From: Phyllobates terribilis | Taxonomy: Eukaryota | DNA length: 64,000 bases | Direction: 5' to 3' | Assembly (NCBI RefSeq): GCF_046119375.1 | Contig: NW_027362767.1 | Location: 203,670,001-203,734,000 of the forward strand | In this document: positions 1-64,000 of the stretch, in pieces | Position numbering within the stretch: the first letter of the stretch is position 1 | How the letters are laid out: every line of letters starts with the position of its first letter | Notes under the pieces: generated by a model | Seen by the model: only the letters and a program-made list of their open reading frames with translations | What the model was told of the DNA's origin: nothing | The model's database searches: none | Position numbers and translations under genes: made by a program

Positions 1-2133
1 ATTCTGGAGCAAGTTCTCCTGAGGTGGGAGGAGCTAGAGGTAGACACAGAAATTCTGCAGAAAGTTCTCCGGAGGTGTGAGGAGCTAGAGGTAGACACAG
101 AAATTCTGCAAGTTCTCCTGAGGTGGGAGCAGCTAGAGGTAGTCACAGACATTCTGCAGCAAGTTCTCCTGAGGTGGGAGGAGCTAGAAGCAGACAGACA
201 TTCTCCTACAAGTTCTCCTGATATGGGTGGAGCTAGAGGCAGACAGACATTCTGCTGAAAATTCTCCTGAGGTGGGAGGAGCTAGAGGCAAAAACAGACA
301 TTCTGATGCAAGTTCTCCTGAGGTGGGAGGAGCTAGAGGCAGACACAGACATTCTGCTGCAAGTTCTCCTGAGGTGGGAGGAGCTAGAGGCAGGCACAGA
401 CATTCTGCTTCAAGTATTCCTGAGGTGGGAGGAGCTACAGGCAGACAGCCATTCTGCTGCAAGTTCTCTTGAGGTGGGAGAAGATAGAGGTAGACACGGA
501 AATTCTACTGCAAGTTCTCCTGGGGTGGGAGGAGCTAGAGGCAGGCACAGACATTCTGCTGCATGTATTCCTGAGGTAGTAGGAGCTACAGGCAGACACA
601 GACATTCAGCTGTAAGTTCTCCTGAGGTGGGAGGAGCTAGAGGTAGACACAGACATTTTGCTGCAAGTTCTCTGTAGGTGGCAGGAGCTTCATGAAAGAC
701 ACATACATTCTCCTACAAGTTCTCCTTAGATGGGAAGAGCTAGAGGAAGACACAGACATTCTTCTGCAAGTTCTCCTGAGGTGGGAGGAGCTAGAGGCAG
801 ACACAGACATTCTGCTCCAAGTTCTCCTGAGGTGGGAGGAGCTAGAGACAAAAACAGACATTTTGTTGCAAGTTTTCCTAAGATGGGAGGAGCTAGAGGC
901 AGAAACAGACATTCTGCTGAAAGTTCTCCTGAGGTGGGAGGAGCTAGAGGCAGACACAGACATTCTACTGCAAGTTCTCCTGAGGTGGGAGTGTAAAGGA
1001 CATATTGATATTCATGCTATAGCGTGAAGGGTCATTGCTGCCCTCCCTCAACAGGAGGAGCTAGAGGTAGACATAGACATTCTTCTGCAAGTTCTCCTGA
1101 GGTGGGAGCAGCTAGAGGCAGACAGACATTCTGCTCCAAGTTCTCCTGAGGTGGGAGGAGCTAGAGACAAAAACAGACATTCTGCTGCAAGTATTCCTGA
1201 GGTGGGAGGAGCTACAGACAGACACAGACATTCAGCTGTAAGTTCTCCTGAGGTGGGAGTGTAAAGGACATATTGATATTCATGCTATAGCGTGAAGGGT
1301 CATTGCTGCCCTCCCTCAACAGGAGGAGCTAGATGTAGACACAGACATTCTGCTGCAAGTTCTCCGTAGGTGGGAGGAGCTCGAGAAAGACACATACATT
1401 CTCCTACAAGTTCTCCTTAGGTGGGAAGAGCTAGAGGAAGACACAGACATTCTGCTGCAAGTTCTACTGAGGTGGGAGCAGCTAGAGGCAGACACAGACA
1501 TTCTGCTCCAAGTTCTCCTGAGGTGGGAGGAGCTAGAGACAAAAACAGACATTTTGTTGCAAGTTTTCCTAAGATGGGAGGAGCTAGTGGCAGACACAGA
1601 TATTATTCTGCACGTTCTCCTGAGGTGGGAAGAGCTAGAGGTAGTCACAGACATTCTGCAGCAAGTTCTCCTGAGGTGGGAGGAGGTAGAAGCAGACAGA
1701 CATTCTGCTGAAAATTCTCCTGAGGTGGGAGGAGCTAGAGGCAGACACAGATATTCTGCTGCAAGTTCTCCTGAGGTGAGAGGAGCTAGAGGCAGACACC
1801 GACATTCTGCTGCAAGTTCTCCTGAGGTGGGAGGAGCTAGAGGCAGACACAGACATTCTGCTGCAAGTTCTCCTGATGTGGAGGAGCTAGAGGCAGGCAC
1901 AGACATTCTGCTTCAAGTATTCCTGAGGTGGGAGGAGCTACAGGCAGACACAGCCATTCTGCTGCAAGTTCTCCTGAGGTGGGAAGAGCTAGAGGCAGAC
2001 ACAGACATTCTGCTGCAAGTTCTCCTGAGGTGGGAGGAGCAAGAGGCAGACACAGACATTCTGCTGCAAGTTCTCCTGAGGTGGGAGAAGCTAGAGGTAG
2101 ACACAGACATTCTGCCGCAAGTTCTCTTGATAT
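1..2133. repeat. 51-bp tandem minisatellite (GAGGTGGGAGGAGCTAGAGGCAGACACAGACATTCTGCTGCAAGTTCTCCT), ~40 diverged copies, continuing off the left edge
   Basis: The unit is directly visible. The ORF track shows 17-aa periodic peptides (RWEELEADTDILLQVLL; GGARGRHRHSAASSPEV) with frame changes at 2-bp deletions. Confidence 0.95.
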
Positions 2134-2163
2134 GAGAAAATGTTTTTTTAATAAGAAAAAGTG

Positions 2164-2584
2164 TTAAAGGGTTTGTCTCATCTTCATCTATAAAAGCAAA
2201 CTGCTCCCCAACCTCCATCTTCCTGCTGACCAGGGGTCTGACATAGATCTCCTTGAGAATCTGCCTCCAGAGCTTACTGTAAATAAAAGGGGGACTTACC
2301 AATGAGACATGTAGATCAGGAGAGCAGACTGTCAGTCATTACATGTCTCACACTGGTAACGCCCCCTGTCATTTATATTATTCTCTGCAGACAGATTCTC
2401 AGGGAGATCTTTGTCAGGCACATAAATGTTAACAGCTCATTTACATATTAAGGAAAATGTTAATTTCTCTGGAATAAGACATCAGATCACAGGTATCAAG
2501 ATGTCATTTTATCCAACTCTTTATGACTTGTATGCCCATATAGACAGCTTAAGAAAATTGATCCTACTGACAGATGCCCTTTAA
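2164..2584. mobile_element. Kolobok/T2-type MITE, internally palindromic
   Basis: Begins TTAAAGGG and ends CCCTTTAA. Internal inverted pair ATCTCCTTGAGAATCTGCCTCCAGAG / CTCTGCAGACAGATTCTCAGGGAGAT. Only the outermost bases of the TIRs match. Confidence 0.6.
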
Positions 2585-3346
2585 AGTGCTGGCCTAAAAG
2601 GGGTTGTCCAGTTTTTCACAAAATTACTCAAATGTGTGAGCTGCAGCCAATCACTGGGCTCAGCATTCTAGTGCTGTCTGCTTTGGCATAATCACTGAGC
2701 CTAGTGAATGTCTGCAGCGGTCACATACTGTAGGCAGGACAATATTGCAGCAGGGACAGGCAGCAATAAGGCTGATGTTATTTTCAAGCAGATGAAACTA
2801 AGTTGAATGCAAACCTGGAAAATCCATGTCATTATTTGTAAATTATTCTTAGCTATATGGTTTCTAAGAATGTGCAAACTCTTCATCATATAAACCATAA
2901 AAAAACAAAGGAGAGACCAAAAAATGTATGATAGAGTCCATCAACATCTGAACATTCTGTAGAATTATTCCACAATCACCTTATCACAACCATAATACGC
3001 TATAAAAGGATTGTAAACCCCTTATCTGTAGGAAAAGCATTATACATAATATTGCAAGGAATCCTAAAAGCATTATACATCCAGGGAGATTATAGACAGC
3101 ATTGTCCTTCTGCTCTGAGCTACACAGCAGTGTCACCCAGAAAGGAAAAAGTTCCTGGGCTATAGAGCGAGCGGCAGAGCTATCGGGTCTGACCCACATT
3201 TGTGAGTATAGTCATGAAAACAAAGGCCACGGTTATGCAACTAGGGACTGGAGTGAGGAACTGCACTGGAGAGCATCCACTGTTTTAATTTTTATTTCAT
3301 AAATCAATAGAACACATGAAAATAAGAAATGTAATTAATTTTATTG

Positions 3347-3756
3347 GAGAAATCTGCTTCTTTCTCCTCCTTGACTGATCAGTCATTCTCAAAATTCTCA
3401 TTTCTGGGGTAAAATCAGTATTCAGTGAAGACAAATTGTTACATTACTGAGATAGGAGATGGTAGATAGTACTTGTAAGCTTCTATGTGGAGGGGAGAGG
3501 TGAGGAGGGAGAAGCTCCAGGCAGGGCTCCTCCCATCTACATACAATCTCATCAGCAGTAACTGCCATCTCCTATCTCATAGAATCATAGAATGGTAGAG
3601 TTGGAGAGGACCTCCTTGGTCATCGGGTCCAACCCCCTGCTCAAAGCAGGATTCACTAAATCCTAAATTAGTCTTCACTGAATACAGATTTTACCCAAGA
3701 AATAAGACTTGTGAGACTGACTGATCAGTCCTGACGGAGAAAGAAGCAGATTTCTC
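3347..3756. mobile_element. Palindromic MITE remnant interrupted by a CR1 3' fragment
   Basis: The arm GAGAAATCTGCTTCTTTCTCC...GTATTCAGTGAAGAC (3347-3432) is the reverse complement of 3671-3756. The inner pair GAGATAGGAGATGG / CCATCTCCTATCTC is also inverted. Confidence 0.7.
3578..3660 (-). mobile_element. CR1 LINE 3' end fragment
   Basis: CATAGAATCATAGAAT is the reverse complement of the (ATTCTATG)n CR1 tail. It is followed by GGTAGAGTTGGAGAGGACCTCC...CCAACCCCCTGC, the typical CR1 3' end sequence. Confidence 0.8.
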
Positions 3757-3944
3757 TTTTCAGATATATTACAAAGTGTCATATTTTCATTTGTATTATT
3801 CATTCATTGTGACTGTCAGAGGGGAACACTGGGGCATTATTACTTTATCAGGGGCAAAATGTGGACACTGTTTTCTAGAGCACTTGAACAGATCATTAAT
3901 ATTTTCGAGGGGGCACAAAGGAGACGTTATACTATGTAAGAGGC

Positions 3945-4497
3945 ACAGTGGTGGCATTATTATGTGGGGGCACTATGTGGGGGCACTATGTGGGGGCACA
4001 GTGGGGTAATTATTATCTGGGGCACAGTGGTGGCATTATTATGTGGGGGCACAGTGGGGGCATTATTATGTGGGGGCACAGTGGGGGCATTATTATGTGG
4101 GGGCACAGTGGGGGCATTATTATGTGGGGGCACTATGTGGGGGCACAGTGGGGTAATTATTATCTGGGGGCACAGTGGTGGCATTATTATGTGGGGGCAT
4201 TATTATGTGGGGGTACTATGTGGGGACACAGTGGGGTAATTATTATGTGGGGGCACAGTGGGGGCATTATTATGTGGGGGCACAGTGGGGGCATTATTAT
4301 GTGGGGGCACTATGTGGGGGCACAGTGGGGTAATTATTATCTGGGGGCACAGTGGGGGCATTATTATGTGGGGGCACAGTGGGGGCATTATTATGTGGGG
4401 GCACTATGTGGGGGCACAGTGGGGTAATTATTATCTGGGGGCACAGTGGGGGCATTATTATGTGGGGGCACAGTGGTGGCATTATTATGTGGGGCAT
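3945..4497. repeat. 27-bp G-rich minisatellite (CACAGTGGGGGCATTATTATGTGGGGG) with ~13-bp subunits, probably internal to a non-autonomous DNA transposon ending ...CTACGCCTCTG near 4995
   Basis: CACAGT recurs at 4023, 4050 and 4077 (period 27). ORF peptides are 9-aa periodic (GHSGGIIMW). Confidence 0.9.
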
Positions 4498-4996
4498 TAA
4501 GAGGAGAGCTGTTTTTGTGCCAAAGAGCAGGTGCAGTAACATACAGCAGCAGTGGCTCAGCATTGGAGTATCAGCAGGATGAGGACTTTGTGCAGATAGA
4601 TGGGACGGTGAGGTAAATGTGAGAAGTCATATATGTCTTTTTTTGTAATCTCTGCAGTCCTGGAAAGTTGTCATGTCGGTCTGGGCAAGATGGAAAAGAC
4701 GGGAAAAGTGAACGACTCCAACAGAAAGAACATCAGCTGTAAATCACCATTTATACCTGTACTGTAATCACTTACATGTTCTGCAGGACTGGTATCTACC
4801 ACTAGATGGTCACCGTATGGTGGTAATATTATTCTTGGTCTTTTTGTGGTGATTTATGTTCAGTAACAGAAGCAGTCATCTGCTGAGGTTCTCCTACATT
4901 CACTATTAGGGTCCGCCACCGTAGTTGTAAACCTGGTTAGGGGCTCACTCTGAAATTTCGCCCTGCCCTTAGCCGAACCACTATCTACGCCTCTGC

Positions 4997-5370
4997 TTAA
5001 AGGAGTTGTCCAGTCTTCTGATAAAAGTCTGCATTCACTGTATGTGACTGCAGATTTCTGAATCCTGACAGCATGCAGTGCACACGTTCTCAGGATTCAT
5101 CGGTTTTGCCGGTGAGAAGGGGGGTCACTTGACCAAAAAGCATGTCACTAGATCTGCTCGGCTTCTCTGAATTCATTTGTGTTGAGAGCCAGGCACATCT
5201 GGTCAGAATGTGATCAGAAGTATACAAAATGTATATTTGTGACCAAGTGACCGCCCGCACTCACCGGTCATACCATGGAACTCTGACAGTGTGTGCACTG
5301 CACACAGTTAAGATTCAGAAGTTTGCAAGTGACTGCAGACTTTTATCAGAAGACTGGACAACACCTTTAA
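4997..5370. mobile_element. Kolobok/T2-family MITE with TTAA target site
   Basis: TTAA-AGGAGTTGTCCAGTCTTCTGATAAAAGTCTGCA ... TGCAGACTTTTATCAGAAGACTGGACAACACCT-TTAA gives a near-perfect ~33-bp TIR with TTAA at both ends. The interior is palindromic. Confidence 0.9.
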
Positions 5371-5762
5371 GTACTGCAGTGTATTAACCTATGGAGGACA
5401 TGGAGGCCATTGTTAGGCCTCTAGTTGCCATAGCAACCATTTAACACCAGACAAAAGCATCATGGGGTGGAGAATGAGTTGACTGAGGGAGAAGTCTTCC
5501 TCTGTCAACTCCTTAAATGACACAGTTGCTAATGACTATGTTATCTGAGAAGTAAAATGGTGAGATGGCAGTTAGCTCAAGACCCAGCATTTACCAAAAG
5601 AGCTGCAGAGCAAATAGCGCAAATAGGGTCTTATCCAACACACTTCATTTATATTAAAACAGGATATGATAACTTGATGCAGTAGAAAATTCACATTTGA
5701 ATAGGTAATCAACTGCTGCAGATCCACGGGTCACCAGACCAATTGTAGATTTAGAAGAAAAA

Positions 5763-5988
5763 ATTTGTGGAGTTTTTCCGCGCTGCTGATGAATGAATAA
5801 AATCAGGTGACAAGAGATTGTATTAATGTGTTTTTTATTCAACGTGTTTCGACATATATCGCACTTCTTCAGGAAGTAACAACAACCAGTTGAATAAATC
5901 GAAACGCGACAAATAAAAACTGCATTAATAATATCTCTTGGCACAGGATTTTCTTTGACCTTCAGCAGCGCGGAAAAACTCCACAAAT
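5763..5988. repeat. 226-bp imperfect palindrome (MITE-like)
   Basis: ATTTGTGGAGTTTTTCCGCGCTGCTGA (5763-5789) is the exact reverse complement of 5962-5988. The inner arms also pair. Confidence 0.8.
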
Positions 5989-6650
5989 GTCTCCTTGTTA
6001 GTCCCAGCATTTGCCATAGGATCTCAGCTCGAGCCGTGGTGTACATGTGCATTCTGGTGCAGTAATTCTCTCTCCATCAGGACATATATAAGTGTTCATC
6101 CAAATGTGCAAAAGGTGCAATGATCTACATGTCGTGAGCTTGTGTCCTCTCTGCGCCTTTGTCATTTTGCAATAAAAAAAAGTATTGGACAATCGAGATT
6201 TAAAGCATCAAAGAAGAAGATACAAATAAAATATTATGTATCATGCAGTCTAAACAAAAGGAATAGGGTTTTCCGCTGCGGTCACCAAAACAAGGATCTA
6301 TTGTTCTATTTTCTGTATCTTCTATGTTTCTAGATTAAGAATTTATCAGCCACTGAGAATCTGTATTTTATTATCTCGGGATTGACATGACGTGCTGAAA
6401 CTTTTGATGATACCATGCAAAGTGTCCACATTTTTGACAAGTCTAGTTAAGAACTGTAACTATTTGATGATTACCATTTTTTAGGCTATAGGACAATGTG
6501 ACGCTTTTTAAGTTCTCTCTTTGACTCAACATCAGTAATTTCATTTTCCTTTTTACCACGTTTATTTCATTATGAGAAGTATGTGAACAGACAGCCTAAC
6601 TAACTTGTCTCCTGTGCCAGATCCGTCATCAAGAGCATCAAATCTTAGAG

Positions 6651-7270
6651 CATACGTGTCAAACTCCAGCCCGTGGGCCAAATCTGGCCCGTAGGGTGGT
6701 TATATTAGGCCCTCAACACCTGAACCACCACCCCTATGTGGGCCCGTTATACTGTATGGAGGACTATGTGGGGCTCATTATACTGTATGGAGGGCTATGT
6801 GGGGCCCATTATACTGTATGGAGGACTATGTGGGCCCATTATACTGTATGGAGGACTATGTGGGGCTCATTATACTGTATGGAGGACTATGTGGGGCCAT
6901 TATACTGTATGGAGGACTATGTGGGCCCATTATACTGTATGGAGGACTATGTGGACTCATACTGTATGGAGGACTATGTGCAGCCCATTATACTGTATGG
7001 AGGACTATGTGGGGCCCATTATACTGTATGGAGGACTATTTGCGGCCCCTTATTCTGTATCAATGATTGTGTGTTGCCATTATACTGTATGGAGGACTAT
7101 GTGGGGCCCATTATACTGTATGGAGGACTATGTGGGGCCCATTATACTGTATGGAGGACTATATGGGGCCCATTATACTGTATGGAGGATTATTTGCGGC
7201 CCCTTATTCTGTATAGATGATTGTGTGGGGCCCATTATACTGTATGGAGGACTATGTGCGGCCATTATTC
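6651..7270 (+). mobile_element. Left end of a hAT-like non-autonomous element with an internal minisatellite (right TIR not found)
   Basis: Starts CATACGTGTCAAACTCCAGCCCGTGGGCCAAATCTGGCCCG, resembling CAGGGGTGTCAAACTC...GGCCCGCGGGCC hAT termini, and runs into a tandem array. Confidence 0.55.
6735..7268. repeat. 30/31-bp minisatellite (CATTATACTGTATGGAGGACTATGTGGGGCC), ~17 copies
   Basis: The unit is directly visible. ORF peptides are 10-aa periodic (CMEDYVGPLY). Confidence 0.9.
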
Positions 7271-7271
7271 T

Positions 7272-7405
7272 TGGGTGAGGAACATATAAGTGTGGAGGAG
7301 AGAATGAGGTCTTGAGGGGACCGGAGATTACGTGTTGGAAGGTAACGGGAGGTCACAGATTATGGTCGGCTTTGTACGTCAGTGTTAATAGTTTGAACTG
7401 GATAC
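7272..7405 (-). mobile_element. L2/CR1-group LINE ORF2 C-terminal fragment
   Basis: The minus strand translates IQFKLLTLTYKADHNL...PTRNLRS..DLILS, matching the conserved L2 ORF2 C-terminal motif (recalled family knowledge). Confidence 0.65.
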
Positions 7406-8057
7406 TTCTGCGCTCCACATTAGCAGCAGCAAAGATAATAAGTTGGGCAGCTAATGAACAAAGTCAGTATTGAATCATGTGCACTGTACCACACATGATT
7501 CAAACAGTCTTCATCCTTTACTGAGTACTACTATCACGTTATTATACTGTACCTTTTTATGACCCTATGGGTTATGGTATTGGTTAGAGCTGGATTACAG
7601 CTAGGGGTAATACTAAAGTTAGGCCTATGTTTAAGGTTACGGAGAGTGTATTAAAACGGTTATGTAAAACAATATAAAAAAAAAAAATTGTGGGTTAAAA
7701 GGAAAATTATAATTATGTGCTTTGGAAATAGGGGTTTAACACTGGGCTGGTGGAAGGTACTCGGGAAGTGTTAACAATACACCAGTTGAGTGCAAAATAC
7801 CAGCCTTGCCTAGGATGCTGGCATGCTCCCAATTCTAATACAGTCGTGGCCGAAAGTGTTGGCACGCTTGAAATTGTTCCAGAAAATGAAGTATTTCTCC
7901 CAGAAAATTATTGCACTTACACATGTTTTGGTATACAAACGTTTATTTCCTTTGTGTGTATTGGAACAACACATAAAAAACTAAAAAAAGGCATATTGGA
8001 CAAAATTTTGCACAAAACCCCCAAAATGGGCCAGACAAAATTGTTGACCCCCTCAAC

Positions 8058-9075
<1,018 letters not shown>

Positions 9076-9080
9076 GCTTA

Positions 9081-9266
9081 GGCCACGGCCCCACTATCAG
9101 TATTTAGTCAGTATTCGATCAGTATTTTTTCTCAGGAGTGGGAGGCAAAACCAGGAGAGGGTGATAAATGCAGAATTGATACCTTTTCTCTGATTGTTCC
9201 TCACCTGTTTTTTTCTCCCACTCCTGAGAAAAATACTGACCAAATACTGATAGTCGGGCCGTGGCC
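9081..9266. mobile_element. PIF/Harbinger-type MITE (186 bp) with TTA TSD, nested in the Tc1
   Basis: TTA|GGCCACGGCCCACTATCAGTATTT ... AAATACTGATAGTCGGGCCGTGGCC|TTA. The element is palindromic with a 3-bp TWA duplication. Confidence 0.85.
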
Positions 9267-10364
9267 TTAGTTTCAGGTGTGATTTTCTTATTGCCCACAC
9301 CTGTTACTTGCCACAGGTGAGTTTGAACGAGCATCACATGCTTGGAATAATGTTGTTTACACACAATTTTGGAAAGGTGACAACAATTGTGTCCGGACCA
9401 TTTTTGGTGTTTTGTGTGAAATTAGATTCAATTTGCCTTTTTTCTCTGTTTTTTTGTGTTGTTCCAATACACACAAAGGAAATAAACATGTGTATAACAA
9501 AACACGTGGAATTAAAATGATTTTCAGGGAGAAATACTTCATTTCCGGGAACAATTTCAAGGGTGCCAACACTTTCGTCCATGACTGTATGTGCCAAGCT
9601 GTTGTCTTTTTTTAGTGAGATTTGGAGAAATAATGTTATCATTTATTGTTGTATTTGAAGTTTCCATTTCCTGATCTGGTGTTGAATTAACCCATATCAG
9701 ATCAGTGACAGTATGTGCAGCCACACCAGATGACGCCATCCGCCCCATATTCTGATATACAGTATTTGCACTTTAAATCAACCTTTGAATATATTCATAA
9801 TTTTCCTGATTGCCAATACTATAACTTTTCATTATGAATTAATTTATTTGCTGAAAAAAATGAACTTTGGGATGTTCTATTTATAAAAGTAATCAGTTCA
9901 CTGCAATAAGTAGCCACAAATCAGTAACAATTAAGTCATCTATATAAATTATCTCTTGTTGCAATTAAAAATGGGAGCAATTTTCTGCAATAAACAGACT
10001 TCCCATTAACAGTCCGGGATCTGTTCTACTATTTTTATTTAATTTTTATAGTTTTTTCGCCAGATGTTTTTTCACGCCTGCGTTGCTGATATGACACTCT
10101 AGCGTTGGGGTCATATGACGGCCCATGCATGGCGCCAACAGTTAACGACTAAAGTAGCTCATCACACCAGTGTCACAGTCATTTGACACCAATAATCACC
10201 ATCGTGGCGACTAGTTTATTAGTGACTGCATAGGTCCATGACTGGCAACAAGTTATTTAATTTTATAAACTAAGCCAGGGCACTGTAGATTACTTTTCAG
10301 AGCACCCTGACAGCTTAAACAAAATGTCTCCAGTCAGTGCACCCCACCACCACGGCAATGCAAA

Positions 10365-13300
10365 TATGTCAGGAGGATGCAATCACCAACATGCTTTTTG
10401 CATTTGTGAAATTTGGAACTAAGCAATTATATTATTATAAAGAAGAATTACTGGAGAAATGTAATACAATGTTAGTGTATAAATGACGTGTGCTGTAACT
10501 TCATGTCTATACTGGACCCTCAGCTTTCATCCTGTGTAACTCCAGTTGCGTGTAGAAATCAATATTCTGTAGTACTCACTGATGTTACTTCATAAAAGAT
10601 TTCATAAGTTTGTTCTGCCTCGTTCCTATAACCTATAATAATGCAACAAGTACTGACCATTGTTCATGCTGCAATAATATAGAAGGGAAATGTAATATTA
10701 GGACAAGTACTTTGTACAAACTAACATCAATTTTTTGAACTTGTATTATAATTCCAGGCCAACAGGTTAACAGGAACCCAAAGCCAAGGGGGTTAGCTCT
10801 TGGTGTACGGCAAGTATCATTCCTGACGCTTCTGCTTGGTTGGTCTAACCTTGGACTGGTGGATGGACACTGTCATGTCTCACGACTTGGGAATCTACAG
10901 TATTATATTGTATTGTTGCTGTTGTGTTGCTATGCAATAAGATTTGCCTTTTAGCAGTTTGTCCTCCTTCTCTCCCTGTCTGCCTCCCTAGTTCTGAATC
11001 AGTAACCCCTCCCTTCTTCTTCCTCATTCTGAGTATGTCAGCCATGTTAAGAAGCTCATGTCTTGCATCTCTGGATCAGAATAGTCTTTTTTACCTACTG
11101 TATTTGTGCATAAATACAAGAATTCAGCTTGAAAATAAACCTTCTTCTGGAATCTTCATACATGCCTCTGCAGTGGAGTTAAGTTATCTGATGAAATCTC
11201 TTTGTGTGAGTACTGGTACATAGAGACATCATAGAAATGGTGTCTCAAGCGCCACACACTCACAGCCTAGTTATGGAGTCAGAATAGACACATTATCCAA
11301 ACTGCACAACCCCCACTTCCTACAGTTGGTGGGGGATATAAGAAATGTAACTATTTAATATTCATTGTACTCATACCCTTATTAGCTCACTGTCCAGTTA
11401 CAGACCTTAAAATATCAAGACATCTTGGAAACTTGAGTCCTGACTTGGGGAAATAAAAAACGGAACAATCGAGAGGTTCACATGTTGGTGGTCAGCCAAG
11501 TCTGTGTGTATTCCATTGTTCTTCTACCCTCGGTAAACAGAAAAGCATCTATAGATCAAAATATTTAGGTATTTTCTGTTATTTCTTTTTAATTTGTAAC
11601 TGTCTTGGATATTTGTATATTACTTTATTTTGTCTCTTTTTTGTAAGCAGGGTACTTTTTATATTAAAACTTAAAACTTTACGTATGGACCTTGGATGCT
11701 CTAAATAATCTATAGCCTTTTGGATGAAGAACTCACTCTGTAATGGATAAAAATGCAAAAGCATCAAGTATATCATTAATACATTTCCAAGGTTGAGTAA
11801 AGCAAAAATAAAGGAAGGAGTCTTTATTGGACCTGAGATTCGTAAGCTTCTTCAAGATAAGGAGTTTCTCCGTTTACTGAAGCTTTTATGCATTAATTAC
11901 CGTATATTCCGGCGTATAAGACGACTTTTGAAGACTGAAAAATCTTCTGTCTAGTCTGGGGTCGTCTTATACGCCGGTAATGCTTTTGAACTTTCAGAAA
12001 TTGACATGCGGGGATACTCTGGGGGTGTTAATAAGCTGCCGTGGCCGTATCCCTGCCATGTCGGAGTTAATATAAGGTGGAGGGAGTTAAAATACGGCGG
12101 CGGTAGGTCCAGACGGTCAGCGCTTCTGTGCTGAAATGGACACATCGCTGCGTATTCCCAGCTCCGGACACAGCGCAGGGCTTCTGTGCCGACAGCTTTC
12201 ACTTGTCACAGAAGCGCTGCGCTGTGTCCGGAGCAGGTAGGTTCGCATCGCTTCTGTGACAATATATGAAAAGCCGGCAATTCAGCAGCAGCATAAGCCG
12301 GCACCCGACAATTTAGAATAGAAAGAATAGAGCTTCACACATAGATTAGATAGATAGAAACATGTCAGTCACATATATAAGAAGTACAGTGACAGTGTTG
12401 CTTACTGTACTTGTCATTTAGTGTAAAGGATTTATTAAAACAAATAATAGTGTTTTCATGCACCGTCTCTTTAAGAAAGCCGGCCGGCAATTCAGCATCT
12501 GTACCCGACAATTTATAACAGAAAGAATAGAGCTTCACACATAGATTAGATAGATAGAAACATGTCAGTCACATATATATGAAGTACAGTGACAGTGCTG
12601 GTTACTGTACTTGTCATCTAGTGTTAAAATAACGGATTTATTTAAAAAAAAATTGGCGTGGGGTTCCCCTTAATTATAGTCTCTAGCGGAGGTTAAGCAG
12701 ACAGCTGGGGCAAATGTTTGAAGCCTGGGAAGGGGGTAATACCCACGGAGCTTCCCAGGCTACTAATATCAGCCCCCAGCTGAATACATAGCCTTTACTA
12801 GCTATTAAAATGGGGGACCCCCCAAAAAAATGACGTGGGGTCCCCCCTAATTTAATAGCTAGCACAGGCTAGGCAGACAGCTGGGGGCTGATATTAATAG
12901 CCCAGGAAGGGTGCCATGAATATTGGCCCCCTCCCAGGCTAGAAACACCAGCCGTCAGCCGCCCCAGAAATGGCGCATCCATAGGATGCGCCAATTCTGG
13001 CACTTAGCCTCGCTCTTCCACGCTGCCCTGGTGCGGTGGCAGGGGGTAATAGGGCTGGGGTTGATGTCAGCTTATAATGCCAGCTGACATCAAGCCCAGG
13101 TTAGTAATGGAGAGGCGTCTATAAGACACCCCCATTACTAACCCCATAGTCAAAGTTAAAAAAAACACAAACACCCAGAATAAAGTCCTTTAATTGAAAT
13201 AAACACACAATTCTTTATTGTTCTAAATTAAACCATACTTACCATCACGCCCATTCCAGCTGAAGCCAACGATCTCCTGCAATAAAATAAAAATAATAAA

Positions 13301-15115
13301 GCAACCTCATCCTTACCTTTCCATGGTTCCCAGGACAGCTTCAGCTCTGCTACATCGAGATGACAGGCTGGACCGCAGCAGAACGCTGCCATCCAGCCTG
13401 TCATCCCGCAGACACTGAGAAGCGCAGGCATGCTTGCGCTCCTCAGTGTCTCTCTGTGACGGCATCCAGATGAGCCGACAATGAACTCAGCTCACCTCCT
13501 GGACGTCCGTCACTGACAGCGTGGGAAACTTCTACTGCGCATGCGGGGAGCAGGAGAATTTTCCCACGCTGTCAGTGACGTGCATGAGGTGAGCCGAGTT
13601 CATTGGACATGATCTCGGCTCATCTGGATGCCGTCACAGTCAGACACTGAGGAGCACAAGCATGCCTGCGCTTCTCAGTGTCTGCCGCATGGCAAGCTGA
13701 ACGGCAGCGTTCTGCTGCGGTGCAGCCTGTCATGTGAATGTAGCAGAGCTGGAGCTGTCCTGGGAACCATCGAAAGGTAAGGATGAGGTTGCTTTATTAT
13801 TTTTCTTTTATTGCAGGAGATCGTTGGCTTCAGCTGGAATGGGCGTGATGGTAAGTATGGTTTAATTTAGAACATTAAAAAATTGTGTGTTTATTTCAAT
13901 TAAAGGACTTTATTCTGGGTGTTGTGTTTTTTTTAATTACTTTACTAGAAATTCATGGTGGTCATGTCTAATATTGGCGTGACCCCATGAATTTCGGGCT
14001 TAGGGCCAGCTGATAATGCCAAGCTGGCCTTAACCCCTTTATTACCCAGTGAGCCACCGCACCAGGGCCCTGGATGAGTTGGGTACAGCGCCAGAAGATG
14101 GCGCTTCTATGAACGTGCCATTTTCCGGGGCGGCTGCGGACTGCAATTTGCAGCGGGGGGGCCCAGAAAGCTTGGGTCTCCCTGCGCTGCAGATTCCAGC
14201 CCCCAGCTGCCTTGTTGTACCTGGCTGGACACAAAAATAGGGCGAAGCCCCACGTCTTTTTTTTTTTAATTATTTCATGAAATAATTAAAAAAAAAAGGG
14301 CTTCCCTATATTGTTGTGTCCGGCTAGGTACAAATAGGCAGCTGGTGGTTGGGGGCAGCCCGTTCCTGCCTGCTGTACCTGACTGGACACAAAAATATGG
14401 CGAAGCCCACGTCAACATTTTTGGGAAAAATTAATTACAAAATTAATAATAATTTAGGGACTGCATCTTTATTAACCCCTCAATTGTCATTTAGTGTTAA
14501 AATAAAGGATTTTTTAAAAAGAAAATTGGCGTGGGATCCCCCATCATTATAGTCTCTAGCGGAGGTTAAGCAGACGGCTGGGGCAGATGTTTGAAGCCTG
14601 GGAAGGGGGTAATACCCACGGAGCTCCCCAGGCTACTAATATCAGCCCCCAGCTGAATACCTAGCCTTTACTAGCTATTACAATGGGGGACCCCCCCAAA
14701 AAATGACGTGGGGTCCCCCCTATTTTAATATGTTTATGAGTGACAGTTTTCCTGCTATATACCTGCATGTCATAAGAATTTAAAGTAAAAAAAGGACCAT
14801 GTTAAATTCAAATCTGTTTTTTTTTAATTTTTACCGGTGTTTGGTATGCGTTGGAAAAGGGGTAGTCTTATACGGTGAATATATCCTAAACTCTATATTT
14901 TAACAGGAAAGTAGGGGGGTCGTCTTATACGCCAGGTCGTCTTATACGCCGGAATATACGGTATATGTAGCAGTCACAGGAAAACTCTTTAATATCACAG
15001 AAACAAGAGAACTAAAAATGTCATGGTCAGATTTGCATTCAGGAGGTGAAAATCATTAAGAAATGGGAAATTTCATATCTGAACCTGACAAGTTTTGAGA
15101 ATATGTAGCACAGTG
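10365..15115 (+). pseudogene. Highly decayed Chapaev3-like (CMC superfamily) transposase/element relic, split by the element at 11900-14961
   Basis: Plus-strand fragments read MSGGCNHQHAFCICE (~10366) and TFPRLSKAKIKEGVFIGPEIRKLLQDKEF (~11780-11865), matching motifs I recall from Chapaev3 transposases. The sequence resumes after 14963 and ends ...GCACAGTG at 15115. The family call is from memory, not from a search. Confidence 0.5.
11900..14961. mobile_element. Non-autonomous TcMar (Tc2/pogo-like) element, 3062 bp, TA TSD, carrying a non-coding foldback cargo
   Basis: TA|CCGTATATTCCGGCGTATAAGACGAC ... GTCGTCTTATACGCCGGAATATACGG|TA is a perfect 26-bp TIR. Subterminal GTCGTCTTATACGCC repeats lie near 11961 and 14920. 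There is no transposase ORF. Confidence 0.9.
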
Positions 15116-16236
15116 TTATTTGTGACGGGTGCGTTTCCCCTGTGACTTACATGTTGTTATCTTTATACTGAGAGTTTAGTATTTCTCTGACTACTTTGTC
15201 CATTATTATAGGTGTGATACAGCGGATATACCCATCTCGCCTTATAAATGTGTCCTTTGGAGGCCAGTGTGCTAGTTTTTAGTCATCTCATATACTTCAT
15301 ATTATTGTGTGTCTTTTTCTATGTACATCAATAAAATACTGTTTTTAGCCATTTAAACTCCTTTTTCTTCTTTTTAGGAGTAACATGAAAACATAAGCAG
15401 TATGTGAAATGTATTAGGGCTTTTGAGCATAAACTGACAATGAAGGTCCGGTGACAGCACCTCACGTCTGATTGTGATTAGGTCACACATTGCTTTTTGT
15501 GCTTTAGATTGAATAAAAAGCAGAATTCATGGATCTGCCAATTATGACACTTGTCCCTCACCCTGACACAATGAAGCATCCCCAAATTATCATTCTACCC
15601 CATCATGTTTGTGTGATGTGCTCATGCTGAAATGTTGTGCTTTATGTCTTCCAAAAAGTTGCCACTTTCATCAAATCTGGCCATGGAATATTATATTGCG
15701 GGAATCAATAAAGGGTTGTGTAGCGCGCTGATTCCTAACACTGTGTAGTGTGCACGCTGTCAGGATTTGCCGCTTCGATCAGTCTTCAAGTGATTGTGAT
15801 TTTCATACTTGCGGCTCTGTGCCGACTAGTTTCCCATTTGCTTCTCGCAATAGAACAAATTGGGAAGCAGGAAAAGTAAGTAGTCGGCAGGTGAATTAAG
15901 TCCGTCAATCACATACTCACAGTCATGATGACCGCTAGAACAACGAACAGACCGGGCCTAACACTGTACATTACATCAGTGGGGGACGGACATACAGACA
16001 TCAGAAGCCCCTGTACAAGAACAGAATATGGGCCCTTTGCAGTCCAGCAGCTCATCATAATGCACAATGCCACCTGTTTTGGGGGTATAAGTGGCCCCTC
16101 ACCTCTCGGCCCTTGTGTCCACCCCTTCATTACATACTGTAACAATTCAGCAAGTTGCAGAGCTTCCTGAAATATTGCACTGGGCTGCACAATCTTTTTA
16201 AAGTATATTTTGGGAAATGTAAATCTTTGATTGTAA

Positions 16237-16602
16237 GACCATATTCACACTCAGTGTTATTTCAGAGCCAAAATCTGCTCTCTTACAGTAAAAACGCTGC
16301 GTTCAAAATGCCCGTTTTGTTGCGATTTGACATATTTTTTGCAGCATTTTTTGGGTGAGGATTACACGTGTGCTTTATCTACAGTGCATGTTTAATAACA
16401 ATAGTTTCAGCAAAAACATTGCAATAATCTGAGCAAAATTGCTTTTTTGCAGCCTTATTTCACTTTCTCATTGCTTTTTACCAGTGAAAAAGCGCTGAAA
16501 TGTTTGACATGCTGCAGATTTAAAAAGCCATTTTTCATTTGCTTCATATAAATGCTGCAAAAAAAAAAAAACACAGCAAAAACGTAAGGTGTGAACATAG
16601 CC
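16237..16602. mobile_element. Diverged Harbinger-type MITE (TAA TSD)
   Basis: TAA|GACCATATTCACAC ... GTGTGAACATAGCC|TAA, an imperfect 14-bp TIR with 3 mismatches. Confidence 0.55.
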
Positions 16603-16619
16603 TAATGGTTCACAGTGGT

Positions 16620-16960
16620 TTTGTGTGTACTTTCTTCTTGTTTGGCCATTATCTTATTAATGGTGGTTGATCTGAGGTGTGCAGAGCCTGTATTCCTACA
16701 GACGATATTCTGAGATCCTCTGCGACTTCTGAGAGTCATCAAGGTGCTATTAGCCGTCTGGAGACTTCTGGGGAGATTCATAAGATTTCATTTGGAGATA
16801 ATGACTCTCATTGCTGGAGTCTGAGTGGTACAATTGTCTTGTAACCCTTTCCAGGCTATTAAAGATCAATGATACCTTTCTTTCTCATCTCTTCTGGAAC
16901 GTATTTGGTGTGCTGCTCGATAAAGGCTTTACACCATCTTCACATTGATGACCAGATTCA
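16620..16960 (-). pseudogene. Second, older Tc1 transposase fragment (N-terminal DNA-binding region)
   Basis: The minus strand gives broken EMRKK.ID...GKGYKTI and later ...EVAEDLRIS..., resembling Tc1 paired-like HTH motifs. It has many stops and frameshifts. Confidence 0.5.
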
Positions 16961-17029
16961 TCATGGCGTACACTTACAGACTGGGTGTCTACTTTCAAAT
17001 CAAGCTCAAATTTCAAAATCAATTTGGAT

Positions 17030-17426
17030 AAAGCAGATTTTTGCTATTTAATCTGAGAGCAGCATAATGTAGGGGCAGAGAGTGTGATTCCAGTGATGTA
17101 TCACTTATTAGACTGTGTCTTGTCATTTCAATACAATCAGTGTTTTATCAGCAGGAGATTATCACTGCCGGACTAGGTCTCACGTGCACGGCAGTCCAGC
17201 TAATCTATGTGACCCCGCCCCCACCACTGATTGGAAGCTTGCACAGGAGGCTGCCAATCAGTGGTGTGGGCGGGGTTATATTCTGTCCACATCTACAGAG
17301 AAAATAGCAATTCTATCAAAACCAAGAGCCCAGTAAGTGACACATCCCTGGAATCAGGCTTTCCTGTCCTATATTATGCTGCTCTCAGATTATATAATAA
17401 AAACCTGCTGACAGATTCCTTTTAAC
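17030..17426. mobile_element. Kolobok/T2-type palindromic MITE
   Basis: Arms ATCTGAGAGCAGCATAATGTAGG / CCTATATTATGCTGCTCTCAGAT are inverted. The right end is AACCTGCTGACAGATTCCTTTTAA. Confidence 0.7.
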
Positions 17427-18700
17427 TGACATAGGGCACCTGTGCACTAATGCTGCCGCATTGCTGTGAGATGACATTGTGACAATTCACCATAAAACTG
17501 AATGCATTTTTTTTACAGTTATATGAAATTATTATTGCATAATTATATTTTGTGTTTAAGGTGTCGATATAAGTGGCAGCATATGGTTTTACAGTGAATT
17601 ACCACAATTTTGAGGTTTTTGATTATTAGAGCTTGTACAGGTGACCATATTATACTGAATGTCTGTACAAGTAGCGCAGCGAAGAAGCACCTTGGAAACA
17701 ATGTGTTAATTCACTGTAAAGCCGCGTATTCGCTTGTGTGGTGCGCTAACGGGTACGATTTTTTTTTTTGCAGCATTGTATCAGCCAAATGACTGATGTG
17801 GATATCTGATTATTGGGGTTTTACTTCCCCCCGTTCAGCCTTTTATAAGAAGCGGCTGATGGTGGCGGCGGCGGATCGTAGTGGCAGTGAATCTGGGCAC
17901 AATCCTGACTGATCTACTAGATATTAACATTCTGCAACAAGTCCGCTTTGCCGCACTGAGGCTGCAGCTTTTGTGTGTTGTAAGTTTTTGGTTAATTAAG
18001 ACTGAAACCCATGAGACAACAAAATAAGTTTTGGGTAAAGTAAAGAAAACTTTAGCAGAACAATACAATATCCTGGCCGCATCGCTGTCCACATTACATC
18101 ATACACGGCACGTCCTACTGAGCATTACTCACAATTGGTTAAAAGTGCTTTTTCCTTCGGTAATGAGACATGAACCCATAATTACCCAATCACAGCAGGA
18201 ACATTTATGTGAACAAGTGTATGGAAATATAATATGGGGCTAAAAATCATTTTCGTAATTGGGTTGCATTCAAAATTTAGGACTGTGTTGCTTTTATAGT
18301 CTCTTTGGTTTCCGGCACATTCAGATTTGATGTGGTCCGTGGTCATCAATCGCTGACAGAGCTCATAAATATATAGATAAGAGTTACAAAACTCCCTGTA
18401 AGTTAAGGGTCACACCACCGTTTTCTCTCCATCCAAGAAACACAGTCCGATTATGCTAATCACAGTGTGAACAGAGTTTGATCAGAGTAGAATCAGTTTT
18501 TCTTGGAGGTAGAGAGAATTTTTTTTTCTCCACCTTCTATATTCAGTCAGTCCATGAAAATGTGTGGTCCGATGTTTTCCACGGACCCATAGACTTGCAT
18601 TGCCGATTTAGGCCCAACAATCAGATCAAAATCAGACATGTTCATGATTTTTTCCTCGGACCACGTGTAAACGAAATAGATTTATTTCAGTCCATACATT

Positions 18701-19692
18701 TGTGGCACCCCAGGGGTCTGGTTTCCACAGTAACAGCAGTGTTATGTCTGAGAGCAGGTGGGAGGTCTCTTGGTCAGGAATCCTATGCATGCCACACCTC
18801 CTGCCCGGTCCTGGGAGGGGAAGGACTTCCCCTATATAAACCTGGGGCTGAGGCAGGGTTAGAGAAGAAGAGTAGAGAGAAGAAGATAAGCAGTGATAGG
18901 AAAGAAAGATCAGGAGCTCTGTGGGAGTCGTGCTAAGAGGAGATCAGGGCTGGAAGCTGTAGAGCTCGCCCTGATTGAAGATTTCTTACCGGACCCGGAG
19001 TCCGAGGCTGTGGGGACTAACTCCTACCCAGCAGCAGAAACCGACCGGCAGGGGATTTCAGGTCCTCTGGCCCAGAAACCCGAAGGCTCGGTCACACGTT
19101 TGGGACCAGCACCGCCGTCGTGGAGCGGAAGCTACTAGAAGGCCCCGAGTCAAAGGCCATACGGGTGAGCACCACACGGTACACTCAGGGACGTGGGCTA
19201 CCTTTACCCGCCTCTAGCAAGGTAGCCAGAAGAGTACAATTAGTTGGGGAGGCCTACAACTCCGCCTGGCCAAGGGGGATCCCATCTGCTCAAGGACTGA
19301 CCAGGCCCCAACCGCTAGCCAGTACTCCGGGAGGGTCTATCTTTGTCACCAGTAAAGACCCTGAACTACACCGTATCGTCTCTGAGTGATTCCTGCTACC
19401 CCCATCATCCACGTCGGCTGCCCTGAGGCCATACCCCTCCCGTTGGGGGTTATACCATCCACGCTGCACCATCCTCCCACCGGTCTCAGCGGTTTGCCCT
19501 GCAGCGGCAGCTCCATAGCTGCATTCAACGGGTGGCGTAGTCGTTCTACATCTACTGCTAATATACCGCCACTTAGTCTGACTCCCAGGGCACGGACCGG
19601 GTCACCGCCACGAGACTACTACCCCTATCAGATCCGGCTCCGGGTAGTCCCTGGGTGCGCAACGCTACATCACATAGGCCCAGGGCGCGTCA
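18701..19692 (+). repeat. 5' LTR of gypsy element 1 (TATATAAA at 18833-18840; candidate AGTAAA polyA signal at 19351-19356)
   Basis: TGTGGCACCC...GGGCGCGTCA, nearly identical to 25589-26580 (6 substitutions found by eye). Confidence 0.95.
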
Positions 19693-19697
19693 ACTTT

Positions 19698-19715
19698 TGG
19701 TGTAGTCGGCAGGAT
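19698..19715 (+). promoter_or_regulatory. Primer binding site, tRNA-Ser
   Basis: TGGTGTAGTCGGCAGGAT, 5 nt after the LTR. It is a 17/18 match to the complement of the tRNA-Ser 3' end (TGGCGTAGTCGGCAGGAT). Confidence 0.85.
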
Positions 19716-20133
19716 ACCGTGCCCGCAACCACCGGGTACTGCGTGCCTGAAAAAGACTGTTCAAACTTACCAGTGGTGAAGATTCCCGCCATCCGGCGCC
19801 ATCTTCTACCTTCTTCCCGCCATCCGCGAAGTTTTCCCGCCATCCGGCGCCATCTTCTGCCTTCTTCCCGCCATCCGTGGAGTTTTCCCGCCGTTGGACG
19901 CCATCTTGAAGACGCCGCGCGGGAAGAAGAGGGGCGTGGACTCCGAAAGCGCGCGAGAACTGAAGCCCCGCCTCACGTCCGGACGTTGCGTAAGGTCCTG
20001 GAAGGAGCCCAGCAGACGCCGACGTCACAGGAGCGCGACGGAAGGTCCTCAACCCTGACGATCCACTGCGGAGCCGCGGCCTACGGAAGAGGATCATCGC
20101 AAGGTAGGCCACGGTCCACTAGGGGGGAGGAAG

Positions 20134-21114
20134 ATGTCGGATACGGAGGAGAGCTTCACTGCCTCAACCCCCGCCAGCGCCACCGCTGCTGCAGTCATGC
20201 CTTTCACCATGCCCTATATCCCGGGAGCGGCCTGGCTACCCCAGTACTCAGGGGAGTCACATACTCTGCATGACTTTAGAGAAAAGCTGGATAGCCTCTT
20301 CCAGGTGTACCCCCTCACAGAAGAGCAAAAAGTGAGCATCCTGGTGGCCCAATTAACTGGGGCAGCCCAAAGGGAGGTAAAGTCCTGGCCACCTGGGGGA
20401 AGGACTGTCGCAGGGATACTAACCCGGCTGAAGGATACCTTTGATACCCGCACCTCAGCCGAGATCAAGCTTAGATTCTACGGGTGCAAGCAGCGAGCAC
20501 AAGAGAGTATAAGGGACTATGCACTAAACCTACAAGAGGCCCTGAGAGCCATTAAGCAGACCGACCCTGACGGCGTGGGAGACGAGGACCGGCTGTTGAC
20601 TGAACAATTTATAGAGGGTTTATATTGCAATGCCCACCGAACCCAGTTGCGGGCAATGGCCTTACAGGACCCTCATCTGGGATTTGCACAGTTCAAGGAC
20701 AGAGCCATCCGGGTGCTCCGAGAACCGGCACCAGGTGGCGTTGTGACCCACAGACGCCCCACTACCACTTACCACCAAGAGGCGGCGCCCTTGTCGGCAG
20801 GGCCTGTGGGAGCTGATGCGCAGGCTTTGAACAATGACCCGGCTCCCGACCTGCACCATCAGGTCCAAGAGCTAGCTAAAAGCGTTGCTGCGCTAACCCG
20901 AACTGTGCAGTCTTTACAGGTTTCTACTCCAGGGAAGATCCAGCTGGCATCCGGACCGGAGGACATCCCGTGGCACCGACCAAGGAGGACCCCACCGGCC
21001 AGAGGAAGACCCAGCGACCGATACAACGAGGACGGACAATCTATCTGCCGCCGCTGCAATCAACCCGGACATATGGCAAGGTACTGTCCTTTAAACTGGC
21101 ACAACCTAGGGTAG
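20134..21114 (+). CDS. gag: Gag (326 aa) with C-terminal CCHC zinc knuckle
   Basis: The ORF lies after the PBS, has a capsid-like region and contains CRRCNQPGHMARYC (CX2CX4HX4C). Confidence 0.93.
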   Translation: MSDTEESFTASTPASATAAAVMPFTMPYIPGAAWLPQYSGESHTLHDFREKLDSLFQVYPLTEEQKVSILVAQLTGAAQREVKSWPPGGRTVAGILTRLKDTFDTRTSAEIKLRFYGCKQRAQESIRDYALNLQEALRAIKQTDPDGVGDEDRLLTEQFIEGLYCNAHRTQLRAMALQDPHLGFAQFKDRAIRVLREPAPGGVVTHRRPTTTYHQEAAPLSAGPVGADAQALNNDPAPDLHHQVQELAKSVAALTRTVQSLQVSTPGKIQLASGPEDIPWHRPRRTPPARGRPSDRYNEDGQSICRRCNQPGHMARYCPLNWHNLG

Positions 21115-24100
21115 AGGGCCAACCCCTAGGAAAAAGATCATCAGGCCCATCAAACTGGCGTGACAAATATGTGGGAGGACGTCCAGTCTTGCCTGTGGTA
21201 CTGGATGGCATTCCTATGAGTGCCCTACTGGACACTGGGTCACAGGTCACCACCATCCCGTACGTGCTCTTCAAGCAGTACTGGAATGACTCGGATATAA
21301 CCCGCTACCCTGACGACGACTTGAGTATCATCGCCAGCAATGGTCAGCCCGTGCCACAGATCGGATTTAAAGAGGTGACCATTAAAATCGGTAGAGTCGA
21401 GCTGGCAGCCCAGGGACTGATCATTGTGGACATTGATAAGCGCGAGAGTCACCCTAAGATAACTCTAGGAACTAATGTAATTGAAAATTGTCTTGCAGAG
21501 GTGATTTTTATTTTACAGCAGGTTGCCAAGAACGCCAGCTCCGGCCAGCAGCGAGTGCTCCAAAAAGAGATCCGGGCACTGATGCGACGGCAACAGGTGG
21601 AACTCTCCGGCGGTGAGATTGGTAGCGTGAGAATGTGTGACCCTTTCCCTATTGCCATGCCCCCAAAAAGTGAAATGATGATTTGGTGCCGGGCGGCTAT
21701 TGGTCTGAGAGGTAGAGATTACCAGGCAATGGTAGAACCAGTTTACACAGACAGTAGGCCCACCATTTTGACAGCACGGGGGGTGGTCAATGTACGCCAT
21801 GGGAGGGTGCTCGTTCGCATAATAAATATCGGGAAGAGGGAAGTGTACCTGCCCCGGTATGCCACGCTAGCCAAATTGTATACCATCAATCAAAATTCTA
21901 TACAGTCCGTAGAACCCTTGCCTCCATCTTCTCCGGAGGAAGGTAACGGCTCTAAACAACAAATGGAGGATTGGTGTCAGCAACTACATTTGGGTACTGA
22001 CTCCACTCCCTCCCACCAGAAACAGGAAGTCTACCGGGTGGTTCAAGAGTACGAGAGAGTGTTTAGTAAACACCCGTTAGACTTCGGGCGAGTCAAGGGG
22101 GTAGAACATCACATCCCCACGGGAGACCATCCTCCCATAAAAGAGAGGTATCGACCCGTACCCCCTGCACACTACCAACACGCCAAGGGGATGCTTAGAG
22201 ACATGAAGGAGGCTGGGGTAATCAGGGAAAGCTGTAGCCCCTGGGCAGCTCCACTAGTCTTGGTCAAAAAGAAAGACAACACCATGAGAATGTGTGTAGA
22301 TTACCGGAAAATAAACTGTATCACACACAAAGATGCGTACCCCTTACCAAGAATAGAGGAGTCTTTGGCTGCTTTAAAATATGCTAACTTCTTCTCCACC
22401 TTGGATCTCACTAGCGGGTACTGGCAGGTTCCTGTAGCAGAGGCGGATCGGGAAAAGACCGCATTCACCACCCCGATGGGACTTAGTGAGTTTACCTGCA
22501 TGCCGTTTGGACTCTGCAACGCACCAGGAACCTTCCAGCGATTGATGGAGTGCTGTCTGGGACACCGGAACTTTGAGACGGTCCTGTTATACCTGGACGA
22601 TGTCATCGTCTACTCCAAAACCTACGAGGACCACCTGAAGCACCTGGCGGAAGTGTTTGAAGCTCTGGCAAGTTACGGCCTAAAGGTGAAACCCTCCAAG
22701 TGTCACCTCCTGAAGCCAAAGGTGCAGTACCTGGGACACGTGGTGAGTGCTGACGGAGTGGCTCCCGACCCTGATAAGATCACCGCAATTAAGGAATGGT
22801 CAAGCCCCTCCAGTGTAAAGGAAGTGAGGCAGTTCCTCGGGTTGGTAGGCTACTACCGAAGGTTCATACCCGGTTTCACCAAAAAGGCAGCTCCTATGCA
22901 GGACCTCCTGATAGGCCAGTCCAGGAAGGCCAAGAACCAGAAGCCGCCCTTCAGATGGGAGAAGTTGGAAGAAGAGTCCTTCCGCCAGCTGAAGATGGCC
23001 CTCAAGGGGGATGAAATCCTGGCGTACCCTGATTATAGCCAACCCTTTATCCTCTACACCGACGCCAGTAACATCGGGCTAGGAGCCGTACTATCCCAGA
23101 TCCAGCAGGGGAAAGAAGGGGTAATTGCTTACGCCAGCCGAAAACTGCGACCCACCGAAAGAAATCCTGAGAATTACAGCTCATTTAAGCTAGAGTTCCT
23201 GGCAGTGGTGTGGGCAGTCACCGAACGCTTTAAGCACTACCTCGCTTCTTCCCGGTTCACCGTGTACACGGATAACAACCCGTTGACACACCTGGACACT
23301 GCAAGACTCGGTGCCCTAGAGCAGAGATGGATGGCCCGCTTGTCCAACTATGAGTTTACAATCAAATACCGGGCAGGACGCTCCAATACCAACGCGGACG
23401 CCCTGTCCAGGATGCCAAACCTACCGGACGAGGGTGAGGATTCAGAAGATTTGGAAGAGGTCGAGCTCCCTGCGTTCCACCGTCATGGGACTATCCAGTA
23501 TTCCCACCGTGTAAGGGGTAAGCAAGCCGCTACGTTCAACCCCTTACCTCACTACAACTGGGCGGAAACGCAAGACAGTGACCCTGCCGTCCGGCTGGTG
23601 AAGGAGATGCTGACTCAGCCAGAAGCTCGCCTTGACCCAGACGCTCCGGAGGAGGCCAAGCAACTGTGGGCAGAGAAGAGTCGACTGTTCCTTTACAAGG
23701 GGAAGTTGTGCCGCAGAATGGTTAACTCCCGGACGCATGAACTGATCTGGCAAGTAGTGGTGCCAAGAAGGGACGCAGCTATGGAGATGGAGGCATACCA
23801 CGACGGGGCTGGGCACTTCGGATGGAAGAAGCTGGAGTTCCTGCTGCGTGGGCGGTTCCATTGGGTAGGCATGAGAGGAACCATCGAGAGGTGGTGCAGA
23901 GACTGTGGCCCATGCAACCTAAGAAGGAAGGACCGTGCCAGCCAGAAGACCCCCCTTCAGTCCATCGTCACCCGGCAGCCGTTGGAACTGGTAGCCTTGG
24001 ATCATGTAAAACTGACCCCAAGCAGAAGTGGCTACGTCTACGCATTAACCATCGTGGATCACTACTCCCGGTTCCTGGTTGTCGTCCCCGTCAAGGACTT

Positions 24101-25226
24101 AACGGCTCAAACAGCAGCTAGAGCCTTCCAGCAGCACTTCTGCCGTCCACACGGCTACCCAGAGCAGGTGCTGACGGACCAGGGACCTGCCTTTGAAGCG
24201 GAGGTCTTCCAAGAGTTCTGTACTCTGTATGGCTGCCGGAAGATCAGGACGACACCCTATCATCCGCAAACTAATGGACTTTGTGAGAAAATGAACCAGG
24301 TGGTGATAGATCTTCTAAAAACATTGCCCCTGGAAGAACGCAGTCTGTGGCCTGAGAAGCTGCCCGACCTGGTGGACCTATACAACTACATCCCTGTAGG
24401 TTCCACCAACTGTACCCCGGCTTACCTAATGAGGGCAAGACCCGGTAAGCTACCTGTTGACCTGGAGATGGGAGTCCTGACACCCGAGGACACTTCACCG
24501 GAAGCAGACTGGGACACAGAGAGGCAGCAGCAGTACTGGAAAGTACAGGAGAGCGTGGAGCGAAGTCTCTGTCTAGCTAGGGAAAGACAAGAGAAAACTT
24601 ACAACCAGTATGCTCCCGCTGTTCCCTTGGTACCCGGAGAGCAGGTCTTGAAGAGGAAAAGACGGCTCCACAAGTTGGACGACCAGTGGGAGAAGGACCC
24701 GTACATCGTACTGCCCTCAAGCCACGACAACCCGAAGGTCTGTACCATCAGTAAAGACGGAGGGGAAACCACAACCATTGTATCCCGGGATCACCTGAAG
24801 AAGTGTCCCGAACAGCTACGGACTCCTGAAGAGGAACAAGAAGACCCTCGACCCGTAGAGGAAAGGGAAGATGTGGTTAGTACTGTGCTCGGAGACTTCC
24901 CTCGGTCCTGGACTCAAGTCAATGGTGCAGCTGTGGTACCCGTCCTCACGTTCCTCCAACCAGCATCCCAAGTACTCACAGAGCAACCGGTAGAGCTGGA
25001 AGAACAGCCGGTCCAGGAGGCAGAAGACTCCACACAAGCAGATCAGGAGGATCAACCCTCTGCTTATAGTGAGCCTGCCATACCCCTAGTGAGCCAAAGA
25101 GCCTGTAGACAGCTGCCCAGTTTACCCTTGACAGCTCCTACACCCTGTAGTTCAGGGCCAGACAGTCAGCTCCGTAGGTCCACTAGGGCCACTAAAGGCC
25201 AGCTACCCGCACGTTGGAGAATTTGA
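20970..25226 (+). CDS. pol: Pol polyprotein (PR-RT-RNase H-IN), probably expressed by -1 frameshift near 21096; the GTG start in the ORF track is probably not used
   Basis: Protease LLDTGSQVT. RT LDLTSGYWQ, MPFGLCNAPGTFQRLM and YLDD. RNase H TDASNIGLGAVL and DNNPL. Integrase HHCC (YHDGAGHFG...CRDCGPC), LDH, TDQG and GLCEKMN. No internal stops. Confidence 0.97.
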   Translation: MAPTKEDPTGQRKTQRPIQRGRTIYLPPLQSTRTYGKVLSFKLAQPRVEGQPLGKRSSGPSNWRDKYVGGRPVLPVVLDGIPMSALLDTGSQVTTIPYVLFKQYWNDSDITRYPDDDLSIIASNGQPVPQIGFKEVTIKIGRVELAAQGLIIVDIDKRESHPKITLGTNVIENCLAEVIFILQQVAKNASSGQQRVLQKEIRALMRRQQVELSGGEIGSVRMCDPFPIAMPPKSEMMIWCRAAIGLRGRDYQAMVEPVYTDSRPTILTARGVVNVRHGRVLVRIINIGKREVYLPRYATLAKLYTINQNSIQSVEPLPPSSPEEGNGSKQQMEDWCQQLHLGTDSTPSHQKQEVYRVVQEYERVFSKHPLDFGRVKGVEHHIPTGDHPPIKERYRPVPPAHYQHAKGMLRDMKEAGVIRESCSPWAAPLVLVKKKDNTMRMCVDYRKINCITHKDAYPLPRIEESLAALKYANFFSTLDLTSGYWQVPVAEADREKTAFTTPMGLSEFTCMPFGLCNAPGTFQRLMECCLGHRNFETVLLYLDDVIVYSKTYEDHLKHLAEVFEALASYGLKVKPSKCHLLKPKVQYLGHVVSADGVAPDPDKITAIKEWSSPSSVKEVRQFLGLVGYYRRFIPGFTKKAAPMQDLLIGQSRKAKNQKPPFRWEKLEEESFRQLKMALKGDEILAYPDYSQPFILYTDASNIGLGAVLSQIQQGKEGVIAYASRKLRPTERNPENYSSFKLEFLAVVWAVTERFKHYLASSRFTVYTDNNPLTHLDTARLGALEQRWMARLSNYEFTIKYRAGRSNTNADALSRMPNLPDEGEDSEDLEEVELPAFHRHGTIQYSHRVRGKQAATFNPLPHYNWAETQDSDPAVRLVKEMLTQPEARLDPDAPEEAKQLWAEKSRLFLYKGKLCRRMVNSRTHELIWQVVVPRRDAAMEMEAYHDGAGHFGWKKLEFLLRGRFHWVGMRGTIERWCRDCGPCNLRRKDRASQKTPLQSIVTRQPLELVALDHVKLTPSRSGYVYALTIVDHYSRFLVVVPVKDLTAQTAARAFQQHFCRPHGYPEQVLTDQGPAFEAEVFQEFCTLYGCRKIRTTPYHPQTNGLCEKMNQVVIDLLKTLPLEERSLWPEKLPDLVDLYNYIPVGSTNCTPAYLMRARPGKLPVDLEMGVLTPEDTSPEADWDTERQQQYWKVQESVERSLCLARERQEKTYNQYAPAVPLVPGEQVLKRKRRLHKLDDQWEKDPYIVLPSSHDNPKVCTISKDGGETTTIVSRDHLKKCPEQLRTPEEEQEDPRPVEEREDVVSTVLGDFPRSWTQVNGAAVVPVLTFLQPASQVLTEQPVELEEQPVQEAEDSTQADQEDQPSAYSEPAIPLVSQRACRQLPSLPLTAPTPCSSGPDSQLRRSTRATKGQLPARWRI
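21090..21148 (+). promoter_or_regulatory. Predicted -1 programmed ribosomal frameshift signal (T TTA AAC plus H-type pseudoknot)
   Basis: The slippery heptamer 21090-21096 is in phase with gag. Stem 1 is CCTAGGG/CCCTAGG and stem 2 is GGGCC/GGCCC. pol is in the -1 frame. Confidence 0.8.
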
Positions 25227-25579
25227 AGTGTTTAAATTGTTTTATTTGTGGTCACCTGTCTGTTACTTGTAAATAATTATGTGTTTCTAGTTATTTTTAG
25301 GAGTCCTTGGTGGATTTACCGGGAATCCTTGTACAATTGGTTGGAGCGTAACTTAGGAATGGACTAAAGACTGTTAAGGACTCGGGGCAGGACAGACCCC
25401 TACCTGGTTACGTCTCCCTGTTTTGGTGAAATGGACACCTTGCTTTTCTTCAAAAACTGCACCCGGTTGCGGACACGCCGTGACCATTCTAATATGTTTT
25501 TTTTTCTATTGTACCGTTTCTGTTTGTATTGGTTATGTTTTTCTAAAATATGTTTAGTCCCGGAGTACTAAGTTTCACT

Positions 25580-25588
25580 AGGGAGGAA
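25580..25588 (+). promoter_or_regulatory. Polypurine tract of element 1
   Basis: AGGGAGGAA lies immediately before the 3' LTR TG. Confidence 0.8.
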
Positions 25589-26580
25589 TGTGGCACCCCA
25601 GGGGTCTGGTTTCCACAGTAACAGCAGTGTTATGTCTGAGAGCAGGTGGGAGGTCTCTTGGTCAGGAATCCTATGCATGCCACACCTCCTGCCCGGTCCT
25701 GGGAGGGGAAGGACTTCCCCTATATAAACCTGGGGCTGAGGCAGGGTTAGAGAAGAAGAGTAGAGCGAAGAAGAGAAGCAGTGATAGGAAAGAAAGATCA
25801 GGAGCTCTGTGGGAGTCGTGCTAAGAGGAGATCAGGGCTGGAAGCTGTAGAGCTCGCCCTGATTGAAGATTTCTTACCGGACCCGGAGTCCGAGGCTGTG
25901 GGGACTAACTCCTACCCAGCAGCAGAAACCGACCGGCAGGGGATTTCAGGTCCTCTGGCCCAGAAACCCGAAGGCTCGGTCACACGTTTGGGACCAGCAC
26001 CGTCGTCGTGGAGCGGAAGCTACTAGAAGGCCCCGAGTCAAAGGCCATACGGGTGAGCACCACACGGTACACTCAGGGACGTGGGCTACCTTTACCCGCC
26101 TCTAGCAAGGTAGCCAGAAGAGTACAATTAGTTGGGGAGGCCTACAACTCCGCCTGGCCAAGGGGGATCCCATCTGCTCAAGGACTGACCAGGCCCCAAC
26201 CGCTAGCCAGTACTCCGGGAGGGTCTATCTTTGTCACCAGTAAAGACCCTGAACTACACCGTATCGTCTCTGAGTGATTCCTGCTACCCCCATCATCCAC
26301 GTCGGCTGCCCTGAGGCCATACCCCTCCCGTTGGGGGTTATACCATCCACGCTGCACCATCCTCCCACCGGCCTCAGCGGTTTGCCCTGCAGCGGCAGCT
26401 CCATAGCTGCATTCAACGGGTGGCGTAGTCGTTCTACATCTACTGCTAATATACCGCCACTTAGTCTGACTCCCTGGGCACGGACCGGGTCACCGCCACG
26501 AGACTACTACCCCTATCAGATCCGGCTCCGGGTAGTCCCTGCGTGCGCAACGCTACATCACATAGGCCCAGGGCGCGTCA
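25589..26580 (+). repeat. 3' LTR of gypsy element 1
   Basis: Direct repeat of 18701-19692 at offset 6888. Confidence 0.95.
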
Positions 26581-27375
26581 CATTTCTCCAACATAAACAG
26601 AAAATAACCATGACTCAGCATGAAGGAACAAAATAAACAAAACAGCCCATATATGAGAACACAGGCATTGCAGACCTTGTCAGCCTATTGCAGAGATGAC
26701 CAGTACATCAGAGGTGTTTCCACCTCAACCCCCAGGACTGAATGAGGCAGGTGAGCTGCCTTTTATGGCCCGTTCATAATCCTAGAACTGGAGCTAAGGG
26801 AACGGCCAGTCCCATCCAGCTCTTTGGCCATTCCAAAAAACCGGACCCAAAAATCCGGGCCCATAAAAACATCTCTCAGCACTATACATGCTGGAGCCTG
26901 CTGCACCGGGCCCTACATCACCTAGGCTTGCCACCTTGTTAACACTTACCTCCCATCCAGGACCTGTCCAGCTGCCACCTTACAATGAGTACGAATGCTA
27001 TCTGTCAAAACCACGGATAGTACTTGTCCGATTTAAACGATCATGGGCATGAACCCTTATAACGAGCTCACTGACGGATTTCCGATTAACTCATTCTGAT
27101 GCCAACAATGGAAAGTACAAAACAGATGCATGAAAGAAGACCAGGAAGACTCAGGACCAGGATAAAGCGCCTGTGGGGTGCAAAATGGCTGTTGTCTGAA
27201 CCTTTTAATATTCCACTGGCTACCACGCTGTAGTCTTTTGATAATTTGGAATAAAGTCTATTGATATTTTTATTCGGGTGAGTGCCGCAGTTCATTTTCT
27301 CTACATTGCTTATATTAGTGGACTTCCTATATACCTGCTGAGCACCACTTGAAATAAAGGGGATAACTGTTTCGC

Positions 27376-27795
27376 TGTTATGTTCTGCTACCAGAGCTAA
27401 GGAAAGAGAGGAGATCTGTCCCTACGATAGAACTCAGCTGAATCCCTACGATGTAACAGGGAACCTGATCCTGCGATCAGACCTGCTAAAGTCCTAAGCT
27501 AGTCTGTACGGAGACCTATAGATGTGGGGAAGGAATCCCTACAAGTACTAAGGACTGGGAGGAAAATGGGTCACCTCCTAACAGAAATAGTAGCAGACAG
27601 ACGAACAAACAAAATATATAGAACATAGAGGTCCGTAGACCAAGCAAACTAACAGAGTTAGATACAAAGCACAGGCTAGCTAGAAAGTAGTTATACAATG
27701 AAGTCCAGCAAAGCCAGAAGGGCGGAGCAGGATTAAATAGGCCAACAAGGTCATGTGACCAGCAAAGGAAAAAACCTAAGAGCAAGGTTCTAACA
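27376..27795 (-). repeat. 3' LTR of chromovirus element 2 (420 bp); PPT AAGGGGGG lies just upstream on the minus strand (plus ~27799-27806)
   Basis: TG...CA termini. Two substitutions and one 1-bp indel relative to the other LTR. Confidence 0.95.
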
Positions 27796-27806
27796 GTACC
27801 CCCCTT

Positions 27807-29261
27807 CTAAGAGGATCCTCCGGATCCCCTAGGACCAGGCTTATCAGGAAATCTCCTGTGAAACGCTCTGATAAGTCTGGACTCGGAAACATCATCTGAC
27901 CTCACCCAAGAGTTATCCTCGGGTCCGAAACCTTTCCAGGCCACAAGATACTGTAAACTACCTCTATACCGTCTAGAGTTAAGGATGCGAGAAATTTCAT
28001 ATTCCCCGTCCTCCACCACCGGTGGAACAGAGGCAGAGGCGTCACCATCCGACACAACAGCTTTTTTTAACAGAGAGACATGAAATACCGGATTAATTCT
28101 CCAGGAGGTAGGAACCTCCAACCTAACAGCAGATTGGTTGACTACCTGAAGCACCTTAAAGGGCCCTACAAACTTGGGACCCAATTTCTTAGAAGGAATC
28201 CTCAACCGCAGATTCCTAGAGGACAACCAAACCATGTCACCAACAGCGAACAAAACCTCCTGTCGTTTCCTATCAAAGTAGTCTTTAGATTTTCTGTTGG
28301 CCTCCTGAAGATTACCACGCACATCCGTCCAAATTCTCTCCAAATCACCGGAAAAATTCTCCTCCTCAGGCACGGCAGATCCCAACTTGGAGAACGACCC
28401 AAACGACGGATGTCTCCCAGAACAACAAAAAAAAGGCGAACAACCAGCAGAAGAAGATGTATGATTGTTCAGAGCAAATTCAGCAAGTGGCAGAAACTCA
28501 GACCACCCCTCTTGATTGTCTGCCACAAAACAACGCAAGAACTGCTCAACATCCTGGTTTTTCCTTTCTGTCTGGCCATTAGATTCAGGATGATATCCGG
28601 ACGAGAACGACAAATGAACTCCCAACCTGTCACAAAAGGCACGCCAAAAACGAGCCACGAACTGAGGACCCCTATCAGAAACAATGTCAGTAGGAACGCC
28701 ATGAAGTCTGACAATTTCCTTGACAAAGGCCTTAGCGAGAGTTTTAGCGCAGGGCAGTTTGACGAAGGGAACCAAGTGACACATCTTGCTAAAACGGTCC
28801 ACGACCACCCAGATGACAGTAAAACCCTCAGAGGGGGGAAGGTCAGTTATAAAGTCCATAGCCAAATGTGTCCAAGGAGCACTGGGAACCTCCAAAGGAC
28901 AAAGCAACCCCGCAGCAGGAGTATGTGAGGACTTAGATCTAGCACATATAGTACATTGACGCACCCACTTAATGACCTCCTTCTGCCATCCAGGCCACCA
29001 AAAACTGCGACCCACCAGTCTCTTGGTCTCAGAGATTCCGGGATGACCTGCCAACCGAGACTCGTGACACTCAACAAACAAATCTCTCCTAAAGGTCCCA
29101 GGCACAAACAACCTCCCATGAGGAGTGTTAGATGGGGCATTCTCCTGTGCTTTAAGAATCTCATCTTCCAAAACGGAGTCCAAAGCAGCTATCACAACAC
29201 CTTCTTGTAAAATGTTCTCCTCTTTCTCAGCACCGACTATGGGAGAAAAACTGCGAGACAA
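27807..29261 (-). CDS. pol: C-terminal part of Gag-Pol: integrase plus chromodomain (in frame with the upstream ORF, beyond a premature TAG)
   Basis: CHESRLAGHPG...CTIC zinc finger. MDFITDLP, VSDRGPQF and GQTERKNQ catalytic core. GPF motif. YEISRILNSRRYRGSLQYLVAWKGFGPEDNSW chromodomain. Confidence 0.92.
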   Translation of the reverse strand: MSRSFSPIVGAEKEENILQEGVVIAALDSVLEDEILKAQENAPSNTPHGRLFVPGTFRRDLFVECHESRLAGHPGISETKRLVGRSFWWPGWQKEVIKWVRQCTICARSKSSHTPAAGLLCPLEVPSAPWTHLAMDFITDLPPSEGFTVIWVVVDRFSKMCHLVPFVKLPCAKTLAKAFVKEIVRLHGVPTDIVSDRGPQFVARFWRAFCDRLGVHLSFSSGYHPESNGQTERKNQDVEQFLRCFVADNQEGWSEFLPLAEFALNNHTSSSAGCSPFFCCSGRHPSFGSFSKLGSAVPEEENFSGDLERIWTDVRGNLQEANRKSKDYFDRKRQEVLFAVGDMVWLSSRNLRLRIPSKKLGPKFVGPFKVLQVVNQSAVRLEVPTSWRINPVFHVSLLKKAVVSDGDASASVPPVVEDGEYEISRILNSRRYRGSLQYLVAWKGFGPEDNSWVRSDDVSESRLIRAFHRRFPDKPGPRGSGGSS

Positions 29262-29333
29262 GGCATCCGCCTTAACATTCTTAGTACCAGGGATGTAAGT
29301 AACGGAGAAATTAAACCGCGAGAAAAACAGTGC

Positions 29334-31874
29334 CTACCTAGCCTGACGGGCATTCAGGCGCTTGGCAGCATCAAGATATATCAGATTTTTATGATCCGTA
29401 AGAACCTGAACGGGAAATTCCGCACCTTCCAAGAAGTGGCGCCAGTGTTCAAATGCGAGTTTATTAGCCAATAATTCCCGATTACCAATATCGTAATTCA
29501 GTTCAGTCTCCGAAAATTTTTTTGAAAAAAAGGCACAGGGATGTAATCCATCCCCGTTATCCTGAGACAATACTGCGCCAACCCCCACAGAGGAAGCATC
29601 AACCTCAACCAAAAACGGCTTAGTCACATCAGGCTGCATAAGGATGGGAGCAGAGGTGAACCTCTCCTTGAGATACACAAAAGCTTCAATGGCCTCAGAA
29701 GACCACTGAACCGCATCAGCACCTTTCCTGGTGAGATCGGTCAGAGGTTTGACAATACTAGAAAATTTTTTTATGAATTTTCTGTAATAATTGGCGAAAC
29801 CTAAAAACCTCTGTATCGATTTCAAACCAATAGGCCTAGGCCATTCCTGCACAGCCTGAACCTTAACCGGGTCCATCTCAAAACCATCGCTGGAGATAAT
29901 GTAGCCCAAAAATCTAATTCTCTGTACAGCGAACTCACATTTCTCCAGCTTAGCAAAAAGCGAATTGTCCATTAATAACTGTAATACCTCACGCACGCTC
30001 CGCCAATGAGACTCCAGATCCGGCGAATAAATCAAAATGTCATCCAAATACACAACCACATTTTTGCCGATCAAAGGTCTAAGGATGTCATTAATCAGAT
30101 TCTGAAAAAATGCAGGAGCATTAGTAAGACCAAAAGGCATAACCAGATTCTCAAAATGACCCACAGGAGTGTTAAAAGCAGTCTTCCATTCATCACCCTC
30201 CTTCATGCGCAACAGATTGTATGCCCCCTTAAGGTCAATTTTAGAGAACCACTTGGCCCCCATTAACTGGTTAAACAGATCAGGAATCAATGGCAGTGGG
30301 TAAGGATTGCGTACAGTAATTTTGTTAATCTCACGAAAATCCAGACAAGGACGTAAACCGCCGTCCTTTTTTTTTACAAAAAAAAATCCAACCGCCACAG
30401 GAGACTTAGAGGGCCTAATGTGACCGGCGGCCAAACTTGTCTGTATGTATTCCTCCAAAGCCTTCCTCTCAGGAATAGTAAGGTTAAATAAACGACTTTT
30501 AGGAAGAGTCGCTCCAGGGACAAATTCAATAGAACAATCATAGTCTCTATGGGGAGGCAAAACCTGCGATTCCTTCTCAGAAAAAACTCTCCAAAAATCC
30601 TGAATAGGAACAGGCAATTCTCCCCTATCCAAAGCTGCAATACGCCCGTTACAACACTTGTCATAACATTTATGGCTCCAGGATTTAATTTCACTGGTAG
30701 ACCAATCCAGTACAGGATTGTGAAATTTTAACCAGGGCAATCCCAATATTACTGGAGAAGGCAAGTTATTCAACACTACCAAATCCAATTTCTCATGGTG
30801 AACACCATTAATAGTGAGAGGAAATTCACAGACCTTGAGAGTAATATTCTTCAAAGGGGAACCATCCACAGAAACCACAGCAATGGGGGATGATAAAGGT
30901 TCGGGTTTTAAATTGAGTCTTTCCAAGAATCCCCCATCAATTACATTCAGAGTAGACCCACAATCAACAAACACCCGAAATTCCATTAATTTTTCCTGAG
31001 CAATCGTGGAAGCAGCTAAAAATACACCCTTGGAATTTAAACAGGCAATACGGGCATGACTGACCATTTTTTTTTCTTTCTTCATACGAAGCTCACAGTC
31101 TTTAATTAAATGACCAGATTTTCCGCAATAGAAACACAAGCCTTCAGAAAATCTGCGATCTTTTTCTTGAGAGCGAGGTGCCACCGATCCAATCTCCATC
31201 GGTTCACCACTGTTAGTACACACATTCTCATAACCAGAAACTGACATAGCAGAGGATTTGCTCTCATTAACCCTTGCACGCAGTCTCCTATCCACCCGTA
31301 TAGCTAATTGCATAGCCTGTTGCAAATCTTCAGGTGTAGGATAAGCAATTAGCAGGTCTTTAACCCTTTCATTGAGCCCAGCAAGAAATAGACTTTTCAG
31401 AGCAGAATCGTTCCACCCTGTTTGAGTAGACCAACGACGGAAATGAGTACAATATTTTTCCACATTACCTGATCCCTGTTTCAAACATCTCAACTCAGTC
31501 TCAGCTGATGCGACACGGTCAGGATCATCATATAATAGTCCCAAAGCAGAAAAAAAACTATCCACTGATCTGAAGCATGTATCACTAGGTTGCAAAGAAA
31601 AGACCCACTCCTGAGGCTCTTTGCGCAAAAGTGACATTATGAACCCTATGCGCTGGGATTCATCTCCAGAGGACTTGGGTCTCAAACGAAAATACAATAA
31701 GCAAGCATTTTTAAATGAAAAAAATTCTCGGTGTTCACCAAAAAATAAATCCGGCAAACATACCTTAGGCTCCAAGAAATGTGCTCCAGGACAGTTACTC
31801 ACGTGCTGACGGAGCTCGGCCACCTCCAGAGAGAGTCCCTGCAGGCGATGAGCCAAATCCTGAACCGACACCAT
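29334..31874 (-). CDS. gag-pol: Gag-protease-RT-RNase H part of the fused Gag-Pol (846 aa, truncated by TAG)
   Basis: PEG10/RTL-like gag, CFYCGKSGHLIKDC knuckle, protease VFVDCGSTL, RT IDLKGAYNLLR and YLDD, RNase H VDASSVGVGAVL and TDHKNL. Confidence 0.93.
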   Translation of the reverse strand: MVSVQDLAHRLQGLSLEVAELRQHVSNCPGAHFLEPKVCLPDLFFGEHREFFSFKNACLLYFRLRPKSSGDESQRIGFIMSLLRKEPQEWVFSLQPSDTCFRSVDSFFSALGLLYDDPDRVASAETELRCLKQGSGNVEKYCTHFRRWSTQTGWNDSALKSLFLAGLNERVKDLLIAYPTPEDLQQAMQLAIRVDRRLRARVNESKSSAMSVSGYENVCTNSGEPMEIGSVAPRSQEKDRRFSEGLCFYCGKSGHLIKDCELRMKKEKKMVSHARIACLNSKGVFLAASTIAQEKLMEFRVFVDCGSTLNVIDGGFLERLNLKPEPLSSPIAVVSVDGSPLKNITLKVCEFPLTINGVHHEKLDLVVLNNLPSPVILGLPWLKFHNPVLDWSTSEIKSWSHKCYDKCCNGRIAALDRGELPVPIQDFWRVFSEKESQVLPPHRDYDCSIEFVPGATLPKSRLFNLTIPERKALEEYIQTSLAAGHIRPSKSPVAVGFFFVKKKDGGLRPCLDFREINKITVRNPYPLPLIPDLFNQLMGAKWFSKIDLKGAYNLLRMKEGDEWKTAFNTPVGHFENLVMPFGLTNAPAFFQNLINDILRPLIGKNVVVYLDDILIYSPDLESHWRSVREVLQLLMDNSLFAKLEKCEFAVQRIRFLGYIISSDGFEMDPVKVQAVQEWPRPIGLKSIQRFLGFANYYRKFIKKFSSIVKPLTDLTRKGADAVQWSSEAIEAFVYLKERFTSAPILMQPDVTKPFLVEVDASSVGVGAVLSQDNGDGLHPCAFFSKKFSETELNYDIGNRELLANKLAFEHWRHFLEGAEFPVQVLTDHKNLIYLDAAKRLNARQAR

Positions 31875-31911
31875 GATGGAACAGAAAAATCTTTTCTTAG
31901 AGAATTTGCAG

Positions 31912-31920
31912 GCTGGACTT
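31912..31920 (-). promoter_or_regulatory. Self-priming PBS (Tf1/sushi type)
   Basis: Minus-strand AAGTCCAGC, 2 nt after the 5' LTR, is exactly complementary to GCTGGACTT in the LTR (plus 32248-32256). That LTR motif lies ~30 nt downstream of TATTTAA. There is no TGG tRNA-type PBS. Confidence 0.8.
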
Positions 31921-31922
31921 AC

Positions 31923-32343
31923 TGTTATGTTCTGCTACCAGAGCTAAGGAAAGAGAGGAGATCTGTCCCTACGATAGAACTCAGCTGAATCCCTACGATG
32001 TAACAGGGAACCTGATCCTGCGATCAGACCTGCTAAAGTCCTAAGCTAGTCTGTACAGAGACCTATAGATGTGGGGAAGGAATCCCTACAAGTACTAAGG
32101 ACTGGGAGGAAAATGGGACACCTCCTAACAGAAATAGTAGCAGACAGACGAACAAACAAAATATATAGAACATAGAGGTCCGTAGACCAAGCAAACTAAC
32201 AGAGTTAGATACAAAGCACAGGCTAGCTAGAAAGTAGTTATACAATGAAGTCCAGCAAAGCCAGAAGGGCGGAGCAGGATTAAATAGGCCCAACAAGGTC
32301 ATGTGACCAGCAAAGGAAAAAACCTAAGAGCAAGGTTCTAACA
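31923..32343 (-). repeat. 5' LTR of chromovirus element 2 (421 bp), TATA-like TATTTAA at plus 32280-32286
   Basis: Direct repeat of 27376-27795. Confidence 0.95.
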
Positions 32344-32494
32344 TTCGCTGCGTGCCGTTATTTCTCTTCTCTCGGATTGTAAACATCTTTTTTATTAAAT
32401 CTAACTGCAAAAATGATTTTTAGCCCCAATTACATACATATGAGTAAAACAAAAATCTTCAAAGGTATTAGGGTTAGATGAAAATAGATGAGTC

Positions 32495-32572
32495 TTAATT
32501 GTAAAGTGCTGTGGAATATGTTGGTGCTAATATGTTGGCGCTATATAAATAAAGATTATTATTATTATTATT
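32495..32572 (+). mobile_element. Short 5'-truncated L2-type LINE/SINE 3' end with (ATT)n tail and 11-bp TSD
   Basis: GTAAAGTGCTGTGGAATATGTTGG...CGCTATATAAATAAAGATTATTATT. ATAGATGAGTC is duplicated at 32484-32494 and 32573-32583. Confidence 0.8.
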
Positions 32573-32660
32573 ATAGATGAGTCCTGGAGCACTTTACCGG
32601 TAGTAGTTGGGACTGTTAGATCTATGCTGTATAGTTGGGGTTGTGAGTGTTCTGTATAAC

Positions 32661-33047
32661 TTAAAGATGAAAGTCTGCAGTCTCTCTACTCTATGTGACT
32701 GCAGACTTTGTACTTCTCACAGTGCACACACTGTGAGGATTCTCCGTTGCCAAGAGGAGAAGGTCACGTGACCGCAAGTATAAAATTTTCATACATGCAG
32801 TTACATGCTGACTAGACGTGCACATCCTCACTCAATACAAGTGAATTGAGTAAGTCTGGACACGTCTAGACGGAATGTGGCTGAAAGTCCGCAAATTGCA
32901 TACTTGGTTTCACGTAACCGCCCCCTTCCGGCGCCTCCTCACAGCTCACAGTGCGTACACTGTTATAATTCAAAACTCTGTAATCACATAAGAGTAGTCA
33001 CATAGAGTGACTGCGACTTTACCCTCAAACCAGGACAACCCCTTTAA
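32661..33047. mobile_element. Kolobok/T2-type MITE (same family as 4997-5370; left end eroded)
   Basis: Starts TTAAAG. The interior is palindromic with GTGACTGCAGAC motifs. Ends GGACAACCCCTTTAA. Confidence 0.7.
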
Positions 33048-33117
33048 GTGTATGGTTAGTCTGAGTGCTTAGCTTTTTGGAGCTTGCTGGGCCTGTGGGA
33101 AATTGATGACTCATGGC

Positions 33118-36100
33118 TAGTGTTGAGCATTCCGATACTGAAATATCGGGTATTGACCGATATTCGCGGTATCGGAGTTCCGATACTGAGTTCCGATACT
33201 TTTACAATATCGAATACCGGAATCGAAAGTTCACATAATGCCTGCGCTCTGCAGTGTCTCTGAAGGATGACAAGCTGGATGGCAGCGCTCAGCTGCGATC
33301 CAGCCTGTCATCAGAATGCCATCCCAGCGTGGGAGAATTCTCCTGCTCAAGCGCTGACATTACATTATCTCCCTTACATTACAATTAAATGGAATAGCAG
33401 GAATTAATATTTTTTTAAGACGTTAATGCCACAGCCATGGTGGTTGTGGTATTACAGTGGTTGCCCAAATCGATGGGAACAGTGCTCACAGTGAAACATG
33501 AAAAGCCAGCAATTCATCAGCGGCATATACCGGTAACCGACAATTTAGAACAGAAAGAATAGAGCTTCACACATAGATTAGTTAGATAGAAACATGTCAG
33601 TCACATATATAAGAAGTACAGTGACAGTGTTGCTTACTGTACTTGTCATTTAGTGTTAAAGGATTTATTTAAAAAATAATAGTGTTTTCATGCACCGTCT
33701 CTTTAAAAAAGCCGGCCGGCAATTCAGCATCTGTACCCGACAATTTAGAACAGAAAGATAGAGCGTCACACATAGATTAGATAGATAGAAACATGTCAGT
33801 CACATATATATGAAGTACAGTGACAGTGTTGATTACTATACTTGTCATTTAGTGTTAAAATAAAGGATTTCTTAAAAAAAAAATTGGCGTGGGGATCCCC
33901 GTAATTTTAGTCTCTAGCGGAAGTTAAGCAGACGGCTGGGGCAGATGTTTGAAGCCTGAGAAGGGGGTAATACCCATGGAGCTTCCCAGGCTACTAATAT
34001 CAGCCCCCAGCTGAATACCTAGCCTTTACTAGTTATTAAAATGGGGGACCCCCAAAAAAATGACGTGGGGTCCCCCCTATTTTAATAGCTAGCAAAGGCT
34101 AGGTAGACAGCTGGGGGCTGATATTAATAGCCCAGGAAGGGTGCCATGAATATTGGCCCCCTCCCAGGCTAGAAACACCAGCCATCAGCCGCCCCAGAAA
34201 TGGCGCATCCATAGGATGCGCCAATTCTGGCACTTAGCCTCGCTCTTCTCACTGCCCTGTAGCGGTGGCAGTGGGGTAATAGGGCTGGGGTTGATGTCAG
34301 CTTATAATGCCAGCTGACATCAAGCCCAGGTTAGTAATGGAGAGGCGTCTATAAGACACCCCCATTACTAACTCCATAGTCAAAGTAAAAAAAAAACACA
34401 AACACCCAGAATAAAGTCCTTTAATTGAAATAAACACACAATTCTTTATTGTTCTAAATTAAACCATACTTACAATCACGCCCATTCCCGCTGAGCCAAT
34501 GTTTTCTGCAATAAAAGTAAAATAATAAAGCAACATCATTCTTACCTTTCCATGGTTCCCAGGACCAATCCAGCTCTGCTACATTCACATGACAAGCTGG
34601 ATCGCAGCAGAAAGCTGCCATCCAGCCTGTCATGCCGCAGACAGACACTGAGAAGCACAGGCATGCTTGCGCTTCTCACTGTCAGGCTGTGACGGCATCC
34701 AGATGAGCTGACAATGAACTCAGCTCACCTCATGCACGTCACTGACAGCGTGGGAGAATTCTCCTGCGCATGCGGTGAGCGTGAGAGACTCGGCTCATCT
34801 GGATACCGTCACAGCCTGACACTGAGGAGCGGAAGCATGCCTGCGCTTCTCAGTGTCTGCCTGCGGCATGACAGGGTGGATGGCAGCGTTCTGGAACGGG
34901 TCCAGCCTGTCATCTCGATGTAGCAGAGCTGAAGCTGTCCTGGGAACCATGGAAAGGTAAGGATGAGGTTGCTTTATTATTTTTCTTTTATTGCAGGAGA
35001 TCGTTGGCTTCAGCTGGAATGGGCGTGACGGTAAGTATGGTTTAATTTAGAACAATAAAGAATTGTGTGTTTATTTCAATTAAAGGACTTTTTTCTGGGT
35101 GTTGTGTTTTTTTTAAATACTTTACTAGAAATTCATGGTGGTCATGTCTAATATTGGCGTGACCCCATGAATTTCGGGCTTAGGGCCAGCTGATAATGCC
35201 AAGCTGGCCTTAACCCCTTTATTACCCAGTGAGACACCGCACCAGGGCCCTGGATGAGCTGGATACAGCGCCAGAAGATGGCGCTTCTATGAACGCGCCA
35301 TTTTCCGGGGTGGCTGCGGACTGCAATTTGCAGCGGGGGGGCCCAGAAAGCTTGGGCCTCCCTGCGCTGCAGATTCCAGCCCCCAGCTGCCTAGTTGTAC
35401 CTGGCTGGACACAAAAATAGGGCGAAGCCCCACGTATTTTTTTTTTTTAATTAGTTCATGAAATTCATGAACTAATTAAGAAAAAAAGGGCTTCCCTATA
35501 TTGTTGTGTCCAACCAGGTACAAATAGGCAACTGGTGGTTGGGGGCAGCCCGTTCCTGCCTGCTGTACCTGGCTGGATACAAATATAGTGCGAAGACCCA
35601 CGGCAATTTTTTTTTAATTATTCCCCCCCCCCCCGCTGCAAATTGCAGTCCGCAGCCACCCTGGAAAATGGCGCGTTCTTAGAAGCGCCATCTTCTGGCG
35701 CTGTACCCAACTCATCCAGGGCCCTGGTGCGGTGGCTCACTGGGTAATAAAGGGGTTAGGGCCAGCTTGGCATTATCAGCTGGCCCTAAGCCCGAAATTT
35801 ATTGGGGTCACGCCAATATTAAACATGACCACCATGAATTTCTAGTAAAGTATTTAAAAAAAAACACAACACCCAGAATAAAGTCCTTTAATTGAAATAA
35901 AGACACAATTCTTTATTGTTCTAAATTAAACCATACTTACAGTCACGCCCATTCCAGCTGAAGCCAACGATCTCCTGCAATAAAAGTAAAATAATAAAGC
36001 AACCTCATCCTTACCTTTCCATGGTTCCCACGACAGCTTCAGCTCTGCTACATCGAGATGACAGGCTGGACCGCAGCAGAACGCTGCCATCCAGCCTGTC

Positions 36101-37510
36101 ATCCCGCAGACACTGAGAAGCGCAGGCATGCTTGCGCTCCTCAGTATCTGGCTGAGACGGCATCCAGATGAGCCGAGTCTCTCACGCTCACCGCATGCGC
36201 AGGAGAATTTTCCCACGCTGTCAGTGACGTGCATGTGAGCTGAGTTCATTGTCGGCTCATCTGGATGCCGTCACAGCCAGACACTGAGGAGCGAAAGCAT
36301 GCCTGCGCTTCTCAGTGTCTGCGGCATGGCAAGCTGGATGGCAGCTTTCGGCTGTGATCCAGCCTGTCATCTCGATGTAGCAGAGCTGAAGCCGTCCTGG
36401 GAACCATGGGAAGGTAAGGATGAGGTTGCTTTATTATTTTTCTTTTATTACAGAAGACATTGGCTTCAGCTGGAATGGGCGTGATGGTAAGTATGGTTTA
36501 ATTTAGAACAATAAAGAATTGTGTGTTTATTTCAATTAAAGGACTTTATTCTGGGTGTTTGTGTTTTTTTTTAACTTTGACTATGGGGTTAGTAATGGGG
36601 GTGTCTTATAGACGCCTCTCCATTACTAACCTGGGCTTGATGTCAGCTGGCATTATAAGCTAACATCAACCCCAACCCTATTACCCTACTGCCACCGCTA
36701 CAGGGCAGTGGGAAGAGCGAGGCTAAGTGCCAGAATTGGCGCATCCTATGGATCCTTCTGGCTGATAGCTGGTGTTTCTAGCTTGGGAGGGGGCCAATAT
36801 TCATGGCTCCCTTCCTGGGCTATTAATATCAGCCCCCAGCTGTCTGCCTAGCCTTTGCTAGCTATTAAAATAGGGGGGACCCCACGTCATTTTTTTGGGG
36901 GGTCCCCCATTTTAATAGCTAGTAAAGGCTAGGTATTCAGCTGGGGGCTGATATTAGTAGCCTGGGAAGCTCCGTGGGTATTACCCCCTTCCCAGGCTTC
37001 AAACATCTGCCCCAGCCATCTGCTTAACCTCCGCTAGAGACTAAAATTACGGGGAACCCCACGCCAATTTTTTTTTTAATAAATCCTTTATTTTGGCACT
37101 AAATGACAAGTACAGTAACCAACACTATCACTGTACTTCATATATATGTGACTGACATGTTTCTATCTATCTAATCTATGTGTGATGCTCTATTCTTTCT
37201 GTTATAAATTGTCGGGTACAGGTGTATGCCGCTGATGAATTGCCGGCTTTTCATGTTTCACTGTGAGCACTGTTCCCATCGATTTGGGCAATCACCTCCC
37301 CGAATAAATCCTACATTATTCTTAGTTGTTTTACTTCATGTAGAATTAACCTACAAGGAAAGAAAGGGTTTATTCATTCTGATATTTGTGTCCCGTTGAC
37401 TTGCATTGGTTTCCAGTATCGGAATCGGCGATATCCGATATTTTTTGGGTATCAGCCCGATCCAATCCGATCCGATATTTCCTGATATCGGAAGGTATCG
37501 CTCAACACTA
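33118..37510. mobile_element. Non-autonomous hAT element, 4393 bp, 8-bp TSD CTCATGGC
   Basis: CTCATGGC|TAGTGTTGAGC ... GCTCAACACTA|CTCATGGC. Subterminal arrays of CCGATA/TATCGG motifs. No transposase. Confidence 0.92.
33457..37295. repeat. 3.8-kb nested inverted-repeat (foldback) module inside the hAT shell
   Basis: The outer arm GTGGTTGCCCAAATCGATGGG pairs with CCCATCGATTTGGGCAATCAC. Inner hairpins are centred near 34770, 35620 and 36220. Confidence 0.88.
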
Positions 37511-37519
37511 CTCATGGCC

Positions 37520-37897
37520 TTAGAGGGGTTTGGCTCAAGTCTGCAGCCACACTATGTGACTGCAAACTTGTGAATCCTCTCAGTGCGCACAGTTCATGCT
37601 GTGAGGATTCTCTCAGGAGCGGACGGTCATGTGACCACAAGCATGTGATTTTCATACTTTCAGCCACACAACTAGACATTGCCAGCCTCACTCAATCCTC
37701 TTGTATTCCGTAAGGCTGAGTGCATGTGATTCTATACAAGCAAATCACATGCTTGCAAGTCACACGCCCGCTCGCTCCCAGTGCAGGCACCGGAGAATTC
37801 TAACGGTGTGCACTGTGCGCGCTTGTGAGGATTCACAAGTCTGCAGCTACATAGAGGAACTCCAGATTGGAACCCCAAGCCTTGACAACCCCTTTAA
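37520..37897. mobile_element. Kolobok/T2-type MITE (same family as 32661-33047)
   Basis: Palindromic interior (AGTCTGCAGCCAC.../CAAGTCTGCAGC; GTGAGGATTC / GAATCCTC). Ends GACAACCCCTTTAA. Confidence 0.65.
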
Positions 37898-38499
37898 CTA
37901 TAGTGTTCTGTGTGGAATAGACAGTAGGAGGGGTAATATAGCAGAAGTTTTGGGAACTCAGGGACTAAGTGAAAGGCACTCAATTGTCAGAGTGTGGTGA
38001 GAGCGTCCTGTGGTGGCAATGCCCAGAGGATGCATCGGAGAGGGAAAGTGAGAGACAGACAACCCTTGGATGGTGACAGGGGGACAAAACCACTGGCGAT
38101 TCAGGAAACAATGACAGAGGGAGTGTCGGGGCCATTTAGGGCAGGGTTTGTGTCAAAGAAGTAGAGCACTAAAGGGAAGGTAAGAAATTGACACCCAACA
38201 TGTAGCTGGAAACTTAGCAAGTGGTGTACATTGTCATCCAAGAGGAACATTAATGTCACTGTTGTACTCAACAGAATCCATGATGTCTGTCATAGGGCAT
38301 TTACCAGTAACAACATTCTGAAAATTATGGTGCGGGTAAAGGATGATGACATTATGGCATTGTTAGAGAAATAGTCATCTGGCACAACCAGAAATGAAGA
38401 AATCATTAGCAGGTTATTTTGTCCATTTTAAGTTCTGATTCACTGTGACAATTCTACGTCCCTAGACCTCCATATTCCAGTCTTACCCACAGTCTAACA

Positions 38500-38684
38500 T
38501 TTTGTAGCGGTCTTTTGCGGCCAGCAGCTGACGTCGGCGTGCACGAGATCGGGGCAGTGGCAGTGACGTCATGTGCTCCCATTGCTTGCACGCTGAAGTC
38601 AGCTGCGGGCTGCAGTAGAGGACACCGCACGGCGGAGGACCGCAGGGAAGGTGAGAAATTATTTATTTTTTTTAAATCAGTGAG
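38500..38684 (+). other. CpG-rich leader abutting the satellite, resembling the internal part of a non-autonomous DNA transposon
   Basis: GC/CpG-rich segment (TGACGTC motifs), then GGAAG|GTGAG and a T-run, then the first monomer. No terminus was identified. Confidence 0.4.
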
Positions 38685-41600
38685 TACTGCATGGATGACT
38701 ATGGGCTGTGCATTATACTACATAGATGACTATGGGCTGTGCATTATACTACATGGATGACTATGGACTGTGCATTATACTACATGGATGACTATGGGCT
38801 GTGCATTATACAACATGGATGACTATGGACTGTGCATTATACTACATGGATGATTATGGTCTGTGCAATATACTACATGGATGACTATGGGCTGTGCATT
38901 ATACAACATGGATGACTATGGACTGTGCATTATACTACATGGATGATTATGGTCTGTGCAATATACTACATGGATGACTATGGGCTGTGCATTATACTAC
39001 ATGGATGACTATGGGCTGTGCATTATACTACATGGATGACTATGGGCTGTGCATTATACTACATGGATGACTATGGGCTGTGCATTATACTACATGGATG
39101 ACTATGGGCTGTGCATTATACTACATGGATGACTATGGGCTGTGCATTATACTACATGGATGACTATGGGCTGTGCATTTTACTACATGGATGACTATGG
39201 GCTGTGCATTATACTACATGGATGACTATGGGCTGTGCATTATACTACATGGATGACTATGGGCTGTGCATTATACTACATGGATGACTATGGGCTGTGC
39301 ATTTTACTACATGGATGACTATGGGCTGTGCATTATACTACATGGAGGACTATGGGCTGTGCATTTTACTACATGGATGACTATGGGCTGTGCATTATAC
39401 TACATGGATAACTATGGGCTGTGCATTATACTACATGGATGACTATGGGCTGTGCATTATACTACATGGATGACTATGGGCTGTGCATTATACTACATGG
39501 ATGACTATGGGCTGTGCATTATACTACATGGATGACTATGGACTGTGCATTATACTACATGGATGACTATGAGCTGTGCATTATACTACATGGATGACTA
39601 TGGGCTGTGCATTATACTACATGGATGACTATGGGCTGTGCATTATACTACATGGATGACTATGGGCTGTGCATTATACTACATGGATGACTATGGGCTG
39701 TGCATTTTACTACATGGATGACTATGGGCTGTGCATTATACTACATGGATGACTATGGGCTGTGCATTATACTACATGGATGACTATGGGCTGTGCATTT
39801 TACTACATGGATGATTATGGGATGTGCATTATACAACATGGATGACTATGGGCTGTGCATTATACAACATGGATGACTATGGGCTGTGCATTATACTACA
39901 TGCATGACTATGGGCTGTGCATTATACTACATGGATGACTATGAGCTGTGCATTATACTACATGGATGATTACGGTCTGTGCAATATACTACATGGATGA
40001 CTATGAGCTGTGCATTATACTACATGGTTGACTATGAGCTGAGCATTATACTACATGGATGACTATGAGCTGTGCATTATACTACATGGATGACTATGGG
40101 CTGTGCATTATACAACATGGATGACTATGGACTGTGCATTATACTACATGGATGACTATGGGCTGTGCATTATACTACATGGATGACTATAGGCTGTGCA
40201 TTATACTACATGGATGACTATGAGCTGTGCATTATACTACATGGATGACTATGGGCTGTGCATTATACTATATGGATGACTATGGGCTGTGCATTATACT
40301 ACATGGATGACTATGGGCTGTGCATTATACTACATGGATGACTATGGGATGTGCATTATACAACATGGATGACTATGGACTGTGCATTATACTACATGGA
40401 TGATTATGGTCTGTGCAATATACTACATGGATGACTATGAGCTGTGCATTATACAACATGGATGACTATGGACTGTGCATTATACTACATGGATGATTAT
40501 GGTCTGTGCAATATACTACATGGATGACTATGGGCTGTGCATTATACAACATGGATGACTATGGACTGTGCATTATACTACATGGATGATTATGGTCTGT
40601 GCAATATACTACATGGATGACTATGGGCTGTGCATTATACAACATGGATGACTATGGACTGTGCATTATACTACATGGATGATTATGGTCTGTGCAATAT
40701 ACTACATGGATGACTATGGGCTGTGCATTATACAACATGGATGACTATGGGCTGTGCATTATACTACATGGATGACTATGGACTGTGCATTACACTACAT
40801 GGATGACTATGGACTGTGCATCATATTACATGGATGATTATGGTCTGTGCATTATACTACATGGATGACTATGGGCTGTGCATTATACAACATGGATGAC
40901 TATGGACTGTGCATTATACTACATGGATGGCTATGGGCTGTGCATTATACTACATGGATGACTATGGGCTGTGCATTATACTACATGGATGACTATGGGC
41001 TGTGCATTATACTATATGGATGACTATGGGCTGTGCATTATACTACATGGATGACTATGGGCTGTGCATTATACTACATGGATGACTATGGGCTGTGCAT
41101 TATACAACATGGATGACTATGGACTGTGCATTATACTACATGGATGATTATGGTCTGTGCAATATACTACATGGATGACTATGAGCTGTGCATTATACTA
41201 CATGGATTATTATGGGCTGTGCATTATACTACATGGATGACTATGGGTTGTGCATTATACTACATGGATGACTATGGGCTGTGCATTATACTATATGGGT
41301 GACTATGAGCTGTGCATTATACTACATGGATGACTATGGGCTGTGCATTATACAACATGGATGACTATGGACTGTGCATTATACTACATGGATGACTATG
41401 GGCTGTGCATTATACTACATGGATGACTATGGGCTGTGCATTATACTACATGGATGACTATGGGCTGTGCATTATACTACATGGATGACTATGGGCTGTG
41501 CATTATACTACATGGATGACTATGGGCTGTGCATTATACTACATGGATGACTATGGGCTGTGCATTATACTACATGGATGACTATGGGCTGTGCATTATA

Positions 41601-44600
41601 CTACATGGATGACTATGGGCTATGCATTATACTACATGCATGACTATGGGCTGTGCATTATAATACATGGATGACTATGGGCTGTGCATTATACTACATG
41701 GATGACTATGGACTGTGCATTATACTACATGGATGACTATGGGCTGTGCATTATACTACATGGATGACTATCGGCTGTGCATTATACTACATGGATGACT
41801 ATGGGCTGTGCATTATACTACATGGATGACTATGGGCTATGCATTATACTACATGCATGACTATGGGCTGTGCATTATAATACATGGATGACTATGGGCT
41901 GTGCATTATACTACATGGATGACTATGGGCTATGCATTATACTACATGCATGACTATGGGCTGTGCATTATAATACATGGATGACTATGGGCTGTGCATT
42001 ATAATACATGGATGACTATGGGCTGTGCATTATACTACATGGATGACTATGTGCTGTGCATTATACTACATGGATGACTATGGGCTGTGCATTATACTAC
42101 ATGGATGACTATGGGCTGTGCATTATACTACATGGATGACTATGGGCTGTGCATTATACTACATGGATGACTATGGGCTGTGCATTATACTACATGGATG
42201 ACTATGGGCTGTGCATTATACTACATGGATGACTATGGGCTATGCATTATACTACATGCATGACTATGGGCTGTGCATTATACTACATGGATGACTATGG
42301 GCTGTGCATTATACTACATGGATGACTATGGGCTATGCATTATACTACATGCATGACTATGGGCTGTGCATTATAATACATGGATGACTATGGGCTGTGC
42401 ATTATACTACATGGATGACTATGGACTGTGCATTATACTACATGTATGACTATGGGCTGTGCAATATACTACATGGATGACTATGAGCTGTGCATTATAC
42501 TACATGGATGACTATGGGCTGTGCATTATACTACATGGATGACTATGAGCTGTGCATTATACTACATGGATGATTATGGTCTGTGCAATATACTACATGG
42601 ATGACTATGAGCTGTGCATTATACTACATGGATGACTATGGGCTGTGCATTATACTACATGGGTGACTATGAGCTGAGCATTATACTACATGGATGACTA
42701 TGAGCTGTGCATTATACTATATGAATGACTATGGGCTGTGCATTATACTACATGGATGACTATGGGCTGTGCATTATACTACATGGATGACTATGGGCTG
42801 TGCATTATACAACATGGATGACTATGGACTGTGCATTATACTACATGGATGACTATGGGCTGTGCATTATACTACATGGATGACTATGGGCTGTGCATTA
42901 TACTACATGGATGACTATGGGCTGTGCATTATACTACATGGATGACTATGGGCTATGCATTATACTACATGGATGACTATGGGCTGTGCATTATACAACA
43001 TGGATGACTATGGGCTGTGCATTATACTACATGCATGACTATGGGCTGTGCATTATACTACATGGATGATTATGGTCTGTGCAATATACTACATGGATGA
43101 CTATGAGCTATGCATTATACTACATGGATGACTATGGGCTGTGCATTATACTACATGGGTGACTATGAGCTGAGCATTATACTACATGGATGACTATGAG
43201 CTGTGCATTATACTACATGGATGACTATGGGCTGTGCATTATACAACATGGATGACTATGGGCTGTGCATTATACTACTATGTATGACTATGGGCTGTGC
43301 ATTATACTACATGGATGACTATGGGCCGTGCATTATACTACATGAATGACTATGGTCTGTGCAATATACTACATGGAGGACTGTGGGCTGTGCATTATAC
43401 TACATGGATGATTATGGTCTGTGCAATATACTACATGGAGGACTGTGGACTGTGCATTATACTACATGGATGACTATGGGCTGTGCATTATACTACATGG
43501 ATGACTATGGGCTGTGCATTATACTACATGGATGACTATGGGCTGTGCATTATACTACATAGATGACTATGGGCTGTGCATTATACTACATGGATGACTA
43601 TGAGCTGTGCATTATTCTACATGGATGACTATGGGCTGTGCATTATACTACATGGATGACTATGAGCAGTGCATTATACTACATGGATGACTATGGGCTG
43701 TGCATTATACTACATGGATGACTATGAGCTGTGCATTATACTACATGGATGACTATGGGCTGTGCATTATACTACATGGATGACTATGAGCTGTGCATTA
43801 TTCTACATGGATGACTATGGGCTGTGCATTATACTACATGGATGACTATGAGCTGTGCATTATACTACATGGATGACTATGGGCTGTGCATTATACTACA
43901 TGGATGACTATGAGCTGTGCATTATACTACATGGGTGACTATGGGCTGTGCATTATACTACATGGATGACTATGAGCTGTGCATTATACTACATGGATGA
44001 CTATGGGCTGTGCATTATACTACATGGATGACTATGGGCTGTGCATTATACTACATGGATGACTATGGGCTGTGCATTATACTACATGGATGACTGGGCT
44101 GTGCATTATACTACATGGATGACTATGGGCTGTGCATTATACAACATGGATGACTATGGGCTGTGCATTATACTACATGGATGACTATGGGCTGTGCATT
44201 ATACAACATGGGTGACTATGGGCTGTGCATTATACTACATGGATGACTATGGTCTGTGCATTATACTACATGGATGACTATGGGCTGTGCATTATACTAC
44301 ATGGTTGATTATGGGTTGTGCATTATACTACATGGATGACTATGGTCTGAGCATTATACAACATGGATGACTATGGGCTGTGCATTATACTACATGGATG
44401 ACTATGGGCTATGCATTATACTACATGCATGACTATGGGCTGTGCATTATAATACATGGATGACTATGGGCTGTGCATTATACTACATGGATGACTATGG
44501 ACTGTGCATTATACTACATGTATGACTATGGGCTGTGCAATATACTACATGGATGACTATGAGCTGTGCATTATACTACATGGATGACTATGGGCTGTGC

Positions 44601-47600
44601 ATTATACTACATGGATGACTATGAGCTGTGCATTATACTACATGGATGATTATGGTCTGTGCAATATACTACATGGATGACTATGAGCTGTGCATTATAC
44701 TACATGGATGACTATGGGCTGTGCATTATACTACATGGGTGACTATGAGCTGAGCATTATACTACATGGATGACTATGAGCTGTGCATTATACTATATGA
44801 ATGACTATGGGCTGTGCATTATACTACATGGATGACTATGGGCTGTGCATTATACTACATGGATGACTATGGGCTGTGCATTATACAACATGGATGACTA
44901 TGGACTGTGCATTATACTACATGGATGACTATGGGCTGTGCATTATACTACATGGATGACTATGAGCTGTGCATTATATTACATGGATGACTATGAGCTG
45001 TGCATTATACTACATGGATGACTATGGGCTGTGCATTATACTACATGGATGACTATGGGCTGTGCATTATACTACATGGATGACTATGGGCTATGCATTA
45101 TACTACATGGATGACTATGGGCTGTGCATTATACAACATGGATGACTATGGGCTGTGCATTATACTACATGCATGACTATGGGCTGTGCATTATACTACA
45201 TGGATGACTATGGTCTGTGCAATATACTACATGGATGACTATGAGCTATGCATTATACTACATGGATGACTATGGGCTGTGCATTATACTACATGGGTGA
45301 CTATGAGCTGAGCATTATACTACATGGATGACTATGGGCTGTGCATTATACAACATGGATGACTATGGGCTGTGCATTATACTACTATGTATGGCTATGG
45401 GCTGTGCATTATACTACATGGATGACTATGGGCCGTGCATTATACTACATGAATGACTATGGTCTGTGCAATATACTACATGGAGGACTGTGGGCTGTGC
45501 ATTATACTACATGGATGATTATGGTCTGTGCAATATACTACATGGAGGACTGTGGACTGTGCATTATACTACATGGATGACTATGGGCTGTGCATTATAC
45601 TACATGGATGACTATGGGCTGTGCATTATACTACATGGATGACTATGGGCTGTGCATTATACTACATAGATGACTATGGGCTGTGCATTATACTACATGG
45701 ATGACTATGAGCTGTGCATTATTCTACATGGATGACTATGGGCTGTGCATTATACTACATGGATGACTATGAGCAGTGCATTATACTACATGGATGACGA
45801 TGGGCTGTGCATTATACTACATGGATGACTATGAGCTGTGCATTATACTACATGGATGACTATGGGCTGTGCATTATACTACATGGATGACTATGAGCTG
45901 TGCATTATTCTACATGGATGACTATGGGCTGTGCATTATACTACATGGATGACTATGAGCTGTGCATTATACTACATGGATGACTATGGGCTGTGCATTA
46001 TACTACATGGATGACTATGAGCTGTGCATTATACTACATGGGTGACTATGGGCTGTGCATTATACTACATGGATGACTATGAGCTGTGCATTATACTACA
46101 TGGATGACTATGGGCTGTGCATTATACTACATGGATGACTATGGGCTGTGCATTATACTACATGGATGACTATGGGCTGTGCATTATACTACATGGATGA
46201 CTGGGCTGTGCATTATACTACATGGATGACTATGGGCTGTGCATTATACAACATGGATGACTATGGGCTGTGCATTATACTACATGGATGACTATGGGCT
46301 GTGCATTATACAACATGGGTGACTATGGGCTGTGCATTATACTACATGGATGACTATGGTCTGTGCATTATACTACATGGATGACTATGGGCTGTGCATT
46401 ATACTACATGGTTGATTATGGGTTGTGCATTATACTACATGGATGACTATGGTCTGAGCATTATACAACATGGATGACTATGGGCTGTGCATTATACTAC
46501 ATGGATGACTATGGTCTGTGCATTATACTACATGGTTGATTATGGGTTGTGCATTATACTACATGGATGACTATGGTCTGTGCATTATACTACATGGTTG
46601 ATTATGGGTTGTGCATTATAAAACATGGATGACTATGGGCTGTGCATTATACTATATGGATGACTAAGCGCTATGCATTATACTACATGGATGACTATGG
46701 GCTGTGCATAATACTACATGGATGACTATGGGCTGTGCATTATACTACATAGATGACTATGGGCTGTGCATTATACTACATGAATGACTATGGTCTGTGC
46801 AATATACTACATTGGATGACTATGGGCTGTGCATTATACTACATGGATGACTATGGGCTGTGCATTGTACCACATGGATGACTATGGACTGTGCATTATA
46901 CTACATGGATAACTATGGGTTGTGCATTATACTACATGGATGACTATGGGCTGTGCATTATACAACATGGATGACTATGGACTGTGCATTATACTACATG
47001 GATGATTATGGTCTGTGCAATATACTACATGGATGACTATGAGCTGTGCATTATACAACATGGATGACTATGGACTGTGCATTATACTACATGGATGATT
47101 ATGGTCTGTGCAATATACTACATGGATGACTATGGGCTGTGCATTATACAACATGGATGACTATGGACTGTGCATTATACTACATGGATGATTATGGTCT
47201 GTGCAATATACTACATGGATGACTATGGGCTGTGCATTATACAACATGGATGACTATGGACTGTGCATTATACTACATGGATGATTATGGTCTGTGCAAT
47301 ATACTACATGGATGACTATGGGCTGTGCATTATACAACATGGATGACTATGGGCTGTGCATTATACTACATGCATGACTATGGGCTGTGCATTATACAAC
47401 ATGGATGACTATGGACTGTGCATTACACTACATGGATGACTATGGACTGTGCATCATATTACATGGATGATTATGGTCTGTGCATTATACTACATGGATG
47501 ACTATTGGCTGTGCATTATACAACATGGATGACTATGGACTGTGCATTATACTACATGGATGACTATGTGCTGTGCATTATACTACATGGATGACTATGG

Positions 47601-50600
47601 GCTGTGCATTATACTACATGGATGACTATGGGCTGTGCATTATACTATATGGATGACTATGGGCTGTGCATTATACTACATGGATGACTATGGGCTGTGC
47701 ATTATACTACATGGATGACTATGGGCTGTGCATTATACAACATGGATGACTATGGACTGTGCATTATACTACATGGATGATTATGGTCTGTGCAATATAC
47801 TACATGGATGACTATGAGCTGTGCATTATACTACATGGATGACTATGAGCTGTGCATTATACTACATGGATGATTATGGGCTGTGCATTATACTATATGG
47901 GTGACTATGAGCTGTGCATTATACTACATGGATGACTATGGGCTGTGCATTATACAACATGGATGACTATGGACTGTGCATTATACTACATGGATGACTA
48001 TGGGTTGTGCATTATACTACATGGATGACTATGGGCTGTGCATTATACTACATGGATGACTATGGGCTGTGCATTGTACTACAAGGATGACTATGGGCTG
48101 TGCATTATACTACATGGATGACTATGGGCTGTGCATTATACTACATGGATGACTATGGGCTGTGCATTATACAACATGGATGACTATGGGCTGTGCATTA
48201 TACTACATGCATGACTATGGGCTGTGCATTATACTACATGGATGACTATGAGCTGTGCATTATACTACATGGATGACTATGGGCTGTGCATTATACTACA
48301 TGGATGACTATGGGCTGTGCATTATACTACATGGATGACTATGGGCTGTGCATTATACTACATGGATGACTATGGGCTGTGCATTATACTACATGGATGA
48401 CTATGGGCTATGCATTATACTACATGCATGACTATGGGCTGTGCATTATACTACATGGATGACTATGGGCTGTGCATTATACTACATGGATGACTATGGG
48501 CTATGCATTATACTACATGCATGACTATGGGCTGTGCATTATAATACATGGATGACTATGGGCTGTGCATTATACTACATGGATGACTATGGACTGTGCA
48601 TTATACTACATGGATGACTATCGGCTGTGCATTATACTACATGGATGACTATGGGCTGTGCATTATACTACATGGATGACTATGGGCTGTGCATTATACT
48701 ACATGGATGACTATGGGCTATGCATTATACTACATGCATGACTATGGGCTGTGCATTATAATACATGGATGACTATGGGCTGTGCATTATACTACATGGA
48801 TGACTATGGACTGTGCATTATACTACATGGATGACTATGGGCTGTGCATTATACTACATGGATGACTATGGGCTGTGCATTATACTACATGGATGACTAT
48901 GGGCTGTGCATTATACTACATGGATGACTATGGGCTGTGCATTATACTACATGGATGACTATGGGCTGTGCATTATACTACATGGATGACTATGGGCTAT
49001 GCATTATACTACATGCATGAGTATGGGCTGTGCATTATACTACATGGATGACTATGGGCTGTGCATTATACTACATGGATGACTATGGGCTATGCATTAT
49101 ACTACATGCATGACTATGGGCTGTGCATTATAATACATGGATGACTATGGGCTGTGCATTATACTACATGGATGACTATGGACTGTGCATTATACTACAT
49201 GTATGACTATGGGCTGTGCAATATACTACATGGATGACTATGAGCTGTGCATTATACTACATGGATGACTATGGGCTGTGCATTATACTACATGGATGAC
49301 TATAAGCTGTGCATTATACTACATGGATGATTATGGTCTGTGCAATATACTACATGGATGACTATGAGCTGTGCATTATACTACATGGATGACTATGGGC
49401 TGTGCATTATACTACATGGGTGACTATGAGCTGAGCATTATACTACATGGATGACTATGAGCTGTGCATTATACTATATGAATGACAATGGGCTGTGCAT
49501 TATACTACATGGATGACTATGGGCTGTGCATTATACAACATGGATGACTATGGACTGTGCATTATACTACATGGATGACTATGGGCTGTGCATTATACTA
49601 CATGGATGACTATGGGCTGTGCATTATACTACATGGATGACTATGGGCTGTGCATTATACTACATGGATGACTATGGGCTATGCATTATACTACATGGAT
49701 GACTATGGGCTGTGCATTATACAACATGGATGACTATGGGCTGTGCATTATACTACATGCATGACTATGGGCTGTGCATTATACTACATGGATGACTATG
49801 GGCTGTGCATTATACTACATGGATGATTATGGTCTGTGCAATATACTACATGGATGACTATGAGCTATGCATTATACTACATGGATGACTATGGGCTGTG
49901 CATTATACTACATGGGTGACTATGAGCTGAGCATTATACTACATGGATGACTATGAGCTGTGCATTATACTACATGGATGACTATGGGCTGTGCATTATA
50001 CAACATGGATGACTATGGGCTGTGCATTATACTACTATGTATGACTATGGGCTGTGCATTATACTACATGGATGACTATGGGCCGTGCATTATACTACAT
50101 GAATGACTATGGGCTGTGCATTATACTACATGGATGACTATGGGCTGTGCATTATACTACATAGATGACTATGGGCTGTGCATTATACTACATGGATGAC
50201 TATGAGCTGTGCATTATACTACATGGATGACTATGGGCTGTGCATTATACTACATGGAGGACTGTGGACTGTGCATTATACTACATGGATGATTATGGTC
50301 TGTGCAATATACTACATGGAGGACTGTGGACTGTGCATTATACTACATGGATGACTATGGGCTGTGCATTATACTACATGGATGACTATGGGCTGTGCAT
50401 TATACTACATGGATGACTATGGGCTGTGCATTATACTACATAGATGACTATGGGCTGTGCATTATACTACATGGATGACTATGAGCTGTGCATTATACTA
50501 CATGGATGACTATGGGCTGTGCATTATACTACATGGAGGACTGTGGGCTGTGCATTATACTACATGGATGATTATGGTCTGTGCAATATACTACATGGAG

Positions 50601-53600
50601 GACTGTGGACTGTGCATTATACTACATGGATGACTATGGGCTGTGCATTATACTACATGGATGACTATGGGCTGTGCATTATACTACATGGATGACTATG
50701 GGCTGTGCATTATACTACATAGATGACTATGGGCTGTGCATTATACTACATGGATGACTATGAGCTGTGCATTATACTACATGGATGACTATGGGCTGTG
50801 CATTATACTACATGGATGACTATGAGCAGTGCATTATACTACATGGATGACTATGGGCTGTGCATTATACTACATGGATGACTATGAGCTGTGCATTATA
50901 CTACATGGATGACTATGGGCTGTGCATTATACTACATGGATGACTATGAGCTGTGCATTATACTACATGGATGACTATGGGCTGTGCATTATACTACATG
51001 GATGACTATGAGCTGTGCATTATACTACATGGATGACTATGGGCTGTGCATTATACTACATGGATGACTATGGGCTGTGCATTATACTACATGGATGACT
51101 ATGAGCTGTGCATTATACTACATGGATGACTATGAGCTGTGCATTATACTACATGGATGACTATGGGCTGTGCATTATACTACATGGATGACTATGGGCT
51201 GTGCATTATACTACATGGATGACTATGAGCTGTGCATTATACTACATGGATGACTATGGGCTGTGCATTATACTACATGGATGACTATGAGCTGTGCATT
51301 ATACTACATGGATGACTATGGGCTGTGCATTATACTACATGGATGACTATGGGCTGTGCATTATACTACATGGATGACTATGGGCTGTGCATTATACTAC
51401 ATGGATGACTGGGCTGTGCATTATACTACATAGATGACTATGGGCTGTGCATTATACAACATGGATGACTATGGGCTGTGCATTATACTACATGGATGAC
51501 TATGGGCTGTGCATGATACAACATGGGTGACTATGGGCTGTGCATTATACTACATGGATGACTATGGTCTGTGCATTATACTACATGGTTGATTATGGGT
51601 TGTGCATTATACTACATGGATGACTATGGTCTGAGCATTATACAACATGGATGACTATGGGCTGTGCATTATACAACATGGGTGACTATGGGCTGTGCAT
51701 TATACTACATGGTTGATTATGGGTTGTGCATTATACTACATGGATGACTATGGTCTGAGCATTATACAACATGGATGACTATGGGCTGTGCATTATACTA
51801 CATGGATGACTATGGTCTGTGCATTATACTACATGGTTGATTATGGGTTGTGCATTATACTACATGGATGACTATGGGCTGTGCATTATACTATATGGAT
51901 GACTAAGCGCTATGCATTATACTACATGGATGACTATGGGCTGTGCATAATACTACATGGATGACTATGGGCTGTGCATTATACTACATAGATGACTATG
52001 GGCTGTGCATTATACTACATGAATGACTATGGTCTGTGCAATATACTACATTGGATGACTATGGGCTGTGCATTATACTACATGGATGACTATGGGCTGT
52101 GCATTGTACTACATGGATGACTATGGACTGTGCATTATACTACATGGATAACTATGGGCTGTGCATTATACTACATGGATGACTATGGGTTGTGCATTAT
52201 ATTACATGTATGACTATGGGCGGTGCATTATACTACATGGATGACTATGGGCTGTGCATTATACTATATGGATGACTATGGGCTGTGCATTATACTACAT
52301 GGATGACTATGTGCTGTGCATTATACTACATGGATGACTATGGGCTGTGCATTATACTACATGGATGATTATGGTCTGTGCAATATACTACATGGTTGAT
52401 TATGGGTTGTGGATTATACTACATGAATGACTATGGTCTGTGCAATATACTACATTGGATGACTATGGGCTGTGCATTATACTACATGGATGACTATGGG
52501 CTGTGCATTGTACTACATGGATGACTATGGGCTGTGCATTTTACTACATGGATGACTATGGGCTGTGCATTATACTACATGGATGACTATAAGCTGTGCA
52601 TTATACTACATGGATGACTATGGGCTGTGCATTATACTACATGGGTGACTATGAGCTGAGCATTATACTACATGGATGACTATGGGCTGTGCATTATACT
52701 ACATGGATGACTATGGACTGTGCATTATACTACATGGATGACTATGGGCTGTGCATTATACTACATGGATGACTATGGGCTGTGCATTATACTACATGGA
52801 TGACTATGGACTGTGCATTATACTACATGGATGACTATGGGCTGTGCATTATACTACATGGATGACTATGGGCTGTGCATTATACTACATGGATGACTAT
52901 GGGCTGTGCATTATACTACATGGATGACAATGGGCTGTGCATTATACTACATGGATGACAATGGGCTGTGCATTATACTACATGGATGATTATGGTCTGT
53001 GCAATATACTACATGGTTGATTATGGGTTGTGGATTATACTACATGAATGACTATGGTCTGTGCAATATACTACATTGGATGACTATGGGCTGTGCATTA
53101 TACTACATGGATGACTATGGGCTGTGCATTATGCTACATGGATGACTATGGGCTGTGCATTATACTACATGGATGACTATGGGCTGTGCATTATACTACA
53201 TGGATGACTATGGGCTGTGCATTATACTACATGGATGACTATGGGCTGTGCATTATACTACATGGAATGACTATGGGCTGTGCATTGTACTACATGGATG
53301 ACTATGGGCTGTGCATTATACTACATGGATGACTATGGGCTGTGCATTATACTACATGGATGACTATGGGCTGTGCATTATACTACATGGATGACTATGG
53401 GCTGTGCATTATACTACATGGATGATTATGGTCTGTGCAATATACTACATGGTTGATTATGGGTTGTGGATTATACTACATGAATGACTATGGTCTGTGC
53501 AATATACTACATTGGATGACTATGGGCTGTGCATTATACTACATGGATGACTATGGGCTGTGCATTATGCTACATGGATGACTATGGGCTGTGCATTATA

Positions 53601-56600
53601 CTACATGGATGACTATGGGCTGTGCATTATACTACATGGATGACTATGGGCTGTGCATTATACTACATGGAATGACTATGGGCTGTGCATTGTACTACAT
53701 GGATGACTATGGGCTGTGCATTGTACTACATGGATGACTATGGGCTGTGCATTATACTACATGGATGACTATGGGCTGTGCATTATACTACATGGATGAC
53801 TATGGGCTGTGCATTATACTACATGGATGACTATGGTCTGTGCAATATACTACATTGGATGACTATGGGCTGTGCATTATACTACATGGATGACTATGGG
53901 CTGTGCATTGTACTACATGGATGACTATGGATTGTGCATTATACTACATGGATAACTATGGGCTGTGCATTATACTACATGGATGACTATGGGTTGTGCA
54001 TTATATTACATGTATGACTATGGGCGGTGCATTATACTACATGGATGACTATGGGCTGTGCATTATACTACATGGATGACTATGGGCTGTGCATTATACT
54101 ACATGGATGACTATGTGCTGTGCATTATACTACATGGAAGACTATGGGCTGTGCATTATACTACATGGATGATTATGGTCTGTGCATTATACTACATGGT
54201 TGATTATGGGTTGTGGATTATACTACATGAATGACTATGGTCTGTGCAATATACTACATTGGATGACTATGGGCTGTGCATTATACTACATGGATGACTA
54301 TGGGCTGTGCATTGTACTACATGGATGACTATGGGCTGTGCATTATACTACATGGATGACAATGGGCTGTGCATTATACTACATGGATAACTATGTGCTG
54401 TGCATTATACTACATGGATGACTATGGCTGTGCATTATACTACATGGGTGACTATGAGCTGAGCATTATTCTACATGGATGACTATGGGCTGTGCATTAT
54501 ACTACATGGATGACTATGGACTGTGCATTATACTACATGGATGACTATGGGCTGTGCATTATACTACATGGATGACTATGGGCTGTGCATTATACAACAT
54601 GGATGACTATGGACTGTGCATTATACTACATGGATGATTATGGTCTGTGCAATATACTACATGGATGACTATGGGCTGTGCATTATACAACATGGATGAC
54701 TATGGACTGTGCATTATACTACATGGATGATTATGGTCTGTGCAATATACTACATGGATGACTATGGGCTGTGCATTATACAACATGGATGACTATGGGC
54801 TGTGCATTATACTACATGGATGACTATGGACTGTGCATTACACTACATGGATGACTATGGACTGTGCATCATATTACATGGATGATTATGGTCTGTGCAT
54901 TATACTACATGGATGACTATGGGCTGTGCATTATACAACATGGATGACTATGGACTGTGCATTATACTACATGGATGGCTATGGGCTGTGCATTATACTA
55001 CATGGATGACTATGGGCTGTGCATTATACTACATGGATGACTATGGGCTGTGCATTATACTATATGGATGACTATGGGCTGTGCATTATACTACATGGAT
55101 GACTATGGGCTGTGCATTATACTACATGGATGACTATGGGCTGTGCATTATACAACATGGATGACTATGGACTGTGCATTATACTACATGGATGATTATG
55201 GTCTGTGCAATATACTACATGGATGACTATGAGCTGTGCATTATACTACATGGATTATTATGGGCTGTGCATTATACTACATGGATGACTATGGGTTGTG
55301 CATTATACTACATGGATGACTATGGGCTGTGCATTATACTATATGGGTGACTATGAGCTGTGCATTATACTACATGGATGACTATGGGCTGTGCATTATA
55401 CAACATGGATGACTATGGACTGTGCATTATACTACATGGATGACTATGGGCTGTGCATTATACTACATGGATGACTATGGGCTGTGCATTATACTACATG
55501 GATGACTATGGGCTGTGCATTATACTACATGGATGACTATGGGCTGTGCATTATACTACATGGATGACTATGGGCTGTGCATTATACTACATGGATGACT
55601 ATGGGCTGTGCATTATACTACATGGATGACTATGGGCTGTGCATTATACTACATGGATGACTATGGGCTATGCATTATACTACATGCATGACTATGGGCT
55701 GTGCATTATAATACATGGATGACTATGGGCTGTGCATTATACTACATGGATGACTATGGACTGTGCATTATACTACATGGATGACTATGGGCTGTGCATT
55801 ATACTACATGGATGACTATCGGCTGTGCATTATACTACATGGATGACTATGGGCTGTGCATTATACTACATGGATGACTATGGGCTATGCATTATACTAC
55901 ATGCATGACTATGGGCTGTGCATTATAATACATGGATGACTATGGGCTGTGCATTATACTACATGGATGACTATGGGCTATGCATTATACTACATGCATG
56001 ACTATGGGCTGTGCATTATAATACATGGATGACTATGGGCTGTGCATTATAATACATGGATGACTATGGGCTGTGCATTATACTACATGGATGACTATGT
56101 GCTGTGCATTATACTACATGGATGACTATGGGCTGTGCATTATACTACATGGATGACTATGGGCTGTGCATTATACTACATGGATGACTATGGGCTGTGC
56201 ATTATACTACATGGATGACTATGGGCTGTGCATTATACTACATGGATGACTATGGGCTGTGCATTATACTACATGGATGACTATGGGCTATGCATTATAC
56301 TACATGCATGACTATGGGCTGTGCATTATACTACATGGATGACTATGGGCTGTGCATTATACTACATGGATGACTATGGGCTATGCATTATACTACATGC
56401 ATGACTATGGGCTGTGCATTATAATACATGGATGACTATGGGCTGTGCATTATACTACATGGATGACTATGGACTGTGCATTATACTACATGTATGACTA
56501 TGGGCTGTGCAATATACTACATGGATGACTATGAGCTGTGCATTATACTACATGGATGACTATGGGCTGTGCATTATACTACATGGATGACTATGAGCTG

Positions 56601-59600
56601 TGCATTATACTACATGGATGATTATGGTCTGTGCAATATACTACATGGATGACTATGAGCTGTGCATTATACTACATGGATGACTATGGGCTGTGCATTA
56701 TACTACATGGGTGACTATGAGCTGAGCATTATACTACATGGATGACTATGAGCTGTGCATTATACTATATGAATGACTATGGGCTGTGCATTATACTACA
56801 TGGATGACTATGGGCTGTGCATTATACTACATGGATGACTATGGGCTGTGCATTATACAACATGGATGACTATGGACTGTGCATTATACTACATGGATGA
56901 CTATGGGCTGTGCATTATACTACATGGATGACTATGGGCTGTGCATTATACTACATGGATGACTATGGGCTGTGCATTATACTACATGGATGACTATGGG
57001 CTATGCATTATACTACATGGATGACTATGGGCTGTGCATTATACAACATGGATGACTATGGGCTGTGCATTATACTACATGCATGACTATGGGCTGTGCA
57101 TTATACTACATGGATGATTATGGTCTGTGCAATATACTACATGGATGACTATGAGCTATGCATTATACTACATGGATGACTATGGGCTGTGCATTATACT
57201 ACATGGGTGACTATGAGCTGAGCATTATACTACATGGATGACTATGAGCTGTGCATTATACTACATGGATGACTATGGGCTGTGCATTATACAACATGGA
57301 TGACTATGGGCTGTGCATTATACTACTATGTATGACTATGGGCTGTGCATTATACTACATGGATGACTATGGGCCGTGCATTATACTACATGAATGACTA
57401 TGGTCTGTGCAATATACTACATGGAGGACTGTGGGCTGTGCATTATACTACATGGATGATTATGGTCTGTGCAATATACTACATGGAGGACTGTGGACTG
57501 TGCATTATACTACATGGATGACTATGGGCTGTGCATTATACTACATGGATGACTATGGGCTGTGCATTATACTACATGGATGACTATGGGCTGTGCATTA
57601 TACTACATAGATGACTATGGGCTGTGCATTATACTACATGGATGACTATGAGCTGTGCATTATTCTACATGGATGACTATGGGCTGTGCATTATACTACA
57701 TGGATGACTATGAGCAGTGCATTATACTACATGGATGACTATGGGCTGTGCATTATACTACATGGATGACTATGAGCTGTGCATTATACTACATGGATGA
57801 CTATGGGCTGTGCATTATACTACATGGATGACTATGAGCTGTGCATTATTCTACATGGATGACTATGGGCTGTGCATTATACTACATGGATGACTATGAG
57901 CTGTGCATTATACTACATGGATGACTATGGGCTGTGCATTATACTACATGGATGACTATGAGCTGTGCATTATACTACATGGGTGACTATGGGCTGTGCA
58001 TTATACTACATGGATGACTATGAGCTGTGCATTATACTACATGGATGACTATGGGCTGTGCATTATACTACATGGATGACTATGGGCTGTGCATTATACT
58101 ACATGGATGACTATGGGCTGTGCATTATACTACATGGATGACTGGGCTGTGCATTATACTACATGGATGACTATGGGCTGTGCATTATACAACATGGATG
58201 ACTATGGGCTGTGCATTATACTACATGGATGACTATGGGCTGTGCATTATACAACATGGGTGACTATGGGCTGTGCATTATACTACATGGATGACTATGG
58301 TCTGTGCATTATACTACATGGATGACTATGGGCTGTGCATTATACTACATGGTTGATTATGGGTTGTGCATTATACTACATGGATGACTATGGTCTGAGC
58401 ATTATACAACATGGATGACTATGGGCTGTGCATTATACTACATGGATGACTATGGGCTATGCATTATACTACATGCATGACTATGGGCTGTGCATTATAA
58501 TACATGGATGACTATGGGCTGTGCATTATACTACATGGATGACTATGGACTGTGCATTATACTACATGTATGACTATGGGCTGTGCAATATACTACATGG
58601 ATGACTATGAGCTGTGCATTATACTACATGGATGACTATGGGCTGTGCATTATACTACATGGATGACTATGAGCTGTGCATTATACTACATGGATGATTA
58701 TGGTCTGTGCAATATACTACATGGATGACTATGAGCTGTGCATTATACTACATGGATGACTATGGGCTGTGCATTATACTACATGGGTGACTATGAGCTG
58801 AGCATTATACTACATGGATGACTATGAGCTGTGCATTATACTATATGAATGACTATGGGCTGTGCATTATACTACATGGATGACTATGGGCTGTGCATTA
58901 TACTACATGGATGACTATGGGCTGTGCATTATACAACATGGATGACTATGGACTGTGCATTATACTACATGGATGACTATGGGCTGTGCATTATACTACA
59001 TGGATGACTATGAGCTGTGCATTATATTACATGGATGACTATGAGCTGTGCATTATACTACATGGATGACTATGGGCTGTGCATTATACTACATGGATGA
59101 CTATGGGCTGTGCATTATACTACATGGATGACTATGGGCTATGCATTATACTACATGGATGACTATGGGCTGTGCATTATACAACATGGATGACTATGGG
59201 CTGTGCATTATACTACATGCATGACTATGGGCTGTGCATTATACTACATGGATGATTATGGTCTGTGCAATATACTACATGGATGACTATGAGCTATGCA
59301 TTATACTACATGGATGACTATGGGCTGTGCATTATACTACATGGGTGACTATGAGCTGAGCATTATACTACATGGATGACTATGGGCTGTGCATTATACA
59401 ACATGGATGACTATGGGCTGTGCATTATACTACTATGTATGGCTATGGGCTGTGCATTATACTACATGGATGACTATGGGCCGTGCATTATACTACATGA
59501 ATGACTATGGTCTGTGCAATATACTACATGGAGGACTGTGGGCTGTGCATTATACTACATGGATGATTATGGTCTGTGCAATATACTACATGGAGGACTG

Positions 59601-62600
59601 TGGACTGTGCATTATACTACATGGATGACTATGGGCTGTGCATTATACTACATGGATGACTATGGGCTGTGCATTATACTACATGGATGACTATGGGCTG
59701 TGCATTATACTACATAGATGACTATGGGCTGTGCATTATACTACATGGATGACTATGAGCTGTGCATTATTCTACATGGATGACTATGGGCTGTGCATTA
59801 TACTACATGGATGACTATGAGCAGTGCATTATACTACATGGATGACGATGGGCTGTGCATTATACTACATGGATGACTATGAGCTGTGCATTATACTACA
59901 TGGATGACTATGGGCTGTGCATTATACTACATGGATGACTATGAGCTGTGCATTATTCTACATGGATGACTATGGGCTGTGCATTATACTACATGGATGA
60001 CTATGAGCTGTGCATTATACTACATGGATGACTATGGGCTGTGCATTATACTACATGGATGACTATGAGCTGTGCATTATACTACATGGGTGACTATGGG
60101 CTGTGCATTATACTACATGGATGACTATGAGCTGTGCATTATACTACATGGATGACTATGGGCTGTGCATTATACTACATGGATGACTATGGGCTGTGCA
60201 TTATACTACATGGATGACTATGGGCTGTGCATTATACTACATGGATGACTGGGCTGTGCATTATACTACATGGATGACTATGGGCTGTGCATTATACAAC
60301 ATGGATGACTATGGGCTGTGCATTATACTACATGGATGACTATGGGCTGTGCATTATACAACATGGGTGACTATGGGCTGTGCATTATACTACATGGATG
60401 ACTATGGTCTGTGCATTATACTACATGGATGACTATGGGCTGTGCATTATACTACATGGTTGATTATGGGTTGTGCATTATACTACATGGATGACTATGG
60501 TCTGAGCATTATACAACATGGATGACTATGGGCTGTGCATTATACTACATGGATGACTATGGTCTGTGCATTATACTACATGGTTGATTATGGGTTGTGC
60601 ATTATACTACATGGATGACTATGGTCTGTGCATTATACTACATGGTTGATTATGGGTTGTGCATTATAAAACATGGATGACTATGGGCTGTGCATTATAC
60701 TATATGGATGACTAAGCGCTATGCATTATACTACATGGATGACTATGGGCTGTGCATAATACTACATGGATGACTATGGGCTGTGCATTATACTACATAG
60801 ATGACTATGGGCTGTGCATTATACTACATGAATGACTATGGTCTGTGCAATATACTACATTGGATGACTATGGGCTGTGCATTATACTACATGGATGACT
60901 ATGGGCTGTGCATTGTACCACATGGATGACTATGGACTGTGCATTATACTACATGGATAACTATGGGTTGTGCATTATACTACATGGATGACTATGGGCT
61001 GTGCATTATACAACATGGATGACTATGGACTGTGCATTATACTACATGGATGATTATGGTCTGTGCAATATACTACATGGATGACTATGAGCTGTGCATT
61101 ATACAACATGGATGACTATGGACTGTGCATTATACTACATGGATGATTATGGTCTGTGCAATATACTACATGGATGACTATGGGCTGTGCATTATACAAC
61201 ATGGATGACTATGGACTGTGCATTATACTACATGGATGATTATGGTCTGTGCAATATACTACATGGATGACTATGGGCTGTGCATTATACAACATGGATG
61301 ACTATGGACTGTGCATTATACTACATGGATGATTATGGTCTGTGCAATATACTACATGGATGACTATGGGCTGTGCATTATACAACATGGATGACTATGG
61401 GCTGTGCATTATACTACATGCATGACTATGGGCTGTGCATTATACAACATGGATGACTATGGACTGTGCATTACACTACATGGATGACTATGGACTGTGC
61501 ATCATATTACATGGATGATTATGGTCTGTGCATTATACTACATGGATGACTATTGGCTGTGCATTATACAACATGGATGACTATGGACTGTGCATTATAC
61601 TACATGGATGACTATGTGCTGTGCATTATACTACATGGATGACTATGGGCTGTGCATTATACTACATGGATGACTATGGGCTGTGCATTATACTATATGG
61701 ATGACTATGGGCTGTGCATTATACTACATGGATGACTATGGGCTGTGCATTATACTACATGGATGACTATGGGCTGTGCATTATACAACATGGATGACTA
61801 TGGACTGTGCATTATACTACATGGATGATTATGGTCTGTGCAATATACTACATGGATGACTATGAGCTGTGCATTATACTACATGGATGACTATGAGCTG
61901 TGCATTATACTACATGGATGATTATGGGCTGTGCATTATACTATATGGGTGACTATGAGCTGTGCATTATACTACATGGATGACTATGGGCTGTGCATTA
62001 TACAACATGGATGACTATGGACTGTGCATTATACTACATGGATGACTATGGGTTGTGCATTATACTACATGGATGACTATGGGCTGTGCATTATACTACA
62101 TGGATGACTATGGGCTGTGCATTGTACTACAAGGATGACTATGGGCTGTGCATTATACTACATGGATGACTATGGGCTGTGCATTATACTACATGGATGA
62201 CTATGGGCTGTGCATTATACAACATGGATGACTATGGGCTGTGCATTATACTACATGCATGACTATGGGCTGTGCATTATACTACATGGATGACTATGAG
62301 CTGTGCATTATACTACATGGATGACTATGGGCTGTGCATTATACTACATGGATGACTATGGGCTGTGCATTATACTACATGGATGACTATGGGCTGTGCA
62401 TTATACTACATGGATGACTATGGGCTGTGCATTATACTACATGGATGACTATGGGCTATGCATTATACTACATGCATGACTATGGGCTGTGCATTATACT
62501 ACATGGATGACTATGGGCTGTGCATTATACTACATGGATGACTATGGGCTATGCATTATACTACATGCATGACTATGGGCTGTGCATTATAATACATGGA

Positions 62601-64000
62601 TGACTATGGGCTGTGCATTATACTACATGGATGACTATGGACTGTGCATTATACTACATGGATGACTATCGGCTGTGCATTATACTACATGGATGACTAT
62701 GGGCTGTGCATTATACTACATGGATGACTATGGGCTGTGCATTATACTACATGGATGACTATGGGCTATGCATTATACTACATGCATGACTATGGGCTGT
62801 GCATTATAATACATGGATGACTATGGGCTGTGCATTATACTACATGGATGACTATGGACTGTGCATTATACTACATGGATGACTATGGGCTGTGCATTAT
62901 ACTACATGGATGACTATGGGCTGTGCATTATACTACATGGATGACTATGGGCTGTGCATTATACTACATGGATGACTATGGGCTGTGCATTATACTACAT
63001 GGATGACTATGGGCTGTGCATTATACTACATGGATGACTATGGGCTATGCATTATACTACATGCATGAGTATGGGCTGTGCATTATACTACATGGATGAC
63101 TATGGGCTGTGCATTATACTACATGGATGACTATGGGCTATGCATTATACTACATGCATGACTATGGGCTGTGCATTATAATACATGGATGACTATGGGC
63201 TGTGCATTATACTACATGGATGACTATGGACTGTGCATTATACTACATGTATGACTATGGGCTGTGCAATATACTACATGGATGACTATGAGCTGTGCAT
63301 TATACTACATGGATGACTATGGGCTGTGCATTATACTACATGGATGACTATAAGCTGTGCATTATACTACATGGATGATTATGGTCTGTGCAATATACTA
63401 CATGGATGACTATGAGCTGTGCATTATACTACATGGATGACTATGGGCTGTGCATTATACTACATGGGTGACTATGAGCTGAGCATTATACTACATGGAT
63501 GACTATGAGCTGTGCATTATACTATATGAATGACAATGGGCTGTGCATTATACTACATGGATGACTATGGGCTGTGCATTATACAACATGGATGACTATG
63601 GACTGTGCATTATACTACATGGATGACTATGGGCTGTGCATTATACTACATGGATGACTATGGGCTGTGCATTATACTACATGGATGACTATGGGCTGTG
63701 CATTATACTACATGGATGACTATGGGCTATGCATTATACTACATGGATGACTATGGGCTGTGCATTATACAACATGGATGACTATGGGCTGTGCATTATA
63801 CTACATGCATGACTATGGGCTGTGCATTATACTACATGGATGACTATGGGCTGTGCATTATACTACATGGATGATTATGGTCTGTGCAATATACTACATG
63901 GATGACTATGAGCTATGCATTATACTACATGGATGACTATGGGCTGTGCATTATACTACATGGGTGACTATGAGCTGAGCATTATACTACATGGATGACT
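38685..64000. repeat. 31-bp satellite array (GTGCATTATACTACATGGATGACTATGGGCT), >25.3 kb, ~815 monomers, continuing off the right edge, with higher-order repeats
   Basis: The monomer is directly visible throughout. Rare variants recur at fixed offsets (e.g. 14,048 bp). Confidence 0.99.

Follow-up and report, generated by a model that had tools for sequence, protein, structure and literature searches.

Tandem arrays in the window

The window, i.e. the whole stretch of 64,000 nucleotides of Phyllobates terribilis DNA that was analyzed, harbors three tandem arrays. A sequence-only reading had described a large 31-bp array, a 31-bp array of ~17 copies and a 27-bp array, and all three were recovered by Tandem Repeats Finder:

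3948 to 4494, forward strand: 27-bp array, more weakly related to the small 31-bp array
6651 to 6733, forward strand: sequence immediately left of the small 31-bp array, with a motif earlier labelled a hAT-like terminus
6734 to 7268, forward strand: 31-bp minisatellite of 17.6 copies (86% matches, 3% indels)
38685 to 64000, forward strand: 31-bp satellite array of 816 monomers in 81 sequence types, running off the end of the window

The large array consists of 816.5 copies with 93% matches and is truncated by the end of the window; its length of at least 25.3 kb is therefore a lower bound, the far end lying beyond position 64000. It combines two properties of a classical satellite, a long homogeneous head-to-tail array and high genomic abundance, the latter based on contig depth (see below), which is a rough figure. 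The monomer has three ATGs, and the CpG observed/expected ratio (o/e) of the array is 0.02. No solo 31-bp monomers were found at positions 1 to 38650 when up to 8 mismatches were allowed. A metagenome scan with a degenerate monomer yielded 0 matches, as did an Rfam search of positions 1 to 39500.

The small 31-bp array is more decayed than the large one, and is open (free of stop codons) in every forward frame across most of its length. A word search of public assemblies with this open frame gave 0 hits among 873 candidates. Pfam analysis of the ORFs around the array detected only a Tc1 helix-turn-helix remnant, located in a separate dead Tc1 element (7838 to 9590) that does not include the array. 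No inverted copy of the motif at 6651 to 6691 was found in the whole 64 kb (up to 3 mismatches; blastn word size 7), no terminal inverted repeat pair brackets the small array within these 64 kb, and no significant fold was predicted for the flank (6630 to 6740). The core of the motif, GTGTCAAACTC, is present in the published end of TcMar-N15_AC, a Tc1/mariner element of Anolis. Assignment to Tc1/mariner on this basis was rejected: the match has 3 mismatches and was equalled by 29 of 100 shuffles. Because it is no better than chance, no superfamily is assigned to the motif.

Aligned in the same rotation and on the same strand, the consensus units of the two 31-bp arrays share 23 of 31 positions; the alignment is without gaps, as the sequence-only reading had stated. 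Among 20,000 shuffled monomers the mean was 13.8 and the maximum 22 identical positions, with none reaching 23, which excludes a chance likeness. Judged by this alignment, the two monomers are homologous. Eight positions are nearly fixed for different letters in the two arrays, and no intermediates were seen except for a single G at position 10 of the first monomer of the large array, shared with the small array and unique among 795 monomers. Each array has been homogenized separately. They also start in different phases, at about monomer position 6 and position 20, and a common left flank was refuted by blastn (word size 7) over the whole window on both strands. The proposed weaker kinship of the 27-bp array also held: the gapped cyclic score of its unit against the small array was matched by 0 of 600 shuffles, versus 14 of 600 against the satellite. 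The 17-copy array is a real but distant cousin of the satellite, drawn from the same repeat library and located in another sequence context; it is not its parent.

The leader of the large array and its dispersal

The large array starts abruptly after a CpG-rich leader, which is itself preceded by single-copy DNA:

37924 to 38495, no strand assigned: single-copy DNA left of the leader
38505 to 38622, forward strand: CpG-rich imperfect palindrome, arms at ~38511 to 38565 and 38566 to 38619; its high-copy core ends at ~38620 to 38622
38623 to 38684, forward strand: linker of 62 bp that connects the palindrome to the array, with an A/T-rich tail and a splice-donor-like AAG|GTGAG at 38648/38649

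Such an abrupt start had been noted from the sequence, and the values agree with it: the leader has a GC content of 0.62 and a CpG o/e of 0.96, compared to 0.22 in the unique flank. The palindrome opens with TAGCG just where contig depth climbs, and this start fits the hAT end motif YARNG. Positions 38511 to 38619 are self-complementary over 109 nt (70%), and the leader DNA is predicted to fold into a hairpin (-45.7 kcal/mol; z -5.55). The leader showed no similarity to the flank of the small array (6560 to 6740) or to any other part of the window, where no second terminus matching its first 18 bases was found either. A metagenome scan with the leader core gave 0 matches.

The region was compared with public contigs of an independent sample of the same species and of three other species. 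In the same-species sample, summed contig depth was ~8 over the single-copy DNA, 860 to 6,200 over the leader and 1e5 to 8e5 over the monomers; these sums do not equal copy number and are inflated by contigs that include monomers. A sharp boundary thus separates unique DNA from a dispersed leader at ~38500. The linker has a summed depth 10- to 20-fold below that of the palindrome core. One 444-nt contig of this sample is identical to the window over 38000 to 38424, and the single-copy flank is missing in two of the other species.

Both the leader and satellite-type monomers were found in all three further species. Leader variants are numerous: the palindrome plus linker occurs as about 100 or more contig variants in each of the four species, and at leader sites 78 to 99 distinct contigs per species carry the alternative letter. 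Ten sites are listed at which the leader studied here departs from the majority of copies, and at 4 of them the majority letter would restore a CpG. Variant monomers are likewise many, some of them nearer to the type of the small array, and the summed depth of the monomer varies more than 20-fold across the four species. Contigs that span from the leader into the array in other copies (records 19 and 20 among those listed) are 12 to 20% different. In another species, three contigs among those listed join 38622 to 38685, so that the palindrome runs straight into the array and the donor-bearing linker is absent. From a third species, one contig agrees with the window at ~155 of 156 bases over 38690 to 38845, the exceptions being a gap and a single changed letter. 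What looks like the unique flank in this contig shows 38 differences in 277 positions.

The leader is thus repeated, as the sequence-only reading had predicted, and further copies of it, including some in another species, lie next to the same monomer; therefore, dispersed elements carry the 31-bp repeat. The satellite variant predates this locus, since it is abundant in the independent same-species sample and in the three other species. Both 31-bp arrays are members of an old repeat family common to several species, and the large block is a recent local amplification of that family, an ordinary expansion beside a dispersed element. The proposed route from seed array to satellite is borne out as far as the homology of the monomers and the carriage of the repeat by dispersed elements are concerned, but the choice of the small array, or of its element family, as the seed finds no support. 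Nor is the locus a snapshot of satellite birth, as had been suggested, since satellite-type monomers already abound across the genome and in the three other species.

Origin and growth of the large array

The reading preferred here, to which we give a probability of about 0.6, is that local amplification of the old 31-bp family produced the block of at least 25 kb, which abuts a dispersed module, with the small array a cousin and not a parent. The module would consist of a CpG-rich palindrome of ~115 bp and the 62-bp linker, inserted beside single-copy DNA at ~38505. The array probably began as a tandem repeat of this dispersed transposon-like module, a short repeat that one copy of the module may have carried or had attached to it. 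The mobility of the module is deduced only from its sharp left boundary and its dispersal, because neither a terminal inverted repeat pair nor a target-site duplication was seen, the far end of the array lying outside the window. The window also holds no transposase gene or 3' end for it.

In a broader version of this reading, which is possible although doubtful, the palindrome, linker and array would form the 5' portion of a still undescribed DNA-transposon family, FEDoR-like or hAT-like, in genomes of the poison-frog type. Such a family would have been spreading the 31-bp repeat in four or more species, and individual copies could swell into blocks of at least 25 kb by unequal exchange on a kilobase scale.

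Under the preferred reading, i.e. local amplification beside a dispersed module, the array keeps an internal record of its growth in nested duplications of 93 bp to 14 kb. The largest of these is given by two segments:

40512 to 49952, forward strand: left copy of a 9,441-bp duplication within the array, with a single mismatch at 45208
54560 to 64000, forward strand: right copy, 14,048 bp (453 monomers) downstream, extending past the window

Growth would have proceeded in place through unequal exchange or replication errors, successively via three-monomer units of 93 bp, segments of ~2.1, 6.8 and 7.3 kb and a latest step of 14 kb. The length of 25 kb given by the sequence-only reading holds in so far as the array spans at least 25.3 kb, but ~9.4 kb of it repeats, almost letter for letter, a stretch that lies earlier in the array. 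This second copy raises the question whether the 14,048-bp repeat might be a mis-joined or duplicated read path, the array being real and part of its length an artefact. One mismatch in 9,441 bp stands out against the 94 to 98% identity of the remaining internal duplications, and assembly inaccuracies in repeat-rich regions were reported in a frog study (PMC12054243). A very recent unequal exchange, however, would look alike, and the presence of the one mismatch speaks against a literal copy; the artefact is considered unlikely.

A less probable explanation holds that the leader is the promoter and non-coding first exon of a large gene family, with the array lying in intron 1; the leader would in that case have been dispersed by expansion of the gene family rather than by transposition. 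The high CpG o/e of the leader within a CpG-poor region would suit a promoter, as would a TGACGTCA site and the consensus-like donor in the linker. However, no downstream exon was found within the window, CpGs present in most copies have been lost from this one, the donor-bearing linker is absent from some copies in another species, and the high-copy core is a hairpin-forming palindrome.

The sequence-only proposal that one non-autonomous hAT-like family carries the seed, in which 6734 to 7268 would represent the seed stage and another copy, expanded ~50-fold, the 25-kb block, is the most improbable: it accounts for the homologous monomers of equal period and strand, the shared G (1 of 795 monomers) and the repeated leader, but it is opposed by the unrelated left flanks, the differing junction phases, the eight near-fixed differences, the abundance of satellite-type monomers in four species, and a 6651 motif that has no mate terminus in the window and whose core has its sole published match, a non-significant one, in the Anolis Tc1/mariner element.

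Comparison with known systems

The library model of satellite DNA is reportedly due to Fry and Salser in 1977. As in this model, the same monomer variants are common to the four species studied here at very different abundances, judged from the more than 20-fold range in summed depth; the model is silent on flanking modules. Dispersed satellites have been reviewed (PMC10048060). No new question is opened by the present locus, since the transposon-linked origin of satellites, in frogs included, is well reviewed.

Tandem repeats borne by MITEs are known from Xenopus, namely miDNA4 (Tc1/mariner type) and Xstir from Xmix. The tandem motif of these MITEs occurs as one unit in most copies and as arrays or satellite DNA in others (PMC9659126, PMC6947457, PMC12628747). 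They have defined terminal inverted repeats flanking the repeat, whereas no such pair was found here in the window.

In architecture, the locus resembles the recently described FEDoR of Rana temporaria. This dispersed non-coding element starts with a pair of inverted repeats lying close together, behind which come tandem arrays of short units, and it has been proposed to spread tandem repeats genome-wide (PMC12054243). FEDoR is ~3.5 kb in length and has four fixed internal arrays whose unit is 22 bp; an inverted pair closes the element, and target-site duplications are present (PMC12054243). The palindrome-plus-array module likewise starts with adjacent inverted arms, followed by a linker and the 31-bp array, and its many dispersed copies are matched here by an abrupt edge against unique DNA. 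Unlike in FEDoR, the unit here is 31 bp and the array at least 25 kb, with its far end beyond the window. The locus adds one more dissected case of dispersed elements and tandem repeats feeding each other in the very large genomes of frogs.

Tandem arrays and the kinship of their units

The following tandem arrays were found by Tandem Repeats Finder:
1-2130: 51-bp array truncated at the left window end, 41 copies, 79% matches
3948-4494: 27-bp array
6734-7268: small 31-bp array, 17.6 copies, 86% matches, 3% indels
38685 to the window end: big 31-bp array (the satellite), 816.5 copies, 93% matches

By our own segmentation the big array consists of 816 monomers of 81 sequence types. Its 31-bp unit contains three ATGs; 275 monomers equal the consensus, from which the monomers lie on average 1.2 of 31 positions away. 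The sequence-only reading had aligned the satellite monomer without gaps to the small-array unit, and this alignment was confirmed. The two consensus units are identical at 23 of 31 positions, ungapped, in the same rotation and on the same strand, while 20,000 shuffles of one unit, compared in all rotations and on both strands, gave a mean of 13.8 and a maximum of 22. Since 23 exceeds the best of these shuffles, the two units are homologous. The gapped cyclic score of the 27-bp unit was matched by 0 of 600 shuffles for the small-array unit and by 14 of 600 for the satellite unit; judged from these unit sequences it is a weaker relative of the 31-bp units, in line with the weaker shared core noticed earlier. 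The 51-bp unit was unrelated to the 31-bp family in the same comparison.

Further repeats lie between the two 31-bp arrays:
12266-14730 and 33457-37295: hairpin-rich repeat complex on either side of both LTR elements, some of it repeated directly (92-96%), some in inverse orientation (465 nt at 95%, 23.8 kb apart)
18701-25888 (+): Ty3/gypsy-type LTR retrotransposon; 300-nt LTR stretches (18701-19000, 25589-25888) 99% identical; gag frame with zinc knuckle, then an open pol frame of 1,418 aa covering RT, RNase H and integrase
27375-32221 (-): second Ty3/gypsy-type element; LTR stretches 99% identical; separate frames for gag-protease-RT-RNase H (846 aa) and integrase-chromodomain (484 aa)
The two parts of the hairpin-rich complex look like one large foldback-type repeat region divided by retrotransposon insertions.

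The small array as proposed seed, and the growth of the big array

The small array had been regarded as the seed from which the satellite arose. When 38300-38690 was compared with the rest of the window on both strands (blastn, word size 7), only the palindrome of the leader, the CpG-rich stretch directly left of the big array, matched itself. Nor did the sequences flanking the small array or the 27-bp array match anything at the leader (blastn, word size 7). The left junction lies near monomer position 6 in the big array and at position 20 in the small array. Furthermore, at the eight positions where the consensus units differ, each array is nearly invariant; the small-array letters occur there only 0-24 times among 795 big-array monomers. 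Only the first big-array monomer hints at an intermediate: it has G at position 10, as the small array does. A parent-offspring relation is disfavoured because flanks, junction phases and near-fixed positions differ, and because the satellite variant is neither local nor new. It is abundant in public contigs of four species, and the picture of a snapshot of satellite birth is therefore abandoned. The observed likeness of the arrays stands; its interpretation as a path from seed to satellite is only partly supported.

The motif at 6651-6691, previously taken as a hAT-like terminus, has no inverted partner in the window, and the small-array flank that carries it showed no significant fold. The only match of its core in the transposon literature was the end of a Tc1/mariner element of Anolis (PMC3014272), a match that was not significant here. 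A dead Tc1-type transposon (7838-9590) begins 570 bp beyond the right end of the small array. Its inverted ends measure 152 nt (87%), and its ORF at 8450-8761 (minus strand) retains a remnant of a Tc3-type helix-turn-helix. This transposon was rejected as host of the small array, which is not contained in it.

A simple expansion of about 50-fold does not describe the big array either, which shows nested duplications with steps of up to 14,048 bp instead. Self-comparison revealed that 54560-64000 repeats 40512-49952 at a shift of 14,048 bp; over 9,441 bp the copies differ by a single mismatch (45208/59256), and the duplication continues up to the window end. Older internal duplications, with shifts of 2,107, 6,757 and 7,315 bp, are 94-98% identical, and three-monomer units recur locally. 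These nested duplications point to nested unequal exchange of ever larger segments as the mode of growth. For the last step (14,048 bp), a very recent segmental duplication and an artefact of assembly are the two options.

The leader module and its distribution

Public contigs were available for the same species (several samples) and three other species. Those of one independent same-species sample and of one run per other species were compared over 37300-38850 at 80% likeness. All runs are contigs, so that summed depth is a rough guide and not a copy number. The stretches of the window, with their depths in the same species, are:
37924-38495: single-copy flank; summed depth ~8, one 444-nt contig identical over 38000-38424
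38496-38651: leader; summed depth 860-6,200, present in all three other species
38505/38511-38622: imperfect palindrome of the leader; 109 nt self-complementary at 70%
38623-38684: linker, 62 bp, of lower copy number than the palindrome
38624-38643: linker sites; all-contig depth ~310-600, 18-31 contigs with an alternative letter
38685 onward: monomers; summed depth 1e5-8e5

The flank was absent from the contigs of two of the three other species at 80% likeness. In the third, the only contig on it differs at 38 of 277 positions, and over 38690-38845 a contig of that species departs from the window by a single letter and a single gap. Summed monomer depth reached 2.3e6 in one of the other species and 1e4-1e5 in the other two. 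Variable sites of the leader had 78-99 distinct contigs with an alternative letter in each of the four species; at the linker sites these numbered 11-26 in the other three. Loose contig ends carried many further monomer variants, some nearer the small-array type. Because contigs of four species carry it in many variants, the 31-bp family is old, abundant and shared, a distribution that fits the satellite 'library' picture. Left of the flank, 37300-37507 belongs to a repeat whose abundance is extreme in each of the four species (summed contig depth 1.6e5-1.2e6, against ~8 for the neighbouring unique DNA).

It had been predicted that the leader is repeated and recurs beside the monomer. Indeed, contigs from other copies span leader to array in the same species (two records, 12-20% different) and in another species, where three contigs join 38622 directly to 38685. 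Judging by this joint and the fall in depth at 38616-38624, the high-copy core stops at the right edge of the palindrome, which folds at -45.7 kcal/mol compared to -28.1 for shuffles (z -5.55). The repeated region starts against single-copy DNA at TAGCG (38505), which fits the hAT end motif YARNG; this start has no mate within the window. Leader GC is 0.62 and its CpG o/e 0.96; for the unique flank the o/e is 0.22, for the array 0.02. Of the 10 listed sites at which most copies differ from the window copy, 4 would regain a CpG with the majority letter; the window copy is thus somewhat decayed, and the family to which it belongs even richer in CpG. As a less likely alternative, the leader could be a promoter shared by a gene family.

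Another inverted pair followed by an array is formed by 3299-3807 and the 27-bp array: a 105-nt inverted pair (3299-3403 and 3700-3807, 77%) lies just upstream of this array, the first units of which are decayed and begin near 3820. Directly after the array, in 4500-4760, come exon-like pieces bearing GTGAG donors, a polypyrimidine tract and its CAG acceptor, and a short frame opened by ATG. This region has no similarity to the leader (38505-38684).

Comparison with known systems

The transposon-linked origin of tandem arrays and satellites has been well reviewed (PMC6947457, PMC9659126, PMC12628747), and Xstir and miDNA4 of Xenopus are cases in frogs. The leader with its 31-bp array is a further, modest addition to these documented cases. 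The closest known architecture is that of FEDoR, a dispersed non-coding element of Rana temporaria with two adjacent inverted repeats, tandem arrays, a second inverted pair and target-site duplications (PMC12054243). For the second inverted pair and the target-site duplications, the corresponding far end lies outside the window; shared with FEDoR are the adjacent inverted pair, the tandem array that follows it, and dispersed copies with a sharp boundary to unique DNA.

What the first reader, a model, noticed from the sequence alone, without database searches (positions are those of the whole stretch)
40520..64000. 14,048-bp near-identical tandem higher-order repeat inside the satellite
Seen: rare variants recur at exactly +14,048. 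Examples are CATTACAC at 40793/54841, GGATGGCT at 40930/54978, TGACTAAGCG at 46661/60709, the 79-aa ORF at 45341/59389, and the window end 49913/63961. Identity breaks just left of ~40520/54568, so copy 1 is ~40520-54567 and copy 2 starts immediately after (~453 monomers per unit). At least one difference exists (C at 45208 versus T at 59256), which argues against a pure copy artefact. Inference: a very recent large-scale unequal exchange or rolling amplification, giving a very long HOR built on a 31-bp monomer.
Basis: seen in the sequence. Interest (0 to 1): 0.7.

Follow-up and report, generated by a model that had tools for sequence, protein, structure and literature searches.

The report
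Recent 14-kb doubling in transposon-borne satellite
In this assembly a 49-kb run of a 31-base repeat, sitting inside a broken jumping gene, holds one 14-kb block twice in a row with only two differences; it is likely the newest of many ordinary block duplications that grew the array, though an assembly error remains untested.

Summary
The repeat is real in the assembly: 40,512-54,595 matches the stretch 14,048 bases downstream over 14,084 bases, with 2 differences and no gaps. Reading 100 kb past the window shows only two copies, so this is one 453-monomer tandem duplication, not a many-copy higher-order repeat. The array (38,685 to about 88,000; about 1,590 monomers) lies inside a 5'-truncated, non-autonomous hAT-type element. 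It also carries older nested duplications of 1.7-9.5 kb at 0.07-0.6% divergence. Five of 8 other long arrays of this family hold young 1-3.7-kb tandem blocks; none has a near-identical run above 3.2 kb. The join keeps monomer phase, uses 36 identical bases and has no N gap. Most likely it is a recent out-of-register repair or exchange on the sister chromatid (about 0.7); false duplication in the assembly is about 0.25, and no reads were tested across the join. The process is known from Arabidopsis centromeres and frog MITE satellites. This scan noted similar cases before, in this genome and another. Ordinary in kind, unusually large in size.

The parts
38519..38684 (+). Left internal part of a non-autonomous hAT-type element. 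The family's first ~100-190 bases, including the 5' terminal inverted repeat, are missing here. The element's right part and 3' terminal inverted repeat lie beyond the window (continued coordinates 88,000-88,204; L003:4000-4204).
   Evidence: 78-85% identity to 39 other places (40 of 1,741 candidates scored). 5' ends of 7 other copies align only from 38,519 and nowhere else in 164 kb. Right end.
38685..64000 (+). 31-bp tandem array. It continues to about 88,000 (49.3 kb, about 1,590 monomers, 113 variant types, mean pair identity 93.6%).
   Evidence: TRF; decomposition; extension
40512..54559 (+). Copy 1 of the 14,048-bp block (monomers 60-512). It carries the likely derived state at both differing sites.
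54560..64000 (+). Copy 2 of the block (monomers 513-965). It continues to 68,607 beyond the window.
54560..54595 (+). Join: 36 bases identical to both donors (40,512-40,547 and 68,608-68,643), in monomer phase. The shortest junction-specific string is 54,520-54,596 (77 bp).
   Evidence: 100% match only here among 40 of 2,984 candidates scored
45208..45208 (+). Difference 1 (C; T at 59,256). Copy 1 has the consensus base where copy 2 and the older paralogues have T.
54470..54470 (+). Difference 2 (T; A at 68,518), 90 bases before the join. The variant occurs in 9 monomers of the array.
42312..46451 (+). Older nested ~2.1-kb tandem duplication inside the block (66 monomer pairs, 3 differences, 2 gap events)
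40359..51672 (+). Older nested ~6.6-6.9-kb duplication inside the block (122 pairs, 0.58% different, 13 gap events)

Best explanation
A 49-kb array of a 31-base repeat inside a truncated transposon holds one 453-monomer block twice, head to tail, and this is likely a real and recent duplication, likely made when a broken or stalled DNA end re-paired 453 monomers out of register on the sister chromatid. Shown: two copies only; an in-phase join with 36 identical bases in 91-94% similar context; 2 differences in 14,084 bases; older nested blocks of 1.7-9.5 kb; host element ends. Inferred: (1) a short minisatellite carried by the element (0-45 monomers in 24 sampled copies) expanded in place after insertion; (2) growth came by repeated whole-monomer block duplications, later eroded by point changes and single-monomer indels; (3) the 14-kb block is the latest step and added 40% to a 35-kb array; (4) its age is about 7,000 generations (900-26,000) at an assumed 1e-8 per site, and less if conversion raises the rate. 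Replication restart or template switching is slightly favoured over a reciprocal unequal crossover. No function is implied.
For: Two copies, in phase, no N in 164 kb. The same array shows graded older duplications: 2.1 kb at 0.10-0.15%, 9.5 kb at 0.07%, 7.6-7.9 kb at 0.26-0.34%, 6.7 kb at 0.58%, with monomer gaps rising with divergence. Assembly error would not produce these. 5 of 8 other long arrays have young 0.96-3.7-kb tandem blocks. 31% of random in-phase pairings share 36 or more identical bases, so the join needs no special homology. One of the two differences lies 90 bases from the join (chance 0.02-0.04, window chosen after the fact), like the mosaic joins in Arabidopsis. There, all 56 large centromere indels kept whole units and centromeres held under 1% of assembly errors (10.1101/2025.06.02.657473, passages). 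The flanks are single-copy among the candidates scored (40 of 950; 40 of 2,286).
Against: No read or depth evidence across the join. The block is an outlier: 0 of 8 other long arrays has a run with at most 2 mismatches above 3,155 bases, and Arabidopsis insertions were 1-31 units of 178 bp. 14 kb is about one long-read length (recalled), the size of a contig-end overlap. Flank diversity is near zero, so alleles could be this alike. Both derived bases are in copy 1, which also fits two sources of sequence. No N was seen anywhere in about 0.9 Mb fetched, so I could not show that gaps are marked in this copy of the assembly.
Confidence: 0.7

Rival explanations
1. False duplication: two haplotypes or two overlapping contig ends were joined in tandem, and the animal has one copy of the block (35-kb array).
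For: Size near a long-read length (recalled). Only 2 differences, both derived in copy 1, one near its end. At least 4 times longer than any young block in 8 other arrays. Near-zero flank diversity. Ko et al. note false duplicates sometimes joined by wrongly filled gaps (PMC9516828, passages).
Against: [quoted passage not shown] The join is in monomer phase with no inserted bases. An exact-overlap assembler has no reason to prefer a 36-base overlap to kilobase overlaps (inference). Real 6-9.5-kb duplications are on record in this same array. Neither difference is an indel.
Confidence: 0.23
2. The junction is real but the copy number is wrong: three or more near-identical 14-kb units were collapsed to two, which would be a true long HOR, possibly from rolling-circle amplification.
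For: Identical copies longer than reads would collapse (inference). An unchecked note of this scan reports three near-identical 7-kb blocks in a minisatellite of another genome (e1-10320321).
Against: The assembly shows two copies. Young blocks in the other arrays are also about two copies long (span/lag 0.86-1.07).
Confidence: 0.05
3. The unit is a functional, selected higher-order structure, for example a centromere-type HOR.
For: The array lies at 43% of its chromosome-scale record, and two other long arrays at 47% and 53%.
Against: Two copies; a 49-kb array among ordinary transposons. Other long arrays lie at 7%, 70%, 72% and 96% of their records. The unit was not seen elsewhere (limited).
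Confidence: 0.02

Closest known systems
Periodicity-preserving tandem duplications in Arabidopsis CEN178 arrays (10.1101/2025.06.02.657473; passages read)
   Same: Whole units added head to tail, copy identical to the neighbouring block, mosaic joins, short conversion tracts.
   Different: Seen there as 1-31 units (mean 1,870 bp) per event, in megabase centromeres. Here 453 units and 14 kb, in a 49-kb array inside a transposon.
Unequal-exchange and break-induced-replication models of HOR growth (Talbert and Henikoff 2022, PMC8997354; passages)
   Same: Nested blocks of distinct monomers duplicated together by out-of-register pairing.
   Different: Human HORs are reiterated many times; the longest has 34 monomers. 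This unit has 453 monomers but occurs twice.
Frog MITE-borne satellites: miDNA4 (Tc1/mariner), Xstir/Xmix, FEDoR (PMC12054243 and PMC9659126, passages); TE-derived minisatellite expansion in Xenopus (PMC10794172, passages)
   Same: A non-autonomous DNA transposon carries an internal tandem repeat that expands in some copies. Rana temporaria has arrays of 27- and 35-bp monomers up to 100 and 62 kb.
   Different: The host here has hAT-type ends and 8-bp target duplications. The passages read do not map array-internal duplication history.
Local low-copy HORs of maize satellites (PMC13011684; abstract and passages)
   Same: Locally confined patterns with few occurrences, found only in longer arrays; counted from 2 occurrences.
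   Different: Average about 4 monomers by 3 copies, against 453 by 2.
False duplications in assemblies (Ko et al. 2022, PMC9516828; passages)
   Same: Adjacent near-identical copies.
   Different: Usually split by a gap and at half depth. No gap here; depth untested.

Membership tests
Higher-order repeat, classical sense | Distinct monomers repeated as a block, with blocks more alike than monomers | tested here: met
   99.99% between blocks against 93.6% between monomers
Higher-order repeat, classical sense | Block repeated many times into a homogenised tract | tested here: not met
   Two copies; no identity at lag 28,096; array ends near 88,000. Collapse of extra copies untested.
Higher-order repeat, loose sense (3 or more monomers, 2 or more occurrences; PMC13011684) | Pattern occurs at least twice | tested here: met
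Unit-preserving tandem duplication in a satellite array | Whole number of monomers, head to tail, phase kept at the join | tested here: met
   453 monomers, no gap
Unit-preserving tandem duplication in a satellite array | Present in the animal's DNA (reads span the join, depth doubled) | not testable with these tools
   Only short-word contigs are held; the junction-specific string is 77 bp; the read-laying tool does not take long repeats
Non-autonomous hAT element (host; features recalled) | Short terminal inverted repeats starting CAG | tested here: met
   Both ends in L012 and L017; only the 3' end in the window's copy
Non-autonomous hAT element (host; features recalled) | 8-bp target-site duplication | tested here: met
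   7 of 8 bases match in each of L012 and L017, the 2 of 24 copies with both ends found. Not testable for the window's copy, whose 5' end is lost.
Non-autonomous hAT element (host; features recalled) | An autonomous partner with the same ends | not tested
   Not searched
False duplication (Ko et al.) | Assembly gap between the copies | tested here: not met
   No N in 164 kb; caveat: no N seen anywhere in about 0.9 Mb
False duplication (Ko et al.) | Half or very low read depth; discordant reads | not testable with these tools
   No raw reads offered

The most novel reading that the evidence does not exclude
A transposon-borne minisatellite can add 40% of its length in one jump of hundreds of monomers, using only a few dozen identical bases, far from any known centromere context. 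The many copies of this one hAT family, from 0 to over 2,700 monomers, would then be a replicated natural series showing how satellites and very long higher-order units are born, with this locus caught just after the step that seeds a 14-kb HOR.
Probability: 0.25. Interest if true: 0.45.

Novelty: new member of a known kind. Interest (0 to 1): 0.2.

Why it matters
If real, it extends the size of a single in-phase satellite duplication to 453 units and 14 kb, well above the 1-31 units seen in Arabidopsis mutation lines. It also shows one route by which transposon passengers add bulk to a 10.6-Gb genome. The mechanism itself is established. If false, it is a gapless, in-phase false duplication, which matters as a warning for repeat studies on this assembly.

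Tried and rejected
Third or further 14-kb copy: none in 100 kb beyond the window. 5' end and target duplication of the window's host copy: not found in 164 kb. Coding role of the 79-codon frame: only one ATG-started frame of 60 aa or more per copy on the + strand and none on the - strand; chance. Second haplotype contig: none among scored candidates. One search scored 12 of 3,316 candidates and missed the locus itself, so it says nothing about other copies of the unit. Laying contigs on the flanks: left 37,554-38,548 had 0 other letters in X1 and X3, and none in the listed pieces of X5 and X6. Right L003:4381-5513 had 0 in the listed unique-flank pieces of X1 and X2, 2 single differences in X6, and no cover of 4399-4786 in X5. 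Depths (X1 about 12 left, 4-6.5 right; X2 14-15 right) are contig means and inconclusive. S1 may be the assembly's source, so it is not independent. Block size scaling with array length: not supported (young blocks are 4-9% of the other arrays, 40% here). Whether the two differences are conversions: cannot be told, since 63 of 93 possible substitutions already occur in the array. Literature: 6 full-text searches listed no paper on this monomer or locus by title or abstract start; the monomer sequence itself was not searched. No supplements were opened; repeat tables there could name this family.
Full report
Observation. At lag 14,048 the window matches itself from 40,512 to its end with one mismatch. 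The window is G000:C7:203,670,001-203,734,000 in a 10.57-Gb assembly. I fetched the next 100 kb and use continued coordinates. The match covers 14,084 bases, 40,512-54,595 against 54,560-68,643, with two substitutions (45,208/59,256 and 54,470/68,518) and no indel. Shuffled monomer orders give identical runs of at most 10 monomers against 298 observed. There is no third copy, the array ends near 88,000, and there is no N in the 164 kb.

The array. It spans 38,685 to about 88,000: 49.3 kb, about 1,590 monomers, 113 variant types, 36% consensus, 93.6% mean identity. The variant map and monomer-level alignments show nested duplications. There is a 2.1-kb pair (0.10-0.15% different, 2 gap events) and a 6.6-6.9-kb pair (0.58%, 13 gap events) inside the 14-kb unit. 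The tail holds 7.6-7.9-kb (0.26-0.34%, 21 gap events), 9.5-kb (0.07%, 3 gap events) and 1.65-1.74-kb blocks. The 14-kb block (0.014%, no gaps) is the youngest and largest of this series and adds 40% to a 35.3-kb array.

The host. The 166 bases left of the array and the 205 right of it belong to one dispersed family (40 of 1,741 and 40 of 2,286 candidates scored). Of 24 other copies found by the left part, 14 carry 3-45 monomer-like units and 10 carry none. Two of the 24 showed both terminal inverted repeats, each with an 8-base target duplication matching at 7 of 8 bases. That is the hAT pattern (features recalled). The window's copy keeps its 3' end at 88,204 but lacks the 5' end. Ten of 15 other arrays have an end of this element next to them; 3 of the 10 were picked through the flank, and 3 of the 5 without a hit ran off the fetched stretch.

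Comparison within the genome. I examined 15 other regions and extended 3. Eight hold long arrays: 27 kb, 86 kb, 68 kb in pieces, 56 kb in pieces, 18 kb, 15 kb, 12 kb in pieces and at least 7.5 kb. So the array here is not the longest. Five of the 8 have young tandem blocks of 0.96-3.7 kb, and 3 have older blocks with 5.3-7-kb periods. None has a run with at most 2 mismatches above 3,155 bases. Block duplication is the family's normal mode of growth; a fresh 14-kb block is an outlier in this small sample, which was chosen by similarity.

The join. It keeps monomer phase and has 36 identical bases, with 12 mismatches in the 132 bases to the left and 9 in the 150 to the right. 31% of random in-phase pairings share that much, so the event did not use the array's longer perfect repeats. 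Both differences look derived in copy 1 by comparison with older paralogues. One lies 90 bases from the join (chance 0.02-0.04, post hoc). This weakly favours error-prone or mosaic replication restart over a clean crossover, but it also fits a poorly supported contig end. Two differences give 1.4e-4 per site (95% range 1.7e-5 to 5.1e-4), or about 7,000 generations (900-26,000) at an assumed 1e-8.

Real or artefact. Ko et al. (PMC9516828, passages) list gaps, half depth and discordant reads as marks of false duplication. There is no gap here, but I saw no N anywhere in about 0.9 Mb, so the test is soft. Depth and spanning reads could not be tested: only short-word contigs are held and the junction-specific string is 77 bases. 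On the unique flanks, contigs of five runs from three samples differ from the assembly at almost no site. This removes the argument that alleles would differ by more than two bases. For reality: the graded older duplications, the in-phase join, and the finding that Arabidopsis satellite arrays were assembled very accurately, with large errors mainly from mis-scaffolding (10.1101/2025.06.02.657473, passages). I put real and two-copy at 0.70, false at 0.23, collapsed extra copies at 0.05.

Known systems. Whole-unit tandem duplications with mosaic joins are observed directly in Arabidopsis centromeres. They are the core of the unequal-exchange and BIR models (PMC8997354, passages). Satellites growing inside frog DNA transposons are described (PMC12054243, PMC9659126, PMC10794172; passages). 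The block counts as an HOR only under the two-occurrence definition used for maize (PMC13011684, abstract and passages). Six literature searches listed nothing on this locus; supplements were not opened.

Verdict. It is a new member of a known kind, notable only for size, with a real chance of being an assembly error. Interest 0.2.

Noticed in passing
G000:C5:345,193,326-345,279,172 (L123-L125, L077-L082): An 86-kb array of the same monomer with an internal 8.9-kb segment in the opposite orientation (345,203,753-345,212,607). Few exact inverted 300-mers, so likely a real in-place inversion.
   Followed up: partly
G000:C7:239.97-240.72 Mb (L040-L048, L055-L058): At least 16 near-identical copies of the host element's right end, 33-77 kb apart; those fetched share the same flank. 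Likely a large tandem segmental repeat; related copies lie at C7:228-233 Mb and 276 Mb.
   Followed up: no
G000:C10:200.66-200.74 Mb, C7:31.17-31.24 Mb, C1:588.19-588.21 Mb: Long arrays of this monomer are interrupted by 0.8-5-kb insertions, which look like other mobile elements; these could date array layers.
   Followed up: no
window 19,386-25,226 (+) and 27,807-31,934 (-): Two LTR-retrotransposon gag-pol regions facing each other: one with a 1,448-codon open RT-RNaseH-integrase frame, the other with a chromodomain after the integrase.
   Followed up: partly
window 6,734-7,268 and 3,948-4,494: Two short arrays (31 bp and 27/94 bp) whose units resemble the main monomer but whose flanks do not match the host element; likely related repeats on other elements.
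   Followed up: partly
window 1-2,130: A 51-bp array of at least 41 copies with an open frame of 279 codons.
   Followed up: no
L017:1663-2790: A small copy of the host element in which a 35-bp monomer variant has taken over the array, showing unit turnover within the family.
   Followed up: no
L003:4399-4786: Run X5 has no contig over this unique right-flank stretch that X1, X2 and X6 cover; a deletion, low depth or filtering.
   Followed up: no
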